From the IMG/VR virus record IMGVR_UViG_3300033182_000980, positions 62,001-126,000 of that record: a DNA stretch of 64,000 nucleotides; one strand, 5' to 3'. Below the pieces are notes generated by a model. The model saw only the letters and a program-made list of their open reading frames with translations, had not been told where the DNA came from and did not search any database. Positions within the stretch are counted from its first letter, which is position 1, and every line of letters begins with the position of its first letter. The translations under genes and the position numbers were made by a program. Below are positions 1 through 64,000 of this stretch, piece by piece.

Positions 1-5
1 ATTAC

Positions 6-1145
6 TTGGCTGGTCAAAAGACGCTAAAAGATGTGAGCGATACATTCAAGAAAAACAGTATCAGATCATTCAAAGCAATAGAAATCCACAAGAGCCAAGC
101 GTCTCTTAAATCGGTGATTCCCGTAGAGCTAAGGGCGTATTTACCCGACACAATCACGATTGATGTAGATGAAGAAGGGTACATCAAGAAGATTAACGAT
201 ATGTTCGGAAACAAGACCTACACTTTATCCGAAAAGATCAAGTCGCAGAAGAAGCTCATCAAAAAGTACAACACAATCGTTAAGCAGATTAAGAAGGATC
301 TCAAATCAAGAGATGAGAAGGCTAAACTCTCTGCAATCATCACTTCAATCATCATGGAAACAGGGATAAGGCCAGGAAAGATCGGTAATGGGATTGTAGA
401 AACAGTAGATGATCAAGAGGTGGAAGTTGAAACATTCGGAGCGATCACGCTGAACCCTTCCCATGTTAACTTTGTGAGGGAGAACTTTGCCGAGCTTAGT
501 TTCAGAGGAAAGATGGGGACTGTAAACACTGCGGCTATCTCTAACTCTGCAATCGTCAAAGTGCTGAAAGATTATGTAGACAATGCTCTTGAGTCTGGAT
601 CTGATTACATCTTCATCACAAGTGAGGGTGAACAGTTCACCTATCAAGACCTTGTGAGATACTTTAGGATTAACTTTAAGGGATTTAAGATCACTGACTT
701 TAGGAAGCTAAGAGCAACCCAAGAAGTTTTTGACGGACTCCAAGAAGAAAGAGACTCAATGCTTCGGAGGATTAAAGAAGTAGCAGAGCTTGAGACAGAG
801 GAGTTGACCCAGCGTGTTGTTGAGATCGTAGCCGAAACGATCAATAAAGCACACGAGAGAGCACAAGTGGCTTTGAGCCATGACAGTGGGTCTACCACTA
901 AGAAATCATACATTAACCCAGAAGTGCTTTTAAGGTTCTTGAGTACAGCTTCTATGCAAAGCACTCTTAAAGAGAGCATTACAACAGGTAAGACAAAGCT
1001 CCACTTTGATCCAATGATGTTTGTTCGAGAGGCAACTCGGACAGCAAGTATGCTTATTTCTGCATCTGGAAGAACGCTAGAGAGTATAGATACAATCGTT
1101 GATATGTTAGAGCATATTTTTGACAATGGTATAGTAGAAGGTTGA
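6..1145 (+). CDS. Type IB DNA topoisomerase (frame open to the window edge, may be 5'-truncated)
   Basis: Poxvirus/bacterial TopIB catalytic residues in order: ETGIRPG (R), FRGK (K), TDFRKLRAT (R), LSH (H), KKSYI (Y nucleophile); FGAITL resembles vaccinia YGLTTL. Confidence 0.85.
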   Translation: MAGQKTLKDVSDTFKKNSIRSFKAIEIHKSQASLKSVIPVELRAYLPDTITIDVDEEGYIKKINDMFGNKTYTLSEKIKSQKKLIKKYNTIVKQIKKDLKSRDEKAKLSAIITSIIMETGIRPGKIGNGIVETVDDQEVEVETFGAITLNPSHVNFVRENFAELSFRGKMGTVNTAAISNSAIVKVLKDYVDNALESGSDYIFITSEGEQFTYQDLVRYFRINFKGFKITDFRKLRATQEVFDGLQEERDSMLRRIKEVAELETEELTQRVVEIVAETINKAHERAQVALSHDSGSTTKKSYINPEVLLRFLSTASMQSTLKESITTGKTKLHFDPMMFVREATRTASMLISASGRTLESIDTIVDMLEHIFDNGIVEG

Positions 1146-1167
1146 AACCCTAAAAAGAGGATGTGTT

Positions 1168-1791
1168 ATGACTAACATTAATGGCATCAAGAACGACCAT
1201 AATAAACAAAGAGGCAAGAACACCTTTGGTGGAGGGAATGAAAAATCTCTTTACATCCCAATGTCGGACATTGAGCAAGAGTTCATTGCTCGTCTTGTTG
1301 AACAGGGAGAAATCTTGGTTGAGTTTCATGGTTGGGGTACGGTTCAGCCTATCGTGACCTTTGGAGATAAGATCATCCATGCTCACATTAAAGTCTTGTT
1401 CCATAATGCACCGCCTCCTCCTGGCAAACCTGTTCCGTTCTTTGACATGGAGCTTCGGACTCAATCGGGGATCTGTCTATACAGACAAAAGATGCCGACA
1501 TCTTATGGGAACACACCAATCACCATCTCTAATGAAGTTGAGCTAGAGATGGTTTGGGATATAGCTCTCAAATATATTGATCCGAAGCTCATCAAGACGC
1601 TCATGCCACAGGTTACAGGGTTCACAACAAGACTTGAAGATCGGGATACTCACGACATCACGGTGACTGGTAATATGAAGCTCAATAAAGAGCAGATTAA
1701 GTCAGCTCATAGCCTTCATCAGAGCGAACAGAACATCAAAGTATATGATGAGAAGAAGCTCGCAGAGGCGATCAATAAAACCTCAAAGTAA
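1168..1791 (+). CDS. Hypothetical phage protein
   Basis: 207-aa ORF with GAGG RBS; no recognised motif. Confidence 0.7.
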   Translation: MTNINGIKNDHNKQRGKNTFGGGNEKSLYIPMSDIEQEFIARLVEQGEILVEFHGWGTVQPIVTFGDKIIHAHIKVLFHNAPPPPGKPVPFFDMELRTQSGICLYRQKMPTSYGNTPITISNEVELEMVWDIALKYIDPKLIKTLMPQVTGFTTRLEDRDTHDITVTGNMKLNKEQIKSAHSLHQSEQNIKVYDEKKLAEAINKTSK

Positions 1792-2130
1792 GACTCTATA
1801 GGGGTGATTATCCCAGGGCACTTCCTTAGCCCCCTTGGGTAAATCAACTCGCACCCTCTTATTGACATCTAAAAAGTAAACGACCTTCTTGCTAGGTAGC
1901 ACTTCATAATAGCATCCACTTAGCTGGTAAAGTTTCCACTTTAGATTTCTCTTGGCGAATAGAACTAAGCTACTAGGGAATAACTCTTCTAGTAGGTAGC
2001 CTTTTTCATCTTCATATTCTTTGATGTGGTTGTAGGTCTTTGATAACCCATCTCTTTCTACATAGATTGTTTCGTTCTTGTAGACTATAAAGGTATCATT
2101 CTCTGCCTTGTAGTTTAGGACTGTTTTCAT
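1783..2130 (-). CDS. Hypothetical protein
   Basis: 115-aa ORF filling the gap between + strand genes. Confidence 0.6.
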   Translation of the reverse strand: MKTVLNYKAENDTFIVYKNETIYVERDGLSKTYNHIKEYEDEKGYLLEELFPSSLVLFAKRNLKWKLYQLSGCYYEVLPSKKVVYFLDVNKRVRVDLPKGAKEVPWDNHPYRVLL

Positions 2131-2141
2131 AGGAAGCTCGC

Positions 2142-2807
2142 ATGAAAGTATTGATTATTAGCACAACCACACATAGGGATAAATCAACTAGTAAAATGGT
2201 ATTGAGCCACTTGTCCGACATACTCAATAAAGACCACGACATCGACTTCGTAGACGCAAACGACCTACATATTGTCCCCAACCTAAGCTGTTATTCTAGT
2301 GGGGGTAAAAACTGTGCAAGTAAAGACGCTGGTAAGTACAGATGTTGGGCACACAAGTTGAGCCATGAGAACCCCGATGAGTATAATGGCAAAGACGAGA
2401 TGGGAATCCTTTATGATGCCCTAAGCTGGTGCGACTTAGTAATATGGGGAACTAGCGTTCGATGGGGTAGTCATTCAGCTTTGATGCAGAAGATCATCGA
2501 GCGTATGAACACCCTAGAAAACCAGCAGACGGTTTATGGGGAGGAGAACCCTTTGAAGGGCAAAAAATGTGGTGTGGTTGTAACTGGACAACATTATAAA
2601 GCTCAACAGGTTGCTGAACACCTCATCACACAGTTCGGGTGGTTTGGGTTTAATGTAGACCCCTCTTATATGTTGACTTGGCAGAAATCACAAGACATAC
2701 ACCAAGAGCAAGAAGGTGATAACAACGATCCTCTTGAGGCATACCTCAAGTCTAAAGAGGGCAAAGTACAGGTAGAGAACTTCCTATCAAGCATGGAGAT
2801 CAAATGA
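2142..2807 (+). CDS. Flavodoxin-like NAD(P)H-dependent FMN reductase / iron-sulfur flavoprotein family
   Basis: MKVLIISTT start, Cys cluster CYSSGGKNC...C, DLVIWGTSVRWG, LKGKKCGVVVTG flavodoxin-fold pattern. Confidence 0.75.
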   Translation: MKVLIISTTTHRDKSTSKMVLSHLSDILNKDHDIDFVDANDLHIVPNLSCYSSGGKNCASKDAGKYRCWAHKLSHENPDEYNGKDEMGILYDALSWCDLVIWGTSVRWGSHSALMQKIIERMNTLENQQTVYGEENPLKGKKCGVVVTGQHYKAQQVAEHLITQFGWFGFNVDPSYMLTWQKSQDIHQEQEGDNNDPLEAYLKSKEGKVQVENFLSSMEIK

Positions 2808-3670
2808 GAATCGAAACAGACTTTAAGCTCGACTTTAAAGATGTGCTGTTTAAACCTAAAAGGTCTACCCTCACATCACGCAAAGAGGTGAATCTCACAA
2901 GGTCAATCAAGCTACCCCACAGTAAAAGGACTTGGGAAGGTGTGCCTATTGCTGCCGCTAACATGGACACTGTGGCTACCTTTGAGGCTGGTAAAGTCCT
3001 CACAAATCATCACATGATGGTATGCCTTCACAAACATTACACCGAAGAACAGTATGTGGATATATACGACTGGGTGTATTCCAATCAAGGATGTGGCTAC
3101 GCTCAATACTGGGCTTACTCTATGGGTATCTCCGATGAAGAGTTTGATCGTCTTGTGCGTATTCAAGATAAGACCAATGGGATGATCCTCACGATCTGTA
3201 TTGATGTAGCGAACGGATACACAGAGCGTTTCATTAAGTTTGTCGCTAGGGTAAGGGAAAAGTATCCACTCTCAATCATCATCGCAGGTAATGTGGTCAC
3301 GGCAGAAATCACAGAGCAGTTGATCCTTGCTGGTGCAGACATCGTAAAGTGCGGAATTGGCTCTGGGTGTTTCGTTGCTGGCACACCTATCCTCACCAAT
3401 AATGGACTCAAGCCGATTGAGGAAGTTGAGGTAGGGGATAAGGTAATGACTCACATGGGTCGTGAGCGTACTGTGACGAACACCTTTACCCATACCAATA
3501 AGAACCTACTCGTTAATGTGAATGGCATCAAAGCAACACCAAACCATGAGTTCTATGTGGTACACAAGTCAGACGCTGATAAGGTGAATGACGATAACAT
3601 CCATGAGTACGCAAAGTGGGTTCGGGCTGATGAGCTGACTAAAGAACACTTACTACTAGAGGTTCAATAG
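2804..3670 (+). CDS. guaC: GMP reductase N-terminal half fused to split-intein N part
   Basis: N-terminus MRIETDFKLDFKDVLFKPKRSTL matches E. coli-type GuaC; IDVANGY, IAGNVVT, GADIVKCGIGSG, then the intein start CFVAGT; ends at a TAG stop. Confidence 0.92.
   Translation: MRIETDFKLDFKDVLFKPKRSTLTSRKEVNLTRSIKLPHSKRTWEGVPIAAANMDTVATFEAGKVLTNHHMMVCLHKHYTEEQYVDIYDWVYSNQGCGYAQYWAYSMGISDEEFDRLVRIQDKTNGMILTICIDVANGYTERFIKFVARVREKYPLSIIIAGNVVTAEITEQLILAGADIVKCGIGSGCFVAGTPILTNNGLKPIEEVEVGDKVMTHMGRERTVTNTFTHTNKNLLVNVNGIKATPNHEFYVVHKSDADKVNDDNIHEYAKWVRADELTKEHLLLEVQ
3368..3667 (+). mobile_element. Split intein N-fragment (IntN, 100 aa), IMPDH-1-like
   Basis: Block A CFVAGTPILT, GLKPIEEVEVGDKV, block B TPNHEFYV; ends EVQ-stop. 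Confidence 0.9.
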
Positions 3671-3679
3671 TTTATTTAT
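3668..3679 (+). promoter_or_regulatory. Motif A (TAGTTTnTTTAT), putative late promoter
   Basis: TAGTTTATTTAT; its TAG is the guaC-N stop; upstream of the endonuclease. Confidence 0.55.
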
Positions 3680-3722
3680 ATCTCTGATTATGATGAAACT
3701 AGGTATCGGTAGAGGTAGTGTC

Positions 3723-4667
3723 ATGCTCATCACAATCAGAAAAAATAATATGCTTGTCAAAGGCTTCTCCAAAGAGGGGCGATGCAACTATGCAATGCTT
3801 GAGGACGGTTCTAAGATACAGTCCTCAAAGCTAGGTAGTATCTCTATTGAGTGTTCAGAGTGTTCTAAGCAAAGCCACATACAATGGAGAACTGCCCTGT
3901 TAAGTAAGCCTTACTTATGCCAATCCTGTGTTGTTTCTGGAGATCGTAATGGGTTCTTTGGTAAGACACACACAGAGGAGACTAAGAAAGCCCACTCTGA
4001 CTTTATGTGTGGGAGATACACGGGTGAGGATAATGCTTTTTATGGCAAGACTCACACTAAAGAAGCGAGGGAAAAGATACGCTCGGCACAAACATGGCAA
4101 AAAGGATCATCTAATCCGTTCTTTGGTAAGACTCATTCGCCAGATACGATTGAAAAGATCATTGAGGGGAACAAAGCCTATCGGGAGTCTCTAACGGAGG
4201 AACAAAGAGCTAAAACCTCAAAAAAGTTGAGTCGTACTCAAAAGGATTTCCAAAAGAGCAACCCAAAATACTACAGGGAAATAAAGCAAAGGGGAGCATA
4301 CGCTTCGGCTAAGTCTCACAAGAAGTACAAGATGAACAAGCTAGAAGAAAAGGTTTATCAAGTGCTTCAAGATCACTTTACAGATATGTTCAAGTACACA
4401 GTCATCTTAGGTCATTTGCAGTTTGACTTTGGGTGTAAGAGTAAGCGTATCTTGATTGAGGTTCAAGGGGATTATTGGCATGGAAACCCTGCTCTCTATG
4501 GAGAGGGTAAAAGACCCTTGAACAACATACAGATCAACAAACAAGCTAAGGATAAGGTAAAACAATCATGGTGTGAGGACCATGACTTTACCCTACTCAC
4601 ATTTTGGGAAAGCGATATAAACGCAGACCCTAACATCATCTTAAGAGGAGTTTTAGATGTTATCTAA
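3723..4667 (+). CDS. Free-standing homing endonuclease: three NUMOD3 motifs plus C-terminal Vsr/DUF559-like nuclease
   Basis: [42 protein letters not shown]; FDF...[12 protein letters not shown]...WE. Start at 3723 chosen from the GAGGT RBS (ORF open from 3690). Confidence 0.85.
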
Positions 4668-4791
4668 GTACAAGCTAGTAGAAATCAATACCCTAGAGAC
4701 TGAGCCTAACCCATCGGGTATCGCCTATGACCTTGAGGTCGAGGAGGATCACTCATATACGATTGGGGAGAATAGGACTGTAGTTCATAAC
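4657..4791 (+). mobile_element. Split intein C-fragment (IntC, 45 aa)
   Basis: Block [13 protein letters not shown] and block G VVHN followed by a +1 Ser. Confidence 0.9.
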
Positions 4792-5286
4792 TCTGCTTGT
4801 ACGACTCGTATTCAAGCAGGTGTGGGTTATCCACAGTTAAGTGCTGTGATTGAGTGTGCCGATGCCGCTCATGGCTTGGGTGGTCGCATCATGTCGGATG
4901 GAGGCTGTACCTGTCCTGGTGATGTAGCTAAGGCATTTGGAGGAGGTGCTGATTTCGTCATGCTTGGGGGTATGCTTGCAGGACATACCGAGAACCTTAG
5001 ACTGGATGACGAGGGTAACGCACTCTTCTATGGTATGTCCTCTGACACAGCGATGGAGAAGTATCATGGAGGGGTTAATGACTATCGTTCATCCGAGGGA
5101 CGAACCGTAGCCATTGAGCGTAGAGGTCCGATTAAAGATACTCTTCAAGATATACTTGGGGGTATTAGATCAACCTGTACTTATATTGGAGCGAGTGAGC
5201 TTAGAGAGCTGAGTAAATGCACGACTTTTATTCGTGTTCGTCAGCAGTATAATCCAGTGTTTGAGTCTAAGACGATTAAGAGCTAA
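4657..5286 (+). CDS. guaC: Split-intein C part fused to GMP reductase C-terminal half
   Basis: Own RBS (AGAGGAG) and ATG; after VVHN comes SACTTR...[22 protein letters not shown]...[28 protein letters not shown], the canonical GuaC sequence. Confidence 0.92.
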
Positions 5287-5290
5287 GTTA

Positions 5291-5340
5291 TAGTTTATTT
5301 ATGTATTCCTCTGTAAGAACCTTATCTTTACAGAGGAATA
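5291..5340 (+). promoter_or_regulatory. Motif A plus RBS-sequestering hairpin
   Basis: TAGTTTATTTAT 5291-5302; perfect 13-bp inverted repeat 5304-5316/5328-5340 containing the GAGGA RBS. Confidence 0.65.
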
Positions 5341-5344
5341 CATC

Positions 5345-5938
5345 ATGTATCTAAAGAGAGCATTACTTAACCTTGAGCGTAGGGTTGCTGATCTTGAAGC
5401 TGACCTTCAGCCTCAACTTGGTAAACCTGGTGGAGTCAAGCACACAACACAGCGTATTGACGAAGCCTTACCCGACGGGAGCCCGAAAGAAATCGAGCTG
5501 ATAGATACAGTCAATAAGGGTCAAGGGATCTCTAATCAAGACGCAAGGATTGTGTATCGCTTTGACGACTGTAATCCAGCTCTTGACGGAACGACTATGG
5601 TTAAGGGTTTTTGTGTCTCTTCTCATGGTCAGTTTAGAATGGACCAAAGAGGGATTACAGTTCGCAAGATCCAAGAGTTCTTCTTTAATCTGGAGAAGTA
5701 CCTAGAAAGGAATGAGACTAATCGGAGGACTTTCGACTTGCGAGACTCAATCAATAGAGGAATGGAAACCAAGTGGACAGATGAGCGTAGTAACAATCTC
5801 ACAGTAGTCTTTAGACTTGAGGGAGACAGTGCCAAGATCATCACTACTTATTACAAGAATAAGAAAGACCCGATCTTGACCGAGGAGAAAGACTACTCAC
5901 GCTTTATTCGACCTAGAGGTCGTAGACGAAGGCGTTAG
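5345..5938 (+). CDS. Putative BECR/DUF4258-like RNase-fold protein with a divergent coiled-coil leader
   Basis: N-terminal LLNLERRVADLEA resembles the leader; C-terminal SSHGQFRMDQRGIT...VVFRL...KIITTYY resembles the DUF4258 pattern. Confidence 0.45.
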   Translation: MYLKRALLNLERRVADLEADLQPQLGKPGGVKHTTQRIDEALPDGSPKEIELIDTVNKGQGISNQDARIVYRFDDCNPALDGTTMVKGFCVSSHGQFRMDQRGITVRKIQEFFFNLEKYLERNETNRRTFDLRDSINRGMETKWTDERSNNLTVVFRLEGDSAKIITTYYKNKKDPILTEEKDYSRFIRPRGRRRRR

Positions 5939-6342
5939 TAAGCACCTGCTATGTGTTCGATTTCTTCTTCGACCTTCATAGCAAGCATATACCAACGCTC
6001 TGCAAGGTCTTGGTAGTAGGGGTCTTTGCCTCTACTGAAAGAGGGCATCTTTTCAAGCTCACGCTCCATTTCTTGCATAGCCTTTAAGACTTTTTCTGCT
6101 GACCTACGAACAGGCGTAGAAGCTGTTCTCTGCTTGCTCTTGTACTCATTCGTGAGCCGATACTCTTTTACGAGAGCTTCATATTCTTTGTTCTGCGATG
6201 GGGTAAGACGATCTTGGTCTTCAAGGAGTTGAAGCTCATCTAACCTTGCTCTATCTTTTTTAGACATAGTGCGAGCTTGTCTCTCAAGGCGAGCAATACG
6301 ACCCTCAAGTTCACGAATTATTTCTGAAGCTGATCTTCTCAT
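5935..6342 (-). CDS. MRRSASE-leader protein 1 (unknown cargo)
   Basis: MRRSASEIIRELEGRIARLERQA; GGAGAA RBS. Confidence 0.85.
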   Translation of the reverse strand: MRRSASEIIRELEGRIARLERQARTMSKKDRARLDELQLLEDQDRLTPSQNKEYEALVKEYRLTNEYKSKQRTASTPVRRSAEKVLKAMQEMERELEKMPSFSRGKDPYYQDLAERWYMLAMKVEEEIEHIAGAY

Positions 6343-6386
6343 AGTTTGTTCTCCATTTGGTTAATATGACCACCAATGAAAAACCT

Positions 6387-6398
6387 ATAAAAGACCTA
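6387..6398 (-). promoter_or_regulatory. Motif A variant
   Basis: TAGGTCTTTTAT upstream of leader protein 1. Confidence 0.45.
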
Positions 6399-6401
6399 CA
6401 A

Positions 6402-6455
6402 ATAAAAAATGTCTCTTAAACACCCTCTGTGGCTTAGTGAGGGGTCTAAGAGACA
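6402..6455 (-). terminator. Intrinsic terminator downstream of the SSB-like gene
   Basis: Inverted repeat TGTCTCTTA (6410-6418)/TAAGAGACA (6447-6455) with inner CCCTC/GAGGG, followed by a T-run on the minus strand. Confidence 0.6.
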
Positions 6456-6528
6456 TAGAGCCTTTAGTTGAATCAAAGGCTATTGAGCGTATTCAACCAT
6501 GACTTAAGTCATGGGTCAAGGCTTTTTC

Positions 6529-7245
6529 TTAGAGCATACCGTCAAGGATCTCATCTGCATCAAAGCTAGAGTTGAAACCACCACCGCTGTTGCCTGTAGG
6601 CGAACCAACCGAACCACTCATCTTCTCACGAATCTGATCGAGAGTAAGGTCTTGAGCGATGTCATTTTGGATGTTTGCGTGGATAGGCTTAGCCGCTTCC
6701 ATACAAGTATTGAACATATCAGAACCCTTGTCGCTCAAGGTCTTGAACAGAGACTCTTTACAAGGAGCGAAAGTCATCTTGTGGAACTGTGGATCAGTCA
6801 CGGTGATTGAGATGTCATGCTGACTCAAAGGGAACTCGGAGTTGATAGACTCAAGCTGACGATACTTATCGAGTGAGAACACCCAAGTCTTGACCTCAAA
6901 CTCACCATTGGCGAAGCGAGCCTTATCAAGCGTACCATTAGCGTCTGTCGGCCAGAAGATGAGAGTAGTAGCGATTGAGGTCTTTGAGGGATTACCCGCG
7001 ATCTTCTGATACTCTGGACCATGATCGAGGAAGTATCCGACATCCTTGTGATAGAGGCGGCGACCACCCTTGAACGAGGGGTTGGTCGGATTACCATTTG
7101 CGTCCTCGAACTGAACAGCGTTGTCCTCAAGACCTGGAAGAGCCACGAAAGTCACACGAAACTTTCCCTTTTGTGGCTTCCAACGAACCTTACCACCTGA
7201 GAGGATTGGTGAAGTAGAACCGAGTGTGAAGTCTGAAAAACCCAT
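6529..7245 (-). CDS. Putative phage single-stranded DNA-binding protein
   Basis: Beta-rich core with aromatic residues, Gly/Ser linker and acidic C-terminal tail FDADEILDGML typical of phage SSBs. Confidence 0.5.
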   Translation of the reverse strand: MGFSDFTLGSTSPILSGGKVRWKPQKGKFRVTFVALPGLEDNAVQFEDANGNPTNPSFKGGRRLYHKDVGYFLDHGPEYQKIAGNPSKTSIATTLIFWPTDANGTLDKARFANGEFEVKTWVFSLDKYRQLESINSEFPLSQHDISITVTDPQFHKMTFAPCKESLFKTLSDKGSDMFNTCMEAAKPIHANIQNDIAQDLTLDQIREKMSGSVGSPTGNSGGGFNSSFDADEILDGML

Positions 7246-7425
7246 AGGGCATTCTCCTGTATATATTGCCTGTCGGCAGTTAAAGTTAAGAGCGTTAGCG
7301 AGTCATCCGAAGTGAGTGGCTCTGTTGCTCACATACTCTTATACGATATACACAAGATGTTGCCGAACTTTTCCCAAAAAACTTTCAGAGAAATAGTAAG
7401 TGCCCGAAAGAGTTGAAGAAAAACC

Positions 7426-9027
7426 TCACTTAATCTTTGGTCGGGTGTCGCATCTCTGCCTTAGAAGGTAAAGATTTGTCTCGTGTGTGTTCGCCATAGA
7501 CATGATAAAGTCGTCCATACCTAATGTAAGGCCACCCTGCTCTTTAAGCATATCATAAGCGTTCTTAAAGATGACCTGTAGGCCCTCTTCAATCAATAAA
7601 GCTCTGCGTATCGGGTCATTCATGCTGTGAGCTTCGGCTAGAGGTAAGAGGTGGTTAGCCATGAGCTGTGCTTGTTCAACAGCATTAACAGCCTCTACCC
7701 CATATGTGCCGACAATCTTTTCAGCCAGTGTGTCGATTTCTTCAATAAGAGATGTGTAAATCCTCTCCATCAGCTCATGATCACCGTAGAAGCTTGATCC
7801 TTTAACCTGCCAATGGCTCGTCCAGTGTGCAAAGTGAGCACCACGAAGAACAGCTAAGAGCATTTGAAGTATGGCGAGGTTATCTGTCCGATCACAGGTG
7901 CTCGCTCTTTTGTTGTATCTCATAAGTTCTTTCTTAGCGTTCATGGCTTCCCTTGCATCATAAAACACGATCATCTCCGAGTGATTACCAGCTATACGAT
8001 AGAAATCTTCTTTGCGACCAATGAGATCTCTACGAGCTTGAGCAATAGACACTACCTCAACATCTTTGAGCTTAACAGGCTTATCCCAAATGACCTCCTC
8101 AACAAAGCCCTTTTTAGGCTTGGTGCTGGTCTTGAACTTTAAAGCCACCATCTCCTTAGCTCTGCTTTTCTTACCCCCACTCATCTGAACGGAGTAGACA
8201 TCCCAACCCCACACACCAGAGATCGCATATACACCACCAGCACTAGGTGCGTCATCATCCATGATGTGATTAGGTCTAAGATAGCCGTCTGCGATGATGT
8301 CATCTACTCGGTTCGCATAGGTGTAGTGATAGAAGAAATCTTTAGAGAGGTTAATGTGGTAGTAATACTTGCTAAAAGCATTGGATCCGTACTCTTCAAG
8401 TTCTTCATCATCAAGCTCACCACCCTCGTGATAAATCAGTTTTAGATCACGCAAAGAGGCTTGTTTATCTATGTGTCTCTTAGCTGGAGCATCTCTCTCA
8501 TCTAGGGTGAACTCTCTCCAAGCATCTTGGGGGTCTTCTTCTAAGACAGCGTAAGATCCTTCAATCAGATCGAAGAACATTTCCATGTCCTCTCTATCGT
8601 ACCACTCGACCCGATCTAAGAAATCGTTGAGGTCTACTACGATAGCCGTCTCACCTTCGACATAGATGTTAATGGCATCAAACATCTCGGACAGAGACAT
8701 GAGGTAAGCTGGCTTACCCTCGTAAACGAACTCTAGCTCGAATGGGAGGGAATACCCTATAGAGCCTCGTTTGTGCTTCTTGTAGTATTTCTTACGATAG
8801 TCTTGGCGATTCTTTCTATAGTTGGGATCAGTTCTCATTTTCTTCCTATGCTTCTTTCTGTTTTTTCGTCTTTGGACTAGATTAGTATTTCTCTTGCGTA
8901 AGTTTTTTGTCCTAGTCCTCATACGCCTTCTGCGTTTGATCTTAGGATTAGTCCTACGCTTAGTGCCAGCCTGTAGCTCTTCAGCAAAGAGGTCATCTGC
9001 AAGTATTTCGGCTAAGAAATCACTCAT
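7426..9027 (-). CDS. Multidomain protein: basic N-region, ADP-ribosyltransferase-fold-like domain, Dps/ferritin-like C-terminal domain
   Basis: Start at 9027 (overlaps upstream stop). FYHYT....IIADGYLRP is ART-like; AHFAHWTSHWQVKGSSFYGDHELMERIY...EIDTLAEK matches the Dps ferroxidase motif. Confidence 0.65.
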   Translation of the reverse strand: MSDFLAEILADDLFAEELQAGTKRRTNPKIKRRRRMRTRTKNLRKRNTNLVQRRKNRKKHRKKMRTDPNYRKNRQDYRKKYYKKHKRGSIGYSLPFELEFVYEGKPAYLMSLSEMFDAINIYVEGETAIVVDLNDFLDRVEWYDREDMEMFFDLIEGSYAVLEEDPQDAWREFTLDERDAPAKRHIDKQASLRDLKLIYHEGGELDDEELEEYGSNAFSKYYYHINLSKDFFYHYTYANRVDDIIADGYLRPNHIMDDDAPSAGGVYAISGVWGWDVYSVQMSGGKKSRAKEMVALKFKTSTKPKKGFVEEVIWDKPVKLKDVEVVSIAQARRDLIGRKEDFYRIAGNHSEMIVFYDAREAMNAKKELMRYNKRASTCDRTDNLAILQMLLAVLRGAHFAHWTSHWQVKGSSFYGDHELMERIYTSLIEEIDTLAEKIVGTYGVEAVNAVEQAQLMANHLLPLAEAHSMNDPIRRALLIEEGLQVIFKNAYDMLKEQGGLTLGMDDFIMSMANTHETNLYLLRQRCDTRPKIK

Positions 9028-10276
9028 GGTCAGCCTTCTTTCTCCGTTTTTCGGCTCGTTGGTTCTTCTGTTTAATGGTAGAGACACCACCGCCTGGTCT
9101 ACGCTTGTACTTCTCAGGGTTCTTAGCATAGTTTTTCTTGTACTTCTTGTAAGTAGGGTTATGTTTCTTACGCTTGTAGAGTCTCTTCTGCTTCAGAAGA
9201 TTTCTACGATATTTAACCCGATACCTACGCTTGTACTTTTGAGACTGGCGTTTGGCTTGCCCCTTTTGTTTCCTCTGTCGCTTATTTCCTTTAGGTGGGC
9301 GATAGTTGTATCGGAACAAAGCGACTTTGATGAGGTCATCTCCGTCTATATCCCAATACTCGAAATCTTCAACAGAACCCATGACCCTACGCTTTAGGCC
9401 GGTTGAAGTGGATTGGTCTATATGAGGGTTTCCATACTGATCGCCTGGAATACCACTTGATCTCGGACGCTCATGGAGGGCTTTTCCATCGGGATGATCG
9501 TTTAATGCACTTGGGTCTTTCTTTGGACGATTCGCTCCACCTTGACCACTAGAGTCGGGAGGTGAGTTAATAACTCCTGGACCAACTCTTTGTTCGTCAC
9601 GACCTTCTGGATGTCCACTAGGTAAAGGAAGAACTCGATCTCTTTGAGGCTTACCGTCTTCATAATCTTCTCTTGATTTCTGTGGTGATGAAGTGTCGTT
9701 ATTGATTTGGTCTTGTCGGGTTTTATCGACCCATGTTTTGACACCTGCTAAGTCTTGTGCCGGTTGAGCCGCTGACTGTAGATAGCGAAGGGCTACCCTA
9801 CTAGCAGACGCTTTCTTCTTCTCTGTGATCTCTTTAGCTTCTTCACTGAAAGTCGGAGTATTAACAGGCTTCTTCCCACGATGTTTCGCTTCTTCACGCC
9901 TTTTCTTTTTGGCAAGCTCGGCTCGGTCTTCTTTAGACATTCCCCATGCCTTCTCTCGTGGCATACACTTGAGGGGTTTTTTGCCCCCACTTGTAACATC
10001 TGACCACTCTTTTTCACTAGATATGGCACATGGGCCAACAATGTCTCCTGGTTCATAGGTCTTGTCCTCTCCATCTTCTTTTTTGATCGTGTGTTTTACA
10101 GGTGTTATAGCAATCCAATCGCCCCATGTAGCACGATCATCGGGATCTCCACCACCATGTCCTGCAAACCAAGTACCTAACCCACCCTTACCAGTGTTCT
10201 TTTTTTTGGGGTCATCACGCTTTACGGACTCTAAATAGCGTTCAGCAACCTTTTCGATAAGACTTTTATTTTTCAT
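9020..10276 (-). CDS. Hypothetical basic multidomain protein with RVA-type motifs
   Basis: MKNKSLIEKVAERYLES; KGGLGTWF; SRVALRYLQSA; very K/R-rich C-terminus. Start inferred from GAGGT spacing. Confidence 0.75.
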   Translation of the reverse strand: MKNKSLIEKVAERYLESVKRDDPKKKNTGKGGLGTWFAGHGGGDPDDRATWGDWIAITPVKHTIKKEDGEDKTYEPGDIVGPCAISSEKEWSDVTSGGKKPLKCMPREKAWGMSKEDRAELAKKKRREEAKHRGKKPVNTPTFSEEAKEITEKKKASASRVALRYLQSAAQPAQDLAGVKTWVDKTRQDQINNDTSSPQKSREDYEDGKPQRDRVLPLPSGHPEGRDEQRVGPGVINSPPDSSGQGGANRPKKDPSALNDHPDGKALHERPRSSGIPGDQYGNPHIDQSTSTGLKRRVMGSVEDFEYWDIDGDDLIKVALFRYNYRPPKGNKRQRKQKGQAKRQSQKYKRRYRVKYRRNLLKQKRLYKRKKHNPTYKKYKKNYAKNPEKYKRRPGGGVSTIKQKNQRAEKRRKKADHE

Positions 10277-10287
10277 CGCCATATACC

Positions 10288-12183
10288 TCAAGGCCTACTA
10301 GAGATGAGTACACATTTACCAGAAGAGGGGTACTTACTCGTAAGCCTAACCCAAAGTTTTTTAGCAGTCGGATTGGTACTGCCGTTTGGTACGCAATAGT
10401 GGGGGGCAAAAACGAAAGGCTTTTTCAACTCATCCCAAATGTGTCGTATAAACCCTAAATAAAGATGATCTCCTAGCCTCTGACCTAAGAAATCTTCGTA
10501 TATCTCGGACTCGGACACAAAAGCCAAATAGATACTTGAGGTTGATCTGTCTCCCGCCTTTTCTTGAAGAACCCCTATGTCATAGTCACAAGGGCTGTCA
10601 AAGTTATAACTCCTACCCCACTCATACACAGCACCTTGAATACAACCTAGTTCCTCACCACCCCAACTTGTCCCATCGTCCTCCTGCATTTGAAGATTGA
10701 GGAAGAAAAGCACATCTAACCTCTCATGTCTGGTGTGATACTTTAAATCTACTTCCTCAAACTTGTGAGGTATAGAAGATAGTTTCAAGTATCTATGAGC
10801 CACCCTCTTTGCAGACTTCTCATAGCAGTTCTTATAGGGGCGACATGAAGCCTTTTCAGAGAAGCCCATGTCATCACAGCTTTTAGACTCACAATGCTCT
10901 TTATCCCACTTGCGTGGCATCTTGAACTCGGAGCTTTGTTTCTTCCACTTGCCCCCTAATCGCTTGTACTGAGCCAAAGCCCAACCGTTAGCATAAGCCG
11001 ATGGGAAGGTCTGAAACCCCTTGCCTTCATTGACAGGATTGACGGACTCTTTACCCCTAGAAACAGGTTTACTAGACTCACCTTTAGCTAGAGCTTGTAT
11101 CTCGGACCATAGCTTCTCATCGGTAGGTATGCTCTTTCCCCCTGCTTTCCTTAGAGGTGAAGAGTTATTGGCGAAGCCACTATCATAAGGGATAACCCTA
11201 GCACTACCGCTACCACTATCATGCACATAACCTCCGTCAAAGCCCTCGGCGGGTTTACGACCATAGGACTCGGAACGATCAAGATTTCTCGATTTGAGGT
11301 TAGGTGAGTCGGGGCTTGGGCGACCTATATTCCTCGCCCCATCACCATTTGGCATTTGAGAGCCTTCACCTTTGTCCTTAAGGTCTGTGCTTTTACCTGT
11401 GGGTGTTCCATTACTAAGGGTGCTTAACTCATCGGGTGGGCTAACCTGCCTAAAGAAATCGGCAACACGCATTTTTGCTGTTTCGGGAAACTCATTTTTG
11501 ATCTTCCTCACAGCTTTAATGTACTTTTTAGGTGCGTACTTCGCTAAGTCTTTAAGCCATGCCATAGGCTCTTTTAAATGCTTAGACCTGTATGAAGGAC
11601 GACTCGACTCACCTACAACATAAGAAACGATGTTTGCCACTTCATTTGGCTTTCTTCTCGATACGAAGTTGATTGCATTGATGGTGTCCTCTAAGCGAGG
11701 GTAAAACTCATTGTCATCTAAGCGATGGTGGAGTAGCTCACCTGTTTCTTGTCTATATTGTGGAGTCCTCTCCCTAAGACCAGGAAGCCCTGCTGTTGGA
11801 GAGTCCGCTCTCGGATCACCGTCTCGTGATCTGGTATAAAGGATTTGATATACATGAACCAACTCGTGTGCGACTACTCTATGAAGGGCTTCTGCTAGTT
11901 CTCTACCCTCATAGTTTTCTTCAAAGTAGAGAAGGTTCACATAAAGAACAGAGTTAGTTGGATCGTATTTAGCTTCAACTCTACTATACTTTTCGGACGC
12001 ACTAGGGGGTATGATCTCTACCCTCAAGTCTAAGTCCTCTACATGACCGCGAGTCCTCGGTGGTGGGGGTACAGTGACATTTTTACTAAGTTTGTCATAG
12101 ACACCGACTTGGCTTAATAAGTATTCTTCGACTTGTTCCACCACAGCTCTAGGTGGTCTTATTCTACTCGTTCTACTCTGCAT
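10288..12183 (-). CDS. Multidomain protein: HExxH zincin-like domain, PSAYANG/KRLGG module, Cys module, GNAT-like C-terminus
   Basis: VAHELVHVYQ; FPSAYANGWALAQYKRLGG; MPRKWDKEHC...GFSEKASCRPYKNCY; FLGQRLGDHLY...TNPTAKKLW. Preceded by a TAGTTTCTTTAT motif and GGAG RBS. Confidence 0.65.
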   Translation of the reverse strand: MQSRTSRIRPPRAVVEQVEEYLLSQVGVYDKLSKNVTVPPPPRTRGHVEDLDLRVEIIPPSASEKYSRVEAKYDPTNSVLYVNLLYFEENYEGRELAEALHRVVAHELVHVYQILYTRSRDGDPRADSPTAGLPGLRERTPQYRQETGELLHHRLDDNEFYPRLEDTINAINFVSRRKPNEVANIVSYVVGESSRPSYRSKHLKEPMAWLKDLAKYAPKKYIKAVRKIKNEFPETAKMRVADFFRQVSPPDELSTLSNGTPTGKSTDLKDKGEGSQMPNGDGARNIGRPSPDSPNLKSRNLDRSESYGRKPAEGFDGGYVHDSGSGSARVIPYDSGFANNSSPLRKAGGKSIPTDEKLWSEIQALAKGESSKPVSRGKESVNPVNEGKGFQTFPSAYANGWALAQYKRLGGKWKKQSSEFKMPRKWDKEHCESKSCDDMGFSEKASCRPYKNCYEKSAKRVAHRYLKLSSIPHKFEEVDLKYHTRHERLDVLFFLNLQMQEDDGTSWGGEELGCIQGAVYEWGRSYNFDSPCDYDIGVLQEKAGDRSTSSIYLAFVSESEIYEDFLGQRLGDHLYLGFIRHIWDELKKPFVFAPHYCVPNGSTNPTAKKLWVRLTSKYPSSGKCVLISSRP

Positions 12184-12212
12184 AATAAGCTCCTTTTCTT
12201 TATATTGGAGCG

Positions 12213-12224
12213 ATAAAGAAACTA
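12213..12224 (-). promoter_or_regulatory. Motif A
   Basis: TAGTTTCTTTAT upstream of the 12183-7426 operon. Confidence 0.6.
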
Positions 12225-12228
12225 TAAC

Positions 12229-12240
12229 TGTAACCCCTTA
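12229..12240 (+). promoter_or_regulatory. Motif B (TGTAACCCCTTA)
   Basis: Upstream of the ncRNA candidate and TATAAT. Confidence 0.5.
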
Positions 12241-12253
12241 GTTATTGTATAAT

Positions 12254-12510
12254 GTCGTTGGGGGATGCCACTAACCCGACAAAGCCTCTATGCTGTTGTA
12301 GAGGTAAACCACCCAATGAAAGGGTAGTGGTCGTTGTGAGTGATTCTGACCTCGCATCGTAGGTTCAATCTCAAAAGGGGAGTGCGAGCCACCAAGGTGA
12401 GATGTTGCGTCTTTCCTATATAAATCGGGCTTTACGCAGACTCAGATATGCTTGGCGAGGTCAGCTCACTTGCCCGACACCTCGGCTACTCTTAGGAGAG
12501 TCGGGGTGTT
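12254..12510 (+). ncRNA. Candidate structured non-coding RNA of unknown class
   Basis: TATAAT at 12248-12253; perfect 10-bp long-range helix CTGACCTCGC (12346-12355)/GCGAGGTCAG (12455-12464) extended by GTGAG/CTCAC; local hairpins; 3' terminator-like hairpin 12477-12509; no ORF. Confidence 0.55.
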
Positions 12511-12523
12511 TGTAACCCCTTAT
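12511..12523 (+). promoter_or_regulatory. Motif B (TGTAACCCCTTAT)
   Basis: Upstream of the 12566/CHC2 genes. Confidence 0.55.
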
Positions 12524-12565
12524 TTATAGAAACGAAGCCCCAATCTATCCAGAAAGGAATGAACC

Positions 12566-12799
12566 ATGACATCAGAAGGTTTTGCAGTTTTAGCGTTCAT
12601 CGCCCTATGTTTCGGGCTGATCTACATGGATCAAAATAGAGAGGTGTCCGTACACCTTTGCGAGTCCGAGGGCGTATCTACTTATGTGAGTAGGATCGCT
12701 CCCCCTCAAGAGTTGTCGTTTGGTGATTGCCATGAAGAAGTGATGGTCAATGAAAGATACTATCACTTACGACAAGTGATGAAGCGTGGGGTCAAATGA
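12566..12799 (+). CDS. Small membrane protein
   Basis: 77 aa, N-terminal hydrophobic helix, AAAGGA RBS. Confidence 0.65.
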   Translation: MTSEGFAVLAFIALCFGLIYMDQNREVSVHLCESEGVSTYVSRIAPPQELSFGDCHEEVMVNERYYHLRQVMKRGVK

Positions 12800-13308
12800 G
12801 CAAACGAGCTGAACGGATAAAAGAGAAGATCCCCATCCTCTCGGTATTAAGTGCCTATAACTATGATGTACATGGTCGGGATCATCAGCAACAGTTTAGA
12901 TGCGACCTACATGGTGATGGTTCGGATAACGCACCCTCGGCTCGTGTGTATCCAGAGACAAACACATGGTTCTGTTTCGCCTGTGGTAAAGTGCGAGACT
13001 CCATCGCTACGGTCATGGAGAAAGAGGGGTTAGACTTTGGTAAGGCTTGTACTGCCCTTGAACTCAAATATGGACTTGAGGTCTGGAAGTACGAGCCTAA
13101 GAAGGACATCTTTGAGGACACCTATGAAGACCCTACACGCAAGGAAATACTAGTGCGTAGGGTAGAGGGTCTATTAAACGAGAAAACCTCTAGGAGAGAG
13201 GATTATGAGGACACCTTACGCTATTGGGAGGTGTTCAATATGCTCTCCTCACTAGAGGACTCTAAGGTGCGTCAATGGGAGAAGCTATATAAGGCTTTAT
13301 CCTCTTAG
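12796..13308 (+). CDS. Stand-alone CHC2 zinc-finger protein (DnaG primase zinc-binding domain)
   Basis: FRCDLHGD...PSARVY...WFCFACG; ATGA overlap with the upstream gene; no TOPRIM domain. Confidence 0.85.
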   Translation: MSKRAERIKEKIPILSVLSAYNYDVHGRDHQQQFRCDLHGDGSDNAPSARVYPETNTWFCFACGKVRDSIATVMEKEGLDFGKACTALELKYGLEVWKYEPKKDIFEDTYEDPTRKEILVRRVEGLLNEKTSRREDYEDTLRYWEVFNMLSSLEDSKVRQWEKLYKALSS

Positions 13309-14981
13309 AAGCGACCACCGTCATCTTCTGGTGGGTTATACTTTAAGCCAAGATTTTTAGCGATGATCTCAATCGCTTCTGTGTTCTCGGCTAACATACG
13401 ACCTGCTTCGCCATAGACACCTCTAAGAACCTCATTAAACTGAGAGTCATTGAGCGTCCACATATCACGCTCAAGTTTAGCCTTAGTGGTCATAGGGTCT
13501 ACATTGAGGAGTTCTAAGATCACATCAATATCCAATGACCCCTTCTGATAAAGATTGAAGAGGGCATCGAATGTATCTTGGTTGTCTCTTAGCCCAAGTC
13601 GAGTGAAGCTAAGGGTAGGGTGTATTACAACCTCATCACCATCTTCATCTTCCTCAATGAAGCCCATGCGTCTACACATCGGTTTCAAGATGTTCTCCTC
13701 GACCATCTCTTGAAGAACCTCACGCATGAGCATATAGCGTGTGTTGATGACTTCTAGGTTGATCCTATCACCACTATAGCTTGACTCGCCCGAAAGCAGA
13801 GACTCGGTAACACCTAGACCAGCATACATTTGTCGGTCGGTCATGTCGTATTCACCCGATAGCTCAAGTAGACGAGAGTCTGCACCCATCTCCTCCCAAG
13901 AAACTTGGAAGTTAGCGATGATCGAGTAATCGGGGTCTTGGAGTGCAAGGTCAACTTGATCTCTTAACTCCTCAACATCAGCCGCGTCCATATCTTCTGC
14001 ATAAACGAGTCGGATAGGTGTCATGTGTCTTGAGGCGATTGAGGTTTGAGCCTGTCTTAACTTATCACGATACACCAAGATTCTGAGGCAACGCTCAAGC
14101 ATGGAGTGTCCACGAGGCTCATATTGAGATTTCTTACGAGCCATGTAGTAGACGAACGACCCTTGATCTGGATCGGTGTTGAGGTCAATGTTGCGTCCAT
14201 CTCGGATGGCTTCAACGACATCACCTGGCATTGAGTCTACTATCCTAAGAGCTGAAGGATCATTAACCGAAGCTCGTTCGACTACATCACGAGTCTTGCT
14301 GTCGGGGATGAGCTGGATGATCTTTTCGTTGGTGAAAGGAAAGCTCTCCATGTGGACTTGTTCGGGAGGGAGGATGCGAACACCAGTCCACCCTTTATAG
14401 TTCTTCTTGAGCCACTTGTAAGCTCGTTCATGGGAGTCCTCATATTCAGTCCACTCTGTGAAGGCAGACCCATCTTCTTTGAGAACATTCCGACCACTAT
14501 GAGTCACCTCTTGAGGCACATCTGGATTATTATCTTCACAGAAAACGAACACCTCACCGAGTAGGTTAAACTCATGTAGGATTTCTATAAGGCGGTGAAG
14601 TAGTCCGACACGCTTCGCCCACTTTTCACAGAACCTAAGTGCCTCATAAGCCATATCCCGATTACGAGCTTTGGGTAGACCTAATCTGATCTTAGAGAGG
14701 GGTAGCTCTGTATGTAGGTCTATCGCTTGACCTACGAAGGGGTCTGTTCGATAGAAGAACCTAAAATAGTTGCGTTGTTCGTCTTGGCTTTGGGGTAGCT
14801 CAAGGAAGTCAGTCGATAGCTCTGGTGAGTAGAAGTTCCCACCCGATCCCATCATAGAGCCACCTGTGGTCATAGCGACCTTGACTCTTGATTTCATCTC
14901 GGCAGGATTGAGCTTACGAGTGATCGCTTTTGATCGGGGTTTAATCTTCCCAACTGGTTTGGCTTCTAGTTCTTCGCTCAT
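13305..14981 (-). CDS. Phage portal protein
   Basis: 558 aa; RFFYRTDPFVGQAIDLHTELPLS, YEPRGHSMLERCLRIL and SYSG..INLEV resemble large-phage portal sequences. Confidence 0.7.
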   Translation of the reverse strand: MSEELEAKPVGKIKPRSKAITRKLNPAEMKSRVKVAMTTGGSMMGSGGNFYSPELSTDFLELPQSQDEQRNYFRFFYRTDPFVGQAIDLHTELPLSKIRLGLPKARNRDMAYEALRFCEKWAKRVGLLHRLIEILHEFNLLGEVFVFCEDNNPDVPQEVTHSGRNVLKEDGSAFTEWTEYEDSHERAYKWLKKNYKGWTGVRILPPEQVHMESFPFTNEKIIQLIPDSKTRDVVERASVNDPSALRIVDSMPGDVVEAIRDGRNIDLNTDPDQGSFVYYMARKKSQYEPRGHSMLERCLRILVYRDKLRQAQTSIASRHMTPIRLVYAEDMDAADVEELRDQVDLALQDPDYSIIANFQVSWEEMGADSRLLELSGEYDMTDRQMYAGLGVTESLLSGESSYSGDRINLEVINTRYMLMREVLQEMVEENILKPMCRRMGFIEEDEDGDEVVIHPTLSFTRLGLRDNQDTFDALFNLYQKGSLDIDVILELLNVDPMTTKAKLERDMWTLNDSQFNEVLRGVYGEAGRMLAENTEAIEIIAKNLGLKYNPPEDDGGRF

Positions 14982-15207
14982 GCTGATCCTTCTTATATTT
15001 TACGACAGCTTTTATCACTACTTTAAGTAGCTTGCTGTGTTTTGGGTGTCCTTCAAAGAATAATACCCAAGAGCCACCCTTACGAGTAAACACAATAGAA
15101 ATCTTTTCAAGCAACGAGTCTTTTGGATCTGATTGTCCATGACTCAGTTGCAAGATACGAGCGATGACTCGGTAGTCAGCTCTTTTTCGTTCTCTAGGTA
15201 ATGACAT
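14941..15207 (-). CDS. Hypothetical protein (overlaps portal start)
   Basis: 88-aa ATG ORF filling the gap; 41-nt overlap lowers confidence. Confidence 0.4.
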   Translation of the reverse strand: MSLPRERKRADYRVIARILQLSHGQSDPKDSLLEKISIVFTRKGGSWVLFFEGHPKHSKLLKVVIKAVVKYKKDQHERRTRSQTSWED

Positions 15208-15248
15208 ATTTTATACCCCCTCTGTTGTTAGGTGGGGATATAAAACAA

Positions 15249-15536
15249 CTATTGAGGTATATGATAACTATATGCTTCTGCCATTCGGATCATGCCGTCT
15301 ATGGTTGGATCATGGCTATTGGTATAAAACCTCAACCCCCCAAACTTTTCTTTGATCTGAACGACATAGAAGATGCCCGCATCTGGTGTCTGTATGAGGT
15401 GGCTCTGGATTTGATTGCATAAGGTATCGACCAATGGATACCAAGACTCGGACACTTCAAGATATGTCAGAGTCGGATCACCATATTCATCTGTGAACAA
15501 TGACTTCCACTTAGCGATCAACTCATCATGTGTCAT
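15249..15536 (-). CDS. Conserved phage hypothetical protein (QIKEKFGGLRFY family)
   Basis: GW-like SWYPLVDTL and QIKEKFGGLRFY motif common in phage proteins; ATG at 15536 overlaps the upstream stop. Confidence 0.7.
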   Translation of the reverse strand: MTHDELIAKWKSLFTDEYGDPTLTYLEVSESWYPLVDTLCNQIQSHLIQTPDAGIFYVVQIKEKFGGLRFYTNSHDPTIDGMIRMAEAYSYHIPQ

Positions 15537-16041
15537 TTTGCACCTCGTTGTACTGAACATAGAGTCCGTCTTGGTTGTATACCACATCCTCTACAAAGGG
15601 GTAAGATTTCTTTAAGTCCTCTAACTGACCTAAACGAATGTGAAACTTGTTCGGGTAGACGGGTTTGAACTTCAAGTATCCATTTTTATCTTCGACTAGC
15701 TCCCATTTCTCTCCTGTGTGAAGAGATGACTCATGTACACCTAGATTAAACTGAATATGGAGGATCAGCTTTTCTTTAGTTTGGGGTGTGGGCTTATCCA
15801 TGAACTCTTTGCGAGCCTTTTGGTATGACTTCCAATCCCATGTGGTAGGCACATCGCTGATAACCAGATTACTAAGGTGTTCGAGACAGGTAGACGAATA
15901 CTCGGCAACTTGAACTAAATCCTTATCCGACCCCTCGAATGAGTACATCTGTGTAAGCATAAGATGTTCATTAAGGATAGCTTCTAGTGCTTTGTTTAAT
16001 CGGTCTTGGTTTTCGGAGGTGATCTTTAAGATAGGGTCCAT
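15526..16041 (-). CDS. Hypothetical protein
   Basis: 171-aa ORF with AAAGG RBS. Confidence 0.65.
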   Translation of the reverse strand: MDPILKITSENQDRLNKALEAILNEHLMLTQMYSFEGSDKDLVQVAEYSSTCLEHLSNLVISDVPTTWDWKSYQKARKEFMDKPTPQTKEKLILHIQFNLGVHESSLHTGEKWELVEDKNGYLKFKPVYPNKFHIRLGQLEDLKKSYPFVEDVVYNQDGLYVQYNEVQNDT

Positions 16042-16054
16042 GCCTTTACCTTTG

Positions 16055-16066
16055 TAGTTTATTTAT
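16055..16066 (+). promoter_or_regulatory. Motif A
   Basis: TAGTTTATTTAT upstream of 16106. Confidence 0.6.
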
Positions 16067-16105
16067 ACCTACTTCTTTGCAGTAGAATAAGCCGAAGGAG
16101 AGATA

Positions 16106-17827
16106 ATGAGAGACAATCAGATATACCTCTACAATACCACAGTAGATGAAGCACTAGAGATACTTGGGATGGAATCTCGTAGAGACACAGCCCTCATTAA
16201 CCATGACGAGTTTGAAGTTAAGCTCAATAAAAAAGGCGACCATGTTATGGTGACTCTGTTAAGGGGTCTTGGCGACATGGACATTGATGACGGCATTATT
16301 CAGATCAAGATTGATTTTCCAGGTAAGTACCGAGATATGGAGAGCATTGATCGTGTACGAGCCGTTCTTGCACTTAATCCAAACAGCGATTGGTGGAAGG
16401 GCATCGTAGAGGAGCTTGAGGAGGGCTATCCTTTATCATGGAAAGTCGAAGAAATCTTGATTGAAACTGAAGAGCGTATTGAGAATCCAGATGAGGATGT
16501 ACTTGCTATGCTCGACCAAGCGATTGCAAGCAATCCTCGTTTTAGACTCCTTCAATCTTTCAAACAGCAAGTTTTATCTGGTCGTGAACTTTCAGAGCGA
16601 CAGATGGAGATCCTTGAGGAGAACTTAGGTTCAAGTGTTCCCTCAAACACCAATCAGATCGCTCGGATTAATGAAGCTCTCGCACTTGATCCTAGAAATC
16701 GTTTCGTTAGCCAGCTCAAGCAAAAAGCCGAGAATGGCATCACTTTGTCCGAGAGACAGATGAATGTGGTGGAAGAGATCATCGGAAGTCAGTCATCTCC
16801 TGCCGCTAAGATGCTCGCTGACCTTAAAGCCAATGCTTATCTTGAGCGTGAGGACTTTATGCTTATCAATAAAGGTCAGCGTAGGGGCATTGACTCACTC
16901 AATGATGAGGAGCGTAAGCGTTTGCGTCATCTCATCTACCGTAATGAGCGTAAGCTCGACAACACTTACTCCAAAGATGAAGTCAGAAGGCTTCTAAAGA
17001 AAGGAACAGCTATGCGTAGACTCGCTAGTGAAGTTATTCGTGATCTTGAGATGAGGATTGCTCGTCTTGAGGCAAACCTCAATCGTACTGCAAGCATGAC
17101 TCGTGAAGCCGCTGGAGATCCTCAGCTCGCTGGAGTTCGCTCAAGCACAGCTTACCATGAGGGTCGCTCAATGGCAGAGGCTACCTCTTGTATGCTTTAT
17201 CTCATCGGTGAGTCAGAGAATAAGAGCAAGTTCTACGAGATGGTCATCAACGGTTCTACCGTAGAAATCCTTTATGGTCGTCTCGGTTCTACCGGTCGTA
17301 GAGCAGATAAGTCATTCATGGACTCTTATGATGCACAGGCTTTCTTTGTTAAACAGCTCAAGTCTAAGCTCAAGAAAGGTTATGTCTCTGCATTCGCACA
17401 GCGTGGCGAGCATCGTAAGAGCGGTCCTCTCTATGGAACTTACCCAATCGGACTTACCTCTACTCCTGGACCTTGGCAGAACCAAGACATCGCTTATGAC
17501 CAAGCGATGATTACAGATACAGTTTCTGTTGTTCGTGCGGCGATTGCTTCATTCCAAGAGGACGGTATTGTTGATGAGCGAGCAATTGCTATGCTTATGT
17601 CTACACAGCGTTCACTCGGATTAAACAGGGATCAACTCTCACAAGAGTGTGCTAAAGAGATCGGTCTTGCTCTTGATCGTATCCAAGGTACAGGTCGTGC
17701 GGGTCGTCAGCCTGTTGAAGTTCGTACTCGTACTGCCATCAAGGGTCTACAGAAACTCATGCGTAAACTTGAGGGTGCTATGACTGGTGGTCGTAGAAGA
17801 GCTTTTTATCAAAAAAAAAATTGGTAA
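16106..17827 (+). CDS. Repeat-containing protein with internal MRRLASE leader and WGR domain
   Basis: Tandem ~50-aa repeats (NP..F..S.KQ....G..LSERQM..IEE); MRRLASEVIRDLEMRIARLE from 17012; NKSKFYEM...VEILYGRLGSTG...KLKKGY is WGR-like. Confidence 0.75.
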   Translation: MRDNQIYLYNTTVDEALEILGMESRRDTALINHDEFEVKLNKKGDHVMVTLLRGLGDMDIDDGIIQIKIDFPGKYRDMESIDRVRAVLALNPNSDWWKGIVEELEEGYPLSWKVEEILIETEERIENPDEDVLAMLDQAIASNPRFRLLQSFKQQVLSGRELSERQMEILEENLGSSVPSNTNQIARINEALALDPRNRFVSQLKQKAENGITLSERQMNVVEEIIGSQSSPAAKMLADLKANAYLEREDFMLINKGQRRGIDSLNDEERKRLRHLIYRNERKLDNTYSKDEVRRLLKKGTAMRRLASEVIRDLEMRIARLEANLNRTASMTREAAGDPQLAGVRSSTAYHEGRSMAEATSCMLYLIGESENKSKFYEMVINGSTVEILYGRLGSTGRRADKSFMDSYDAQAFFVKQLKSKLKKGYVSAFAQRGEHRKSGPLYGTYPIGLTSTPGPWQNQDIAYDQAMITDTVSVVRAAIASFQEDGIVDERAIAMLMSTQRSLGLNRDQLSQECAKEIGLALDRIQGTGRAGRQPVEVRTRTAIKGLQKLMRKLEGAMTGGRRRAFYQKKNW

Positions 17828-18105
17828 GAACAGCGGTTTCTAAGACCAAGATGTTTCACGATGTGAGAGAAAACCTAGATGACAATCTAGGCAGACTCCA
17901 CGACCTTCGAGAGAAGTTTGAAGATCACGAGTTTTTAAGTGAGAGTCGTGATCTTCAAAAAATCTTTAACGATGCCTCTGAAATGCTAGATAACCTCAAT
18001 GATGAAGATGTGCTTCGACCTTACAAAGACTTCTTAGATAGGTTTAATAAGATCGAAGCTATGCTCAATGAGGTTAGGACGAGATGTCTACATAGACAGC
18101 ATTAA
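17821..18105 (+). CDS. Helical hypothetical protein, possibly the -1 frame continuation of 16106 ORF
   Basis: TTG start directly after an A10 run and without an RBS. Confidence 0.55.
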   Translation: MVRTAVSKTKMFHDVRENLDDNLGRLHDLREKFEDHEFLSESRDLQKIFNDASEMLDNLNDEDVLRPYKDFLDRFNKIEAMLNEVRTRCLHRQH

Positions 18106-18158
18106 GTTTGTAGTCTTTAGATACACACTCTTTAGTAAATAAGCTAAGGAGGTGTATC

Positions 18159-18482
18159 GTGGATAACGACTCAATAGACCCTGTTGAAGTATTACAAGCA
18201 ATACTCAACAATATCGTAGCTCAGTCTGAATCTAAAGAAGACCTCATTAAGCTATGGTTTTATGTGGGTCGCATGATGGGGATAGATCGTATCTTCCCCG
18301 AAATGCAAGTGATGACTACGCCAGATGATAAGGGTGTAAATCAACCGATCCTTCTTGTCGGCACATTACATCCTCTTGTCATTGAGTATCTGACCGACCA
18401 AAAGATACTCACAGAGGACATCGCCCAGATCTGTTTAACAGAAATCAAGGAAATGGATGAGGAAGATGAGGTCTTCCACTAA
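18159..18482 (+). CDS. Hypothetical protein
   Basis: GTG start with AAGGAGG RBS. Confidence 0.75.
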   Translation: MDNDSIDPVEVLQAILNNIVAQSESKEDLIKLWFYVGRMMGIDRIFPEMQVMTTPDDKGVNQPILLVGTLHPLVIEYLTDQKILTEDIAQICLTEIKEMDEEDEVFH

Positions 18483-18904
18483 TGATGTATCGTAGAGATG
18501 GGTTGATCTTTATGACCCTAAATGATCCTCATTGGAATAACCCTAAGATCGCTAAGATCCTTCCTTATGAGAGTACAAATTGGGGTGCGTTCTCTGACCT
18601 AGTAGGGACACCTGTAGAGCGTTTAATCCCCGAAGTCTCGCATGATATACTCGACCAAGCAATGAGAGGGTTCACAACCCCTCTGATGAACCAAAACCTT
18701 AGAGAGCCTAGAGGCTGTCTAAAACTCCTTGATGTACCCAAAGATTGTGACGAAAAAGACCACTGTCTTTCGTATAACAAAGACCGATGTATCTTGGGGC
18801 ATCGTAAAATGCCAGAGTGCTTTTCACCACTCGCCACTCAATCTCTTAGACCTCTTGTTCTAGCTTGGCTAGAAGGATTCCACATAATCCGTGAAAGGGC
18901 ATGA
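18482..18904 (+). CDS. Hypothetical Cys-containing protein
   Basis: Translationally coupled (TAATG); C..C..C...C pattern. Confidence 0.7.
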   Translation: MMYRRDGLIFMTLNDPHWNNPKIAKILPYESTNWGAFSDLVGTPVERLIPEVSHDILDQAMRGFTTPLMNQNLREPRGCLKLLDVPKDCDEKDHCLSYNKDRCILGHRKMPECFSPLATQSLRPLVLAWLEGFHIIRERA

Positions 18905-19554
18905 TTATGAAATACTTTAACCACCCACCCACAATGCGTAGAGTTTATGATGACGAAGAAGCTCAAACTCAACATCGGAAAAACGCACAAGCCGATTTCT
19001 ATGGTGAGATTACGGTAAGCGACAACCACATCTACCTCTATCAAGGCATCTCTCCCAAGGCTGTTATGGAGATGGGCATCGCTATCAAGTCCATTGGTCA
19101 ACAGATCATCAACATGGTCACTGATCTTGGACTCTCCCAAGCACCTGCTATCCACCTTCACATTAACTCTGGTGGTGGGTGTGCCTTTAGTGGTCTTGCT
19201 GGAGCGAGCCATATCTTAGACTCGGACATCCCTGTGTTCACCTATGTAGAGGGTTCAGCGGCTTCTGCGGCCACGATCATGTCTTGTGTCGGGGCTAAAC
19301 GCTTCATCACAGAGCATAGCTTCATGCTCATTCACCAGATCAGCACTGGTGTATGGGGTACATACGAGAACCTAAACGATGAGAAAGAGTCTATGGACTC
19401 GCTCATGGAGATGTTGGAGTCAATCTACCTCAAGAACACCAAGATGAAGAAGAAGCAACTCAAAGAGCTTCTAAAGCGTGATCTCTGGATGAACCCTAAG
19501 AAGTGTCTTGAGCTTGGATTGGTAGACGAGATCATCAAGTACGAGCGTGTTTAA
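18901..19554 (+). CDS. clpP: ClpP-like serine protease
   Basis: IHLHINSGGG, EGSAASAATIM (catalytic Ser), SFMLIHQ (His), RDLWMNPKKCLELGLVDEI. Confidence 0.85.
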   Translation: MIMKYFNHPPTMRRVYDDEEAQTQHRKNAQADFYGEITVSDNHIYLYQGISPKAVMEMGIAIKSIGQQIINMVTDLGLSQAPAIHLHINSGGGCAFSGLAGASHILDSDIPVFTYVEGSAASAATIMSCVGAKRFITEHSFMLIHQISTGVWGTYENLNDEKESMDSLMEMLESIYLKNTKMKKKQLKELLKRDLWMNPKKCLELGLVDEIIKYERV

Positions 19555-19566
19555 TAGTTTCTTTAT
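19555..19566 (+). promoter_or_regulatory. Motif A
   Basis: TAGTTTCTTTAT upstream of 19606. Confidence 0.6.
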
Positions 19567-19605
19567 ATCACCCACATAATCAGACACTCTATTCACACTA
19601 GGAGA

Positions 19606-20145
19606 TTGATTATGTGGGATAATGATGACATCGTATTCGGGTCGTTTCAAAAGACCTCAAGCATGGACGCTGTTCTTGAGACTAAGATTTCTGATCTAAC
19701 AGATCGTGGTCGCAAGAACAAAGCTACAGCCGCCAACTTTGAAGATGGTATGCGTGTAGTGGCTCACACTAATAATGGTGTAGTCATTCCTGGTCAGCTC
19801 CCGACTGCTGGTACAAAGGGAACAGTCGTATCTGTTAAAACTGCAACAGGTGATGTGACCTCCCTTGATGGAGAGGTGTTTGTTCAGTTTGACGGACGCA
19901 ACAAGATTGATCGGATTCCAGCTAACTTTCTGCGTGTGGCAAGCATGAAGGTTGCGAGCATTGATGATCACTTCATCGTGCTAAGTGGACCTAATCTTTC
20001 AGCGAGCTTTATGAGCGTAGCAGGTGGTGAGTCAACCCTAGTGCATAAGGCGACCCAAGACCTTTGGAGCATGAAGGTGTCTGACGATGGGTCATATGAT
20101 GTAGAGCGTCTGTTTGACGACAATGGTGATCCACTTAAACTTTGA
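19606..20145 (+). CDS. Hypothetical, putative virion protein
   Basis: Preceded by TAGTTTCTTTAT and AGGAG; contains KTS/S and RVA/SMKVA/S linkers. Confidence 0.7.
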   Translation: MIMWDNDDIVFGSFQKTSSMDAVLETKISDLTDRGRKNKATAANFEDGMRVVAHTNNGVVIPGQLPTAGTKGTVVSVKTATGDVTSLDGEVFVQFDGRNKIDRIPANFLRVASMKVASIDDHFIVLSGPNLSASFMSVAGGESTLVHKATQDLWSMKVSDDGSYDVERLFDDNGDPLKL

Positions 20146-20200
20146 TTTTTAGTTATTAAATACCTCCTTTTTCCCAAACTGAACAGGAGGTATTTTTCAG

Positions 20201-20368
20201 ATGAGACTGACCTTTATATTATTATTGTGCTGTACTCTTTGCTGTAGTGAGGACTCGGCTAAACCTGTACGACTAGAAATCGAAGAGACAAATAAAGGTC
20301 GGAGAAAGAGGCACAAAGGGGATCTCCTTAACCTCTTGCATAGAGCCTCTTTGGTGAGGGTTGTTTAA
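20201..20368 (+). CDS. Small (55 aa) signal-peptide/lipoprotein-like protein not in the ORF track
   Basis: AGGAGG RBS; MRLTFILLLCCTLCCSEDS... hydrophobic N-terminus with Cys, basic C-terminus; TAA at 20366-20368. Confidence 0.55.
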   Translation: MRLTFILLLCCTLCCSEDSAKPVRLEIEETNKGRRKRHKGDLLNLLHRASLVRVV

Positions 20369-20508
20369 TAGTATTTTTATGGGTATCAAAGAATACCCCC
20401 CAACCCTCCGCTCAAAGGCTCTTAGTATGTCTCCCCATTCCTGTTCTAAATGTGGTGGTATCGTTCGTATTTTCTGCCCTATGCAGAAGAACTCTGCCCC
20501 TTGTGTAC

Positions 20509-21348
20509 CTACCCACCAAACTCGGCAAAAAGATCATCAAGATCAATCTCGTCAACATTTGTATCAATCTCCTCAAGAGGAGTCTTTACAAAGCCCTCAA
20601 TCTCATCCTCATTAGCCTTAGTGTTTGTGCCATTTAAGGGAGAGCTGTCTTTAGGTGCTTGAGCCAAAGCGACACTAAGCTCATCGTCCACAGAGATTGC
20701 TTCACGCTTAGGTTGTTCTGCTTCAACCTGTGTCATCTGGTCTGCTTGCTGGTCGATCTTCGCTTCGGCATTTTGACGCTGGGTCATAAACTGATCAACA
20801 AGTTTAGCTGTGTTGACTTCGGTGGAGATCACATTAGGGTCATCAAAGGTCTGTGAGGTGAAGGTCTTAGACCCCCATCGCTGACCAAGAGCGATCTGCT
20901 CTTGGCAGAGCTTGAGCTGATCTCGTAATCGACCTTGAAGGTCTTTAAGGTCTGTACGCTTCGCCTTGATAACCGTCATCAAGTCCTCAAGGTCATGTGA
21001 GGAAAGGGTGAGGTCATTGATCTTAGATTGGATATGAACGAGTCGGGTAGCGGCCAATGCTTCACGCTCTTTTTGAGATCGACCCGAACGCACATGGGGA
21101 TCATTAGCGATGAGCTGGGTTTGCTCGATGTTATATTCGGTCTGCTTGATCAACAGATCACGCTTGATCTTTTGGAGGTTGTGGCTGACTTCCATGAAGA
21201 TTTTTTCAGTTGATGAAAGATGCCCTCGAACTTCCGAGGTTTTGTAGTTTAACCGACTCGGTCCAAACTCAATGGGGTCTGCATCAAGCTCCACATCCAT
21301 CTCTGTTAAACGCTCATAAATGCGATCAATATACGCTTGTTCAATCAT
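20509..21348 (-). CDS. Coiled-coil hypothetical protein with acidic tail
   Basis: 279 aa, long heptad region, ends DLDDLFAEFGG. Confidence 0.75.
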   Translation of the reverse strand: MIEQAYIDRIYERLTEMDVELDADPIEFGPSRLNYKTSEVRGHLSSTEKIFMEVSHNLQKIKRDLLIKQTEYNIEQTQLIANDPHVRSGRSQKEREALAATRLVHIQSKINDLTLSSHDLEDLMTVIKAKRTDLKDLQGRLRDQLKLCQEQIALGQRWGSKTFTSQTFDDPNVISTEVNTAKLVDQFMTQRQNAEAKIDQQADQMTQVEAEQPKREAISVDDELSVALAQAPKDSSPLNGTNTKANEDEIEGFVKTPLEEIDTNVDEIDLDDLFAEFGG

Positions 21349-21692
21349 TATTTCTTATCTCCATCTAGGCTCATAAGGAGCTGACCAAAATTGTTCTTTG
21401 TGTGGCGAATAGCACTCTCACATTGTTGCCCCGATAAGATACCCGATGAGCGAGCCTGTTGGAAAGCCATGATGTTCGCTTCAAGCCCAAGTAAGTGGGT
21501 AGCCACTTTTGCGTCTTCGAGATTTAAGCCTCCCTCGACATCATTAGGCTCACCATAGTTTCCTGTTAAGGAAACGAAAACATCCCCACCACCACGAGGC
21601 ATCTTCACACATCTTGAAACCATGATCTGGGTGATCTTGGTGTTTTCCCTAATACGGCTGATCTGCTCTTTTAAATCTTTTACATCACTCAT
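21348..21692 (-). CDS. Hypothetical protein
   Basis: 114 aa, AAGGAG RBS, coupled to the downstream gene. Confidence 0.7.
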   Translation of the reverse strand: MSDVKDLKEQISRIRENTKITQIMVSRCVKMPRGGGDVFVSLTGNYGEPNDVEGGLNLEDAKVATHLLGLEANIMAFQQARSSGILSGQQCESAIRHTKNNFGQLLMSLDGDKK

Positions 21693-21749
21693 AGGGTGAG
21701 TCTCCTTTTAAGGTTGGTTGGTTCACCTACCTTTATATGAACTTACCCT

Positions 21750-22067
21750 TTAAACTCCTCTTAAGTTTACATGATGGGTGTCCACCTCATAAGAAATCAC
21801 TTGAACCCAGCTAAGGTTTGTCTCTGATAAGTAGGTTCTTATGATCTTCTCCACTTGATCAAGATCTTCTTCTATTAAGACCTTTATCCCATACCCCTGT
21901 TCCTCTGTTATCTCCTCATAAGATTTCTTGAACTGATAACCTTCTTCACTCCAATAACCGATAGTCCTGTAGAGAGTACAACCTGAGAACCTTTTGCTTA
22001 GAGCTTCACATAAGCTCTTTACATTCGTTTCATCTGTTCCAGATAGGTTGATCTCTATTAGCTTCAT
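21750..22067 (-). CDS. Hypothetical protein (possible ferredoxin-like fold)
   Basis: 105-aa ORF; GCTLYRTIGYW motif. Confidence 0.6.
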   Translation of the reverse strand: MKLIEINLSGTDETNVKSLCEALSKRFSGCTLYRTIGYWSEEGYQFKKSYEEITEEQGYGIKVLIEEDLDQVEKIIRTYLSETNLSWVQVISYEVDTHHVNLRGV

Positions 22068-22074
22068 TTTTCTC

Positions 22075-22480
22075 TAATCTCTCTCTTAGTATCTTAGAGA
22101 GATTATACCATATTTCCTCTATTTACCTAAGAGGAAATACTCTCTTTTGATACCTTATCCTTACCGATAAGGTATCTTCTATATACATATATCGTATAGA
22201 TGGATAATACGATATACTGGAAGATACAGTAAGATAAGATGATGTAGAAGCTGTAGGTTAAGATAGAGTAGAACATATAGTAGCTGAAGCTGAATGAGTT
22301 GAAGAACTACTAGTACCTGTAGGTGTACTATTAGTAGTAGATGTAGAACTTGAACTTGTAGAAGTTAAAGTTGTTGTAGTTGAAGATTTCTTAGTATTCT
22401 TTTTAACTCTAACGATACTTCGTATCTTACTATCTTTTAGAGTATACTCCTCTAAAAGATTATCTACTCTAAAGAGTATC
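22075..22480. repeat. Cluster of perfect inverted repeats in an AT-rich, strand-skewed intergenic region (candidate replication origin)
   Basis: Inverted repeats at 22075-84/22096-105, 22111-20/22130-39, 22149-59/22166-76, 22190-97/22207-14 and 22432-42/22450-60. Confidence 0.6.
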
Positions 22481-22827
22481 TAATGTAAGGATTACGAGGT
22501 AAGAGACTAGACTGATCTGGTTAAGGTATTCCCAGAATGAAACTTAACAAGTGTATTAAGTCAGTCCTTCTCCCTGGAGCATACCCAATCTCGGCTAAGA
22601 GGTTAGGGTACATATGGGCCACAGCGTATGAACAGTTAATTTTGTGTCGTTAGGTGCGTACTAGGAACTAGACTATCCCACCTAATGGTCGTTAACCATC
22701 TCCTGTCTTGATCTCACTTAAGAGGACTAGAGACTTCTCCCCAAAGGGAGGACACGAGAACCCTTATATGAAACTTACGAGGAGATGTAAAGGGTAAAAT
22801 CTATAAGGGTAAAAGAAAGGAGATTAT

Positions 22828-23415
22828 ATGCTGTTCATACATCATGGGTCGGGAGTGGAGAGAGCCTTAGCTGATCTCATGGAGGGTAAGACCCTCATCA
22901 AACCCCCCTATCAAGACCTAAAGACTGACGCTGTTAAAGAGCTAGTGGAGATGTACTCTCAAGTCTGGCCTCAAGATAACCCTCTCTTAGTAGCTGGTCC
23001 TCTTGATGAAGCGAATCCTCAAACGCTAGACATCTTGCTTAAGAGGATTGAAGAACCTTATCCCTCTGCCCCCGAACTGATCTTATGGGCTAGAGACTAT
23101 GGGTCTGTACCCGAAACCATTCGTTCAAGGTGTGGGGAGAGGTTTCATTATCAGCCCCAACCTCAACACCCACTTTATGAGGACGCTAAAACGCTCTCTA
23201 AGGCTCTTTTAGATGAAAACCTTGTCCTCGTATCAGATTGCCTCAAAAAGATCGAGAAGGGGCAATATAGAGCTTTTCTTGAAGCGTATGTGGATGTGTT
23301 AGTTGATGAGGGGTTAGTAGAGCGTTATGACGATGATCTGAAAGCAGTCCTTAAACGACCCCATGTACGCAAGGTGTGCGTATACGGCTATTTCTTAGGG
23401 TTAAAAAATGAGTAA
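22828..23415 (+). CDS. DNA polymerase III delta' (HolB)-like clamp-loader subunit, shortened
   Basis: ANPQTLDILLKRIEEP and VPETIRSRC match HolB ANALLKTLEEP and LPTIRSRC; no Walker A or zinc finger. Confidence 0.65.
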   Translation: MLFIHHGSGVERALADLMEGKTLIKPPYQDLKTDAVKELVEMYSQVWPQDNPLLVAGPLDEANPQTLDILLKRIEEPYPSAPELILWARDYGSVPETIRSRCGERFHYQPQPQHPLYEDAKTLSKALLDENLVLVSDCLKKIEKGQYRAFLEAYVDVLVDEGLVERYDDDLKAVLKRPHVRKVCVYGYFLGLKNE

Positions 23416-24340
23416 AGATGATAATGTGATGGTCTTGTACGGATCATCAAAACAATGGATTGAGCTAACAGCTAGAGACATAACGCTTGAGTATCGGGCT
23501 AATGGGTATGATGTTCGTGAGGTAGACGCTAAGACAGATGATCTCACGACAGCGTTTGAGTCGGGATTATTTGACACCGACCCGATCTTCGTAGTGCTGA
23601 CCAATCCGACTAAGGATAAGAAGCTCGATCAGCACCTAAAAGCGAGAGGGGCGAGTGAGGTCTTAGTCATTCACACGAATGATCGCTTACCGAAAGCTCT
23701 GCAAGGTTATCAGACACGCAAGCTAGATGAGCCTCAATATGAGGATCAGAAGAAAGAGTGGGCGAGCGACTGGTTGCATAAATATGCAGAGAAATATGCA
23801 AAGAAGATAGACCCTGTTCTGTGTCGTGCAGTTGTCAATCGTGTCGGGATTGATTTAGGTGCTTTGCGATGGGAAATGGTGAAGTATGTTCATGCTGTCG
23901 GGGAAGAAGAACAGATCACACCGAACATCGTGGTGAACTTGATTTCTGACTTAACAGAAGCGAGCTTCATTGATCTCTCCAATGCGATCATGGAGAGAAA
24001 CCACAAGGCTTTCATCAAGGTGTGTGAGAAGATTGAGCGTTCGTCTAAGACGGATCAGACGATGGCAGTCTGTAATGGGATCTTGTTGTCGAACTGCATC
24101 AATCTACTTGAGGTAGGTTTAAGGGTCGAAGCCAAGATGAACCTTGAGCAGATTGCAAGCGATCTGAGGAAAAATCCATATGCGATAAAAAACTTTATTG
24201 CACCCAAGATTTATTCCTTTGGAGGTGTCCATAACCTTCGTAGGCTACTGAATGTACTCTATGAGTGTGAGAACAATGTAGTCTCTGGTGGTCGAGATAG
24301 CTGGTTGAAGTTTAAGGTTGGTGTGCTTGGTATTTTGTAG
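23408..24340 (+). CDS. DNA polymerase III delta (HolA)-like clamp-loader subunit
   Basis: Size and pattern (LYG start, SGLF, GIDLGALRWEMVK, F.LSNAI, C-terminal collar) resemble HolA; adjacent to the HolB-like gene. Confidence 0.65.
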   Translation: MSKDDNVMVLYGSSKQWIELTARDITLEYRANGYDVREVDAKTDDLTTAFESGLFDTDPIFVVLTNPTKDKKLDQHLKARGASEVLVIHTNDRLPKALQGYQTRKLDEPQYEDQKKEWASDWLHKYAEKYAKKIDPVLCRAVVNRVGIDLGALRWEMVKYVHAVGEEEQITPNIVVNLISDLTEASFIDLSNAIMERNHKAFIKVCEKIERSSKTDQTMAVCNGILLSNCINLLEVGLRVEAKMNLEQIASDLRKNPYAIKNFIAPKIYSFGGVHNLRRLLNVLYECENNVVSGGRDSWLKFKVGVLGIL

Positions 24341-24440
24341 ATAATAAATACCACAAGCATAAGAGTCGCTTGGTTCTTCTTTGAGAGATCTCAAGTGCAA
24401 CTATGAGAAAAAACCGATTGAAAAAATGAAAGGAAAAGGC

Positions 24441-27101
24441 ATGGGATTCCCTTTTTCAGACCACGCATTGTCGCTATTGAACTCTTATTACATGAAAGAG
24501 TCGGACGGATCACCACAGGAAGCATTTAAGAGAGCCGCTTACGCATACACCCCCAATAAAGAGCTTGCAGAGAGAGTGTTAGGGTACGCAACCAAAGGAT
24601 GGTTCATGTTCAGTTCGCCCATACTCTCCAACGCTGAGAGTACAGGTATGCCGATTTCTTGCTTCCTCACTTATGTTCCCGACACAGTTGAAGGTCTGAT
24701 CGAACATACAGAGGAGCTACGCTGGATGAGCGTTATGGGAGGTGGTGTCGGTGGGCATTGGGATCATGTTCGCTCGGTCAGCAAAAAAGCACCTGGTCCA
24801 ATCCCTTTCCTCAAGACTGTTGACTCGGATATGGTCGCATATAGACAGGGGTCAACTCGCAAAGGTAGCTACGCCGCTTACCTAGACATTAGCCATCCCG
24901 ATGTTGTTGAGTTTATGAACCTACGCCTCCCGACTGGTGGAGATACTAACCGTAAGTGCTTCAACCTCAATAACGCCCTTAACCTCACAGATGACTTTAT
25001 GACTGCTGTGATGAATGGCGACACTTGGGATCTCATTGATCCAGCAGACCAAACCGTTAGAGACACCGTAGATGCTCGTGAGCTTTGGCAACGCATTCTT
25101 GAAGTACGCTTTCGTACAGGAGAGCCTTACCTCAACTTTATTGATGAGGCGAATAGAAATCTCCCTCAACCCCTTAAGGATAAGGGGCTAAAGATTCATG
25201 GCTCGAACCTCTGTGTCAGAGGAGATACACAAGTTCTCACTCGTGACGGTTATTTCCCGATCTCATCTTTGGTGGGTCAAGATGTTGAGGTGTGGAACGG
25301 AAAACATTGGTCGATGACCACCATTGTCCAAACAGGAGAAGATCAAGAGATCCTTGAGGTCATTCTTGACAATGGAACTACTCTTTACACGACACCTTAT
25401 CACAAGTTTTATGACCATAAGGGGGAGGTTGTAGAAGCTAAAGATTTAACTACCTCCACAAAGCTGTTGAAATTTGAGATGCCTGTGGTTGATGGTGAGG
25501 GTGATTGGGAGAACGCTTATTCTTGTGGCTTCTTCACAGGGGACGGAACATATAACCACCTCCATCAACCTGTATCTTATCTTTATGGTAAGAAGAAGGC
25601 ATTGCTTGACAGGGTATCTACACCTCTTTGTCGAGTTCGCACAGGTTCTAAGTCAAATCGCTTTTCAGTCCTCCATGACAAGTCTGAAATCAAGGCAAAG
25701 TACGAAGTGCCTCTTGGTATGTCCTTAAAGACTCGCTTAGATTGGCTTTCTGGACTCTTAGACGCAGATGGTTGCGTTGCTAGGAATGGGCTAAACCAAA
25801 GTTTACAGCTTGTGTCTACGAACCGAGAATTCCTTACTGATTTGAGTCTCATGTTAAACACACTTGGAGTTCAACCTAGAGTCTCTGATTTCATGCCTGA
25901 GAGAACGGTGGACTTTGGTTCAGAGAGGGGTGGCGAGTATCGTTGTAAGGAAGCATGGAGGGTCTTAATCAACTCTAATGACACACAAAAGTTACTTGGT
26001 TTGGGTTTGAATACTCATCGCCTAGTCTTAAAAGAGCATAAACCACAAAGGTCAGCCTCAAGGTTTGTTCGTGTCTTTAGTGTCTCTAAGTCACAAAATG
26101 CGGATACTTATTGCTTCAACGAACCAAAGAGACACATGGGAGTGTTTAATGGTGTTCTTACAGGCAACTGTAATGAGATCCACCTCCCAACAGGACCTAA
26201 TCGCTCGGCAGTCTGTTGCCTCTCTAGTCTCAATGTAGAGATGTTTGATGAGTGGAAAGACACCACCATCGTAGAGGACTTGATCGAGTTCCTAGATGAT
26301 GTTCTTCAGTATTTCATTGAGAACGCACCTCCTCAACTTGAGAAGGCGATCAAGAGTGCCGAAGCAGAACGCTCACTTGGTCTAGGAACAATGGGCTTCC
26401 ATGCCTACTTGCAAAAGAAGGGGCTACCCTTCGAGTCAGTCTTTGCTGTCTCGGCTAACCGAAAAATTTACTCGACCATTAAGGAGAGGGCAGTCGCTTC
26501 CTCTAAGCGTTTAGCAGAAATCAAGGGGGAGTATCTTGACGGTATTGGGTCGGGCATGAGGAACAGTCATCTTCTCGCCATCGCCCCTAATGCTAACTCG
26601 GCTATCATCCTTGATACAAGCCCAAGCATTGAACCGTGGAAGTCAAATGCTTTCACTCACAGGACACGAGCTGGTTCATTCTTGCAGTTCAACAAGTATC
26701 TTCAAGCTGTGCTTGAGAAGAAAGAGGGCATTGATCTTGATGAGGTGAAGCAGAGCATCATTCTCAATCAAGGGAGCGTACAGCACCTCGATTTCTTGAC
26801 CCAGCTTGAAAAGGACACATTCAAGACTGCATTTGAGATCGACCAGATGTGGATTGTGGAACACGCTTCCGTTCGTCAAGAGTGGGTGTGTCAAGGTCAG
26901 TCAGTCAACCTATTCTTCCCTGCTGGCTCGGATAAGAACTATGTCAACGCTGTTCACTTGAGTGCATGGAAGAAGAAGCTCAAGGGGTTGTACTACCTTC
27001 GCACCAACGCTGGTGTAGTTGCTGATAAGGTGAGTGAGAAGATTGAGCGTAAGGCATTAAAGGACTATGACCTTGATGAGTGCATGAGCTGTCAAGGTTA
27101 A
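24441..27101 (+). CDS. nrdA: Class Ia ribonucleotide reductase alpha subunit with intein
   Basis: FSSPILSN, PISCF, GGGVG, RKGSYAAYL, SNL|C...CNE, LAIAPNANS, QGQSVNLF, LKGLYY, C-terminal CMSCQG. Start 24441 by RBS (ORF open from 24381). Confidence 0.95.
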   Translation: MGFPFSDHALSLLNSYYMKESDGSPQEAFKRAAYAYTPNKELAERVLGYATKGWFMFSSPILSNAESTGMPISCFLTYVPDTVEGLIEHTEELRWMSVMGGGVGGHWDHVRSVSKKAPGPIPFLKTVDSDMVAYRQGSTRKGSYAAYLDISHPDVVEFMNLRLPTGGDTNRKCFNLNNALNLTDDFMTAVMNGDTWDLIDPADQTVRDTVDARELWQRILEVRFRTGEPYLNFIDEANRNLPQPLKDKGLKIHGSNLCVRGDTQVLTRDGYFPISSLVGQDVEVWNGKHWSMTTIVQTGEDQEILEVILDNGTTLYTTPYHKFYDHKGEVVEAKDLTTSTKLLKFEMPVVDGEGDWENAYSCGFFTGDGTYNHLHQPVSYLYGKKKALLDRVSTPLCRVRTGSKSNRFSVLHDKSEIKAKYEVPLGMSLKTRLDWLSGLLDADGCVARNGLNQSLQLVSTNREFLTDLSLMLNTLGVQPRVSDFMPERTVDFGSERGGEYRCKEAWRVLINSNDTQKLLGLGLNTHRLVLKEHKPQRSASRFVRVFSVSKSQNADTYCFNEPKRHMGVFNGVLTGNCNEIHLPTGPNRSAVCCLSSLNVEMFDEWKDTTIVEDLIEFLDDVLQYFIENAPPQLEKAIKSAEAERSLGLGTMGFHAYLQKKGLPFESVFAVSANRKIYSTIKERAVASSKRLAEIKGEYLDGIGSGMRNSHLLAIAPNANSAIILDTSPSIEPWKSNAFTHRTRAGSFLQFNKYLQAVLEKKEGIDLDEVKQSIILNQGSVQHLDFLTQLEKDTFKTAFEIDQMWIVEHASVRQEWVCQGQSVNLFFPAGSDKNYVNAVHLSAWKKKLKGLYYLRTNAGVVADKVSEKIERKALKDYDLDECMSCQG
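25212..26168 (+). mobile_element. Intein (319 aa) with LAGLIDADG homing endonuclease in NrdA
   Basis: CVRGDT start, TTPYHKF block B, GFFTGDG and GLLDADG motifs, ends GVLTGN followed by +1 Cys (the NLCxE catalytic Cys). Confidence 0.92.
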
Positions 27102-27613
27102 TAGTTTAGGCTAAGAACCACTCGGTCTAACAGACCATCGGTTGTGAGGTTATGGAGTCGGTGTCCTCCATCTGTTTTGATGAGCTTAACATCGCACCCC
27201 TCAAGTATATTGTCTCCATAGATACGAACGCTATCTGCAAAAGGTACGATGTCATCTGTGGGGTCATGTATGATGACCACTTGGTTTCCTTTGGGGAACA
27301 GGGTTGGCAGTCCATACTTAACACCAGCAGGTGCGAGTAAGATTGCCTTACCTTTATGGACACCATGTTGCATGAGAGCCATAGTGATCCCCCCTCCAAA
27401 GCTCGACCCGATGATGAGGTCTGGCTTGTGGGTTTCAACAGCTTCTTTAGCGATTTTGTAGCAGGTCTTGATGCAGTCTTTACGACTACGCATTAAAGAC
27501 TCTAAGGTAGCTGGCATCTGTGGAGCTACAGCACCATATTGAGTCTGACAGTACAGACCTTTAGTGCCATTTGCATCCCCCTCTAGTCCATGTAGGTACA
27601 TTACTTTTGTCAT
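27098..27613 (-). CDS. Alpha/beta hydrolase (YqiA-like esterase)
   Basis: YLHGLEG, GSSFGG nucleophile elbow, HDPTDDIVP, GGH; start MTKV at 27613. Confidence 0.8.
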   Translation of the reverse strand: MTKVMYLHGLEGDANGTKGLYCQTQYGAVAPQMPATLESLMRSRKDCIKTCYKIAKEAVETHKPDLIIGSSFGGGITMALMQHGVHKGKAILLAPAGVKYGLPTLFPKGNQVVIIHDPTDDIVPFADSVRIYGDNILEGCDVKLIKTDGGHRLHNLTTDGLLDRVVLSLNY

Positions 27614-27627
27614 TATGATTCTCCTTT

Positions 27628-29757
27628 TTAGAGGTAAAGACTCGGAGCAACTGACCCAACTTGACCGCTGTACTTGAGGAGCTTCGTCCAAGCGAACTTG
27701 AGTAGGTCTTGCTGATTAAGGTCATGGAGTAGACCACTTGAGTTGATGTTCTTCATTACATAGCTGTCGGGCTTGTTGAACCCTCGACCGTCCATGATGG
27801 TAGCCCCATCACAGGCATTATCTAGTGCCTCACTTGCTGTGATGATTTGAGCCTGTAGGTTAGCGTCTACCGACTGGTTGCGTAAGGTTGAGGGGATTGC
27901 CCTAGTCCACATAGGAAGTTGGCTTAGAACCTCATTACGAGCTTGATTAGCGATAGCCTGTGCAACCCTCGCATCACGCTCCTCACGAGTCTCTTGCTTG
28001 ATAGCGACCCCACCCTTAGTGGTAGCAGTTGAGGTCAACGCTCCACACTCATTCTCGATTGAAGCCTCGATAAGAGCCTTCTTCTTGTCGATGAGCTTGA
28101 GGACATGGAGATCCATTGCACAGTCCGATACGAGTCGGATGTACTGCAAGTTAGAAGCAGTCTGTCCGATACGACAGATACGATCCTCTGCTTGAAGGTT
28201 GAGGGCAGGATTCCACTCAAGATCACAGAAGATCATCTTGCTTGCTTTGGTGAGGGTGATCCCGACACCACCCGCCTTGATGGTACAGGCGATACCCTTG
28301 AGCATACCAGCTTGGAAGGCTTGTACAGCGTCCTCACGATCAGACTGATTGGTATCACCCATGATGACAGCCCAACCATCACGCTTTGCCATAGCCTCGA
28401 TAGGTGCTCGGTGAGCAGAGAACACGACCACAGGCTCGTTAGCCTCCTCAAAGCTCTCAACCATCTCCTCAAGGGCAGAGATACGAGACTCGGCAAGCTC
28501 GGCTCGGATGCGGCTAAACTCGCTAAAGTCGGGGATAGCGTTTGAGCCATTCTCCTTCATAGCCTCAAGCATCTTCTCGCTCATCTTGAGGAGTCGCTTT
28601 GAACCGACCTCGACAAGTACATCTTGGTAGGTCTTAGGTGGAAGGTTGGTCAAGACCTCTGTCTTGGTACGGCGAAGCATCACACGGCGGAGCTTCTCTG
28701 GTACACATGGGTTAGGAGTACCAAACTCCCATCCACCCCAACCGTTCTGGTAAGCGTTCATGTCTCGGATGAAACCCTTGAAGCCACCGAAGATGGTGCG
28801 ACCCATTCCGAAGGTGCTGACCACACCCCACAGATCGAACCCCTTGCTCAAGAGTGGAGTCCCTGTCATCGCCCAAGACCTCTTGCAGAGGTTAGAGAGA
28901 ACCTTAGTACGCTTGCTACGGATCGCCTTGTGGCTCTTACAGAGGTGAGCCTCATCAGCGATAAGGGTAGTCTGTGCAAGCACATCACGCCACGCTTGTG
29001 GCACATTCTCGGAGTCCTCACCCCACTTATCTGTAGGGGTAAACTCGGTTGGGAGGATGTCATAGTTGATGATGACAACCTCATTAGCTTGTGGGAGCTT
29101 GAACCCCTTGCGACCCTTACAAACCACAGGGGAGAGGTCTGAACGCCACTTGCGAACCTCGTTAGCCCAGTTGAGCTTGAGGGTAGCAGGACAGATGACG
29201 ATAGCACGACCACCCATCTCGATAGCCATGAGGCTTTGTAGGGTCTTACCAAGACCCATGTCGTCAGCTAGGAGACAGTTCTCGTGGCTAGAGAGGAACT
29301 TGACTCCATCAAGCTGATAGGTGTAAGCCCCCCCGTCTTTGGCTCGGCTGATAGCGTCTAAGACGGTGCTGTCTTGCTGAACCCCATCGAACCCGACAGG
29401 GAAGCTGAGGTTGAGTCTACGGACTCCCTCCATCACACGCTCACGATCCTTCGGAGCGAGTGAGACAGTCCAGCACTTGAGGTCGGCATTCCACCTAGCA
29501 CCTGGCATACCACGCAAGATGGGGAGTGCGTCTGCCTCATAGGGCATCTTGATCTCACCTTGTGCGTTGATCTCACGCACAGAGGGGGCTGACAGGAGAG
29601 CCTTGACTTGTGCTGGACTTGCGTCAAGGCACACAGAGGAGTTGCAGATGGTGGTGTACCCACCACCCTGTGGCTGATATGTGAAGCCTTGCCCCTCGGC
29701 TACAGGGGTCTTGCAGACATTACACTTCTTGGCAAACTTGTTTTTGAAAACACGCAT
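27628..29757 (-). CDS. SNF2-family (HARP/SMARCAL1-like) helicase
   Basis: LLADDMGLGKT, DEAH, TGTP, QAEDRICRIGQ. Confidence 0.9.
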   Translation of the reverse strand: MRVFKNKFAKKCNVCKTPVAEGQGFTYQPQGGGYTTICNSSVCLDASPAQVKALLSAPSVREINAQGEIKMPYEADALPILRGMPGARWNADLKCWTVSLAPKDRERVMEGVRRLNLSFPVGFDGVQQDSTVLDAISRAKDGGAYTYQLDGVKFLSSHENCLLADDMGLGKTLQSLMAIEMGGRAIVICPATLKLNWANEVRKWRSDLSPVVCKGRKGFKLPQANEVVIINYDILPTEFTPTDKWGEDSENVPQAWRDVLAQTTLIADEAHLCKSHKAIRSKRTKVLSNLCKRSWAMTGTPLLSKGFDLWGVVSTFGMGRTIFGGFKGFIRDMNAYQNGWGGWEFGTPNPCVPEKLRRVMLRRTKTEVLTNLPPKTYQDVLVEVGSKRLLKMSEKMLEAMKENGSNAIPDFSEFSRIRAELAESRISALEEMVESFEEANEPVVVFSAHRAPIEAMAKRDGWAVIMGDTNQSDREDAVQAFQAGMLKGIACTIKAGGVGITLTKASKMIFCDLEWNPALNLQAEDRICRIGQTASNLQYIRLVSDCAMDLHVLKLIDKKKALIEASIENECGALTSTATTKGGVAIKQETREERDARVAQAIANQARNEVLSQLPMWTRAIPSTLRNQSVDANLQAQIITASEALDNACDGATIMDGRGFNKPDSYVMKNINSSGLLHDLNQQDLLKFAWTKLLKYSGQVGSVAPSLYL

Positions 29758-29821
29758 TTGGATCTCCTTTTGGAGTGAGACTTGGGGTCGGCTTACTTAC
29801 CTCTCCCACACAAGGGCATAG

Positions 29822-29834
29822 ATAAGGGGTTACA
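29822..29834 (-). promoter_or_regulatory. Motif B (TGTAACCCCTTAT)
   Basis: Upstream of the SNF2 helicase. Confidence 0.55.
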
Positions 29835-29842
29835 GACATTTG

Positions 29843-29854
29843 TAGATTGTTTAT
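29843..29854 (+). promoter_or_regulatory. Motif A variant
   Basis: TAGATTGTTTAT upstream of the 2H gene. Confidence 0.45.
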
Positions 29855-29901
29855 ATGACTACAGTTTATATGCGTTTACCAATCTCTAAAAGGAGTTTAA
29901 C

Positions 29902-30456
29902 ATGAACTACAATCGCATGATCCGAAGAGTCGCTTCTGCACACATGAGGAAGCTCGCACAAGAGAAGCCAGCAAGCGTTATGTTCGCTGAAGCTGTTATT
30001 GATACGAGAGACTTACTCAACTGGTTTCAAGATCAATCTGGTCTTGATCCCGAAGCAATGGGTTGGAAGGTTGCCGCCCACCACATGACCATAGAATTCT
30101 TTGACAAGAAAGAAAAGAAAGCTCTTAAGAGAGAGGGTCGTGCAGAGTCTAACATCCTTGAGCCTTATGCTGATCTCATTGGTAAGTCTGTTATTCTTGA
30201 TCTAGTCGGTTATGCACATGACGATAAGGGCATGGCTGTTCTTGTTGAGCCTAAAGGTCCTCTAGCTCGCCTTGTTAAGAACGCTGATCCACATATCACC
30301 ATCGCTACTAATGGTGTCGGGGCTAAATACAGCAACGAGCTTCTTGCAAAGGGAGAAATCATTCCAGCTCGTGGTTCGATTCAAGCACGAGTCGGCTGGA
30401 AAGATGCTCGTTCGGGTCAAGATATGTACGATCTTCCTTGGGACTTTGGTCAGTAA
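29902..30456 (+). CDS. 2H phosphoesterase (tRNA-ligase CPDase-like) with RVA-type leader
   Basis: Two HxT motifs: AHHMTI and DPHITIA; N-terminal MIRRVASAHMRKLA. Confidence 0.75.
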   Translation: MNYNRMIRRVASAHMRKLAQEKPASVMFAEAVIDTRDLLNWFQDQSGLDPEAMGWKVAAHHMTIEFFDKKEKKALKREGRAESNILEPYADLIGKSVILDLVGYAHDDKGMAVLVEPKGPLARLVKNADPHITIATNGVGAKYSNELLAKGEIIPARGSIQARVGWKDARSGQDMYDLPWDFGQ

Positions 30457-30534
30457 AAAACTTTTTTCAAAGTTTGAAAAGAAAAATTGTCCGATCTGTG
30501 TTCTAGGGAGCGTTAGTAGTTTAGAGGTTGCTGA

Positions 30535-30547
30535 TGTAACCCCTTAT
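30535..30547 (+). promoter_or_regulatory. Motif B (TGTAACCCCTTAT)
   Basis: Upstream of 30576. Confidence 0.55.
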
Positions 30548-30575
30548 CTATCACCCCTTAGAACAGGAGGACAAT

Positions 30576-31166
30576 ATGCAAGATTATCAAGATGACGAGA
30601 AGTTCATCTTCGCAGACTTTCTTGAAGCTGATACAGCACTCAAAGGTGTCAGCGATACCTTTCGCACATACGGACTTATGTTTGAGTGTGCCATCGAGGA
30701 AAACGCTAGACAGAACCTCATCGAGCAACCAATGACCGAGAAGCGTAATGGTGTCCGAGGGATCTCCGATGAGATCCTTGAAAACCAAAACACCTTCTAT
30801 GCTGTCGGAGCGTTCCTCAAGGTCTTGCATGAGCTTGGCTTTAGGGTCGAGGAAACTGTCGAAGAAGAGTGCGACTTTTGTGGTGTGATGCTCTGTGATG
30901 AAGATCGTTTACAGATCGACATCGAGTTTAACTATGGTGAGGATATGATCGAGTATTCGATCAACTTTAATGATGAGCGAGAGCATACAGGACACACATC
31001 TGCCGAGGAGTTTTTAGAGGGCATCTTTAACGGTGGTTGGAACTTGCCTAAGCTCACAGGTGTACTCAACCCCTCTAGCCTCTACGATGACCTTGAGGGC
31101 TTTATGCGAACCTTTAGGAGATCATGGTCGGAGTATAAGAAGGTTCTCAAAGAGAAGGTGGGCTGA
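30576..31166 (+). CDS. Acidic hypothetical protein
   Basis: AGGAGG RBS; preceded by TGTAACCCCTTAT. Confidence 0.75.
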   Translation: MQDYQDDEKFIFADFLEADTALKGVSDTFRTYGLMFECAIEENARQNLIEQPMTEKRNGVRGISDEILENQNTFYAVGAFLKVLHELGFRVEETVEEECDFCGVMLCDEDRLQIDIEFNYGEDMIEYSINFNDEREHTGHTSAEEFLEGIFNGGWNLPKLTGVLNPSSLYDDLEGFMRTFRRSWSEYKKVLKEKVG

Positions 31167-31239
31167 TTTGTAGTTTTTATATTCTCTCATTGTAGGGTGG
31201 TATCAATAACATTCAACCCTATAACGAGAGGTTAAGAAC

Positions 31240-32214
31240 ATGGCAGGACTACTTGAGTTCAGTACAACTTATAAGCCATTTCAGTATCCTTGGGCGATGA
31301 ACATCGCTGAGGAACACGAGAAAATTCATTGGGGGACTTGGGAGGCGAAGCTACAGGAAGATGTGAATCAATGGAAGGGTGGTCAGATTTCTGACGCAGA
31401 GAAACAACACATCACTCAAATCCTACGCATCTTTACTCAATCCGATGTCGCTGTCGGTGGGAACTACTGCGACATCTTTATCAAAGAGTTCAAGAACAAC
31501 GAAATCAGAAATATGCTCTTGAGCTTCGCCAATCGAGAGGGGACACATCAGAGGTCATACGCTCTCCTTAATGACACTCTAGGACTCGATGTTAAGGAAT
31601 ACTCAGCGTTCCTTGAGTTTGATGAGATGCGTGAGAAGATCGAGTTTATGACCCAAGCTCCAGAGGGTCTAGGTCGTATCACCAACCTTGCCTTTGAGCT
31701 TGCTCGCTCTGTCTGTAATGAGGGCATGAGCCTCTTCTCTGCTTTCGTCATGCTCCTCAACTTCCAACGCTTCGGCAAGATGCGTGGTATGTGCGAAATC
31801 GTTGAATGGTCCATTAGAGATGAGACTACCCATGTAAATGGTATGACCCAGCTCTTTCACGCTTACTGTAAAGAACACCCTCGTGTTGTGACTGATAAAC
31901 TCAAGAGCTACATCTACACCAACTATGAGAAGGCTGTTGAGCTAGAGGACGCTCTCGTTGATCTCGTCTTTGATCAAGTTGAGCTTGAGGGTCTGACCTC
32001 TCAAGAGGTTAAGACCTATGTCCGATACCTCGCTGATCGTAGACTTCTACAACTCGGACTTAAACCCATCTTCGGTCAAAAGAAGAACCCTCTACTATGG
32101 CTCGATTGGGTCATTAGTGGAGACTCTTTCAAAAACTTCTTCGAGGGTGTCGTGTCCGACTACAGTAGTAATGGGCTTTCGGGCGATTGGGATTGGGATA
32201 AAATCACAGCATAA
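31240..32214 (+). CDS. nrdB: Ribonucleotide reductase beta subunit
   Basis: YKPFQYPWA, HW, FTQSD, REGTHQRSY, EGMSLFSAF, WSIRDETTH di-iron and tyrosyl radical motifs. Confidence 0.95.
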   Translation: MAGLLEFSTTYKPFQYPWAMNIAEEHEKIHWGTWEAKLQEDVNQWKGGQISDAEKQHITQILRIFTQSDVAVGGNYCDIFIKEFKNNEIRNMLLSFANREGTHQRSYALLNDTLGLDVKEYSAFLEFDEMREKIEFMTQAPEGLGRITNLAFELARSVCNEGMSLFSAFVMLLNFQRFGKMRGMCEIVEWSIRDETTHVNGMTQLFHAYCKEHPRVVTDKLKSYIYTNYEKAVELEDALVDLVFDQVELEGLTSQEVKTYVRYLADRRLLQLGLKPIFGQKKNPLLWLDWVISGDSFKNFFEGVVSDYSSNGLSGDWDWDKITA

Positions 32215-32286
32215 CAAGCATTTAGGCTTGTTTAAATCTTAGTCCTCAAGTACGCTTTTCAATAAATACTTTGAAAGGACACTTGA

Positions 32287-33375
32287 ATGGCTAAAGGCTA
32301 TTATGTTTATCGTCAGTTCAACAAGAGGACAGGCGAGTATTACATCGGCAAGGGTACTTACTCTGATCGAGATCCCGATGGGAGTAAGTACAAAGGCTCT
32401 GGTATCTTGCTCTTGCGTAAAATGAACGCTCACCCAAATGACTTTGAGAAAGAAATCTTAAAGGATTTCGAGAGCGAAGAGGACGCTTACGCTTATGAGG
32501 CAGAGCTTGTGGGTGAGAGGTATATCGGTGGTGCAGACCATGACCCACTTTGTTTGAACATGAACAGTGGAGGCATGGGTTCGTCCTCTAATGCTTTGAA
32601 GCATTATTACTCTAACCCTATCGTGAAGATGGAGATGAGTGAGAGGATGAAAACCTTATGGGAAGATGAGGATTATCGGGAGAAAGTTCTAGCTTCAAGG
32701 GAGGGTGAAGCTAGAGAGAGGTGGCACGAGTCTCATCAAAAGGCTCTTAAAGACCCAGAGGTGAGAGCGAGAATAAAGGAGGGGGCAAACAATCCTCACA
32801 AAAAGAAATCAGTGCGAGAGGCACAGATTAAAATGAAACCGATCAATGTCGAGAAAGACGGAGTGGAGATTGAGATCCCTAGAGGAGAGTTAGCCGATTA
32901 CTTTAGGTTGGGTTGGTCGCTTTGCTCTAAGGGTGTTGTGAACATTCACCATATGGACATTGGGATATATAGCTGTGGTCAGCATGATGTGGTGAAGCAT
33001 CTTGTGTTGGAGCATGGATTCAAGTTTGGAACTCACTATGACTTAGAGCGGGTTAACTATGATGTGATCTCTAAGTTAGCGGGTGTTCGGGAGGCCAAGT
33101 CTAAGGGTCAGATGGGGAATTGGTCTTTGAAGCCTGTGAAGCTGATTAACTTAGAGGGTGAGGTAGAGCTTGTGCCCCGTGATGTTTACTTGGACAAGTT
33201 AGAGGAGGGCTATACCTTTAAGAGTGCGAATGTGATAATAAGAAACCACACGCTCAAGCAGACTTGCGTCTTAGGCAAGGGTAGAGCGAGGAGGGTCTTG
33301 CTAGAAAGGGGAGGTTGGGAGCTTGGTAGCAAGCGAGGTTATGAGGCAGTGAGTACCAAGTCTCTTGATTTGTAG
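32287..33375 (+). CDS. Free-standing GIY-YIG (Seg-like) homing endonuclease
   Basis: YYVY...TGEYYIGKG, YKGSG, AYAYEAEL, CLN; located downstream of nrdB. Confidence 0.8.
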   Translation: MAKGYYVYRQFNKRTGEYYIGKGTYSDRDPDGSKYKGSGILLLRKMNAHPNDFEKEILKDFESEEDAYAYEAELVGERYIGGADHDPLCLNMNSGGMGSSSNALKHYYSNPIVKMEMSERMKTLWEDEDYREKVLASREGEARERWHESHQKALKDPEVRARIKEGANNPHKKKSVREAQIKMKPINVEKDGVEIEIPRGELADYFRLGWSLCSKGVVNIHHMDIGIYSCGQHDVVKHLVLEHGFKFGTHYDLERVNYDVISKLAGVREAKSKGQMGNWSLKPVKLINLEGEVELVPRDVYLDKLEEGYTFKSANVIIRNHTLKQTCVLGKGRARRVLLERGGWELGSKRGYEAVSTKSLDL

Positions 33376-33384
33376 TTTATTTAT
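33373..33384 (+). promoter_or_regulatory. Motif A
   Basis: TAGTTTATTTAT upstream of leader protein 2; TAG is the GIY-YIG stop. Confidence 0.65.
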
Positions 33385-33434
33385 TGACTCTCCATTGGTG
33401 ATCTTTAACCCTTAACCGACAATGGAGAACTATT

Positions 33435-33779
33435 ATGAGAAGATCAGCAAGCGAAGTCTTAAGAAACTTAGAAATGCGTATCGCAAGACTTGAGAAGCAA
33501 GCAGGATTCACTGTAGGGCAAGAAGTACCTTATACACTAAGAACCCTTAAAAAAGTGATGTCAGAGGGTTATGGATTCAAAGTGATAAGTGTAGGGGGGG
33601 GTTTGAGTGATACTCTTGAATACAGTTTAACCTCCGAGCAAGTGGCTAAGATCAGTTCTAGGGGGAAGGTTGATGTTATGCTAAAAAACATTCAACAAGA
33701 GCTAAAGTTCTCGATAGAGCCTAACCTAAAGAGGAAGGGTCGTAAAAACTTCATTGTCCTCACAGAAAACCCTGCTTAA
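33435..33779 (+). CDS. MRRSASE-leader protein 2
   Basis: MRRSASEVLRNLEMRIARLEKQA. Confidence 0.85.
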   Translation: MRRSASEVLRNLEMRIARLEKQAGFTVGQEVPYTLRTLKKVMSEGYGFKVISVGGGLSDTLEYSLTSEQVAKISSRGKVDVMLKNIQQELKFSIEPNLKRKGRKNFIVLTENPA

Positions 33780-33860
33780 TGGCGAATGGGCAGAGGCTGT
33801 GAGTACCAAGTCTCTCAAGTAAGGGCGAATGGGATTGGTCAAATATCTCGGCATGATTTG

Positions 33861-33872
33861 TAGTTTATTTAT
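33861..33872 (+). promoter_or_regulatory. Motif A
   Basis: TAGTTTATTTAT upstream of leader protein 3. Confidence 0.65.
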
Positions 33873-33922
33873 AGGTTCTCCATTGGTGATCTTTTAACCC
33901 TTTAACCTCATGGAGAAATAAA

Positions 33923-34249
33923 ATGAGAAGATCAGCATCAGAAATTATCAGAAATCTTGAGCAAAGAATTGCTCGTCTTGAAAGTGAAAATGCGAAGACC
34001 GCAGGTCTTATGACAGTCCACACCTTAGATACAAGTAGTCGTGAAATACCTTACGGCACAACTGAATCAGAAGTTATGAACACTCAAGACCTTCCAAGTT
34101 TGCTTTTAAAGTCTGAAGTGACCATTACAAGAGACGGACTACAAGCAATAGATAGAGACGGTCGAGTCCACACGATTGAAATCTCAAAAGACGAGCTTAT
34201 TAAAGCTCTACTACCTCTAGCTAGACCTACATCTGTTAAGATGAAATAA
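33923..34249 (+). CDS. MRRSASE-leader protein 3
   Basis: MRRSASEIIRNLEQRIARLESENAKTA. Confidence 0.85.
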   Translation: MRRSASEIIRNLEQRIARLESENAKTAGLMTVHTLDTSSREIPYGTTESEVMNTQDLPSLLLKSEVTITRDGLQAIDRDGRVHTIEISKDELIKALLPLARPTSVKMK

Positions 34250-34253
34250 GAAA

Positions 34254-35132
34254 TTAATTAAGTCTTTTTGTCAGTTCGAGATCAAACTTTTCGATTGCTT
34301 CTCTAAACTGATCTTCGGACATGATTTGACCTCTCGCTGAACCAGCGATTTGATCGTGACCCCCAGCCCTATCTCCCCACCACTCTTGAACAAGTCGTCT
34401 ACAAGATAGGTTAGGGATTGGGTCGGCAGTAGAAATCCTAATCTTCTTATATTTTTCATCGTAAGTGATGATCGCATTTTCTCCACGATAGAGGTGGTTG
34501 ACCTTTTCACCTCTTGTTCGTCTAACGATCAATCCACAGGGTCGCATCTCTACAAAAGATGACTCATCTAGCTTTTCTTGGAGGTAGATGTGAGCATTAC
34601 CCATCCGAGTAGCTAGATGACCGTCATTGAGCATTTCCTTTATGAAGTCGAACGCTTGGTAGCAGAAATCGGTCACATCGTTGTTTCGTTTGGGGTCTAT
34701 CTCTGGATGGTTTTCATTGATCCATGCGTTTAGTCCATTATAAAGAACCCAACAGGGGTGGTCTTGTCTTGCCTTGTGGATGCCATTGGTGTCGATATGT
34801 TCAGCATAGAACCAGAATACAGGATTATCCTCGAACTGATCTGTAGCTCTCATAAGCCCACCGAGAGTGTCGATGTCGATATGTGAGATGAGGGCTACTT
34901 CATCATCATTGAGCTTTGGTATGTTCGAGTCATTACAAGGGGCTGGTCTACCAAAGGGGGTAACATGGCGACCGACATAAGGAGAACCGAGAGGTTGGTG
35001 GTGAGCGGCGGTGTACTTTGTACCTTCAAGGACGAACCCCCCATATTCTGCTTCCACCGTGAGTGCAGGAGGATTTGATAATCTAAGAGTGTCGGAGGCT
35101 AACTGTGAGGTCGGGGAAAGTATAACTAACAT
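34254..35132 (-). CDS. DHH-like phosphoesterase-related protein
   Basis: AAHH, SHIDIDTLGG and C-terminal AGGHDQIAGS resemble DHH/DHHA1 motifs. Confidence 0.45.
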   Translation of the reverse strand: MLVILSPTSQLASDTLRLSNPPALTVEAEYGGFVLEGTKYTAAHHQPLGSPYVGRHVTPFGRPAPCNDSNIPKLNDDEVALISHIDIDTLGGLMRATDQFEDNPVFWFYAEHIDTNGIHKARQDHPCWVLYNGLNAWINENHPEIDPKRNNDVTDFCYQAFDFIKEMLNDGHLATRMGNAHIYLQEKLDESSFVEMRPCGLIVRRTRGEKVNHLYRGENAIITYDEKYKKIRISTADPIPNLSCRRLVQEWWGDRAGGHDQIAGSARGQIMSEDQFREAIEKFDLELTKRLN

Positions 35133-35136
35133 TTTG

Positions 35137-35148
35137 TAGATCCTTTAT
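35137..35148 (+). promoter_or_regulatory. Motif A variant
   Basis: TAGATCCTTTAT upstream of the HAD gene. Confidence 0.4.
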
Positions 35149-35190
35149 AATGAGCGATTACTAAACATATTACCTTTGAGGAGAATAGAC

Positions 35191-35784
35191 ATGAGAAATC
35201 TTGTTGCGAGAGTGGCGACAAAGTATATGAAAACAAGCTCGGAGAATCTTGAGCTTCATATCTTTGACTTTGATAACACATTGTTCCGTAGCCCCGAACC
35301 ACCAGAGTGGTGGTCGAATAAGAAAATGGGCTATTGGTTCAATGAGGCTATTAGTTTGAGTGAGCCTTTTATCCCTCAAAAGCCAAGTGGGGATTATTGG
35401 TATGGGAGCGTTGTCGGTGAGGCTAAACGCTCTATCTCTAACATGGACACTCTTGCGATCATGTGTACAGGTCGCCTTAATGATAACGGTGCGATGCGTT
35501 ATCGTGTTGCCGAGTTATTAAAGGGTAAAGGGTTGGACTTTGATGAGGTTCACCTAAAGCCAGGTACAGGATCGACATCTCGCTACAAGGCTAAACTGAC
35601 CTTTGATCTCCTCAAGAAGTACCCAAACATTCAGAGCGTGTCTGTTTGGGAAGATACTCAGAAGAACCTCGATGCCATTGAGACAGTGTGTGATCACTTT
35701 GGCGTTGAGTTCAACGCTCACCTCATTAAACCTAACCCATACCCTGTCTCTATCACCAAAGAGCAGTATGACCTGCTAAAGTAA
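35191..35784 (+). CDS. HAD-superfamily phosphatase (Swiss-army-knife RNA-repair-like HAD) with RVA-type leader
   Basis: HIFDFDNTLFRSP (DxD), CTGR, LKP, VWED; N-terminal LVARVATKYMKTS. Confidence 0.75.
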   Translation: MRNLVARVATKYMKTSSENLELHIFDFDNTLFRSPEPPEWWSNKKMGYWFNEAISLSEPFIPQKPSGDYWYGSVVGEAKRSISNMDTLAIMCTGRLNDNGAMRYRVAELLKGKGLDFDEVHLKPGTGSTSRYKAKLTFDLLKKYPNIQSVSVWEDTQKNLDAIETVCDHFGVEFNAHLIKPNPYPVSITKEQYDLLK

Positions 35785-35791
35785 GGAGTCC

Positions 35792-38700
35792 ATGATGGCA
35801 ACGCCAGATACACGAATTTTCGCTGACTTGATGAAGTTAAGTCTAGCTATGAGAGCCTATGAAGAGCTTGGGGGAGATCCCAAAGGCTTAAAGAAAGCTG
35901 AGACTATTCTTAGACGCTACAAGGGCGAGTTTGACGCTATGGTTGACACCATGATCGAATCTCTTCTTGAAGAAGGTCTACCAGGTCTTCCAGCAGGTCC
36001 TATTATGACCAAGCTCACCCAAGCTCGTAAAGGGACTTTGGATGCTGACGAAGCGATTGGTGTCGCATCAGCGATCCAAGAGGTTATGGGCTGGTTTAAC
36101 TCTCGACTTGTACAGCTAAAAGAGAGATATCCAGACAAGAGAACTAAAGAGGCATTATGTGCGATTTCTAGTGCTTGCCACGAGGACTTCATTGACCTCA
36201 ATGCTCTCCTTCAAGCACCTAGAGCGAGCCGTGCGACTACAATCGGTAAATGGATCGCTATGGCTTGTGAAGAGCTTAATCAAGCGAATGAGGTAGAGCT
36301 TGGTATTGCCGACCTCCAAGAGTCAAATCTTCTTGCAGAAGAAATCAAGAGCATTGATGCTCGTATTCGTGCTGGTAGTCTTTCCGAGGATGAGCGTATT
36401 CATCTTCTTCAAGAGCGTGAGACTAAGTTTGATCTTCTTTTGGACATGAGCCGAAACACATCGAACCGACAAGCTGTTCTTAGTGAGGCGAGTCGTATTA
36501 TCAATACCAACACAACTTTCCAAACTCGCACAGGTGAGAAGCAAGGTCTTACACCAGAGCAAGAAGAAGCGATGATGGTGAGTGGTAAGTCAATCATCGC
36601 CGCAGGTGCTGGTTCGGGTAAGACTCGTGTTCTTGCATCCAAGATTGCATATACAATCCAAGAGCTTGGGGTCAATCCTTCACAGGTGATTGCTACTACT
36701 TTTAGTAAAGAAGCCGCTGGTGAGTTGAAAAAGAGGGCATTAAAGTATTCTGACGGTGCGGCGAGAGGTCGTTATATCGGTTCTACAACCCACTCCATCT
36801 CTTACAACATTTGTAATAAAGCAAATGTATTTAAAGAGATGGAACTGATGAATGATTCTCAAGTAGTCTCTTTTGTCCAAGCGGCGATTGCACAGGTTTC
36901 TTTACTGCCAACTACTCGTATTGGTGAGGTAGAACCAAAACCTTTAATTGATACGAGTAAAGCCAGCTCCGAGACTCAACTCATTCAAGATCAGGTGGTC
37001 GAGGAAGACGACTTTCAGATCGAGTTAAAAAAGCTCTTGATTCGTACCACTCAAGCGATTGCAGATAAAGCACTTTGGGGTCAGAGTAAAGGGTATGACT
37101 GGGCTACGAGAGATCTTACTGACTTGGATAACATTGTTCAGAGCTATAGAGGGAACAAAGCCACTTTAGTACCAGAAGATCATCCAGCTTGGGACGACCC
37201 GAACTTTAGAGCCATGATTAACTACAAGATCGAATATGGTCGTGGCAAAAAGTCATTAGAGAAGGCTGGTCCGATGCCTGGATTTAATCGTTTTGCATCA
37301 CAGTATGCGACCAAAGAGGATAAGGAAGTTCCTTTGAACCAATGGTTTAATCTTGGTGTAGATCAATATGATTTGATGATGGATCGAGACGAAAAAGATT
37401 ATATGAAGTATATCGGTATCGCTAAGGCGAAGCTACAGTCTCCGACAGAGCTTTGGTTTGAAGTTAGTGAGTCTGATAAGAGCTTTGTAGCTGTTTATGC
37501 GGCGTATGAATACCTCAAGTCAAAGAAGAAGATGTATGACTTTGATGATATGCTACTTAACGCTAATAAGGTACTTGTAGAGAACCCACAAGTTTTGAGG
37601 AGGCTTCAAAGCACCTATAAGTATATCTTTGTTGATGAAGCACAAGACTTGAATCAGAGTCAGCATATCTTGTTCGGCTTAATCGCTGGACACATCAACC
37701 CTGTGACTTTAGAGGCTTATGGTGATGGTCGAATGACAGCAGACACTTATTGTTTCATTGGAGACGATAAGCAAGCTATCTATGAGTTCAGAGGAGCAGA
37801 GCCAGAAGAGTTTATTGGTATTTCAGACCAAGAGGGTGGTGAGTTTAAGACCTCTATCTTGCGTACCAACTTTAGGTCTGGTCGAAACATCGTTCGTGCG
37901 GCAAACAGTCTCATCGAGAAGAACACTAAGCAGATTAAGATGACTTGTAATCCGAACGCTTCAAAAGAAGAAGGGAGGATTTCAAGTGAGGGTTATTTGA
38001 GTACAGAAACACCTCTTTCTCCTGGTGCTGTTGAAGTTGCACAAGAAATCCGACAGCTCATTGAACTTGAGGGTTGGGATCACGAGGACGGAGAACAGCA
38101 TAAGTTCGGTATCGGTTGTCGTACCAATAAAGAGCTTTCTGGATATGCTTTTGAGCTGTTGGTTCATGGACTTCCTTATTACTCTAAGAGGGATCTGCTT
38201 GATACTGTAACAATGCTTGCTCCAGTGGAGCTGATGTCAGTTAGATCTTCTGATCCTAAGTTGAGAGCTAAGGCTTTTTACAATGCCCACAAACATCTTC
38301 TTTTCTACATTGATCGTACTTTTAATGAGGTCGTGGAAAGAAAGTCAGCATCCGCCGAGATGAACCCACTTGATTGGTACTTGACTGGAGGCTATCGTCA
38401 AATTTACACAGCAACATCACGCAAGAAGAATCAGAACGCAAAGGCTTATGCTGATATGCTCCAGTCTATCATTGACTTTAATGGTACAAATGAAGAGCTT
38501 ATCGAATTTGTAAGCTACACTGTTCGTGGTGTTGATGGTAAAAACCTCATGGAGCGTCTAGGTCGAAATCTTTCAAGGGCAGAGCTGGAAGACTTAGCGA
38601 ATGAGACTACTGGAGAGGTTAGTCAAGAAGACCTTGAGGCATATGCCGAATCTGGTAGCTCTGTTATTCATAGGGTTATGCGAGATCGTACTCTTGAGGA

Positions 38701-39100
38701 GGGTCTTGAATTCTTTATGGGTCTTAAAGAGCAATCAAAGGAAATGATGAAGAATGAAGGCAAGAAGAACTGCGTGTTCTTGGGTACGATGCACTCTTGG
38801 AAGGGATTAGAGTGTCGTGATATGTATTTGCCTATGACTAAGGGAGAGTTCCCCGATGACCGATCACCTATTGATTCGGAGCGTAGGCTTGCTTATGTTG
38901 CGATTACTCGTGGTCAAGATCGAGTGAAGGTTCTTTTCGGTCCTGGTCGAAATGAACACACAGGTGGACCATCTCAGTTTATTTCCGAGGCTTGTATTCC
39001 ATCAGAGGATTTCTTGCAGACTCGAAATGCGAGCTTCAAGGGTGCGAGCATGGAGGACTTAGACTTCATGTACGCTATGGAGCAGTATCTCGATAGCTAA
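35792..39100 (+). CDS. UvrD/Rep/PcrA superfamily 1 helicase with long N-terminal extension
   Basis: AGAGSGKT, DEAQD, GDDKQAIYEFRGA, NFRS, ERRLAYVAITR. Confidence 0.92.
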   Translation: MMATPDTRIFADLMKLSLAMRAYEELGGDPKGLKKAETILRRYKGEFDAMVDTMIESLLEEGLPGLPAGPIMTKLTQARKGTLDADEAIGVASAIQEVMGWFNSRLVQLKERYPDKRTKEALCAISSACHEDFIDLNALLQAPRASRATTIGKWIAMACEELNQANEVELGIADLQESNLLAEEIKSIDARIRAGSLSEDERIHLLQERETKFDLLLDMSRNTSNRQAVLSEASRIINTNTTFQTRTGEKQGLTPEQEEAMMVSGKSIIAAGAGSGKTRVLASKIAYTIQELGVNPSQVIATTFSKEAAGELKKRALKYSDGAARGRYIGSTTHSISYNICNKANVFKEMELMNDSQVVSFVQAAIAQVSLLPTTRIGEVEPKPLIDTSKASSETQLIQDQVVEEDDFQIELKKLLIRTTQAIADKALWGQSKGYDWATRDLTDLDNIVQSYRGNKATLVPEDHPAWDDPNFRAMINYKIEYGRGKKSLEKAGPMPGFNRFASQYATKEDKEVPLNQWFNLGVDQYDLMMDRDEKDYMKYIGIAKAKLQSPTELWFEVSESDKSFVAVYAAYEYLKSKKKMYDFDDMLLNANKVLVENPQVLRRLQSTYKYIFVDEAQDLNQSQHILFGLIAGHINPVTLEAYGDGRMTADTYCFIGDDKQAIYEFRGAEPEEFIGISDQEGGEFKTSILRTNFRSGRNIVRAANSLIEKNTKQIKMTCNPNASKEEGRISSEGYLSTETPLSPGAVEVAQEIRQLIELEGWDHEDGEQHKFGIGCRTNKELSGYAFELLVHGLPYYSKRDLLDTVTMLAPVELMSVRSSDPKLRAKAFYNAHKHLLFYIDRTFNEVVERKSASAEMNPLDWYLTGGYRQIYTATSRKKNQNAKAYADMLQSIIDFNGTNEELIEFVSYTVRGVDGKNLMERLGRNLSRAELEDLANETTGEVSQEDLEAYAESGSSVIHRVMRDRTLEEGLEFFMGLKEQSKEMMKNEGKKNCVFLGTMHSWKGLECRDMYLPMTKGEFPDDRSPIDSERRLAYVAITRGQDRVKVLFGPGRNEHTGGPSQFISEACIPSEDFLQTRNASFKGASMEDLDFMYAMEQYLDS

Positions 39101-39107
39101 GAAATCT

Positions 39108-39155
39108 TAGTCGAGTGAGGGTTAAGCGAGACTTTCCCTCACTCGGCTAGTTTCT
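39108..39155 (+). terminator. Hairpin between UvrD and RecD2 genes, probable terminator
   Basis: TAGTCGAGTGAGGG (39108-39121)/CCCTCACTCGGCTA (39136-39149). Confidence 0.55.
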
Positions 39156-39197
39156 CATAAGAGTTAAATCATATAACATGAGGAAAATGATCTCTAG

Positions 39198-41294
39198 TTG
39201 AGAAAGGTTTTCCTCGTGTTTTATGTTGCAAAAGTGTTGGGGCAGATTTTTGCTAATCCCCCTTATTATATTTTAAGATGTATCGTAGCTTCGGAGGCAG
39301 ATACAAAACCTATTGTGGTTAAAGGGAAGATCGCCGGTCCTGTCTCAAGAGGTCAAGTGTTCACCTTTCAAGGTAAAGAAACGCTCGATAAGCGTAATGG
39401 AAAAAAGAACCTAGACATCGTTCGCAATCCGATTAACCCTAAGTATTTAAAAGGTTCTGCTCTTTATAGCTGGTCGGATTGGTCAGACCCTCTCATGCAA
39501 GAGTCTATTGAGGTGATCTCAAGCCTCTCCGAAGCTGGTGTGCCTTTGAATGTCATCAACTCCATTTGGAATGATGTTCAAATGTCTCCCGACTCTATCG
39601 CCTCGAACCCTTGGTCTTTGGTCTACAAAGGTGTCTCGTTTCAAGGTGCAGATGAGATCGCTAAGACGCTACTGAAAAAAGACTTTGACCCCGAAAATGA
39701 AGGTCGGGTCGAAGCGTCTATCTTTTGGTCTATGCTTCAAGGTGTGTATCAAGGTCATTGCCACCTAGACACTAATACCGTGTTCAAAGATACTGCTGTC
39801 CTTACAGGCTTGACGAACCCGAAAGAAATCGGTCAAGTCATCAAGTCGATGAAAGAAGCAAAGCCTCCTCGCATCGTGGTCGATAAGATCCAACAAGACC
39901 CCTCTATTGGACTCTATTTGCCCTCTTATTACAAAATGGAGGTAGAGGTTGCCGAAGAAATAAAGTCGCCTCTAAGGGTCAATCCCATGCTTGAAACAAT
40001 GAGTATTGATGACATTAAGTCATACTCACGATACCCATTGACCAATACACAGCTCAAGGCTATCCAGCAAGGTCTTACAGAGCCATTCTCAATCGTGACA
40101 GGATTACCAGGAACAGGTAAGACAACTATCCTCAATACACTGTGTAAAATCCTACTTGATCGTAAAGAGAGTATCTTGCTCATTGCCCCGACAGGTATCG
40201 CCGCAAAACGAGCAAGTGCCTTAACCAATATGGATGCTTTTACAGTCCATAGAGCGTTCGGTGCTGGTCAACCTATGGACGATAAGACAGACAAGTCCGA
40301 CTATGAAGGTGTGAAGAAAGACGAAGAAAGTGGAGTTAAGGGCATTGGGAACAGCAATGACCCAAGCCGAGAGATTTGGAGGCATAACCCTCAAAACCCT
40401 CGCCCCGAATCTGTAGTCATTATAGATGAGTCCTCTATGATTGATCTTCACCTCATGTGGCGAGTGATGAAAGGTATATCGCCTAAGTGCCGAGTCATCA
40501 TGGTAGGGGATATAGCACAGCTACCCCCTGTCGGTGCTGGCTTTGTGTTGTCCGAGCTTATTGAGTCAAATGCAGTACCGAGAGAACACCTTACCGAAAT
40601 CTTTAGGCAAGGCGAGGGGAGTGGTGTTACGATTGCCGCTCACAAGATCCATGCTGGTGAAGTACCTCAACACAACAAGGATTATCAGTTTATTGATCGC
40701 TATACATCACAAGACATTCTTGACGAGATTGTGAACCGATGTAAAGAGCTTCACATGGACCAAGTAGATTTCCATGTAGTCAGCCCCACGCATCATGGCA
40801 AGGTCGGAGTCACGAACCTTAACCGAGAGCTAAGGTCGGCTTTGAACCCCGATATAGGTGGTGCTTTCATCCGAGTAGGCAACGACTCTATCCGAGTAGG
40901 TGATCGTGTGATGATTACCAAGAATGAGTATGATCTTAATGTCTATAATGGAGATATAGGTCGTATTAGGTCGATTGATAAAACAAGCGTGAGCGTACTT
41001 ATAAAGGGTGTAAAGGATCAGATCGTAGACATCCCATCTGACCAAGTAGGGAAGCTCTTGAGGCTCGCTTATGCGACAACTGTCCATAAGAGCCAAGGTC
41101 TTGAATATGACACCATCTTAATGCCTATGACCACAGATCATAGCTCAAACCTATTACAACGCTCTTTACTCTATACAGCAGTCACGAGAGCGAAAGATAA
41201 GGCTGTCTTGGTAGGGGATAAAGACGCTGTGGCTATTTGCGTTGGTAATGCGTCTAGTGGGCTTAGATACTCTAGGTTGAGGTATCGCTTTTAG
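39198..41294 (+). CDS. recD2: RecD2-like superfamily 1 helicase
   Basis: TGLPGTGKT, IIDESSM, VGDIAQLPPVG, YATTVHKSQG, LLYTAVTRAK; true start may be GTG at 39216. Confidence 0.9.
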   Translation: MRKVFLVFYVAKVLGQIFANPPYYILRCIVASEADTKPIVVKGKIAGPVSRGQVFTFQGKETLDKRNGKKNLDIVRNPINPKYLKGSALYSWSDWSDPLMQESIEVISSLSEAGVPLNVINSIWNDVQMSPDSIASNPWSLVYKGVSFQGADEIAKTLLKKDFDPENEGRVEASIFWSMLQGVYQGHCHLDTNTVFKDTAVLTGLTNPKEIGQVIKSMKEAKPPRIVVDKIQQDPSIGLYLPSYYKMEVEVAEEIKSPLRVNPMLETMSIDDIKSYSRYPLTNTQLKAIQQGLTEPFSIVTGLPGTGKTTILNTLCKILLDRKESILLIAPTGIAAKRASALTNMDAFTVHRAFGAGQPMDDKTDKSDYEGVKKDEESGVKGIGNSNDPSREIWRHNPQNPRPESVVIIDESSMIDLHLMWRVMKGISPKCRVIMVGDIAQLPPVGAGFVLSELIESNAVPREHLTEIFRQGEGSGVTIAAHKIHAGEVPQHNKDYQFIDRYTSQDILDEIVNRCKELHMDQVDFHVVSPTHHGKVGVTNLNRELRSALNPDIGGAFIRVGNDSIRVGDRVMITKNEYDLNVYNGDIGRIRSIDKTSVSVLIKGVKDQIVDIPSDQVGKLLRLAYATTVHKSQGLEYDTILMPMTTDHSSNLLQRSLLYTAVTRAKDKAVLVGDKDAVAICVGNASSGLRYSRLRYRF

Positions 41295-42484
41295 ACGAAG
41301 ATAGTATCTTCTCTATCTGCACCCGTTGAAATGATCGACACTGGACAAACCTTCTCGCTTATATAACCAACATAAGCCTTTAGGTTCGCATGGAGGAATG
41401 AGTAGTCTTGAACACCCGCTGTATTATCCCAGCCGTCAAAGACTTCCATGCCCCCCTTCAATCCAATCTTTACCTCGCTAAACCCATCGAGGACATCAAC
41501 CTTGGTGAGAGCGAGTGAGGTAAAGCCATTTAGGATTTGAGCTTCCCGAAGCATTGGTAGCGAGTTCCAACCACAGCGTCTAGCCCGACCTGTGACTACT
41601 CCAAACTCACCCCCTTGAGTCCTTAGACGCTCACCAAGTTCACCTGTGTCCTCTAACCCAAATGGTCCAGCACCAACTCGTGTGCAATAGGCTTTCACTA
41701 CCCCAATGATTTCTGCATCACGAGGTAAGGCACAGCCAATACCTGCACTAATGCCTCCTGCAATCGTAGTAGAACTTGTTACGAATGGGTATGTGCCATG
41801 TGAGATGTCGAGGAATGTACCTTGAGCACCCTCAATGATGATCTTATTTGCTCCACCATTCATGGCTTCATGGAGCTTCACAGACAGGTTGTCATAGATG
41901 AATGGTATCCAGTTATTTCTCCACTTGTTCAACTTGGACATGATTTGCTCCTGTACAAGAGGAGCTGATAAACCGCCATGAGCCATAGCGATGAGCTTGG
42001 TTTTCTCTGCCCATGTCTTTGGGTCGAGTAGATCACCGACTCTTAAACCAATGCGTCTGGCTTTATCTTCATAGCAGACACCGATACCGTTGCGAGTTGT
42101 TCCGATACGATTGTCAGATTTCTCTTCACGAGCTGTATCTACCTCAATGTGGATAGGGAGGATGAGATGAGCACGATGGTCGATGAGAACCCTCTTACTT
42201 GCTTCCTCATAACCAACCATTTTACAGAGCATATCGAACTCACCTTGGAGAACATCAAGGTTGATCGCCATACCAGCTCCGAGTACACCCTTTGCTCCTC
42301 TTAGGACACCAGAGGGGAGGAGTCGGAGCTTGTATGTCTCCCCACCAAAGATGATGGTATGCCCAGCGTTGCTTCCCCCTTGAAAACGGATGCAGTAGTC
42401 AGCGTTGCCCGACAAGAAATCAACGATCTTGCCTTTACCCTCATCACCCCATTGAGCACCGATTACAGCTATGACTTGAGTCAT
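41291..42484 (-). CDS. purA: Adenylosuccinate synthetase
   Basis: QWGDEGKGK, RFQGGSNAGHT, EGAQG, GTYPFVTSS, GEFGVVTGRARRCGW, LTKVDVLDG. Confidence 0.95.
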   Translation of the reverse strand: MTQVIAVIGAQWGDEGKGKIVDFLSGNADYCIRFQGGSNAGHTIIFGGETYKLRLLPSGVLRGAKGVLGAGMAINLDVLQGEFDMLCKMVGYEEASKRVLIDHRAHLILPIHIEVDTAREEKSDNRIGTTRNGIGVCYEDKARRIGLRVGDLLDPKTWAEKTKLIAMAHGGLSAPLVQEQIMSKLNKWRNNWIPFIYDNLSVKLHEAMNGGANKIIIEGAQGTFLDISHGTYPFVTSSTTIAGGISAGIGCALPRDAEIIGVVKAYCTRVGAGPFGLEDTGELGERLRTQGGEFGVVTGRARRCGWNSLPMLREAQILNGFTSLALTKVDVLDGFSEVKIGLKGGMEVFDGWDNTAGVQDYSFLHANLKAYVGYISEKVCPVSIISTGADREDTIFV

Positions 42485-42503
42485 TTGTATCTCCATTAGT
42501 TAA

Positions 42504-42515
42504 TAGTTTGTTTAT
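42504..42515 (+). promoter_or_regulatory. Motif A
   Basis: TAGTTTGTTTAT upstream of 42558. Confidence 0.6.
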
Positions 42516-42557
42516 TGATACCAAGCTATAAACAAGAACCTTGAAAGGAAATGCTTT

Positions 42558-43772
42558 ATGGCCTATCACTTTGATCCCGAAAGTCTCTCACGAGCGATTA
42601 TAAACGAAGCCGAGCAAACAAAAGCACTCAAGTTAAGTCGTTTATCCCATGAAGATATGGTGGGTCTACTCTTACTCACGCTTGCATATAACGAAAAATT
42701 TCACAAGCAGGTTAGAAGGCTGGAAGACTTACTTGATGCCGATGTTCTATTCTTTACATCTAACCGAAAACTTCAGAAGATGGCTCTAACCCTTTGCTAT
42801 GAACTAGAGGCGGATGGTGCGGCTATAGCTCGTGTGATCGTTAATGCTTCTAAAGATAAAAGCATTGAGGGTGCACTTAAAAGAGTTGGGCTTTATGGGG
42901 GGAGAATCCGTGAAGGATCTCATCTTGGAAGAAAAGCGTCTGCTAGACAACACCATGAAGAGATGATGGCTAAGTTTCGTATGCCTCGCCTTGATCGTGA
43001 TCGCTACACCCCATTAAAAGGAATGGAAGGCCCATTTCAGTTTAAGGGTGGAGAGATCCTTTATTATGATCCTCGTGAGGGCAAGTATTATGACCGAGAT
43101 GCTGATATGTATCTTTCAGATCGGGATGCTGACAGGATCACATCACGCACAGCCTACAAACTTGCTGGTAGTGGTTTGAAATCAGTCCAAACATTGCTTC
43201 CTGGCACAACAGACCGAGAAGCCAATCAGTTCCTCCACGCTCTATCTGCTTTGGTCGTAGACGGTGATGTCTTAGATTCACGCATACAGAAGATCAAAGG
43301 GGAGCTGGAGGTTGAGACACCCTCGCATGGTATTCACCCTAGCTCTCCTAGTTATCCAGAGAATGACTTTGTAAATGGCACAACAGGGGCTAAAGTGCAG
43401 TTAGAAATCGAGGTCGAAATGGACGACCTCGAAAGACTCGCCAAGATCAATGTGAGTGATCTATATCTGGATAATGCTAGAGCAGTCCATGCTTTGTGTG
43501 ATGCAATCACCAAGAACATCAATGGCAACATTCTTAGGAATATGGATGATGAGGAGCTTGATCTCGCTTTCGGTGAGGTACAGCATGAGGTCGAGTACGA
43601 TATACCAGAGTATCACAACCTCACTCACATTGAGATTGTTGAGCATGACTATAAGGTAATAGGCTTAGACCTTAAAGGTGATAGAGCAATCGTTGCAACT
43701 GTATTGGTTCGGGTGGAGTATGGCATCTTTGTTGAGTTCGATAAAGATGCTTGGGAAGCCGACAAATACTAA
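42558..43772 (+). CDS. Modular hypothetical protein, putative virion protein
   Basis: Preceded by TAGTTTGTTTAT; internal module MEGPF...ILYYDPREGKYYD...DMYL bounded by RKA/S and RTA/YKLA/G. Confidence 0.75.
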   Translation: MAYHFDPESLSRAIINEAEQTKALKLSRLSHEDMVGLLLLTLAYNEKFHKQVRRLEDLLDADVLFFTSNRKLQKMALTLCYELEADGAAIARVIVNASKDKSIEGALKRVGLYGGRIREGSHLGRKASARQHHEEMMAKFRMPRLDRDRYTPLKGMEGPFQFKGGEILYYDPREGKYYDRDADMYLSDRDADRITSRTAYKLAGSGLKSVQTLLPGTTDREANQFLHALSALVVDGDVLDSRIQKIKGELEVETPSHGIHPSSPSYPENDFVNGTTGAKVQLEIEVEMDDLERLAKINVSDLYLDNARAVHALCDAITKNINGNILRNMDDEELDLAFGEVQHEVEYDIPEYHNLTHIEIVEHDYKVIGLDLKGDRAIVATVLVRVEYGIFVEFDKDAWEADKY

Positions 43773-43784
43773 TAGTTTGTTTAT
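43773..43784 (+). promoter_or_regulatory. Motif A
   Basis: TAGTTTGTTTAT upstream of leader protein 4. Confidence 0.65.
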
Positions 43785-43835
43785 ACCTACCAATAAGTGA
43801 TCATTAAACCCTTAACCTTGAATGGAGAACCGATT

Positions 43836-44306
43836 ATGAGAAGATCAGCTTCAGAAATCATCAGTGACCTTGAAAATCGTATTGCACGACTTGAAGGTAA
43901 GACAGCCAACCACAATGCGAACATTAAGATCTCAACTTCCTGGTATACAGGCAGTCCAAGAGATGATGTGAGAATGATGACCTTGACTGATATAGTTGAT
44001 GAAGCTCAATCTGATTTTGAGTCTCAACAAAATCAACTTAAGGAAGATATTGAGCTAGGAGACGCTGAACGAGGTACTAACTTTAATGTCTACATTGACA
44101 TTGGATATGGTCAACTTCGCATTAACTCTGGTGCTGATGATGGAACTACTAACTATCAAGCTGGATGTGTTTGTTGTCTTTGGTCTGCTTTTGTAGCGGC
44201 AGGTCTTGCCGAGATGTCCTATCCTAATGCTTCAAAAAAACTAGCTTCCATGCTAAAAACTCGGTTAAGAGGTTTCTCGGTATCTGTGAATATAGAGAAG
44301 GCTTAA
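43836..44306 (+). CDS. MRRSASE-leader protein 4
   Basis: MRRSASEIISDLENRIARLEGKTA; GGAGAA RBS places the start at 43836. Confidence 0.85.
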   Translation: MRRSASEIISDLENRIARLEGKTANHNANIKISTSWYTGSPRDDVRMMTLTDIVDEAQSDFESQQNQLKEDIELGDAERGTNFNVYIDIGYGQLRINSGADDGTTNYQAGCVCCLWSAFVAAGLAEMSYPNASKKLASMLKTRLRGFSVSVNIEKA

Positions 44307-45277
44307 TCTTCGACTCGTTCAAGATAAGAGATAGCCATTTCCTTAGCTCCATTCGACCCCATAGTCTGCATGACTCGCTCTTTGAGCGTAAGCTCTGACC
44401 AACCCGATGTGGCTACAGCTTTCATCTTGTCCACTATGTCCTCCATGCGTTGCTTATCTTCCTTCTCACGCACCGTTTCCTCAATCTTGAATACCTCATT
44501 GGCATCTCGTACAGGAACATCGTGTCGGACGAAGTTAAGCGAATCTTTGGTGGCTTGAACCTCGATCACACAAGGTCTACGGTCTAAGTCATCAAGGTGT
44601 AAAGAGCCTCTAGTTAATGACCCGACATTAACTACCCTCGCTCCATTTAAGAGTGTGGAGATCCCTTGGTCTTTATGCCAATGACCAAAGAACCAACCGT
44701 CAACCTCTGTGTTGTCGTTGAGGAAGTCATATCCGATTATATCCTCGTTCTCGAACATAGAGCCAGTCTTACCTTGCCGAGCCAACAGGTGGCAAGCGAC
44801 TAACAGATAATCCTCGTCTTTCTTCTTTATGCTCTTGAGCCGATCAAAGTCATAGATGACCCCATGATAAGGCACACCCACCACCCGAACCTTGACTCCA
44901 TCTTTCTCAAGGTTGATTTCTACATCATCGCCAAACTGCTTGAACACCCCCGATGAGAATAGGACACCTAGAGGTTGTTCGGGTAAGTAGTCTATATTGC
45001 CATATTTCACATCGTGGTTGCCGACTAGACCATAAGTGGGGCAAGGGTAATGCTCATGTGCTTCACACGCTCTACGGACTAAACTATGGCTGTTCTTGGT
45101 GGGTGATTTAACATCAAAGAAGTCTCCCCCATCAAGCACAGCGTCAATCCCTTTATCTTTGGCGAGATCACCAATCCACTTGAGCTTATTGACCACATCG
45201 TCAGTCCAGTTTCCTGTGCGTCTGCGAGGCGTTTTATCACCCATGTGGACATCGGTTCTCCATAGTAGCTTTATCAT
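44303..45277 (-). CDS. SbcD/Mre11-like metallophosphoesterase (DNA repair exonuclease)
   Basis: TDVHMG, GGDFFD, GNHD, GHWH, NVGSLTR. Confidence 0.8.
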   Translation of the reverse strand: MIKLLWRTDVHMGDKTPRRRTGNWTDDVVNKLKWIGDLAKDKGIDAVLDGGDFFDVKSPTKNSHSLVRRACEAHEHYPCPTYGLVGNHDVKYGNIDYLPEQPLGVLFSSGVFKQFGDDVEINLEKDGVKVRVVGVPYHGVIYDFDRLKSIKKKDEDYLLVACHLLARQGKTGSMFENEDIIGYDFLNDNTEVDGWFFGHWHKDQGISTLLNGARVVNVGSLTRGSLHLDDLDRRPCVIEVQATKDSLNFVRHDVPVRDANEVFKIEETVREKEDKQRMEDIVDKMKAVATSGWSELTLKERVMQTMGSNGAKEMAISYLERVED

Positions 45278-45293
45278 AGGTTCAACCTCTCAA

Positions 45294-45305
45294 TAGTTTA
45301 TTTAT
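45294..45305 (+). promoter_or_regulatory. Motif A
   Basis: TAGTTTATTTAT upstream of leader protein 5. Confidence 0.65.
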
Positions 45306-45341
45306 CACTATACTTATATGATCAAACTAAGGAGAACTAAC

Positions 45342-46220
45342 ATGAGAAGATCAGCTAGTGAGATGATTAGAGATCTTGAGCGTAGGGTCGCTCGTCTCGA
45401 AAGACAGGCTAAAAAAGAACCACAGTGGATTACTTGGGCTTTAGAGGTTTTGGTGGAGAGTCGTGAAACTCAAGCCAAAAGCAGAGATGATCTTGAAGAG
45501 AGAAGAAACGGTCAAGTATGGGAATACTATCAAGGTCGTGATGATGTGATCTTGGTTTCTTCTGATGCAGATCGGAGTGATTACATCATTTACGAGAGTG
45601 ATGACGCTAAGATCGCTTTGAACAACGAGATCATGGAGGACATTCTTGAAAATAAGCCTTTAGAACAAATCATTCGGCATATGCCCTGGACAAAAGACAT
45701 TCTTTTAAGCACACTCAGTTTGCGTTATGGAGATCTTCAGATGTGGGCTTCCGAATGGGCAGAGGCTACTGTTGAAGGTTTAGATGATGACGAGCTTATT
45801 GAGAGGGCTGGTATGGAAGATGAGAAAGCAGAGTATGAAGAAGAAAGGGATTACTACGAGAAAAGAATGGATCCAGAAGTAGACGGTAAAATTAATCCTC
45901 TTTATTCGGACAACGCAGAAGTTATGGTCTTTGACTATAATAATATGCTTAACGACCTACCCGAAAATGCCAGAACTAAGTTGGTGGCAGAAGCAGAAGA
46001 AGAGATTAGTACGGCTCTTAAACAGTACCCTTATGAGTATCTTACAGAAGAAATGGGTTGGAGTGAGGGTCAAGTTATTCAAGCATTTGGTTCTCCCGAC
46101 AAAGACGAAATCGAAAGCATCATTGATCAGTTAGGTGCTTCCGAGAGAGAGTTTCAGTATCTCGCACCTAGTGGGAAAAGGCTTAGGACTAAACTCAACT
46201 ATGTGATTGAAGAGATCTAA
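45342..46220 (+). CDS. MRRSASE-leader protein 5 (highly acidic cargo)
   Basis: MRRSASEMIRDLERRVARLERQA; start 45342 by RBS. Confidence 0.85.
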   Translation: MRRSASEMIRDLERRVARLERQAKKEPQWITWALEVLVESRETQAKSRDDLEERRNGQVWEYYQGRDDVILVSSDADRSDYIIYESDDAKIALNNEIMEDILENKPLEQIIRHMPWTKDILLSTLSLRYGDLQMWASEWAEATVEGLDDDELIERAGMEDEKAEYEEERDYYEKRMDPEVDGKINPLYSDNAEVMVFDYNNMLNDLPENARTKLVAEAEEEISTALKQYPYEYLTEEMGWSEGQVIQAFGSPDKDEIESIIDQLGASEREFQYLAPSGKRLRTKLNYVIEEI

Positions 46221-46242
46221 GATTTCATAGAAGGACAGCAAG

Positions 46243-46842
46243 GTGATTAAGCTACAACCACTACCATACGATTATGACGCTCTTGAGCCGACCATATCTG
46301 AAAAGGCTATGAGGCTACACCACTTGTCTCATCAGCAGGGATATGTAGACAAGCTCAATAAGACGCTAGATATGTATCCAGAGATGCTTAGTCGAGTGGG
46401 CAGTTTGTATCAGCTCATCTCTAACCCAAAGTGGATACCACAAGAAATCAAGCAAGCTGTGATTGACTTTGGAGGGGGCGTTTGGAATCATGCGTTCTAT
46501 TGGAACTGTCTTTCACCTAATCCTGTTCGGTACGAGGACACCTCAAGAGCTTTTCAAGATAAGGTGAATAGAACCTTTGGAAGCTATGAGGACTTACGAG
46601 ATGACCTTATCCTTGAGGGCACTACTCACTTTGGGTCTGGTTGGGTTTGGTTGGCCGAGACTAAGACAGGTGATCTTAGGGTTTATTCGACACTCAACCA
46701 AAACACACCAATGATGAGAGGTCATCGACCTATCTTGACGATTGATCTTTGGGAACACGCTTACTATCCCGACTATGAGAACGGGCGTAAGGAGTTCTTA
46801 GAGCAAGTGATCGACAACTTATTAAGTTGGGGCTACGCTTAA
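46243..46842 (+). CDS. sod: Fe/Mn superoxide dismutase (Mn-type signature)
   Basis: LPYDYDALEP, LHHLSH, GGGVWNH, FGSGWVWL, NQNTP, DLWEHAYY. Confidence 0.93.
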   Translation: MIKLQPLPYDYDALEPTISEKAMRLHHLSHQQGYVDKLNKTLDMYPEMLSRVGSLYQLISNPKWIPQEIKQAVIDFGGGVWNHAFYWNCLSPNPVRYEDTSRAFQDKVNRTFGSYEDLRDDLILEGTTHFGSGWVWLAETKTGDLRVYSTLNQNTPMMRGHRPILTIDLWEHAYYPDYENGRKEFLEQVIDNLLSWGYA

Positions 46843-46846
46843 GACT

Positions 46847-48820
46847 CTACTTACCGATCTTTCCTAGAGTGGTTGTGATCCTATCCCAAAGCTCATATGC
46901 TCCAATAACTCGACTGTGTAGTGCAACTTTGCTGTAATATGACTTCATGTCTTGGATCTTGATGTTGTTAAGGTGTCGAAGATAAGCACCGAAAAATGCT
47001 TCATGTTGTGCTTTACATACTTCTTCAACCACATCAAGAGTCAAAGTTCGTTTCTTATCCATGAAGAAGCTACATAGTTCAGTGAAATAAGGGTGGTTTT
47101 TCATAAGATACAGTTGCCACTTATTGTTTCTGATCTCTACATAAGCTGGGTAGACATAACCACTTTCCTCAAAAGAGTCTGTAATGTTGTTCTCCGAACC
47201 TTTGACATAAGGAATCCAATAGCTCTCGATCTCCATCTCTTGCTTTGATTTCCTCAACTTGCCTTTTAACTTCCCATCTAGATCTTCGTGGCCCGTTTTT
47301 GATCGGGTTTCGTCAGACCCTACTTTTGGGTTTGTTCCTTTTTCTTTAGGGTTGGCACGAGGGGAGGGGTTAAACATAAGCTCACCTTTATCATCAGCAA
47401 CCACTGACCGAAGATGCGACTTTTTAGGTTTAAACAGGTCTTTCCATCGGTCTACCACTTTATCCAAATCTACACTTTTAGCTTTGTATCCCTTATAAGC
47501 CTCTTCAATCAGATCGGTAAGGGATTGGGGGTGGTTGTTCACAAAGAAATCTTGCACCTCAACGAGATCAATCTCGTTGTTGTCTCTATTAGAGTTATAT
47601 TCTCTCCATTGTAAACGATAGCGACCCTCATTTGGGTAGACCCCATCTGTCTTTTTCTTATCGTCAGCAAGGGGCGGTCGCACAATGATTTTTACTCTAG
47701 GTGCGACTTGATTTGCACTGATCCCCCAAGAGCTAAGTGCTCTGATACCTTTTTCAATGTTGTAAAGCTCACGAGTGTGTTCAGTCTGATACTCAAGAGC
47801 CACGAACCCTTTTTTAAAGTCTTCTTTTCTAAAGTGAGACTTTGAAAAGGACTCTCCAGAGGTAAGGCTATGGTTGTTTTTGACTTTATAGTCTTTTCTC
47901 CATTGCGTGTGGTCTTTTGTGATAATCACTTCGACCTCAAATCCATTAGGACAGGCTACTATTTCTCTTGCCTGTACATAATCTTCCATTTCTTCTAATG
48001 CGTCATAGAAGCCAAAGACTTTACTCAATCTCCATGAGTCATCTTGTGTGTAGACAGAGACTTTTAGGTTTTCGGGTAGCTCGGAGTACCTAGTATTTAG
48101 GTAAAACTTTAAGTCCCGATCAGAGAGTGAATTTCGGTTTGAATCAGTCCAAGTGAATGTAGAAGGTTCATCACCAAGAAGGATCACAACAGTACCATGA
48201 CCACTTGCTGGTCTTAGGTTGTTCCATGAGTTTGGATCGCTCCCCACCATATTGCCTAAAGGGTACGGATCTCCTTCCTCGTCAAGCAGAGGGATTATAT
48301 TTTCATAACTTCCGTTAATGAGGGTGTGAATCGGTTCTTCGACCTCATAACCATCTTCATCTACAACTCTGTGACTGAATGACTTTAAGCAAACTTGTCC
48401 GTAGTCCTCATTATAACGAAGCCAAACCATGTGCCCTTTATCTGGATTATCCTTATGCCATGATAAGAACACGACACCATGAGGATTCCACATAGTAGTC
48501 GTGATCTTTGCACCGATACCAAAGTTTTCATGGAAGTCCGAGTTTGAGGCTTTTGATGAAGAGTTCAGCTTGGCTAAGTGGTTATACATAGCTTGAGGTG
48601 TCATCCCTACCCCATTATCCTCAATCATCATTTTGTGAGTGTAGTTTACTTCTCCGTCTTTTTTGTAGATCCATTGACGAGGCTTCAACTTGATTTCGGT
48701 GGCCTCTGCTTCAATGCCATTCTGAATCAGCTCCCGAATGAACTGTAAAGGGGGGGTGTCTCGATCAATACGCTTGAGATAGTGAGTGGGGTTTGCGTCA
48801 ATTAATGGTGTGTCTGCCAT
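46847..48820 (-). CDS. GHKL (Hsp90/MORC-like) ATPase-domain protein
   Basis: FIRELIQNGIEA, IEDNGVGM, NFGIGAK, HGTVV. Confidence 0.8.
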   Translation of the reverse strand: MADTPLIDANPTHYLKRIDRDTPPLQFIRELIQNGIEAEATEIKLKPRQWIYKKDGEVNYTHKMMIEDNGVGMTPQAMYNHLAKLNSSSKASNSDFHENFGIGAKITTTMWNPHGVVFLSWHKDNPDKGHMVWLRYNEDYGQVCLKSFSHRVVDEDGYEVEEPIHTLINGSYENIIPLLDEEGDPYPLGNMVGSDPNSWNNLRPASGHGTVVILLGDEPSTFTWTDSNRNSLSDRDLKFYLNTRYSELPENLKVSVYTQDDSWRLSKVFGFYDALEEMEDYVQAREIVACPNGFEVEVIITKDHTQWRKDYKVKNNHSLTSGESFSKSHFRKEDFKKGFVALEYQTEHTRELYNIEKGIRALSSWGISANQVAPRVKIIVRPPLADDKKKTDGVYPNEGRYRLQWREYNSNRDNNEIDLVEVQDFFVNNHPQSLTDLIEEAYKGYKAKSVDLDKVVDRWKDLFKPKKSHLRSVVADDKGELMFNPSPRANPKEKGTNPKVGSDETRSKTGHEDLDGKLKGKLRKSKQEMEIESYWIPYVKGSENNITDSFEESGYVYPAYVEIRNNKWQLYLMKNHPYFTELCSFFMDKKRTLTLDVVEEVCKAQHEAFFGAYLRHLNNIKIQDMKSYYSKVALHSRVIGAYELWDRITTTLGKIGK

Positions 48821-48857
48821 CTGTGATCTCCTTGTAAGGTTGTTAGAGGTACATACC

Positions 48858-49850
48858 TTATAGGATTTGTAGTTTCTTTATATTCCTCCCCCCTTTAAAG
48901 CCTTTGGTGTTAGAAGCTATCTTGGCAATCAAATCGAGATCATAGCACCTAATCGCTTCCATCATTAGACGGCATTCAAACCACATATCCCCATCAACAA
49001 GGGGCATGAACAGGTCATGGATGTTGTCAACACCTAACATGACATCGACTCCTCCCTCTATGAGTTCCATAACAGGGGCGATAGAGTTATGGATTGGTGC
49101 GTAGTATTCTGACTGTTGCTTCATACTCAAAGCCGCACTAGGACAGACCACTACCCCGATCCCTACTTCTTGTAGTTTAGAAATCACACGCTTACGATCT
49201 TCTTTTTGCTGACACGCAAGAGAGATCGCATGGACGAGTCTAACTTGACCCTCAAGGCCATGTTCAAAGGTCTTATCAGCGACCATCTCAGACTCACGCT
49301 CTGAAGGGATGTTGTTTTGCCCTACATGAACATCAACAGGCTTGTTCATGTCTTTGGCTAGGTTAAAGATAAAGTCCATGTGTGCGAGAGGATCTTCATC
49401 TCTGTCGGGGAGTCCACCGATCACATCTGCCATCTCACAGGCTTGTACGAACATTTTTTGAGCTTCGGGTTCAAGAACACCCTCAAGAGGTTGTACCGCA
49501 AGTTGGAGGTCAAACCCTTTCTTTGCGTATTCTCTTTTAAGGTTGACAGCGACTTGCATAGGTAGAAGCCCAACGATTTGATCTGCATCAATAAATGTAC
49601 GACACTTAGATACACCTTGATAGATCATGTGTTCAATGCACCGAGCCATTCGAGAGTGGAGTGTGTACTCGGTGTATTCTTCTTTGAGCTTTCGATAAAG
49701 TTTCCACTTTTCTTGTAGGCTCGACTGAGAGAGTTTTAGACCTTCTTCGCTGATTAAATATGCTTTGTCAAAGTGTGCGTGGTGGCAAGCAAACCCACCT
49801 AGAGCATCTACTTTGTCCAAAAAAAAACTCTCTATGTGCCAATAGTTCAT
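48858..49850 (-). CDS. Amidohydrolase, cytosine-deaminase (CodA)-like
   Basis: HxH motif (CHHAHFDKA), VDVHVG, LVHAISL, LGVDN. Confidence 0.75.
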   Translation of the reverse strand: MNYWHIESFFLDKVDALGGFACHHAHFDKAYLISEEGLKLSQSSLQEKWKLYRKLKEEYTEYTLHSRMARCIEHMIYQGVSKCRTFIDADQIVGLLPMQVAVNLKREYAKKGFDLQLAVQPLEGVLEPEAQKMFVQACEMADVIGGLPDRDEDPLAHMDFIFNLAKDMNKPVDVHVGQNNIPSERESEMVADKTFEHGLEGQVRLVHAISLACQQKEDRKRVISKLQEVGIGVVVCPSAALSMKQQSEYYAPIHNSIAPVMELIEGGVDVMLGVDNIHDLFMPLVDGDMWFECRLMMEAIRCYDLDLIAKIASNTKGFKGGRNIKKLQIL

Positions 49851-49918
49851 GTGCAGACTCCTTTTGTTTTCTTTTTATACCCCGACATTTAATAGATATA
49901 AAAACAAAGGAGTTTACC

Positions 49919-52900
49919 ATGAGTACATTCGGCACAGGATCTACCACCACAGCGGGTGCGTCTATTACACTTAGAAACTTTACAGGGACGGATGGAAATC
50001 AAGCAGGTACTGATGGTCTGGTACCTGGACCAGCTCTTGCTCAAGAGGGTTATGTTCTTGGTGCTGGAGGTGATTGGACACTTGAAATAAAAGCAGTTGC
50101 TGATCCCAATGACGCTACGGAAAGGATTGCGACTACACGATTCGTTGCAAACTATGTGGCAAACGCACAGCTTGGGGGTAACGCTTTACTCTCAGCTTTA
50201 GGTGATGTGGGTATTGCTAATATAGCAGACGATCAATTCTTACAATACAATGTAGGAAATGCTCGTTGGGAAAACGCTACCCTCACCATTGGTGCAATCT
50301 CTGATGTAAATCTAGCAGGGCTTCAAGCTGGAAATACAATCGTATGGGACGCTGTGAACTCCGAGTGGATTCCAGGTCAAGGTGGTGGTGGTGGAGCGGC
50401 CACCCTTGATGAATTGGGTGATGTGACGATAGCTGGTGTCGCTAACAAGCATTTCCTTGTTCATAATGGAGCTGGTCAGTTTGTAAACAGACTTATCACC
50501 ACAACAGACCTTGATGACGGAACTAACATCGCTCTACTTGATGCGGCAAATGACTTTACGAATACCTTAACCGTCACAAATAGCGACATCATTCTTAGCA
50601 CTCCAGGTGCAGATAAAGAAATCATCATCTCGGATGGAGTTCAAGACCTTGTAGCGATTGGGAATGACGGTCCATACATTAGGTTAAGGACAGGTGATCC
50701 ACAAAAAGCTCAATATGGCGACCAAGCGTTTACTCTTGATGTTTGGGACTTCACCAATAATCTCAGAATGTGGGACGCTAACGGACAAGTCTCTTTTAGT
50801 TTCTCTCGTGGTACAGGTGATCTTAGTCTAAGTGGTGATCTCACAGCCGTAGACGCTTCTCTTGCAGGCATTGAAGCTACCTCATTGACCTCAACAGCTA
50901 ACTCTTTCCCAATCACCTTTGCTGACGCTCAAGCCTCTGCTCTTGTTCTTAAAGACGCTAACGCCAATGAGTACATGGTCTTTGACACTGATAACGATCA
51001 GATCATCAATAAGGTTGAAGCCGAGTTTGGTGTCGCTCCAGCCGCTGTCGTTCGTGTCGGGGGAGGCTATGTTAGGTTCTCTGGAGGTGGTGGAGAAATC
51101 GCTTTCCCCGACCTTGATCCCGTAGCTCTTACTCTTAAAGACTCGGCTAACAATAACATTATCACGATTGATACTGCTCAAAACCAAGTCAATCACCATG
51201 TAAAGTCTGTCTTTACTAATGGTGCAGGGAACACCCTCACAGTTCAACATAACGCCCTTACCTTTGGTGGTGGTGACGGTGAGATTTCTGCAAGCAGTAA
51301 GCTCAATGTTGTTATTAAGGATAATGAGCTTGTCGCTGATGGTGCCGCTTTCTCTATTGCTGATGATGGAGCTACCGAGTATCTGAAGATCTTTACGGAT
51401 AACGCTGACCAGAAGATTGTACTTGGTGCTGATTTACACACAACAAATCTCTTGGCAAACTCTCTTGAGTCATCAGCTAACTCTTTCTTGTTCAAGCTCA
51501 CAGGTGGACAAGCTACCTCTCTAAGATTTACAGACCTTGCTGGAAATACCGACTACCTCTCGATTGATACGGACAACGACCTCATTGAGAACCATGTCCA
51601 GGCTAAGTTCTTGGCTTCACCAATCATCTCTAACAGCTCTCTCTTGTTCAGAGATGGGGATAGTGATCTTTCAGCGACCACACACAAGCTCTCTATCACT
51701 CTTAAAGATAACGAGCTTGTTGCCGATGGTGCGGCGTTTACGATTAAAGACGGAGGGGCAACCGAATACCTTACGATCTTCACAGACAATGGGGATCAAA
51801 AGGTAGTTGCGAATGTTGATCTATATGAGGGAGCAAATAGAGTTCTTAATGTTTCTAACTCGATTGACGCTCTGAGTGATGTAGACACAACCACCAATGC
51901 TCCAGTGCCTGGTCAAGCTCTCGTTTGGGACGGTGCGAACTTTGTTCCAGGTACTGGAGGCAAGACCCAAGAAGAAATCGAGGACATCGTTGGGGGCATG
52001 GTCGCAGGTAATACCGAGACAGGTATTGCAGTCACCTATGTAGACAATGGTGCATTGGCTGGTAAACTCGACTTCGTGGTCGATGATGGTGTTGTAGGTT
52101 TCCTTGCAGGTGCTCAAAACTTTGGTGGTGATAAAACCTTTAGTGGTGCTTTGACTGCTACAGGGGATACCGATCTTACAGGTGCAAACTTTGTTCGTGT
52201 TCCAGCTCCTGTCGGGGCAACTGATGCCACGACTAAGGGGTATGTTGATACAGCGATTGCAGGTAGACAACCTCTTGAAGCCACCCTCACAGGTCTAGCC
52301 ACTATTGCACCTGTAGTTAATGACATTATTATAGCTACAGGTAATGATACCTTTGATGTGATTAACACCACAGCAGGTATGCAAACATTCTTGGGTACAA
52401 ACCTTACAATCCAAGCTGGTGCTGTTGGTGATGTTTTACGAGTAACCGCTGTGGACGGTCAAAATATCCCTACAGCGTTTGAGAACACTAAGCTCGCTTC
52501 GACTGACCTTTCCGACACTGCTGATCTCATTCTTAGAGATGGATCGGTAGCGTTTACAGGTGCTGTTGATTTGGGTGCTCAAAACATCACGAATGTTGCC
52601 GACATCGCTCTTGATACGATTTCTGCTGACAATAATACAATCACGATCAACCTTACAGACAATCAAGCATCTGCACTTAACATCACAGAGGCAGGGAACT
52701 CTTATCTTAACTTTGTGACCACAGATGCTGGAGAGAAGGTCGTATTTGGGAAGCTCTTTGAAGCACCTACTCTTTCTAAGATTGGCGACATTGAGATTTC
52801 TAACGGTCAGATCCAAACGACTAATGTAAATAACAACCTGTCCTTCAACGATAACAACCTTCTCACCACAGGTACTTTAGGTGCTGGAGCTACCACAGTA

Positions 52901-55900
52901 ACCTCGTTAAGTGTTTCAGAAGGCAATATCACCAATGTGTCCGACATTGCTCTCGACACCATTTCGGCAGACGGGGACACCATTGTAGTCTCAATGACCG
53001 ATAACCGAGTAGGTGCGTTTGAGATTAAAGAGGGCAATACTTCTTACCTTAATGTGATTACTACTAATGGTGGTGAAAAGATTGAAGTAGGACAAGCTAA
53101 CGCAGGCATTGCTCTTGATCTAACCAATGCCTCTGTCACAGCGACTACTCAGCCAAATAACCTAGTAGAAGGTAATTCGACACTTGTCGCTACCACAGAG
53201 TTTGTTAGAACAGTAGTTCAAGCTGTGGGGAATATCTCTGATCTTGATGACCTTGCTGATGTCAATCTTGGTGTTAAAAACGCTGGTCAACAGGATGAAG
53301 ATGGTGTTGCTCTCGCTAACGCTCAAATCCTTGTTTATGACGATGACGCTGGAGTTAATGACAACTCTTGGAAAAATGTATCTCTAAGTGGAGACATCGA
53401 GATCACCAACGCAGGTGTCGCTACCATAGCTGACAATGCGATTACCACAGTTAAGATCAATGATGGAGAAGTCACCAACGCCAAGCTCGAAAACAGCTAT
53501 GTGGCAATCACAGATGGGGCAAACACCGACAATCTACCTCTTGGCCAGACACTCACCTTTAACGCTGTGGCGAATGAGACAACCGTTGTTGTTTCAGCGG
53601 ATCAAGGAGCAGGTGCAGACGGTGTTGAGATCACCATTGGGCTTCCCGATGATGTGACGATTGCTCAAGACCTTACAGTAACAAGAAATCTTATCGTTAA
53701 TGGTACGACTACCACAATCGACACGACTAACCTCGACATTGAGGACGCTGTAATCCGCCTTAATAGAAGAGCAGATGGAAATATTGATGGAGCTAATGGA
53801 CATGACATTGGTATCTTCATGGAGAGAGGTACTAATGACCATGCTATCTTCTACTTCGATGAGGGCGAGGACATCTTTAAGCTAGGTACGACTACCTCTG
53901 CTCACACAGCTACCGATTTTGACGCTACTACTACCTTTGGCACACTCAAGCTCGCTACCCTCACAGCTACAAGCAACTCAACCATTGGGGGTACGCTTGG
54001 CATTACAGGTGATGTCAGCGTAAATGCTGGTCAAGCGACCATTACAGCTCAAACGGGCAACATCACCACTAAGGGTGATTTCGTTGTCCTTAATCCAGCA
54101 AATGGTAATGCTTCGATCACGATCTCTGCCGACAATGATGATGTGCTTATCACCTCGTTTGGTGGAGACATCTACTTTGACAATGAGAACCTATGGACAA
54201 CAGGTTCATTGAGTGCAGGTTCTACCTCCCTCACTAGCCTTGTTGTGAATGACGCAGGTGCGGCTGTAGACTTTAGAGTTGAGGGTGATAATCAAACACA
54301 TCTTCTCTACACAGATGGCACGAGGGATCGAGTAGGTATCAACACCAATGCACCAGATACGCAGTTCCATGTTGTGGGTGCTACGAAGCTCGTAGGTGCA
54401 TTGACCCATACAACAGGTGCTGTATTCTTCAATAGTGGTCAAGAGGACTTTGACTTCCGAGTGGACGGTGATAACCAAGCCAACCTCTTATTTGTAGATG
54501 CCTCTGCTGACTCAATCGGTATTGGGAAGAACAACCCATCTAAGACTCTTGATATTACAGGAACTGTTGCTATTTCTAGCACCCTTGATGTGTCGGGTAA
54601 GACCACACTTGCTGGTTCACTTGATCTCACCACAGGTTCAGCAACAGGTATCACCTTTAGGTCCGAGATTGGCAATAATGGAGCAGACGCAGACCAAATC
54701 TTATTGAGGGTCAATCAAGGGGGTGCTGGGCCTGTTTACAAGAGCATCAAGTGGGTAGCCGCTGATGATCGTTTCTCTATTGAGAGTTCACTCAAATCAG
54801 AGGGCAACTTTACTGTCGGGGCAGATCAGTTTACTGTTGACGCTTCAAATGGGAATACAAGCGTTGTAGGAACACTTGGGGTAGGTGGTGCAACCACGAT
54901 CAATAATGCTGGTGGTACAGCAGACCTTCTCGTTCAGAACAATGGTGCTGATGTCCTCAATGTAGATGTTAGTGCAGGTACAACCACAGTCACAGGTCAG
55001 CTCAAGACTGATGATCTTAGGGCTAAGACAGCAGACGGTGGTGGTAATGACTTCAAGATTCGCATTGAAGATAATGTGGCGAACGCTCTTGAGATTTCTG
55101 ATGCGACTAATGGTTTGTCTTTCATGGTGTTCGACACCAGAGACAATGCAGAGCTTATTAACTTCAACCAAGACATTGTGGTTAAGGGCGAGGTCAACAT
55201 TGAGCAAGCAAACGCTAATGGTATTTTCTTCAACTCTGATCTTGGAGCTAACCCCTCAATAGATGCCACTCTTATTACGATTGACGGAGGCAATACCAAG
55301 GGTGATGTGGTTCTAGGTTGGGACACATCCGACAATGCGATCAACCTCAATGCGAACGCACAGGTTCACTTACAGGGTCTTGCTGGATCAAATGCTCTAA
55401 CAATCGGTGGGGCATTGGTTGCTAATGCTACTATCGTGATGACCACAGCAGGTGCAATCACTCTTGATGGTACACTCGACTCCCCAACGATCAATACCGA
55501 TAAGATCACGGATAGAACAGCAGACGGTCTTGTTATTGAACTTGCTGATGCTCTAAATGGCAGTGCTCTTTTAGTAAAAGATGCAGGTGGGGCTAACTAT
55601 CTCACTATCAACACCGATGCACAGACCCTTACATTTAATGAGGATGTAAACTTTGATGCTTCGGCTACCTTTGACACCACAGTTGAGGTGACAGGTATCA
55701 CAACCCTTAATGACTCGCTCAAGGTCAACAAGGCTGGTTCTGATACAGGCATTATCTTTAATGCTGATCGTGGAGCAGGGGAGAACATCAACGCTCAAGA
55801 CTTTGACGCACTTCTTCTCCATGTTGAGAATGGTGGTTCTAATGCTACTGACGCTTACATCAAATGGGATGACTCTGAAAGTTCGTTCAAGATTGAGGGT

Positions 55901-57025
55901 GGTAAGTTATTCTCGGCTACCGAGATTTCTGTTGGTACAGAGGCGGCTAATGTCCTCACCAAGAACCTCACCATTGGAACTGACGGTTCAGTAGAGACAT
56001 CAGGTGAGATTACAACTAGCTCGGTAGTCAACTTCACCACAGCTTCTCAAGGTGCGATTGTCTTTAACTCTGACCTTGGTAATGTAGCACCAAATGTGGA
56101 CGATGACTTTGGTCTTACAGTTAATCGTGGCAATACCACAGACGCTAAACTTTATTGGGATGAGGGTGATGACGCTTGGAAGATCGAGACAGGTAATGTT
56201 CAAGTACAGAACACCCTTGTTGTTGACTCTGACGCGGCGAATAAAGTTGAGATTGCGGCAGGTTCTATCACGACTGCAAACGATAGTGGTATCAGCTTTG
56301 GAGCGGATAGCCTAACCACAACAGGTTCAATCACATCTGCAACACCAGCGTTAAACACCAACAGTACAATAGTGGCTACTACAGCTTTCGTTAAGGGTCA
56401 AAAGCTAGGTGACTTTGACCAAGTGAACACAGCAGGGTTCAACGCTAACGATCAAATCCTTGTGTGGGATCAAGACAATAGTGAGTTTAAGGCTGGTGCC
56501 TCTGTTTACGCCAAAGAGAATGCTATTGATGATGTTGCTGAAGCACTTATTAATGGTAGTTTAATCAAAGATGGTGATGATGGTGGTAATACAGGTGCAG
56601 ACACCATTCAGTTTACGCTTGATGACCAGAACGACATTATCAACCTCGCTCTTGGAATCTCATCTGGAAACCTAACAGATGTCTCCACAGATGCTCCAGC
56701 TAATCTCCAAGTTTTGAGGTACACGACTGAACAAGGTGCGAATCAGAACAAGTATGTACCTACAACACTTGGAACAGCGGCTGATGTTGACACAGGGCTT
56801 GATAATGGAGAAATCCCAACCCTCACAACTCACTATCTCGCAAATCAAAGCGAGACAGCAGACCTTATCCTCACAGGTAGGGTCATTGAGACTATTGACT
56901 ATGGTTCTGTTACCGAAGCGTTTGACGGTGCTACCGACTATGCCTTCGACATGAATGGTGGTGTTGAAGATTTCTCGGACACCGTTATTTATGGTTCGGA
57001 GGATTATGGGATGCTTGTAGTTTAA
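49919..57025 (+). CDS. Giant tail fibre / adhesin-like virion protein (~2368 aa)
   Basis: Start MSTFGTG at 49919 after AAAGGAG; L.DV repeats, DATTKGYVD, VATTEFV, IADNAITTVKI, DFRVEGDNQ motifs; G/A/T/D/N-rich. Confidence 0.75.
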   Translation: MSTFGTGSTTTAGASITLRNFTGTDGNQAGTDGLVPGPALAQEGYVLGAGGDWTLEIKAVADPNDATERIATTRFVANYVANAQLGGNALLSALGDVGIANIADDQFLQYNVGNARWENATLTIGAISDVNLAGLQAGNTIVWDAVNSEWIPGQGGGGGAATLDELGDVTIAGVANKHFLVHNGAGQFVNRLITTTDLDDGTNIALLDAANDFTNTLTVTNSDIILSTPGADKEIIISDGVQDLVAIGNDGPYIRLRTGDPQKAQYGDQAFTLDVWDFTNNLRMWDANGQVSFSFSRGTGDLSLSGDLTAVDASLAGIEATSLTSTANSFPITFADAQASALVLKDANANEYMVFDTDNDQIINKVEAEFGVAPAAVVRVGGGYVRFSGGGGEIAFPDLDPVALTLKDSANNNIITIDTAQNQVNHHVKSVFTNGAGNTLTVQHNALTFGGGDGEISASSKLNVVIKDNELVADGAAFSIADDGATEYLKIFTDNADQKIVLGADLHTTNLLANSLESSANSFLFKLTGGQATSLRFTDLAGNTDYLSIDTDNDLIENHVQAKFLASPIISNSSLLFRDGDSDLSATTHKLSITLKDNELVADGAAFTIKDGGATEYLTIFTDNGDQKVVANVDLYEGANRVLNVSNSIDALSDVDTTTNAPVPGQALVWDGANFVPGTGGKTQEEIEDIVGGMVAGNTETGIAVTYVDNGALAGKLDFVVDDGVVGFLAGAQNFGGDKTFSGALTATGDTDLTGANFVRVPAPVGATDATTKGYVDTAIAGRQPLEATLTGLATIAPVVNDIIIATGNDTFDVINTTAGMQTFLGTNLTIQAGAVGDVLRVTAVDGQNIPTAFENTKLASTDLSDTADLILRDGSVAFTGAVDLGAQNITNVADIALDTISADNNTITINLTDNQASALNITEAGNSYLNFVTTDAGEKVVFGKLFEAPTLSKIGDIEISNGQIQTTNVNNNLSFNDNNLLTTGTLGAGATTVTSLSVSEGNITNVSDIALDTISADGDTIVVSMTDNRVGAFEIKEGNTSYLNVITTNGGEKIEVGQANAGIALDLTNASVTATTQPNNLVEGNSTLVATTEFVRTVVQAVGNISDLDDLADVNLGVKNAGQQDEDGVALANAQILVYDDDAGVNDNSWKNVSLSGDIEITNAGVATIADNAITTVKINDGEVTNAKLENSYVAITDGANTDNLPLGQTLTFNAVANETTVVVSADQGAGADGVEITIGLPDDVTIAQDLTVTRNLIVNGTTTTIDTTNLDIEDAVIRLNRRADGNIDGANGHDIGIFMERGTNDHAIFYFDEGEDIFKLGTTTSAHTATDFDATTTFGTLKLATLTATSNSTIGGTLGITGDVSVNAGQATITAQTGNITTKGDFVVLNPANGNASITISADNDDVLITSFGGDIYFDNENLWTTGSLSAGSTSLTSLVVNDAGAAVDFRVEGDNQTHLLYTDGTRDRVGINTNAPDTQFHVVGATKLVGALTHTTGAVFFNSGQEDFDFRVDGDNQANLLFVDASADSIGIGKNNPSKTLDITGTVAISSTLDVSGKTTLAGSLDLTTGSATGITFRSEIGNNGADADQILLRVNQGGAGPVYKSIKWVAADDRFSIESSLKSEGNFTVGADQFTVDASNGNTSVVGTLGVGGATTINNAGGTADLLVQNNGADVLNVDVSAGTTTVTGQLKTDDLRAKTADGGGNDFKIRIEDNVANALEISDATNGLSFMVFDTRDNAELINFNQDIVVKGEVNIEQANANGIFFNSDLGANPSIDATLITIDGGNTKGDVVLGWDTSDNAINLNANAQVHLQGLAGSNALTIGGALVANATIVMTTAGAITLDGTLDSPTINTDKITDRTADGLVIELADALNGSALLVKDAGGANYLTINTDAQTLTFNEDVNFDASATFDTTVEVTGITTLNDSLKVNKAGSDTGIIFNADRGAGENINAQDFDALLLHVENGGSNATDAYIKWDDSESSFKIEGGKLFSATEISVGTEAANVLTKNLTIGTDGSVETSGEITTSSVVNFTTASQGAIVFNSDLGNVAPNVDDDFGLTVNRGNTTDAKLYWDEGDDAWKIETGNVQVQNTLVVDSDAANKVEIAAGSITTANDSGISFGADSLTTTGSITSATPALNTNSTIVATTAFVKGQKLGDFDQVNTAGFNANDQILVWDQDNSEFKAGASVYAKENAIDDVAEALINGSLIKDGDDGGNTGADTIQFTLDDQNDIINLALGISSGNLTDVSTDAPANLQVLRYTTEQGANQNKYVPTTLGTAADVDTGLDNGEIPTLTTHYLANQSETADLILTGRVIETIDYGSVTEAFDGATDYAFDMNGGVEDFSDTVIYGSEDYGMLVV

Positions 57026-57037
57026 TAGTCTATTTAT
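57026..57037 (+). promoter_or_regulatory. Motif A
   Basis: TAGTCTATTTAT upstream of tail fibre 2. Confidence 0.6.
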
Positions 57038-57083
57038 ACCCAACCAATATAGAAACAGATAGTCCAATTTAAGGAGTCCAATC

Positions 57084-60000
57084 ATGGCTGTAAGAAGAGT
57101 CCAACTAAGAAGAGGCACAACGGCAGACCACACAAATGGTGATGGTTTTACAGGTGCTGTCGGTGAGATCACCGTAGATACAACCACTAAGTCCATTCGT
57201 GTTCACGATGGTGATCAAGCTGGTGGTTTTGATCTCATGCGAGCCGATATGTCGAACAACCTCGCTGTTGTAGGCAATATCAACTTCACCGATGATGCCC
57301 ATGTGATTGGTGGAGACATCAACACAAATGGTCAAGGTGGAGATCCGACACACATTCTCGATCTTGGTTCTGCTGATACCACTGTTCGTGTTCGAGGTAC
57401 ACTTAATGTAGCTACTCAAACAACACAAAACGACCTCCTTATCCAAGACAAAGTTATCGTCATTGCAGATGGCACAGAAGGTCTAGCGAACAGCACAGAC
57501 TCAATCGGTATTCTTTTCACAAGAACCACAGACGGTCCAGGACCAGGGGCGGCTCAAGACCCTGCGTTGTTCTATTGGGATGAGTCCACTGATCGGTTTA
57601 GAGTTGAAACCAACAATGTTACCGAAGCCAATGATGACTGGACAGGTGGAACAGGTGCTGACTTAACACTTAAAACCCTATATGCTCAGACTTCGGTTGA
57701 TGTTAATAACGGAGACATCACTAATGTTGGTGAGATTCAGTTGGACTCGATCATTTATAATGATGATCTGAATACAATCACGATTAAGGCAAAAGACAAT
57801 CAAGCTAGTGCATTTGTCGTTAAAGCTGATGCAGGTGATTCTGAAGAATATATCTCGATTAACGCTACTAACGCTACCGAGTCTTTAACACTAGGTGTGC
57901 CTTCAAAAGAAGTTATCATTCGTGGTAATCTCACCACTCTAGGAACGAACGCAGATCCAGGTGTCAGCCACAAAATCCAAGTAGAGACTACTACTGCTGT
58001 TGCAGGTCAAGACCTCACCATTGAAGCAGGTACAACTAGTCTTGCTGGTAATACTTCGGGTGGTGATCTCATCTTGTCAACAGGTGGTGGTACAGGTGCT
58101 GGTACTGCTTCAATGCAGTTCAAGACCCTAGTCGCTAATGGTCTTACTCCAGCCGAGCGTATGCGTATTCACACCGATGGTAATGTCGGTATCGGTGATA
58201 GTGCTCCAGGTACATTGCTTCAACTATCAGGTACAGATGCTTATCTTACCCTTAAAAACACCACAGTAGAACACACAGATGGTGGAGCAGAGACTAAGAT
58301 CATCTTTGAAGATCATGGTAATAACGCTCTAGGTCAGATTGAAGTTAGTCATCAAGGTATTTTAGATGACGAGTTTGGTCAAATGATCTTCTCGACCAAT
58401 AATGACGCAGGACTTCAGACAGCTCTTACGATTGATAAAGATCAAAAGGCAACCTTTGCTGGTGTTGTTTCTGTAGCTACATCACTTGATATGACCGATG
58501 GTGCTATCGACAATGTAACTACTATTGACCTTGATAAGATCACAGACCGAGCGAATGATGGGATTATCATTGAGATCCATGATGGGCAAGCCACAGGTCT
58601 TGTTATTGAGGACACGAATGGTCTTGATTTCATCACTTGTAATGCTGCCGCAGATACAATCACACTCCATCAAGCTACCACACTTTCTTCAACACTTTCT
58701 GTAAATGGTGGTTCGGCTACTGTTCAAGCCGCTACTGGAGCAGATGCTAATCTTTACTTAGTTGCGGATAACAGTGAAGATGGTGGTGATGTTTGGAGAG
58801 TTCAAGCACCAGACGCTTCAAGAACTCTTACCTTTGCAGGTGAGAATGACGCTAGTAATGGTTATGTAGATGTTCTTACCCTCACAGGTGCAAATGCAGG
58901 GGCAGACACTTCTGCTACTGTTAAGGGAACACTGATTGTAGAGGGAGAAATCCATTCTAACACGGATCTTGTCTTCAGGGTAGATGCCGATCAAGGTGCT
59001 GTTGCTGGAGACCACTCTTTCTCTTTCAAGAATGGAGACGACTCGGAGGTTGCGTCACTCACAGAGGCGGGTGTTCTTACAGTCACAGGTGTAGCCAACC
59101 TTAATGGTGGTATCGCTGTTGACACTGACAACTTCACTGTTGATGGGGCGACAGGTGCGATTGATACTAAGAGTACCCTACAAGTAGATGGTAATGTACG
59201 AATTGGTGAAAATGGTCTTGCTGGTTCTCCTACTTTCACCATTGTAGAGCATACAGGTGGTGTGACTAAGTTCCAAGTAGCTGGTGCGACAGGTGATACG
59301 ACTATTGGGGGTACTTCGGAAACCACAGGGATTGCAACCTTTAAGGATTCCCTCGCTATTCAGAGTCAGCCGGTGAATGACTTAGGTATTCGGTTTAACT
59401 CTGATCGTGGTGCTAATAACATCAATGGTGCAGATTATGATGTTAAGGTCATTGATGTCTTTAAGGGAACTGGAAATGCGACTCAAGGTACAATCCTTTG
59501 GGACGATGACCAGTCTTCATTCTCAATCACGAGTGGTAAACTTAACTCGGAGACACAGTTCTCTGTAGGACCAATTGCGACTCCTAACTTTACAGTAGCA
59601 CCGACAACAGGTGCTGTAGCTATGGTTGGTACAGACGCTTATCTTACACTCAAGAACAATGTGGATGAGTTTAATGACGGTGGTGCCGAGACACAGATTC
59701 AATTCCAAGACCATGCAGGTCTAAACTTATCTACTATTCAAGCGTCCCATGAGGGTGCTTTAGATGACGCTAAGGGTCAACTCCTTTTCTACACTAACAC
59801 AGGAGCAGAGAATGATGAAGGTACTCTCGCACTTACTATTAGTAGTGCTCAATTAGCAACCTTTGAAGGTAATGTGACTGTAAGTGGAAATACAATCACT
59901 TTTGGCAACTCGGCTACGATTGTTAATGGTGCGGCCGATACCCTTACAATCACAGAGGATAACATCAAGTTTGCTGGTATCACCCATATCACTGCCGCAA

Positions 60001-63000
60001 CTGGTGCAAACGCTATCCTTTATATGTCAGCAGACGCAAGTGAGGATAATGCTGATGATTGGAGACTTCAGGCAACTGACGGAAACCTCTTCTCAGTTGC
60101 TTCCTACATCAGTGGTGCATATCAAGATTTCTTCTCGATTGCAGGTGATGTCAACACCTTACTCTCAACCACAACAGTAGAAGGTAAACTTGTAGTTAAG
60201 GGTGCAAGCATCTCTGGTATCACCGATGGTGATCTCGCAATCGCATCTGACGGCAACTTAACCTTCCACATTGATGCCGATAATGATGAAGCTAGTATCT
60301 TCTCATTCGTACATGGTGCAGGTGCTGGTACAGAGGTGGCTCAGATTGATGAGTCAGGTAATCTTCAAATTGATGGTGATCTCACACTCGGTGGGAACAC
60401 CATCAACAGTGGGGACGGCACTGGAACGATCACTCTTGCAAATGATGGTTCTGATGCGAAAATTGAAAGCCAACTCACAGTCATCGGTGATGGTGCTGGT
60501 ACTTCATCAATCGTTCTAGGTCAGAATGACGGTAATAACTCGGTGATCACCACCGCGGTTCGTAGTGGTGGAGATAACCTCGCAGGTAATGATCTCACAA
60601 TCATTGGTGGTGCTTCAACAGGTACTGGTGCAGGTGGTTCTATCATTTTCAAGACTGTACCAGCAGGTGTAGATGGTGGTGTCACAAATGGGTCTGTTAA
60701 TACTCTTACACTTGACTCAACAAAGCAAGCTACCTTTGAGGGCAATGTTGTAATCAAGGGTAATCTTGACATTCAACAAACAGGCACAAACACAATCATC
60801 GACTCTACAAGCCTTGTAGTAGCCGACCCAGTGATTGAGCTTGCTCGTAATGCAGATGCGGCCGCAAACGCTTCAACAGATGTTGGTTTTGTCTTTACTC
60901 GTGGTTCTGCTGAAAATCCAGCAGTCATCTATTGGGATGAGGGGGAAGATAAGTTTGTTTTTGCTACCAAGCAAGGTGCTGTTGCAGGCACTACAGACTT
61001 TAGTGTAGGCAACGCTCCTGTTGAGGCTCGTCTTGATGTTGGAACGCTCAACGCAGACATTATTACTCTTGATGACAATGACGCTACATCACTTGTCATT
61101 AAAGAGGCTGGAAACTCTTATCTTACCTTTAACACCCTTAATGCGGATCCAGGTGATGGGTCAGGATTTGAGCAAGTAGAGTTTAATAAAGTCTTTAAAG
61201 CCATTTCAGGTTCAAAGATTGGTAATCTTACTCTCGCTGATGGTTCAATTACCTCTAGTGGTGGAGCTATCGACTTTGATAATGAAAATCTTTCAACCAC
61301 AGGTACTCTCGGAGCTGGTACGACCACAGTCACTTCTCTTGATGTGACTGCTGGTGGGATTACACGAGCGGGTGCTATCAGTGGAGCGACCACTCTTGCT
61401 ACGATTAATCAGATCACTTTAGACACAACAGCCGACATCTTGTTGGCTGATAATCAAGCTACCTCTTTAGATATTCGTGAGACTAATCTTGGTTCATACC
61501 TCATGTTTGACACCCAAGATGGTCAAGCACAGGTTGTCGTTAATGAGGGTGGTGCTGACATTGACTTTAGGGTTGAGGGTGATGGCAATGCTAACTTGAT
61601 CTTTGCTCGTGCTAGTGATGATAGAGTTGGTATCAAGACAGCCAATCCTCTGTTTGATCTTGACATCACAGGTACTCTTGGAGTCAGTAGTCTTGCCGAC
61701 CTTAATGGTGGTATTGATGTTAATGGTTCTAACTTTACTGTAGATTCAGCCGGTGCTGTTAAAGCTGTAGGGACTCTAAGTCTCACAGACGCATCAGGTG
61801 GTATTCTCTTCAACTCGGACCTCACGGCAGAAAACGCACAGGGTGATGCTCCAATGCTCACAGTTGAGCGTGGTATCCTCACCAACGCAATCATTGCTTG
61901 GGATGAGACTCGTGATGAGTTTAACATCAACTCGGTATCTGGTGTTCACCTTGTAGGTAAGAACGCTTCTAACGCACTTACAGTTGGTGGAGCGAATAGT
62001 GCGGCAGGTGGTGTGACCTTTAGTGTGACCACAGCAGGTGCTGTCACCTCAATTGGAGGTATTACTGATACCACCGTTGCTTCATCTTTCGCATCGGGAA
62101 CTACCCTTGGTAATGTGACTTACAGCAATAATGAGATTGCTGGGGCAGACAATCAAGACTTGACGATTAAATCCGAGCAAGACTTAATCTTCCAAGTAGA
62201 CTCCGATCAAGTGGGCGATGTTGCTGGTAATAACTCATTCTTCTTTAAGAATGGTGGTGCTGGTACGATTCTTACTCTTGCAGAGTCGGGTGATCTCACC
62301 ACAACAGGTAATCTTACTGTTGCGACCGCTAAGAGCATTACGCTTAATAGTGGTGCGGCAGGTGCAGATGCTGACATCATTGTAGATCGTACAGATGGAA
62401 ATAATGCTATCTTACGATGGGTTGAAGCCAATGACCGATTTGAGGTGGATAACGCTACGGGTGCTTTCTACAAGCTCTTAACCGAGAACGATACGCTCTT
62501 TAACATTGATGTAGACGGTGATAATAACACCCTTGCAATATCGCAAGACCCCACACACACAATCCTCTTCAAAGGTTCTAATGTTGCGGACAATCAAGGT
62601 CTTATCTTTACACTCGATGGGGATACGATTGAGCTTGGTTTTGAAGCTACTGTAAAGATGCCTGGTGCTTTGACACTTGGTGCAGGTGATGTGACTGCTG
62701 TCAATGTGGTTGCAACCACTCAATTCTACGGACCAGAAGCGGTATTGACAAATGATCTTCAGATTAGATCGTCTGCTGATAATAGCTCTGCTAAGACTGC
62801 AATCCTTCTCAATAGCAATCAAGCAGGCAACCCTGCCGCTACCGAGGATGTTTCGATTGAGGTGGAGCGTGGTGATGACCCTAATGCCAAGTTTACTTGG
62901 GATGAGGGTGATTTGCGTTGGACTTTGACTCAAGGTCCAGATGCTTCTCAATATACGAAGGCGATTGTCACAACACAGCGTTCAGAGGGTGCTAGACCAG

Positions 63001-63338
63001 AGACTGTTGGCACTTCTAACAATGGAGGTGGTGGTGATCTTGAGTTCGGTACAGCGGTAGCGAATCGTCTTGACCTTACTGCTCAACAGCCTACTGCTAA
63101 TGAGAACGAGCATATCTACTTCCTAGATAACAATGGCACAAGTGGTACTGTTGATCTCTTTACTCTCGCAGGTACAACCTACAATGGCTACAAGATCAAC
63201 TTTGTGAACATTGATACAGTTGATATGGTCATTGACGCTAATGCGGCTCAAACCATTAATGGTCAGCTCACTCAAACCATTCCAGCAGGTGGAAATCTCA
63301 CCATCGTTGCCTTTGGTACTTCTTGGTATATCCTTTAA
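57084..63338 (+). CDS. Giant tail fibre with Mtd_N/hyaluronidase-like N-terminus (2084 aa)
   Basis: VQLRRGTTADH...FTGAVGEITVDTTTKSIRVHDG...GGF N-terminal domain; ERMRIHTDGNVGIG; modules shared with the preceding fibre. Confidence 0.8.
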   Translation: MAVRRVQLRRGTTADHTNGDGFTGAVGEITVDTTTKSIRVHDGDQAGGFDLMRADMSNNLAVVGNINFTDDAHVIGGDINTNGQGGDPTHILDLGSADTTVRVRGTLNVATQTTQNDLLIQDKVIVIADGTEGLANSTDSIGILFTRTTDGPGPGAAQDPALFYWDESTDRFRVETNNVTEANDDWTGGTGADLTLKTLYAQTSVDVNNGDITNVGEIQLDSIIYNDDLNTITIKAKDNQASAFVVKADAGDSEEYISINATNATESLTLGVPSKEVIIRGNLTTLGTNADPGVSHKIQVETTTAVAGQDLTIEAGTTSLAGNTSGGDLILSTGGGTGAGTASMQFKTLVANGLTPAERMRIHTDGNVGIGDSAPGTLLQLSGTDAYLTLKNTTVEHTDGGAETKIIFEDHGNNALGQIEVSHQGILDDEFGQMIFSTNNDAGLQTALTIDKDQKATFAGVVSVATSLDMTDGAIDNVTTIDLDKITDRANDGIIIEIHDGQATGLVIEDTNGLDFITCNAAADTITLHQATTLSSTLSVNGGSATVQAATGADANLYLVADNSEDGGDVWRVQAPDASRTLTFAGENDASNGYVDVLTLTGANAGADTSATVKGTLIVEGEIHSNTDLVFRVDADQGAVAGDHSFSFKNGDDSEVASLTEAGVLTVTGVANLNGGIAVDTDNFTVDGATGAIDTKSTLQVDGNVRIGENGLAGSPTFTIVEHTGGVTKFQVAGATGDTTIGGTSETTGIATFKDSLAIQSQPVNDLGIRFNSDRGANNINGADYDVKVIDVFKGTGNATQGTILWDDDQSSFSITSGKLNSETQFSVGPIATPNFTVAPTTGAVAMVGTDAYLTLKNNVDEFNDGGAETQIQFQDHAGLNLSTIQASHEGALDDAKGQLLFYTNTGAENDEGTLALTISSAQLATFEGNVTVSGNTITFGNSATIVNGAADTLTITEDNIKFAGITHITAATGANAILYMSADASEDNADDWRLQATDGNLFSVASYISGAYQDFFSIAGDVNTLLSTTTVEGKLVVKGASISGITDGDLAIASDGNLTFHIDADNDEASIFSFVHGAGAGTEVAQIDESGNLQIDGDLTLGGNTINSGDGTGTITLANDGSDAKIESQLTVIGDGAGTSSIVLGQNDGNNSVITTAVRSGGDNLAGNDLTIIGGASTGTGAGGSIIFKTVPAGVDGGVTNGSVNTLTLDSTKQATFEGNVVIKGNLDIQQTGTNTIIDSTSLVVADPVIELARNADAAANASTDVGFVFTRGSAENPAVIYWDEGEDKFVFATKQGAVAGTTDFSVGNAPVEARLDVGTLNADIITLDDNDATSLVIKEAGNSYLTFNTLNADPGDGSGFEQVEFNKVFKAISGSKIGNLTLADGSITSSGGAIDFDNENLSTTGTLGAGTTTVTSLDVTAGGITRAGAISGATTLATINQITLDTTADILLADNQATSLDIRETNLGSYLMFDTQDGQAQVVVNEGGADIDFRVEGDGNANLIFARASDDRVGIKTANPLFDLDITGTLGVSSLADLNGGIDVNGSNFTVDSAGAVKAVGTLSLTDASGGILFNSDLTAENAQGDAPMLTVERGILTNAIIAWDETRDEFNINSVSGVHLVGKNASNALTVGGANSAAGGVTFSVTTAGAVTSIGGITDTTVASSFASGTTLGNVTYSNNEIAGADNQDLTIKSEQDLIFQVDSDQVGDVAGNNSFFFKNGGAGTILTLAESGDLTTTGNLTVATAKSITLNSGAAGADADIIVDRTDGNNAILRWVEANDRFEVDNATGAFYKLLTENDTLFNIDVDGDNNTLAISQDPTHTILFKGSNVADNQGLIFTLDGDTIELGFEATVKMPGALTLGAGDVTAVNVVATTQFYGPEAVLTNDLQIRSSADNSSAKTAILLNSNQAGNPAATEDVSIEVERGDDPNAKFTWDEGDLRWTLTQGPDASQYTKAIVTTQRSEGARPETVGTSNNGGGGDLEFGTAVANRLDLTAQQPTANENEHIYFLDNNGTSGTVDLFTLAGTTYNGYKINFVNIDTVDMVIDANAAQTINGQLTQTIPAGGNLTIVAFGTSWYIL

Positions 63339-63366
63339 GCAACGATTTAGAATAGGAGGTTGAGAC

Positions 63367-63702
63367 ATGACTTTTTTAATAGATAACAGTCGCATTTCAG
63401 TATCAGAAGTGACCGATGACTATACTTTAGCATTGGGCGATGAGGGTAGTTTGATTCAGATCAACGCAGGTGTCGCTAAGACGATCACTATCCCTCTGAA
63501 CGCTAATGTGGCTTTCCCTATCGGCACTCAGATTAGGTTCTCACGAAAAGGTGCTGGGCAACCGATTATTTCGGGGGGTGGTGTTGTCACCGTAAACTCT
63601 GACGGAAGTCAAAATCAGATTTCTCCACAACACGCAGTAGCGACAATCGTAAAGGTCGATACTGATGAGTGGATCTTGTTTGGCTCTCTAACAGGAGCGT
63701 GA
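63367..63702 (+). CDS. Small tail-fibre-associated beta protein
   Basis: YTLALGDEG...TITIP...AFPIGTQI...GAG...ATIVKVDTDEW. Confidence 0.7.
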   Translation: MTFLIDNSRISVSEVTDDYTLALGDEGSLIQINAGVAKTITIPLNANVAFPIGTQIRFSRKGAGQPIISGGGVVTVNSDGSQNQISPQHAVATIVKVDTDEWILFGSLTGA

Positions 63703-63705
63703 TAG

Positions 63706-64000
63706 ATGACTTACTTAGTTGAAAAAGAGCGAGTCTCTACCAATACCCAGACTGAAAACTATACCCTTGCCCTCTCTGATGGTGGGGGTTTGGTTGATAT
63801 GAACAATGGTGCGGCTCGGACGATTACTGTTCCTGCTAATGGTACTGTTGCGTTCCCTCTCGGCACTCAGATTATTCTTGTGCGTAAGGGTGATGGTACA
63901 CTTCAAGTGGTGGCGGCAGGTGGAGTGACCATTAACTCTGTAAGTAATAATACTTATATATCTACTCGATATGGAGCGGCAACGCTTGTAAAGATTGCAA
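63706..64000 (+). CDS. Paralogue of the preceding gene, 3'-truncated by the window edge
   Basis: Manual translation MTYLVEKERVSTNTQTENYTLALSDGGG...TITVP...AFPLGTQI...ATLVKIA; AGGAG RBS. Confidence 0.75.
   Translation, partial: MTYLVEKERVSTNTQTENYTLALSDGGGLVDMNNGAARTITVPANGTVAFPLGTQIILVRKGDGTLQVVAAGGVTINSVSNNTYISTRYGAATLVKIA

What the first reader, a model, noticed from the sequence alone, without database searches (positions are those of the whole stretch)
5935..46220. Dispersed promoter-UTR-leader cassette fused to unrelated cargo proteins: candidate capsid-targeting system
Seen: six proteins share only an N-terminal ~22-aa amphipathic coiled-coil: MRRSASEIIRELEGRIARLE (6342-), MRRLASEVIRDLEMRIARLE (17012, internal), MRRSASEVLRNLEMRIARLE (33435), MRRSASEIIRNLEQRIARLE (33923), MRRSASEIISDLENRIARLE (43836) and MRRSASEMIRDLERRVARLE (45342). 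A divergent copy sits at 5345. Five copies are identical at DNA level over ATGAGAAGATCAGC, have a GGAGAA RBS and lie 35-55 nt downstream of the TAGTTTnTTTAT motif or a variant. Three share the UTR CATTGGTG(A/G)TC. Cargoes are unrelated in length and sequence. Established: T4 internal proteins carry a short N-terminal capsid-targeting sequence that gp21 removes. Inference: a portable ~130-bp module that converts any gene into a late-expressed, virion-packaged protein, in effect a cargo-loading and gene-capture system.
Basis: partly seen in the sequence, partly recalled or inferred. Interest (0 to 1): 0.92.

Follow-up and report, generated by a model that had tools for sequence, protein, structure and literature searches.

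The report
Portable zipper-leader gene cassette in marine jumbo phages
A marine jumbo phage and its uncultured relatives place the same promoter, 5' untranslated region and 23-residue leucine-zipper-like N-terminal leader in front of hundreds of unrelated small proteins, most likely to send them to one shared partner such as the assembling phage head, although no experiment has shown this.

Summary
Five window genes start with MRRSASExxRxLExR[IV]ARLE. A sixth copy lies inside ORF 16106-17827, and a half-copy starts ORF 5345. The cargoes share no detectable similarity.

A profile of the leader finds 996 protein clusters (50% identity) among 1.84 billion representatives. Nearly all matches are at residues 1-24 of short proteins with no known family. 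The hits I traced came from marine metagenomic (Tara) and viral contigs of up to 376 kb. The DNA pattern gave no hit in 185,579 cellular genomes, and the leader peptide gave none in GenBank phages.

The promoter motif, a conserved 50-nt UTR and the leader behave as one unit. Between relatives with about 90% identical flanks, cargoes are swapped exactly after leader codon 23. Whole cassettes come and go between copies of the promoter motif.

The same promoter motif precedes the capsid, portal and head-protease operons. One leader protein, with a WGR domain, is a fixed member of the head operon.

Best reading: a docking and possibly processing tag that works like the T4 capsid-targeting sequence, on cassettes that shuffle as PeSL elements do. 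Packaging into virions is inferred, not shown. It is not homologous to the T4 system. I rate it a new variant of a known kind.

The parts
6273..6398 (-). 5' module of cassette 1: promoter-motif variant TAGGTCTTTTAT (6387-6398), UTR with CATTGGTGGTC and an AATGGAGAA ribosome-binding site, and leader codons 1-23
5935..6342 (-). Leader protein, 135 aa. It holds the leader, a first module shared with P0094 and P0193, a degenerate second leader near aa 78-98, and a second module
5291..5938 (+). Gene with an exact promoter motif (5291-5302), a strong hairpin that sequesters the ribosome-binding site, and an N-terminus that matches only the second half of the leader. The cargo has a DUF4258 domain
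16055..17827 (+). First gene of the head operon: promoter motif at 16055-16066 and a 573-aa ORF. A complete leader lies in frame at 17012-17080, followed by a WGR domain. In relatives the leader-WGR part is a separate gene of 262-281 aa
33373..33779 (+). Cassette 2: promoter motif 33373-33384, UTR 33385-33434, leader 33435-33503, and a 114-aa ORF. Homology to relative L061 ends at 33504
33861..34249 (+). Cassette 3, in tandem with cassette 2: promoter motif 33861-33872, UTR, and a 108-aa leader ORF from 33923
43773..44306 (+). Cassette 4: promoter motif 43773-43784, UTR, and a 156-aa leader ORF from 43836
45294..46220 (+). Cassette 5: promoter motif 45294-45305, a shorter UTR, and a 292-aa leader ORF from 45342. 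The model shows a lone helix at aa 5-22 followed by a confidently folded cargo with no fold match in the PDB
13305..14981 (-). Portal protein (context: head module). Its operon is preceded by the promoter motif with one mismatch, at 15240-15251
18901..19554 (+). ClpP-like head maturation protease (context), co-oriented downstream of ORF 16106-17827

Best explanation
A clade of uncultured marine jumbo phages uses a self-contained expression-and-tagging cassette. It consists of the phage's structural-gene promoter motif, a conserved UTR of about 50 nt with a strong ribosome-binding site, and a 23-residue N-terminal leader that forms a three-heptad, leucine-zipper-like helix on a flexible linker. 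The leader is a docking tag. Because every copy is nearly identical, all tagged proteins are brought to one common partner. The most likely partner is the assembling prohead, reached by zippering onto a leader-bearing head-operon protein or onto the scaffold. The cargoes would then be packaged as internal or ejected proteins. The second half of the leader, ARLE-[KR]-Q-[AS], may also be a processing site. The conserved 5' module and the repeated promoter motif act as recombination handles, so cargoes are swapped and cassettes gained or lost quickly. Shown here: the module, its spread, the tag architecture, the breakpoints, the shared promoter motif and the head-operon member. Inferred: docking to the head, packaging and cleavage.
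For: The leader is under selection as a peptide. Ser6 is encoded by both TCN and AGY, and Arg15 and Arg18 by both AGR and CGN. The profile finds 996 clusters, almost all at residues 1-24. Among the 79 complete leader proteins in the fetched loci there are 64 cargo clusters. Orthologues of the 45342 protein keep the leader while the cargo falls to 49% identity. AlphaFold2 gives a lone helix at residues 5-22, then a linker, then a folded cargo. The nearest PDB sequences are GCN4, SYNZIP, CREB and Jun zippers. The promoter motif precedes the decoration+capsid operon in the same genome, the portal operon, the protease operon and a tail-fibre-like gene. It is absent before the replication genes. 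Leader-WGR sits immediately upstream of the 105-aa, 140-aa and ClpP-protease genes in the window, in L062 and in L094, and further leader cassettes lie inside head or capsid modules. At least ten independent fusion proteins keep only R[IV]ARLE[KR]Q[AS] between two modules. Cargo orthologues are 54-73% identical where neighbouring core genes are 90-98%. Analogy: T-even internal proteins share only a capsid-targeting sequence and lie in hyperplastic loci with repeated regulatory elements (PMC3012670, PMC2839356).
Against: There are no virion data and no cultured member. The capsid, portal and protease proteins carry no leader. Many cassettes sit among replication and nucleotide-metabolism genes. 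The motif also precedes a homing endonuclease and, with one mismatch, the ribonucleotide reductase small subunit and a 2H-phosphoesterase-like gene, so it may not be strictly late. The protease is ClpP-like with unknown specificity. Half of the cargoes are strongly acidic. A three-heptad zipper could just as well serve dimerisation or docking somewhere else.
Confidence: 0.45

Rival explanations
1. The leader is a general zipper tag unrelated to the capsid. It would dimerise the cargoes, or dock them onto a cytoplasmic hub such as a chaperone, a regulator, a phage factory or a host target. The cargoes would act inside the infected cell as takeover or anti-defence proteins.
For: The heptad pattern allows g-e' salt bridges (R15-E20), and the closest PDB sequences are homodimeric zippers. 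Many cassettes lie among replication and metabolism genes. Cargoes evolve fast and have no known family. Structural proteins carry no leader.
Against: It does not explain why the cassettes share a promoter motif with the capsid, portal and protease operons. It does not explain why leader-WGR is fixed in the head operon. A plain dimerisation domain need not sit at residue 1 in about 98% of cases (89 of 91) or stay nearly invariant across about 1000 families.
Confidence: 0.3
2. The module is mainly a nucleic-acid element: a translation-control and recombination cassette of the PeSL type. The peptide would be a tolerated by-product or a minor feature.
For: The UTR is conserved at the nucleotide level and tied to the leader. 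Codons 2-4 are almost always AGA AGA TCA, whereas later Arg codons vary (part of that set was selected by this very pattern). Insertions, deletions and swaps break at the promoter motif and at the end of the leader.
Against: Synonymous and six-fold codon changes preserve the peptide over 23 residues. Internal in-frame copies and half-leaders occur without any UTR. No consensus RNA structure and no Rfam match were found.
Confidence: 0.12
3. The leader is a degradation or processing tag only. It would be recognised by the phage ClpP-like protease or a host protease to time the activity of the cargo, without packaging.
For: A ClpP-family protease is encoded nearby. Half-leaders are kept at module junctions. 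Small residues and an [RK]TA[SGN] motif are concentrated just after the leader.
Against: The protease sits in a typical head operon beside the portal and matches head-maturation protease families. N-terminal tags recognised by Clp systems are not usually 23-residue zippers (background knowledge, not tested here).
Confidence: 0.08
4. These are ordinary paralogues: one family whose C-terminal parts have diverged beyond recognition.
For: They share an N-terminus and upstream DNA.
Against: Cargo lengths range from about 60 to 430 aa. The two modelled cargoes differ in architecture, one mostly helical (292 aa) and one small alpha/beta (114 aa). Homology between relatives stops exactly at codon 23. 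Some cargoes belong to unrelated known families: WGR, JmjC/cupin and DUF4258.
Confidence: 0.03

Closest known systems
T4 and T-even internal proteins with the capsid-targeting sequence (CTS)
   Same: A short N-terminal peptide is the only feature shared by many otherwise unrelated small proteins. The genes lie in fast-changing loci flanked by repeated regulatory sequences, and the tag is portable (PMC3012670, PMC2839356).
   Different: No sequence relation was found: no PHROG or Pfam internal-protein family matched. The leader is 23 residues and zipper-like, against about 10 residues for the T4 CTS (length recalled, not checked here). The protease is ClpP-like rather than gp21-like. Cassettes are scattered over the genome rather than held in two loci. 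The diversity is about 1000 clusters against more than 30 variants. Packaging and cleavage are untested here.
PeSL (promoter-early stem-loop) mobile regulatory cassettes of T4-type phages
   Same: A repeated module containing a promoter lies upstream of orphan genes. Close relatives differ by insertions, deletions and replacements bounded by these repeats (PMC2839356).
   Different: The module here extends into the coding region and adds a protein tag. No conserved terminator stem-loop was found. The promoter motif is the one used by the structural operons, not a sigma-70-like early promoter.
N-terminal propeptides of head proteins in phiKZ-like and SPN3US giant phages
   Same: These are N-terminal pieces of giant-phage head proteins, some only 20-24 residues long, that the prohead protease removes after a Glu (PMC10052503). 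The leader holds A-S-E at residues 5-7 and ends in L-E.
   Different: Those propeptides are not one shared sequence and are cut by a gp21-type protease at A-X-E. No such protease is encoded here.
Leucine-zipper docking peptides (GCN4, SYNZIP)
   Same: Heptad pattern, helix prediction and best PDB sequence matches.
   Different: Only about three heptads. Always at the extreme N-terminus. The partner and the oligomeric state are unknown.

Membership tests
T4-type CTS / internal proteins | A short N-terminal peptide shared by otherwise unrelated proteins | tested here: met
T4-type CTS / internal proteins | Sequence homology to T-even internal-protein or CTS families | tested here: not met
   No PHROG or Pfam internal-protein family matched the seven window proteins. 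tblastn of the leader and of two leader proteins against 50,697 phage records gave nothing.
T4-type CTS / internal proteins | Tag removed by a gp21-type prohead protease | tested here: not met
   The head protease is ClpP-like (phrog_94; PF00574 in L004 and L094). Cleavage itself cannot be tested here.
T4-type CTS / internal proteins | Proteins present inside the virion and ejected with the DNA | not testable with these tools
   No cultured member and no proteome.
T4-type CTS / internal proteins | Genes in hyperplastic loci with repeated flanking regulatory elements | tested here: met
PeSL-type mobile regulatory cassette | A repeated promoter-bearing module upstream of orphan genes | tested here: met
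   In 70 of 90 cases the motif lies 34-55 nt upstream, and the UTR consensus is conserved.
PeSL-type mobile regulatory cassette | A conserved stem-loop that acts as terminator | tested here: not met
   RNAalifold finds no consensus structure over 80 modules. Single hairpins exist in some copies.
PeSL-type mobile regulatory cassette | Insertions, deletions and replacements between relatives bounded by the repeats | tested here: met
   The L062 insertion lies between two copies of the motif. In the L061 cargo swap, homology ends at the end of the leader.
PeSL-type mobile regulatory cassette | Excised mini-circles | not testable with these tools
   This needs infected cells or raw reads.
Leucine-zipper coiled coil | Heptad a/d hydrophobic pattern in a helix | tested here: met
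   I9, L12, I16 and L19 fall on the a/d positions. Helix at residues 5-22 in two models. PDB hits are GCN4, SYNZIP, CREB and Jun at E 0.002-0.1.
Leucine-zipper coiled coil | Defined oligomer with a partner helix | not testable with these tools
RiPP or bacteriocin leader peptides | Short core peptides with adjacent modifying or export enzymes | tested here: not met
   Cargoes are folded proteins of 60-430 aa. Neighbouring genes are phage replication and head genes.

The most novel reading that the evidence does not exclude
The cassette is an integron-like gene-capture and cargo-loading system of marine jumbo phages. Any coding sequence recombined behind leader codon 23 would gain structural-gene timing, strong translation and a universal zipper that loads it into the prohead. 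The phage population would then carry a pool of about 1000 interchangeable injected effectors, some linked as cleavable multi-cargo proteins.
Probability: 0.3. Interest if true: 0.9.

Novelty: new variant of a known kind. Interest (0 to 1): 0.78.

Why it matters
If the leader is a loading tag, it marks by sequence alone about a thousand orphan protein families as candidate injected effectors. Anti-defence or host-takeover roles would be the natural guess. These phages are abundant, uncultured ocean phages. It would give a second, independent example of the T4 principle of capsid targeting, with a different protease family and a zipper mechanism. It would also provide a compact 23-residue tag for loading proteins into large capsids. 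Even if the partner is not the capsid, one nearly invariant tag plus UTR on about 1000 families defines a regulon and interaction hub that has not been described. The breakpoints show directly how phages exchange orphan genes.

Tried and rejected
- **Rfam:** no family matched in the window.
- **UTR structure:** RNAalifold found no consensus structure. A suspected pairing between UGAUCU in the UTR and AGAUCA in codons 3-4 shows no covariation when codon 4 is TCT.
- **GenBank phages:** megablast of 20 kb and tblastn of the leader and of two leader proteins found nothing.
- **Closest deposited genome:** LR745208.1 (portal 72% identical) has neither leader nor promoter motif in the 41 kb around its portal.
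- **Cellular genomes:** no match to the DNA pattern in 185,579 species.
- **Cargo domains:** Pfam found nothing in 70 leader proteins from the global search. Among ten long ones from the fetched loci it found only one JmjC/cupin domain.
- **Fold search:** the confident model of the 45342 protein has no PDB match at E below 1.
- **Leader in structural proteins:** no leader or half-leader was found in the capsid, decoration, portal or protease proteins or in the 513-aa candidate scaffold.
- **Literature:** no paper in the library holds the leader strings. Two jumbo-phage papers were checked and were not relevant.
- **Cargo charge and hydrophobicity:** these did not separate the hypotheses.
Full report
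**1. Observation**

Six-frame scanning finds the leader at exactly the places named. The N-terminal copies start at 6342 (minus strand), 33435, 33923, 43836 and 45342. An in-frame internal copy starts at 17012 inside ORF 16106-17827. The ORF at 5345 matches only the second half of the leader (E 0.007).

ATGAGAAGATCAGC is present exactly five times, and a sixth site matches with two mismatches. About one site is expected at two mismatches or fewer, and no shuffle reaches six. After residue 22 the proteins have no detectable similarity.

TAGTTTNTTTAT has 17 sites at one mismatch or fewer, against 1.3 expected. Most of these sites precede genes without a leader. The motif is therefore a general promoter-like signal of this phage and not part of a private cassette.

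**2. What the window is**

The window is identical to pieces of the viral contig IMGVR_UViG_3300033182_000980, which is 375,691 bp long. It encodes:

- a portal protein (13305-14981, minus strand);
- a ClpP-like head maturation protease (18901-19554);
- ribonucleotide reductase, UvrD and RecD2 helicases, an adenylosuccinate-synthetase/PurZ-like gene and a superoxide dismutase;
- two giant ORFs.

The portal is 72% identical to that of an uncultured 485-kb phage (LR745208.1), 37% to Tunturiibacter phage Tunturi_5 and 27% to Bacillus phage G. Related contigs traced here come from Tara and other ENA metagenome assemblies and reach 376 kb.

**3. How widespread the leader is**

A 32-column profile of the six leaders was searched against 1.84 billion representative proteins. 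It gave 996 clusters at E of 0.001 or less. In the 150 listed, the match is almost always at residues 1-24 of a protein of about 50-400 aa.

These proteins read MRRSASE[IV]IRNLExR[IV]ARLE[KR]Q[AS], followed by entirely different sequences. A DNA pattern for the leader hit 85 stretches of viral contigs and none of 185,579 species genomes. GenBank phages have no match. The 41 kb around the portal of LR745208.1 has neither leader nor promoter motif.

In the fetched loci I found 197 leader hits, of which 91 are non-redundant. Of those, 89 start at ATG. The 79 complete proteins fall into 64 cargo clusters, with a median length of 145 aa.

Pfam finds no domain in 70 of the longer global hits. Exceptions in the window and loci are a WGR domain, DUF4258 and one JmjC/cupin domain.

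**4. The unit is promoter plus UTR plus leader**

In 70 of 90 cases the promoter motif lies 34-55 nt upstream, most often 48-50 nt.

Between the motif and the ATG lies a conserved UTR. Its consensus is CATAAGTGATCTCTTTAACCTTAACCAAATGGAGAA, then about 5 nt, then ATGAGAAGATCAGC. Sites matching GTGATCTCNTTAACC with two mismatches or fewer are followed by a leader in 43 of 63 cases, plus a few more that are variants or are cut by locus ends. The remainder look like chance hits in coding sequence.

No consensus RNA structure and no Rfam family was found. The reason for the nucleotide conservation of the UTR remains unexplained.

The peptide itself is under selection. Ser6 uses TCN in about 41 copies and AGY in about 32. 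Arg15 and Arg18 use both AGR and CGN codons. Codons 2-4 are nearly fixed as AGA AGA TCA. That last point carries a caveat, because part of the set was retrieved with this very pattern.

**5. Architecture of the tag**

AlphaFold2 was run with orthologue alignments for two leader proteins. Both models show a solitary helix at residues 5-22 with lower confidence, a short linker, and then a globular cargo. Mean pLDDT is 86.5 for the 292-aa protein and 67.8 for the 114-aa protein. The confident cargo model has no PDB fold match.

The closest PDB sequences to the leader profile are GCN4-type, SYNZIP, CREB and Jun zippers, at E 0.002-0.1. The a/d positions I9, L12, I16 and L19, together with E13 and E20 at e and R15 at g, fit a short parallel zipper. 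This last point is my reading of the sequence.

**6. Evolutionary behaviour**

*Leader conservation.* Orthologues of the 45342 protein keep the leader while the cargo falls to 49% identity.

*Fast cargo evolution.* Cargo orthologues in relatives are 54-73% identical, whereas neighbouring helicase, phosphoesterase and protease genes are 90-98% identical.

*Cargo swap.* Between the window and L061, homology of about 90% runs through the upstream endonuclease gene, the promoter, the UTR and the leader. It stops at 33504, which is leader codon 23, and resumes at 34264. In between, the window has one cargo plus a second complete cassette, while L061 has a single different cargo.

*Cassette insertion.* L062 carries a complete cassette of about 500 bp between the protease gene and the next gene, bounded by two copies of the promoter motif. 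The window has only one copy of the motif at that site.

*Other variable sites.* Downstream of the capsid gene, one junction holds a leader cassette in L045, a non-leader gene in L012 and nothing in L051. L080 and L094 place leader cassettes at other junctions.

*Fusions.* At least ten independent multi-module proteins keep only R[IV]ARLE[KR]Q[AS] between two modules. P0180 and P0193 join the 45342 cargo to other modules. The 6342 protein has a degenerate second leader. A short [RK]TA[SGN] motif is concentrated at residues 20-29, in 26 of 241 proteins.

**7. Link to the head**

The major capsid gene, 39% identical to phage G gp27, lies on the same contig in L012. An exact copy of the promoter motif precedes the decoration+capsid operon.

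In the window the motif, with one mismatch or none, precedes:

- the portal operon;
- the operon running from ORF 16106 to the protease;
- the gene after the protease;
- the 2084-aa gene with an Mtd_N domain.

It is absent (three or more mismatches) before the clamp-loader, ribonucleotide reductase large subunit, SNF2, UvrD, RecD2, PurZ-like and superoxide dismutase genes. It also precedes a homing endonuclease and, with one mismatch, the ribonucleotide reductase small subunit and a 2H-phosphoesterase-like gene.

The leader-WGR protein is a separate gene of 262-281 aa in many relatives. In L094 the order is: 404-aa gene, leader-WGR, 105-aa gene, 140-aa gene, ClpP protease, a leader gene, 88-aa gene, portal, a leader gene, the 177-aa gene, a leader gene. 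In the window the 404-aa part and leader-WGR are fused in frame, and an internal ATG with a Shine-Dalgarno-like AAAGGA is kept.

One leader protein is therefore a fixed member of the head operon, and cassettes often sit inside head modules. Many others sit among replication genes. The capsid, portal and protease proteins carry no leader.

**8. Interpretation**

The leader most likely docks diverse cargoes to one partner. I favour the assembling prohead, with the cargoes packaged as internal proteins, at a confidence of 0.45. The second half of the leader is a candidate processing site.

The rivals are:

- a zipper tag for a partner outside the capsid (0.30);
- a mainly nucleic-acid cassette (0.12);
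- a degradation or processing tag only (0.08);
- ordinary paralogues (0.03).

The recombination role of the module is supported directly by the breakpoints and is compatible with any of the protein-level readings.

**9. Comparison with what is known**

The system works like the T-even internal proteins, which share only a capsid-targeting sequence, number more than 30 variants and lie in hyperplastic loci with PeSL-like elements (PMC3012670, PMC2839356). It also works like PeSL cassettes. It is not a member of either family: there is no sequence relation, the protease family differs, there is no conserved stem-loop, and the promoter type differs. Short propeptides of 20-24 residues removed after Glu are known in SPN3US (PMC10052503). 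No paper in the library contains the leader strings.

**10. Verdict**

This is a real, large and apparently undescribed system. Its kind is known (a tag plus a shuffling cassette) but its form is new. The function of the tag is inferred. Interest 0.78.

Noticed in passing
window 2804-5286: A GMP reductase/IMPDH-like gene is split. The N-terminal part runs into a Hint domain and stops at 3670. A free-standing NUMOD3/DUF559 homing endonuclease with its own promoter motif follows (3690-4667). The C-terminal part then resumes (4657-5286). This looks like an intein invaded or split by an endonuclease gene.
   Followed up: no
window 24381-27101: The ribonucleotide reductase large subunit carries an intein with a LAGLIDADG endonuclease domain.
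   Followed up: no
window 41291-42496 (minus strand): An adenylosuccinate synthetase homologue matches the PHROG annotated as the PurZ type. Whether this phage makes 2-aminoadenine DNA was not examined.
   Followed up: no
window 7426-9129 and 9020-10291 (minus strand): Two proteins hold long protamine-like Lys/Arg-rich stretches. One ends in a Dps/ferritin-like DNA-binding domain. In relative L004 their homologues lie directly upstream of the protease operon. They may be DNA-condensing head proteins.
   Followed up: partly
window 5298-5362 and 6326-6400 (minus strand); also upstream of 15207, 12183 and 31240: Several transcripts from the promoter motif begin with hairpins that pair the ribosome-binding site with an upstream complement (z = -5.96 and -3.33 for the two folded here). 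This suggests translational control, but the feature is not shared by all cassettes.
   Followed up: partly
the conserved leader-gene UTR, e.g. window 33393-33404: The invariant GTGATC in the UTR is complementary to the GAUCAC of the bacterial 16S rRNA 3' end (from memory). It lies upstream of the true Shine-Dalgarno sequence, not downstream. Its role is unexplained.
   Followed up: no
residues 20-29 of many leader proteins, e.g. window 17081-17100: A short [RK]TA[SGN] motif is concentrated just after the leader (26 of 241 proteins). It resembles the RRSAS at the leader's own start. It could be a second recognition or cleavage site.
   Followed up: partly
window 49760-57025 and 57084-63338: Two giant ORFs of 2421 and 2084 aa. 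The second starts with an Mtd_N (major tropism determinant N-terminal) domain and is preceded by the promoter motif. No reverse transcriptase was seen in the window.
   Followed up: no
L008:2050-2958: One leader protein carries a JmjC/cupin-8 hydroxylase domain (E 3e-20). It is a rare cargo with a recognisable enzyme fold.
   Followed up: no
L012:6073-7614 (same contig as the window): A 513-aa protein with a very basic N-terminus lies just upstream of the decoration+capsid operon. It is a candidate scaffold and a candidate partner for the leader.
   Followed up: no

What the first reader, a model, noticed from the sequence alone, without database searches (positions are those of the whole stretch)
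9020..35784. Second leader-like motif RVAxxY[LM] on a separate set of putative virion proteins
Seen: IEKVAERYLES and SRVALRYLQSA (10276- gene), KRVAHRYLKLS (12183- gene), IRRVASAHMRKLA (29902) and VARVATKYMKTS (35191). Each is at an N-terminus or directly before a new domain and is followed by a [KRQ]-x-[AS] site. All are in transcription units headed by motif A or a variant. Inference: a second helical targeting or packaging signal, possibly binding a different head partner.
Basis: partly seen in the sequence, partly recalled or inferred. Interest (0 to 1): 0.65.

Follow-up and report, generated by a model that had tools for sequence, protein, structure and literature searches.

The report
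Portable peptide tag on megaphage proteins
A short helical peptide (core [R/K]-V-A-x-x-Y-[L/M]) sits at either end of, or between the modules of, at least 13 mostly unrelated late-promoter proteins of an uncultivated 376-kb phage-G-like phage; it is most likely an address label that loads enzymes into the phage head for delivery with the DNA, but packaging has not been shown.

Summary
Genome-wide (the window is 62001-126000 of a 375,691-bp IMG/VR record) the motif occurs 13 times against 0.36 expected. A profile trained only on relatives finds 14 copies in 13 proteins, above every control.

The copies are amino-acid-level, about 12-residue amphipathic helices. Eight are N-terminal, two lie within the last 11 residues, and four are at demonstrable module junctions.

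The tag is portable:
- One orthologue pair carries it at opposite ends.
- Remote HAD homologues lack it.
- Orthologues of the 1171-aa head-module protein end with it, contain it or lack it.
- Gene fusions and fissions occur at it.

Carriers include an ADP-ribosyltransferase, GNAT-like and HExxH modules, a 2H phosphoesterase, a Pnkp-like HAD phosphatase, CCA-adding enzymes, polybasic proteins, and two proteins encoded directly upstream of the head protease, scaffold and capsid genes.

All nine tagged transcription units whose promoter I could assign use the promoter class that also drives the capsid, sheath and baseplate operons.

Best reading (about 0.5): a position-independent head-targeting or cargo-loading peptide, working like the T4 CTS or encapsulin cargo peptides. 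The receptor is unidentified and packaging is inferred. The proposed [KRQ]-x-[AS] site is not supported.

The parts
10202..10261 (-). Tag 1 of the 418-aa protein. N-terminal, core KVAERYL at 10232-10252.
   Evidence: Scores 11.4 bits with the HMM trained on relatives.
9749..9808 (-). Tag 2 of the 418-aa protein. Internal at aa 160, core RVALRYL at 9779-9799. It is flanked by lysine-rich and Pro/Gln-rich linker sequence.
   Evidence: HMM score 12.9 bits. In relative L105 the part after this tag is fused through another tag to a Dps-like domain.
10756..10815 (-). Tag of the 631-aa protein. Internal at aa 460, core RVAHRYL at 10786-10806. It lies at the junction between a long low-complexity linker and a C-terminal GNAT-like module.
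   Evidence: HMM score 17.4 bits. Residues 455-631 align from the tag onward with a free-standing 179-aa protein that starts with the tag (E 4e-15).
29917..29976 (+). N-terminal tag of the 184-aa 2H phosphoesterase. Core RVASAHM at 29926-29946.
   Evidence: HMM score 8.2 bits. Pfam tRNA_lig_CPD matches at E 1.4e-4, below the family cut-off. The L111 orthologue has the tag with Y and reaches the cut-off.
35200..35259 (+). N-terminal tag of the 197-aa HAD phosphatase. Core RVATKYM at 35209-35229.
   Evidence: HMM score 12.8 bits. The AlphaFold2 model has pLDDT 95 and the tag is helix 4-15. The HAD core aligned to T4 Pnkp phosphatase starts at residue 15-18. Remote homologues start at the first strand without the tag.
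9020..10276 (-). Gene for the 418-aa two-tag protein, which has a polybasic C-terminal tail.
   Evidence: It matches only an unknown-function PHROG.
10288..12183 (-). Gene for the 631-aa protein. Architecture: HExxH module, low-complexity linker, tag, GNAT-like module.
   Evidence: The HExxH module is shared with the 635-aa paralogue at genome 205355-207262 (E 1e-11).
29902..30456 (+). Gene for the tagged 2H phosphoesterase.
35191..35784 (+). Gene for the tagged HAD_SAK_1 / Pnkp-like 3'-phosphatase.
   Evidence: (E 1.4e-18).
12212..12226 (-). Class-B promoter-like element 43 nt upstream of the 631-aa gene. It heads the 631 / 418 / Dps-like unit.
29841..29855 (+). Class-B promoter-like element 61 nt upstream of the 2H gene. 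Neighbouring genes carry class-A elements.
35135..35149 (+). Class-B promoter-like element upstream of the HAD gene.
13305..14981 (-). Context: the portal gene, about 1.1 kb upstream of the 631 / 418 / Dps-like unit on the same strand.
   Evidence: 27% identity to phage G portal gp14 (E 8e-54). Matches phrog_16240 portal protein at 4e-32.
7426..9027 (-). Context: a polybasic protein with a Dps/ferritin-like domain and no confident tag in this genome. Its orthologue in relatives L105 and L126 carries an internal tag.

Best explanation
The peptide is a portable, position-independent docking helix. Its consensus is small/hydrophobic - x - [R/K] - V - A - [S/N/H] - x - [Y/F] - [L/M], continuing as a helix. 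One face is hydrophobic and the other basic.

The phage expresses the carriers from the same promoter class as its structural genes. I infer three steps. First, the helix binds one conserved component of the assembling prohead; candidates are the scaffold's conserved N-terminal domain, the inner face of the near-invariant capsid protein, or the portal. Second, the carriers are trapped inside the head. Third, they enter the host with the DNA. The carriers are an ADP-ribosyltransferase, GNAT-like and HExxH modules, RNA-end-healing enzymes, CCA-adding enzymes, polybasic DNA-binding-type proteins and a protein with a hydrophobic Gly/Ala-rich segment.

The tag works at either terminus or in linkers, and no conserved cleavage motif accompanies it, so it is probably not removed.

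Shown: the motif, its statistics, its portability, the carrier set, the promoter association and the gene neighbourhoods.
Inferred: binding to a head component, encapsidation and ejection.
For: 1. Real and peptide-level.

2. Terminal or junction placement: 10 of 14 tags are terminal (p about 1e-7). All four internal tags sit at proven module borders.

3. Portability:
- The orthologues G000 11335-11958 and G001 L054 (71% identity) carry the tag at the N- and the C-terminus respectively.
- Nearly all listed HAD homologues at 47% identity or more have it, while seven remoter ones start at strand 1 without it.
- Orthologues of the 1171-aa protein end 13-15 aa after the tag, or carry tag plus Zn ribbon, or have the Zn ribbon without the tag.
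- Structurally the tag lies outside the HAD core.

4. Family-wide: relatives G001, G002 and G003 show 8, 6 and 8 DNA-pattern hits against 1, 1 and 0 in controls.

5. Head context:
- The tagged 344-aa and 1171-aa genes open the operon protease - scaffold - decoration - capsid.
- The tagged 631-aa and 418-aa genes follow the portal gene.
- In relatives, a tagged 2H enzyme, a tagged Dps-like protein and a 121-aa protein lie 3-5 kb downstream of the capsid gene.

6. Regulation:
- All nine tagged transcription units whose promoter I could assign are headed by the class-B element (the ADP-ribosyltransferase unit could not be assigned).
- The same element heads the decoration/capsid, head, sheath, baseplate and portal operons.
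- None of the 74 units behind class A and/or C elements alone carries a tag or the other leader.

7. Carrier types match proteins known or predicted to be packaged. The T4 ADP-ribosyltransferase Alt and polyvalent-protein domains (ART, metallopeptidase, SNF2) are examples (PMC5512222). Pfam ART-PolyVal matches at E 1.9e-12.

8. Precedent: the T4 CTS is a 10-20-residue peptide that ensures incorporation into the prohead (PMC5694885, PMC3012670). [quoted passage not shown]
Against: - No proteomic or structural evidence exists for this uncultivated phage.
- The receptor is unknown.
- The single complex-prediction job gave no verdict (see Tried and rejected).
- The 2H and HAD genes sit among replication genes, and RNA-repair enzymes are not established virion cargo.
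- Class B also heads genes with no obvious virion role (a topoisomerase-IB-like gene, a WGR protein), so it may be 'middle plus late' rather than strictly late.
- Proximity of tagged genes to head genes is only modestly significant (p 0.015 by tag, 0.05 by gene).
- Phage G and Tunturi_5, the cultured relatives, have no tags, so their virion data do not transfer.
- Other members of the clade show only 2-3 strict matches.
- Unlike the T4 CTS, no processing site is seen.
- The tool output does not show whether the tag helix in the HAD model is free or packed on the domain.
Confidence: 0.5

Rival explanations
1. A hub-docking peptide unrelated to the particle. The helix recruits late-expressed enzymes to a common phage or host factor inside the infected cell, replacing the covalent fusions seen elsewhere. 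Such a factor could be an RNA-repair or effector assembly, the ribosome, RNA polymerase or a clamp.
For: - In other lineages the same HAD domain is fused to a 2H domain or to a kinase (P0168 and P0170). Here the two enzymes are separate and both are tagged.
- The HAD is structurally closest to T4 Pnkp phosphatase and to Pnkp1 of the Pnkp1/Rnl/Hen1 complex.
- Placement at either terminus or in linkers is typical of hub-binding short linear motifs (established knowledge of PIP-box and clamp-binding motifs).
Against: - The best-conserved carriers are the two genes that open the head-morphogenesis operon.
- The carriers include polybasic, coiled-coil and hydrophobic proteins with no enzymatic link to RNA repair.
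- The promoter class is shared with structural operons.
- The motif resembles no known clamp-, SSB- or RNA-polymerase-binding motif (my own knowledge, not tested).
Confidence: 0.22
2. A recognition element for the head-maturation protease. The motif would mark junctions where polyproteins are cut into modules, rather than targeting anything.
For: - Internal tags lie exactly at module borders. Fused and split versions of the same modules exist in relatives.
- The protease gene is adjacent to two carriers.
- The T4 CTS combines targeting with cleavage (PMC5694885).
Against: - Ten of 14 tags are within 17 residues of a terminus, where cutting would release almost nothing.
- No conserved residue outside the helix core could serve as a scissile site.
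- C-terminal tags end 4-8 residues after the core.
Confidence: 0.1
3. A degron or adaptor signal for a Clp-type protease, or a generic membrane-binding amphipathic helix.
For: - A ClpP homologue lies at window 18907-19554.
- Clp recognition signals and membrane-targeting helices are terminal (established knowledge).
- The peptide is amphipathic and basic.
Against: - The genome has no ClpX.
- V and A are invariant and Y/F nearly so across 53 unique tags. That argues for a specific protein pocket, not a lipid surface or an unfolded degron.
- A degron on the proteins of the head operon is hard to rationalise.
Confidence: 0.06
4. Chance, or simple paralogy: the motif is the conserved start of one duplicated domain family.
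For: Three carriers are paralogues in which the tag precedes the same GNAT-like module: the 179-aa and 165-aa proteins and the C-terminal module of the 631-aa protein.
Against: - At least ten carriers share no detectable similarity outside the tag.
- C-terminal copies are followed by nothing.
- Enrichment is 13 against 0.36 expected.
- The tag switches ends between orthologues.
Confidence: 0.01

Closest known systems
Capsid targeting sequence (CTS) of phage T4 internal proteins and Alt
   Same: Both are short peptides shared by otherwise unrelated proteins, including an ADP-ribosyltransferase. The T4 CTS directs these proteins into the prohead core, and they are injected with the DNA (PMC5694885, PMC3012670, PMC5512222). 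Three carriers here even start MK[P/S]Y[Q/E], like the T4 CTS start MKTYQ (sequence as printed in 10.1101/2021.01.19.427310); this may be coincidence.
   Different: The T4 CTS is strictly N-terminal and is cut off by the prohead protease. This tag also works from the C-terminus and from linkers, shows no cleavage motif, and has a different consensus. Packaging is not demonstrated here.
Encapsulin cargo-loading (targeting) peptides
   Same: Both are short terminal peptides on diverse enzymes, ferritin-like proteins among them, that dock cargo inside an HK97-fold shell. Tagged Dps/ferritin-like proteins occur in relatives here.
   Different: The consensus differs. Encapsulins usually load one cargo type encoded next to the shell gene, whereas here 13 or more carriers are scattered over a 376-kb phage genome. 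Binding to the shell is untested.
Polyvalent proteins of phages and conjugative elements (Iyer et al. 2017, PMC5512222)
   Same: The effector repertoire is the same (ART-PolyVal, HExxH metallopeptidase, SNF2-type helicase, acetyltransferase-like modules), and delivery with the DNA is predicted in both. The 631-aa protein is a small multi-module example.
   Different: Polyvalent proteins join many domains in one chain. Here most modules are separate proteins that share a tag, and fusions and fissions occur at the tag.
Phage P1 Dar proteins and N4 virion RNA polymerase
   Same: These are large enzymes incorporated into heads through defined parts of the protein (PMC5512222, PMC9024508).
   Different: No common short motif shared by many cargoes is described for those systems.
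Shared C-terminal coat-binding helix of the staphylococcal phage 80-alpha scaffold and SaPI CpmB (from my own knowledge, not checked here)
   Same: Different proteins use the same short helix to bind the inner face of one capsid protein.
   Different: That helix is restricted to scaffolding-type proteins and to the C-terminus. The scaffold here has its own, different, invariant C-terminal 35 residues.

Membership tests
T4-type capsid targeting sequence | N-terminal propeptide of 10-20 residues | tested here: not met
   Only 8 of 14 tags are N-terminal; 2 are C-terminal and 4 internal.
T4-type capsid targeting sequence | Removed by the prohead protease at a consensus site next to the signal | tested here: inconclusive
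   No conserved residue outside the helix core in 53 unique tags. Cleavage itself cannot be tested in silico.
T4-type capsid targeting sequence | Carriers are found inside the head and the peptide is sufficient to package a foreign protein | not testable with these tools
   The phage is uncultivated. Only context and analogy are available.
Encapsulin cargo-loading peptide | Short terminal peptide on cargo enzymes of an HK97-fold shell | tested here: met
   The tags are terminal. The shell protein has the HK97 fold (Pfam Phage_capsid_4; PDB 6wkk at E 3.6e-63).
Encapsulin cargo-loading peptide | Binds a pocket on the inner face of the shell protein | tested here: inconclusive
   The one complex-prediction job returned 'no answer'.
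Encapsulin cargo-loading peptide | Known consensus (Gly/Ser/Leu-rich with terminal basic residues) | tested here: not met
   The consensus here is [RK]VA[S]x[YF][LM]. The comparison with the encapsulin consensus is from my own knowledge.
Polyvalent proteins | Effector domains typical of the class (ART-PolyVal, metallopeptidase, SNF2 helicase) | tested here: met
   - ART-PolyVal matches at E 1.9e-12.
- HExxH modules are present.
- The SNF2/DEAD hits in the 2234-aa protein are weak, and that protein carries only a low-scoring tag-like site.
Polyvalent proteins | Many domains in one polypeptide | tested here: not met
   Most carriers have a single module. The 631-aa and 948-aa proteins have two or three.
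Clp degron | A cognate unfoldase encoded with the protease | tested here: not met
   TIGR00382 (clpX) has no match in the genome, while the controls were positive.

The most novel reading that the evidence does not exclude
A globally distributed clade of phage-G-like megaphages uses two orthogonal, portable peptide address labels to define a cargo proteome of about 40 proteins. One label is this either-end RVAxxY[L/M] helix. The other is the N-terminal coiled-coil leader MRRSASE...RIARLERQA, found on 27 further proteins. The cargo would include ready-made RNA-end-healing and CCA-repair enzymes, an ADP-ribosyltransferase and acetyltransferases. These would be loaded into the head without being processed and injected with the DNA, and the tag would double as a recombination joint for shuffling cargo modules.
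Probability: 0.3. Interest if true: 0.8.

Novelty: new variant of a known kind. Interest (0 to 1): 0.62.

Why it matters
If the tag is a head-loading signal, three things follow.
- The injected proteome of uncultivated huge phages could be read directly from sequence.
- RNA-repair and CCA-adding enzymes would be revealed as pre-packaged counter-defence.
- It would offer a 12-residue tag, usable at either end, for loading foreign proteins into very large capsids.

Even if the partner is not the head, this is a clean natural example of a short linear motif that organises more than a dozen phage proteins. It moves between termini and marks the points where genes fuse and split.

Tried and rejected
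1. Complex prediction. Input: capsid protein, scaffold residues 1-165 and the last 37 residues of the 414-aa carrier. The verdict was 'no answer (no support, and no evidence against)', because a control with the capsid protein replaced scored as high as the real complex.

2. The first AlphaFold2 model of the HAD protein, from a 5-row alignment, had pLDDT 53 and was unusable. It was replaced by a 41-row model.

3. Regex hits rejected as tags:
- The capsid protein's own RVARVFM aligns to VVTKIVM of phage G gp27 and is invariant as part of the capsid sequence.
- KVAAHHM in the 2H enzyme is the HxT catalytic motif.
- A tag-like RIASDFL after the scaffold N-domain in some relatives is not conserved.
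- SKYMSLL in the protease C-terminal extension is not conserved as a tag.

4. The [KRQ]-x-[AS] 'site' is not conserved.

5. A DNA-level element is rejected because of synonymous codon variation.

6. Phage G and Tunturi_5 have no tags, and of the carriers only the CCA enzyme has a phage G homologue. Their virion data therefore cannot be transferred.

7. Searches that found nothing: megablast of the region against phage records, and a PDB sequence search with the 2H protein.

8. One look-up of the ART protein by exact sequence failed, probably because the gene start was called differently.

9. Not tested: whether the phage forms a nucleus-like compartment. I had no family accession for chimallin.
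Full report
**What the window is.** The window is bases 62001-126000 of a 375,691-bp IMG/VR virus record rated 100% complete. The same contig is on record as JGI 3300033182 Ga0369852_1061056.
- Its 292-aa major capsid protein (genome 48887-49765, minus strand) is 89% identical to that of the uncultured 485-kb phage LR745208. It is 46% identical to the major head protein of Tunturiibacter phage Tunturi_5 and 38% to gp27 of Bacillus phage G.
- It matches the solved phage G capsid protein 6wkk at E 3.6e-63.
- So this is an uncultivated phage-G-like huge phage. I laid the whole genome in the script box and called 443 ORFs crudely.

- Genome-wide, [RK]VA..[YH][LM] occurs 13 times. Shuffled proteomes give a mean of 0.36 (maximum 3 in 200 shuffles) and the reversed proteome gives 0. 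RVA..Y[LM] occurs 10 times against 0.07 expected.
- A profile built only from 41 unique tags of relatives, with none from this genome, scores 14 sites in 13 proteins at 7.1-20.1 bits. The best site scores 5.1 in the reversed proteome and 3.8 in five shuffled proteomes.
- The codons under the invariant residues vary freely, so the constraint is on the peptide.
- From 53 unique tags the core is A/I at -2, R (79%) or K, V (100%), A (100%), S/N/H, R/K/L/A/M, Y (87%) or F, L/M/I, then mostly K/N/E.
- Hydrophobic positions at -2, +1/+2, +5/+6 and +9 have the spacing of one face of an alpha helix. In a confident AlphaFold2 model of the HAD carrier (mean pLDDT 95) residues 4-15 form a helix.
- The proposed [KRQ]-x-[AS] site is only this helix continuing. 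K/R make up about 41% at +7 and A/S about 35% at +9.

**Where the tag sits.**
- Eight tags start within the first 17 residues.
- Two lie within the last 11 residues.
- Four are internal (terminal bias p about 1e-7).

Each internal tag is at a proven module border:
- Residues 455-631 of the 631-aa protein align, from the tag onward, with free-standing 179-aa and 165-aa GNAT-like proteins that begin with the tag (E 4e-15 and 3e-20).
- The last 113 residues of the double CCA-adding enzyme form a separate ORF that begins with the tag in relative G003.
- Orthologues of the 1171-aa protein end 13-15 residues after the tag.
- The part of the 418-aa protein after its second tag is fused, through another tag, to a Dps-like domain in relative L105.
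- In G001 the sequence before the 631-aa protein's tag runs through a single tag into the sequence that follows the first tag of the 418-aa protein.

**The tag is an add-on and it moves.**
- Of 55 HAD homologues found in the large protein collection, nearly all listed at 47% identity or more carry the N-terminal tag directly before the first strand.
- Seven remoter homologues start at that strand and lack the tag. Two of these are fused instead to a 2H domain or to a kinase.
- The structural core shared with T4 Pnkp 3'-phosphatase (5uj0_B: Z 14.6, rmsd 2.2, 133 aligned) starts at model residue 18. The core shared with Pnkp1 (4xrp_A: Z 14.1) starts at residue 15. Both lie past the tag's seven-residue core (residues 7-13).
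- The orthologues G000 11335-11958 and G001 L054:1491-2171 are 71% identical over a 156-residue core. The first carries the tag (a variant with one extra residue, low-scoring in the profile) at the N-terminus, the second at the C-terminus.
- Orthologues of the 1171-aa protein share an SH3-like domain and a Gly/Pro linker. After these they have a tag plus Zn ribbon, a tag alone, or a Zn ribbon alone.

**Who carries it**:
- an ART-PolyVal ADP-ribosyltransferase;
- a 2H phosphoesterase;
- a HAD_SAK_1 / Pnkp-like phosphatase;
- a tandem CCA-adding enzyme;
- three GNAT-like modules;
- an HExxH module;
- a polybasic 418-aa protein;
- a 414-aa protein with a hydrophobic Gly/Ala-rich segment;
- small proteins of 75 and 157 aa;
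- the 344-aa and 1171-aa proteins.

In relatives the carriers also include a C39-like peptidase, a Dps/ferritin-like protein and a 121-aa protein. Degenerate copies occur in the 635-aa and 412-aa paralogues; a weak tag-like site (1.1 bits, within the range of the controls) lies near the end of a 2234-aa SNF2-like protein. No replication, transcription or core structural protein carries the tag.

**Context.**
- The 344-aa and 1171-aa genes open a minus-strand operon. It continues with the head maturation protease (38% identity to Tunturi_5 gp331; phrog_18299), an acidic scaffold-like protein, a decoration-like protein and the capsid gene. In some relatives the 344-aa and 1171-aa genes are fused.
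- The 631-aa and 418-aa genes lie just downstream of the portal gene.
- The GNAT and CCA carriers head the long minus-strand cluster that runs into the baseplate genes.
- In relatives, tagged genes lie 3-5 kb downstream of the capsid gene.
- Proximity to head genes is only modestly significant in this genome.

**Regulation.** Three promoter-like classes recur.
- The class-B element heads the operons for decoration/capsid, head, sheath, baseplate and a gp329-like virion protein. A variant precedes the portal unit.
- All nine tagged transcription units whose promoter I could assign are class B. The unit of the ADP-ribosyltransferase could not be assigned.
- Among 126 promoter-bearing first genes, the 74 behind class A and/or C elements alone include none with this tag or with the other leader. 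The 52 behind class B include 20 with the other leader and 5 with this tag (Fisher p 3e-12 for both leaders together and 0.011 for this tag alone).
- The 2H and HAD genes, although embedded among replication genes, have their own class-B elements while their neighbours have class A or C.

**Spread.**
- Relatives G001-G003 are enriched for the motif.
- LR745208 keeps it in the homologue of the 1171-aa protein and in a few others.
- Other clade members show 2-3 strict matches.
- Phage G and Tunturi_5 have none.
- The capsid protein of the clade is near-invariant: 573 viral contigs, with the best 80 at 92-100% identity, and 2102 proteins in the large collection. In the same loci the protease, scaffold, decoration protein and 1171-aa protein are 22-94% identical.
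- The scaffold keeps a conserved N-terminal domain and an invariant last 35 residues.

**Interpretation.** The shown facts define a portable docking helix shared by a late-promoter set of accessory proteins, with its most conserved carriers inside the head-morphogenesis operon. This works like the T4 capsid targeting sequence and like encapsulin cargo peptides, so head loading followed by co-injection is my preferred mechanism (about 0.5).

It is not a member of the T4 CTS family as defined: it is not restricted to the N-terminus, and no processing site is seen.

The receptor is open. The single complex-prediction job gave no verdict and is listed only under Tried and rejected.

The main rival is a docking motif for a non-virion hub (about 0.22). 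The fused HAD-2H and HAD-kinase relatives make this attractive for the RNA-repair carriers. However, it does not explain the head-operon carriers or the promoter class.

No paper in the library describes this motif.

Noticed in passing
window 6342(-), 17012(+), 33435(+), 33923(+), 43836(+), 45342(+); 27 proteins genome-wide: A different and longer leader, MRR[ST]ASE[IV]I..LE.R[IV]ARLE[RK]QA (about 23 aa, coiled-coil-like). It starts 25 proteins and is internal in 2. Twenty of the 27 lie directly behind a class-B promoter element and none behind class A or C alone. By eye it resembles coiled-coil segments of the scaffold protein.
   Followed up: partly
genome-wide; in the window e.g. 12212-12226(-), 29841-29855(+), 35135-35149(+), 16053(+), 33371(+), 33859(+): Three promoter-like classes recur. 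Class A is GTAACCCCTTATCTATA (about 67 sites, clustered before small genes near 330-362 kb). Class B is TAATAGTTTATTTAT / TTRTAGnTYnYTTAT (52 first genes, including the capsid, sheath and baseplate operons). Class C is ATCATATAA (about 42 sites, sometimes fused to the class-A upstream half).
   Followed up: partly
genome 48887-49765(-) (outside the window); loci L073-L152: The capsid protein is near-invariant across hundreds of contigs (92-100% identity). In the same loci the neighbouring protease, scaffold, decoration protein and 1171-aa protein diverge to 22-76%. The scaffold's last 35 residues are equally invariant.
   Followed up: partly
genome 52134-53582(-): The head maturation protease has a 220-aa C-terminal extension that the Tunturi_5 and phage G homologues lack. 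The extension consists of an acidic linker, a conserved NDT[IV]IKEG and a helical domain of about 95 aa.
   Followed up: partly
window 24381-27101(+), 2804-5286(+); genome 47474-48385(-): Selfish elements interrupt core genes. The ribonucleotide reductase large subunit has a LAGLIDADG_3 insert. IMPDH is split, with a Hint domain and a NUMOD3 endonuclease between the halves. A LAGLIDADG_2 gene lies just downstream of the capsid gene.
   Followed up: no
loci L050 (G001), L105, L033 (G003), L103/L106: Gene fusions and fissions happen at the tag. Examples: a 631/418 hybrid in G001, 418-tail plus Dps in L105, a split CCA enzyme in G003, and 344 fused to 1171 in L103/L106. The tag-coding stretch may act as a recombination joint.
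   Followed up: partly
genome 15198-16274(-), 261617-262156(-), 262153-262650(-): Three tagged proteins begin MK[P/S]Y[Q/E], the same first five-residue pattern as the T4 CTS MKTYQ. This may be coincidence.
   Followed up: no
genome 205355-207262(-), 207274-208512(-): A degenerate tag variant, R[IL]A..[HV]L followed by KKW/DKW, precedes a shared C-terminal module in the 635-aa HExxH paralogue and in the C39-like peptidase. The G001 orthologue of the peptidase instead ends with a canonical tag.
   Followed up: partly
window 49760-57025(+), 57084-63338(+): Two adjacent giant ORFs of 2421 and 2084 aa, which I did not annotate.
   Followed up: no
window 18907-19554(+): A ClpP homologue is encoded about 4 kb from the portal gene, and the genome has no ClpX. 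Phage G particles are reported to contain ClpP and ClpX (PMC12484599).
   Followed up: partly

Follow-up and report, generated by a model that had tools for sequence, protein, structure and literature searches.

A candidate capsid-targeting leader and a recurrent basic-x-Ala/Ser site on cargo proteins and polyproteins of a 375-kb phage

In phage T4, a short N-terminal propeptide, the CTS, is carried by otherwise unrelated proteins (IPI-III and Alt), targets them to the prohead core, ends at a protease site and is removed by gp21. The CTS is 10-19 residues long. A role as an evolutionary means of getting varied proteins packaged has been suggested for it (PMC9026906), and gp21 cleaves after Glu at I/L-x-E (PMC12991175). 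In phiKZ and SPN3US (gp175 and gp245, respectively), a short consensus marks the sites at which head, portal and ejection or inner-body proteins are extensively processed, and propeptides range from 20 to 254 residues with several cut sites (PMC10052503, PMC13282480); the SPN3US consensus is A-X-E, cut after Glu (PMC10052503). The substrates in these giant phages are single proteins that lose propeptides, and a common leader is not described.

We analysed 64,000 nucleotides (the window, to which all positions refer) from an uncultivated phage with a genome of 375 kb that belongs to the phage-G-like capsid lineage. The initial annotation had proposed a prohead protease with basic-x-small specificity, based on [KR]-x-[AS] tripeptides at leader ends and module junctions. 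On re-translation every listed tripeptide was found again, including those at the junctions in the genes at 9027 (minus strand), 12183 (minus strand) and 42558, and the six leaders terminated in RQA, KQA, KTA or RTA as described. The reading that we favour, and hold to be reasonably probable from comparative sequence analysis, is that a capsid-targeting leader directs cargo proteins into the head and that a head maturation protease processes cargo and polyproteins at [KR]-x-[AS]↓[S/G/A] (arrows mark predicted cuts).

The leader is a conserved element of about 23 residues, M-R-R-S-A-S-E-[IV]-[IL]-R-x-L-E-x-R-[IV]-A-R-L-E, or 23-27 residues with spacers, and its sequence is amphipathic. The window has six copies of it, the genome has at least 15, and 131 copies in IMG/VR were confirmed by tblastn. 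When 1.84 billion representatives were searched, the leader matched 980 clusters at 50% identity, nearly all at residue 1. The sequences downstream were mutually unrelated, showing that one peptide stands on many different proteins, and leader codons differed synonymously, which places the selection at the level of the peptide. Of 72 distinct IMG/VR copies, 53 had the tripeptide [KR]-x-[AS] directly after the terminal LE and 69 had it within 9 residues; among cluster representatives it was found directly at the leader end in 115 of 145 and within 10 residues in 142. With a background of about 2-2.6% per position, this is an approximately 30-fold enrichment. The leader shared no sequence similarity with the T4 CTS, from which it also differs in length, and the site does not follow I/L-x-E, since P1 is Ala or Ser and P3 is Lys or Arg. 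Cleavage after Glu at a phiKZ-type A/S/G-X-E site was considered and rejected, the motif here being [KR]-x-[AS].

Five genes in the window begin with the leader. At 33435-33779 (plus strand) the first 23 residues (33435-33503) form the leader, which ends in KQA↓G, with motif A, described below, at 33373. The gene at 33923-34249 (plus strand) has its leader at 33923-34003, where four spacer residues precede KTA↓G, and the genes at 43836-44306 and 45342-46220 (both plus strand) have leaders at 43836-43907 ending in KTA↓N and at 45342-45410 ending in RQA↓K. On the minus strand, the leader of 5935-6342 occupies 6274-6342 and ends in RQA↓R. The sixth copy is internal: a two-part protein at 16106-17827 (plus strand) consists of an N-terminal domain, a full leader at 17012-17092 ending in NRTA↓S, and a WGR-domain cargo. 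This architecture was kept in relatives, one of which (L068) has another cargo.

Shorter or altered forms were also found. A DUF4258-domain protein at 5345-5938 (plus strand) has a degenerate leader, LLNLERRVADLE. Mini-leaders stand at the N-termini of a protein at 29902-30456 (plus strand; RVASAHMRKLA↓Q at 29926-29958, with KLA↓Q at 29950-29958), whose likeness to 2H phosphoesterases is a weak match under the Pfam cutoff, and of a HAD (SAK_1) phosphatase at 35191-35784 (plus strand; RVATKYMKTS↓S at 35209-35238, with KTS↓S at 35230-35238). In two other loci (L080 and L083) the HAD domain is instead placed upstream of an internal full leader. Downstream of the protease gene, a small late protein (19606-20145, plus strand) contains a linker, RVA↓SMKVA↓S (19933-19959), that is partly conserved in LR745208 as RRSS↓S. 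Two tripeptides from the initial annotation gained no support from comparison: one is the N-terminal KTS↓S of this protein (19651-19659), which is not conserved in the LR745208 homolog, and the other is RTA↓S in the TopIB tail (1038-1046). Not every member of the lineage has the system, as the 41-kb portal-MCP region of the related genome LR745208 showed no leader.

The same tripeptide class joins modules in three polyproteins encoded as an operon on the minus strand. Polyprotein A (10288-12183, with motif A at 12211-12225) contains HExxH, ADFFRQVSPPD, PSAY, Cys-rich and C-terminal modules, joined at RVA↓D (11461-11469), RKA↓G (11143-11151), KQS↓S (10933-10941) and RVAHRYLKLS↓S (10777-10806), the last ending in KLS↓S (10777-10785). 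Polyprotein B (9020-10291) has the N-terminal element KVAERYLES and two modules with a protamine-like basic tail, joined by KKA↓SAS-RVALRYLQSA (9770-9817). Polyprotein C (7426-9027) starts with a basic module, followed by a possible ADP-ribosyltransferase-like module and one resembling Dps/ferritin, and its joints are KQA↓S (8458-8466) and KRA↓S (7903-7911). The initial annotation read the tripeptides separately; they are all present, but RVAxRYLKxS is a single longer, recurring linker motif that this reading had split. The leader HMM gave no significant match to the RVAxRYL element. Internal half-leaders, RIARLE-KQA↓S, join modules in 6 of 149 representatives. The start of polyprotein A has no recognisable full leader, which leaves its targeting unexplained in the favoured reading. 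Unlike the CTS, the leader here can be internal and doubles as an inter-module linker, and some of the cargo is strung together in polyproteins whose modules shuffle.

The modules of this operon recurred in 18 other related loci, in altered order, on different ORFs or as stand-alone genes. Among 100 dereplicated joints, 66 had [KR].[AS] within 6 residues compared to 23.5 expected (z 10.2), and the 4-mer with a small P1' residue lay near 39 compared to 7.4 expected (z 12.5), although these z-scores overstate significance because joints and homologs are phylogenetically non-independent. Judged by placement and by comparison with relatives, the signal was strong. The acidic counterpart [DE].[AS] was not enriched at joints (z -0.6). 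The 12-mers coding for the sites were distinct in 63 of 66 cases, and thus a DNA-level signal was absent.

Counts of the bare tripeptide gave a different picture. In the whole window 303 copies were observed compared to 293 expected, and none of the three polyprotein ORFs taken singly was enriched over shuffles (z 0.9, -1.5 and 0.1). Since [KR]-x-[AS] is expected about once per 40-60 residues in proteins as rich in K, R, A and S as these, chance and composition might account for the pattern if the boundary copies were hand-picked, and a majority of the copies inside the polyproteins do fall away from joints. The latter also means that, under the favoured reading, most tripeptides within modules would have to escape cutting. 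However, the pooled set of motif-A and leader genes contained 110 copies of [KR].[AS] compared to 87.4 expected (z 3.0), 41 of [KR].[AS][SGA] compared to 18.1 (z 5.7) and 22 of [KR].A[SG] compared to 5.5 (z 7.2), whereas replication and other genes showed no excess (z -0.6 to 1.0). The reversed motif showed no excess either. The enrichment that the initial annotation had suggested looking for was thus found in pooled genes and not in individual proteins. The bare tripeptide is too degenerate to be meaningful in one protein and is insufficient as a signal; context and a small P1' residue matter, and the placement is non-random. With composition-matched controls at joints giving only z 3.5-5, the position-specific enrichment at leader ends and the invariant scaffold sites described below, chance is already disfavoured and is very improbable as an explanation.

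Alternatively, the leader could be a docking or coiled-coil helix for capsid loading, oligomerisation or another partner, with [KR]-x-[AS]-[SG] as its cap or hinge and the polyproteins remaining uncut multidomain proteins. The leader hydrophobics follow a heptad-like pattern, Ser and Gly are common helix-capping residues, and domain shuffling without cleavage is common. In an AF2 model of polyprotein C, KRA↓S lies within a helix that runs into the Dps bundle, and the lack of per-protein enrichment also suits uncut proteins. In contrast, the motif was kept when inserted spacers changed its distance from the helix (LESENAKTA, LEANLNRTA and LESATRKTA), the same 4-mer occurred at joints with unrelated flanks, and some stand-alone module genes begin right after the site. 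The leader and an unrelated module are even interchangeable at the site. The two-module protein at 42558-43772 (plus strand) has a 127-residue N-terminal module ending in RKA↓S (42930-42938) and, further on, two conserved sites in tandem, RTA↓YKLA↓G (43146-43166); its homolog in L024 has, in place of the 127-residue module, a leader that ends in KRS↓S exactly at the position of RKA↓S. These observations make an uncut docking helix rather unlikely. As a caveat to reading the motif as a cut site, a Ser or Gly that follows a helix end of the basic-x-Ala type could serve as a helix cap or hinge.

Herpesvirus assemblin cleaves the scaffold at (V/L/I)-x-A↓S near its C-terminus and thereby frees a capsid-binding tail, and in HK97, with its gp4-type protease, the capsid protein is cut after Lys. 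The C-terminal scaffold tail in 51 distinct relatives carries the same predicted site as the leaders and joints, [KR](100%)-x-A(100%)-S, as well as K(90%)-x-A(88%). An invariant P3 and P1 with a variable P2 is typical of a recognition site, which also argues against a docking helix. The scaffold [KR]-x-A↓S sits just upstream of the invariant C-terminal LSKLWESAPDVS peptide and looks like a release site analogous to that of assemblin. The portal (13305-14981, minus strand) and protease N-termini probably have the same site: in the portal it is KVA↓M (14874-14882), conserved in relatives as K-[VIH]-A↓M, and in a phage-G-gp19-like protease it is VR[IV]A↓SG in 25 of 25 sequences, within a region modelled at very low confidence.

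Two enzymes are candidates for the acting protease, and the motif cannot be assigned to either. The first is a putative ClpP-family (S14) head maturation protease encoded at 18901-19554 (plus strand), which matched PF00574 with 92.1 bits (cutoff 20.2) and phrog_94 (head maturation protease; E 1.7e-43). Its Ser-His-Asp motifs are intact in an alignment to human ClpP (GSAAS/GQAAS, LIHQ/MIHQ and KRD/ERD), the catalytic residues being assigned from established ClpP motifs, and the gene lies in one cluster with the leader gene at 16106, on the same strand. The second is the gp19-like protease, encoded outside the window (L152:178-1626) in the order protease, scaffold-like, decoration and MCP. It shows 38% identity to phage G gp19 over 128 aa (E 7e-21) and matches phrog_18299 (E 4.9e-14). 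A Foldseek search with its AF2 model, at a pLDDT of 57, gave no significant match, and VIA placed HCMV protease at rank 3 with Z 4.8, which is within noise. These results gave no homology to assemblin or HK97 gp4, and the window's own candidate has an unrelated ClpP fold.

The tripeptide genes lie behind a late promoter-like element, motif A ([AG]TAGTTTNTTTAT; 33372-33386, plus strand), with 15 matches compared to 1.8 expected. Further copies are at 3667, 5290, 6385-6399 (minus strand), 12211-12225 (minus strand), 16054, 19554, 29842, 33860, 42503, 43772, 45293 and 57025. Upstream copies of motif A were also found at the decoration and MCP genes of L152 and at a tail-fibre-like gene, a sharing that fits a head-protease site. 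Processing could nevertheless be genuine and cytoplasmic, by a host or another phage protease, or the leader could target elsewhere, and the late proteins so produced would not be virion components. We place leader and polyprotein products in the particle by inference, Pfam scans of the cargo were uninformative, and the ClpP-type gene might be a genuine ClpP homolog. Phage G has genes for both ClpP and ClpX, and the two proteins were detected in particle preparations (PMC12484599). Against a non-capsid role, the site is conserved in three head-assembly proteins (scaffold, gp19-like protease and portal), the polyprotein operon adjoins the portal gene, and in a 290-kb relative a ClpP-type gene lies between MCP and the polyproteins. 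The late promoter-like motif shared with MCP and tail-fibre genes points the same way, and protamine-like basic and Dps-like modules suit DNA-associated head contents. Processing outside the head, or a non-capsid role of the products, is accordingly judged improbable.

Several described systems share parts of this arrangement. Encapsulins take up diverse cargo, often ferritin-like, through a short conserved peptide that guides it into an HK97-fold shell; their tags are usually C-terminal and retained, and portal, scaffold and protease are absent, whereas the phage here is a tailed one whose genes include those for portal, scaffold, decoration and tail. Viral polyproteins and adenovirus core precursors hold several functional units in one chain or in precursor form, and a viral protease sets these free at a short consensus in the assembling particle, with basic DNA-condensing peptides among the products; these are eukaryotic viruses whose proteases and sites are unrelated to those of the phage. 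The likeness to phiKZ and SPN3US lies in short-consensus head proteolysis, which is predicted here, but the capsid lineage differs (the phage-G-like MCP is about 290 aa and has no long propeptide) and the substrates would be chains of independent modules. A likeness to the CTS in prohead targeting and in a terminal protease site is predicted for the leader from sequence, and a possible ADP-ribosyltransferase-like module recalls Alt, an ADP-ribosyltransferase. To our knowledge, polyproteins of freely permuted modules have not been described in tailed phages.

The part of the original proposal that stood is a selected basic-x-small element at leader ends, at shuffling joints and, in relatives, in the scaffold tail; cleavage, its exact scissile bond, capsid location and the acting protease we infer. 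Most likely, the element is a basic-x-Ala/Ser cut site of a head protease, unlike the Glu-specific sites of T4 and phiKZ. The leader would then act as a capsid-targeting tag on many unrelated cargo proteins, and the head maturation protease would cut it off at [KR]-x-[AS] before Ser, Gly or Ala. The same site, alone or as part of a linker helix that resembles the leader (R-[IV]-A-R-L-E-K-x-A or RVAxRYLKxS), would separate enzyme and DNA-binding modules chained in late-expressed polyproteins. These modules may be loaded as one chain and then released inside the prohead, where they would supply HExxH, PSAY/Cys, protamine-like basic, possible ADP-ribosyltransferase-like and Dps-like proteins.

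Six proteins encoded in the window share a leader peptide, M-R-R-S-A-S-E-[IV]-[IL]-R-x-L-E-x-R-[IV]-A-R-L-E, which was N-terminal in five of them and internal in one (ORF 16106-17827). The leader copies differed by synonymous codons, and the peptide is therefore the conserved entity. A pattern scan confirmed 131 copies in IMG/VR, often several per contig and at least 15 in the phage's own genome, and a profile of the six window leaders matched 980 clusters (50% identity) among 1.84 billion representatives at E≤0.001, nearly all from residue 1 onwards. The downstream parts, or cargos, were mutually unrelated and mostly had no Pfam family; when ten long cargos from relatives were searched against Pfam, none scored above threshold and the sole listed match, RyR, was below the cutoff. 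The leader sequence was not found in the published literature. In a 297-kb relative (locus L095, minus strand, 1168-4108), three tandem paralogs carry a diverged leader, RKIAHLEARLARLEREAG, with the end R-E-A↓G retained (arrows mark putative cuts).

The leader runs into the tripeptide [KR]x[AS], which directly followed ..LE in 53 of 72 distinct IMG/VR copies and lay within nine residues in 69, compared to a background of 2.6% per position farther downstream in the same 72 copies. Independent cluster representatives gave the same picture (115/145 directly after ..LE, 142/145 within ten residues, background 1.6%). S, G or A usually came next, and beyond this residue the copies were no longer conserved. 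The main alternative to cleavage is that the leader stays uncut, as a docking helix whose conserved end is a cap or hinge. Copies with spacer insertions (LESENAKTA, LEANLNRTA and LESATRKTA) retained the tripeptide despite the inserted residues, which speaks for a recognised sequence and not a fixed helix end, and we consider the uncleaved helix unlikely.

The initial annotation had listed tripeptides of this class at leader ends and module boundaries, and each was found at its place in the window. A bare [KR]x[AS] is expected about once per 40-60 residues, and the 51 window ORFs contained 303 vs 293 expected from residue shuffles. The three ORFs of the operon running from 12183 to 7426 on the minus strand, which encode polyproteins A (10288-12183), B (9020-10291) and C (7426-9027), were not enriched (z 0.9, -1.5 and 0.1), and since the counts match the shuffles, the count within one protein is uninformative. 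The enrichment test that the initial annotation had proposed turned positive once it was pooled over the 14 genes with a leader or with the promoter-like motif A. In this set [KR].[AS] occurred 110 times vs 87.4 expected (z 3.0), and the excess was larger with a small residue after the putative cut (P1'), a preference partly derived from the very family tested, with 41 vs 18.1 for [KR].[AS][SGA] (z 5.7) and 22 vs 5.5 for [KR].A[SG] (z 7.2). The remaining window genes showed no excess for patterns of this type (z -0.6 to 1.0), nor did the reversed pattern in any gene set.

A search with the 631-aa protein of 10288-12183 returned 18 related loci besides the window's own, and BLAST of the three operon proteins against the ORFs of those loci showed that the modules had been reordered, relocated to other ORFs, duplicated or left as stand-alone genes. 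For example, a 506-aa ORF in L086 has the PSAY/Cys module, then the first module of polyprotein B and then the ADFF module, and in L089 and L090 separate genes encode the PSAY/Cys and Dps modules. The alignment boundaries were collapsed to 100 joints that were mutually less than 70% identical over 36 residues. The tripeptide [KR].[AS] lay within six residues of 66 of these joints vs 23.5±4.2 at random positions (z 10.2), and [KR].[AS][SGA] at 39 vs 7.4 (z 12.5). Composition-matched controls ([AS].[KR], [KR][AS] and [KR]..[AS]) reached z 3.5-4.9, and [DE].[AS] gave z -0.6. In the three window polyproteins, six of the eight [KR].[AS][SGA] matches sit at module joints. Pure chance, with which the single-protein counts agree, is disfavoured by us as highly improbable beside these joint statistics.

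The joint profile showed K or R at P3, a variable P2 with K the commonest, A and S at P1 in a ratio of 49:17, and S or G at P1'. The 12-mers coding for the sites were distinct in 63 of 66 cases, with all Ala codons and both Arg codon families used, and the signal is therefore in the protein and is not a DNA recombination site. The module closing in ...GSGSARVIPYDSGF.NNSS ended L-R-K-A, Y-R-S-A, L-R-N-A, I-R-K-A or L-K-Q-A before five different downstream partners, and that closing in ...TFSEEAKE ended KKKA, KKS, KKA, KSA or KRA before eight. Conversely, the Dps module was preceded, after differing modules, by KRA↓S, KKS↓S, RVA↓S, KQA↓S, KKA↓S or RKA↓H.

An AlphaFold2 model of polyprotein C, built on a 16-row alignment, was confident only in the Dps domain and in basic helices, and the ADP-ribosyltransferase-like module had only weak language-model neighbours (scores 0.89-0.90). 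Very K/R/Y-rich, protamine-like segments such as KRRYRVKYRRNLLKQKRLYKRKKH lie at 9020-9300 and 8750-9027 on the minus strand; relatives also carry them as conserved modules of their polyproteins, and the segments may be contents of the head that condense DNA. A DUF4258 protein at 5345-5938 (plus strand; a marginal Pfam match of 25.1 bits against a cutoff of 25) has a degenerate leader, and in a more distant relative (L172:4872-7178) DUF4258 is the N-terminal module of a 769-aa polyprotein with basic and GSA.VIP modules.

Leaders and joints were connected by several proteins. In the two-module protein 42558, the N-terminal module is 127 residues long and closes with ..GSHLGRKA↓SARQHHEEMMAK at the place where the homolog in L024 has a short N-terminal leader, ..IRNLEVRIANLEKRS↓SAKRHHEEMMAK, and a tandem site downstream was conserved between them (RTA↓YKLA↓G in the window vs RNA↓SLKQA↓G in L024). 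Among 149 cluster representatives, six joined two modules by an internal half-leader, R-[IV]-A-R-L-E-[KR]-x-[AS], and two more had a full internal leader. In the 16106 protein, too, the full leader is internal; its relatives share this layout, and the one in L068 has another cargo. A further element, [KR]-V-A-x-x-[YH]-[LM]-[KRQ]-x-[AS], has five window copies, at the N-termini of 35191, 29902 and polyprotein B and at two joints, and was found again at joints of relatives. It looks like a diverged half-leader; the leader HMM gave no significant match to this RVAxRYL element, so we infer the link from the internal half-leaders and not from profile similarity. Two proteins with this N-terminal mini-leader are a HAD phosphatase of the 'Swiss Army Knife RNA repair' type (35191-35784) and a 2H-phosphoesterase-like protein (29902-30456), whose Pfam match is weak (21.9 bits, cutoff 23); they hint that the delivered cargo includes RNA-repair enzymes.

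Motif A, [AG]TAGTTTNTTTAT, had 15 matches vs 1.8 expected. It was found upstream of leader genes, the polyprotein operon, 19606, 29902, 42558 and the Mtd_N gene 57084 and, in a stretch of the same genome outside the window (L152), upstream of the decoration and major capsid protein (MCP) genes. The genes behind this shared motif are therefore most likely late and virion-associated. Below motif A, several 5'UTRs can fold so that the Shine-Dalgarno GGAG is paired with a CUCC ahead of it. This hairpin was predicted at 33385-33440 and 33873-33928 on the plus strand and at 6337-6392 and 12178-12225 on the minus strand, with energies of -12.1, -12.3 and -15.7 kcal/mol (z -2.9, -1.0 and -3.8), and further sites were seen by eye after 5291 and at L152:6299; no such hairpin was present at 43786-43841 or 45292-45347. 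The hairpin may serve translational control of late or cargo genes.

The window covers roughly 62-126 kb of the 375,691-bp IMG/VR contig IMGVR_UViG_3300033182_000980. Megablast of 5.4 kb against GenBank phages gave no match, that is, no close relative at the DNA level, and tblastn of one leader protein against the same phages gave none at E≤1, probably because the leader is short. The nearest record was LR745208.1, a 485-kb uncultured phage, whose portal is 72% identical to that of the window (13305-14981, minus strand), a distant relative of the Tunturi_5 and Bacillus phage G portals; the 41-kb portal-MCP stretch of LR745208 had no leader copy and scant synteny. The MCP, just outside the window in L152, is shared at about 90% identity by hundreds of IMG/VR contigs of 100-600 kb, and its identity to the phage G MCP is 37%. 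The window also encodes replication and nucleotide genes, a ClpP-type protease and a pair of giant ORFs (2421 and 2084 aa; 49760-63338, plus strand), which are probably tail fibres. Their [KR]x[AS] is sparse (0.6-0.7 per 100 aa), and the second (57084) begins with an Mtd_N (major tropism determinant N-terminal) domain behind motif A. The ribonucleotide reductase large subunit (24381-27101, plus strand) appears to be interrupted by an intein, the translation reading from ..GSNLC/VRGDTQVL... to ...GVLTGN/CNEIHL. ORFs 2804-3670 and 4657-5286 (plus strand) resemble two halves of one nucleotide-metabolism enzyme parted by an HNH/homing-endonuclease ORF (3690-4667, phrog_559) with motif A just before 3690, and the downstream half starts, intein-like, after ..TVVHN/SAC.

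Adjoining the MCP are genes for a protease like gp19 of phage G, an acidic scaffold-like protein and a decoration-like protein. The scaffold-like protein (L152:1664-3205) combines long acidic repeats of E, T and S with a calcium-binding EF-hand motif (PF13202 and PF00036 both exceeded the cutoff), and its C-terminal peptide, LSKLWESAPDVSKFFG, is almost invariant across the clade. In 51 distinct scaffold tails the acidic repeat-rich region was followed by K(90%)-x-A(88%)-[SA] and, nearer the invariant C-terminal LSKLWESAPDVS, by a second site, [KR](100%)-[E/V/T]-A(100%)-S(82%; Ser or Ala 92%). The idea that the leader mimics a scaffold segment RVARLA was dropped, as the segment occurred in only 8 of 51 scaffolds. 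The gp19-like protease carried V-R-[IV]-A↓S-G in 25 of 25 sequences (43-95% identity), in a model region of very low confidence (pLDDT about 30). In the portal, K-[V/I/H]-A↓M was retained, also in LR745208, some 17 residues ahead of the conserved FYSPELS block. Phage G has RKMA↓S at the matching place of its portal (gp14), and its gp19 contains VKIA↓G, KVA↓S and KIA↓S.

Two enzymes are candidates for the putative [KR]x[AS] cutter, and from sequence the motif could be assigned to neither. The first, of the ClpP family (18901-19554, plus strand; PF00574, 92 bits; phrog_94 'head maturation protease', E 1.7e-43), has intact Ser-His-Asp motifs, and its homolog in a 290-kb relative has the MCP on one side and the polyproteins on the other; the single-protein scan used for its co-occurrence with leaders reaches close relatives only. 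The second is the gp19-like protease (L152:178-1626, about 9-10 kb before the window start), a homolog of phage G gp19. A fold search with its AlphaFold2 model gave no significant match. It stands at the classical place before the scaffold-like, decoration-like and MCP genes, and the ClpP-type enzyme is therefore not the sole candidate. The phage G multi-omics paper (PMC12484599) gives no cleavage sites. Processing outside the capsid, or by some other protease, ranks next after the uncleaved helix and seems to us rather improbable; the sites described for the scaffold, portal and gp19-like protease lie in head-assembly proteins.

In the cleavage model, for which the evidence is comparative (the motif with its conservation and position, the module shuffling and the shared motif A), the leader would dock cargo onto the assembling core or shell, and a maturation protease would cut on the C-terminal side of the small residue in [KR]-x-[AS]. 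Such cutting would strip leaders, split polyprotein modules, dismantle the scaffold and remove the portal and protease propeptides. Basic protamine-like segments and the Dps-like module would remain with the DNA, and the HExxH module, a possible ADP-ribosyltransferase, the RNA-repair-type HAD, a weakly matched 2H protein, WGR and DUF4258 would be delivered with it. We tentatively suggest that the 9-mer R-[IV]-A-R-L-E-[KR]-x-[AS] and its RVAxRYLKxS variant, whether N-terminal or between modules, might suffice for procapsid recruitment and for release by a basic-x-small protease, as a portable 'load-and-cut' tag of a large huge-phage clade.

Herpesvirus assemblin sites have an A↓S scissile pair, of which the A↓S pair near the scaffold C-terminus is reminiscent. 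The proposed system is alike in working to the T4 CTS/gp21 system (PMC9026906) and to phiKZ/SPN3US head proteolysis (PMC10052503), but their defining trait, cleavage after Glu, is absent here and the leader is unrelated. The specificity [KR]-x-[AS]↓small would thus be a head-protease specificity apart from the Glu-specific T4 and phiKZ enzymes. To judge from the literature we found, neither freely permuted polyproteins nor a tag also used as a linker between modules has been described for tailed phages, and a jumbo-phage review makes no mention of polyproteins.

The T4 CTS has already been used to load foreign proteins, and the present tag could be used to load them into large capsids. Nearly all huge phages are uncultivated, and to our knowledge it is not known what they bring into the cell besides DNA. 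A tag with a defined end would make the set of packaged or injected proteins readable from metagenomes, at least 15 genes here and about a thousand protein clusters overall. If the 'load-and-cut' tag is real, the injected proteome of uncultivated megaphages would be predictable from sequence, and effector cassettes with DNA-coating, RNA-repair, ADP-ribosylating and toxin-like modules would be assembled, permuted and exchanged as polyproteins. With permutable polyproteins, a tailed phage would follow strategies akin to those of eukaryotic viruses, and the exchange of effector repertoires would be explained.
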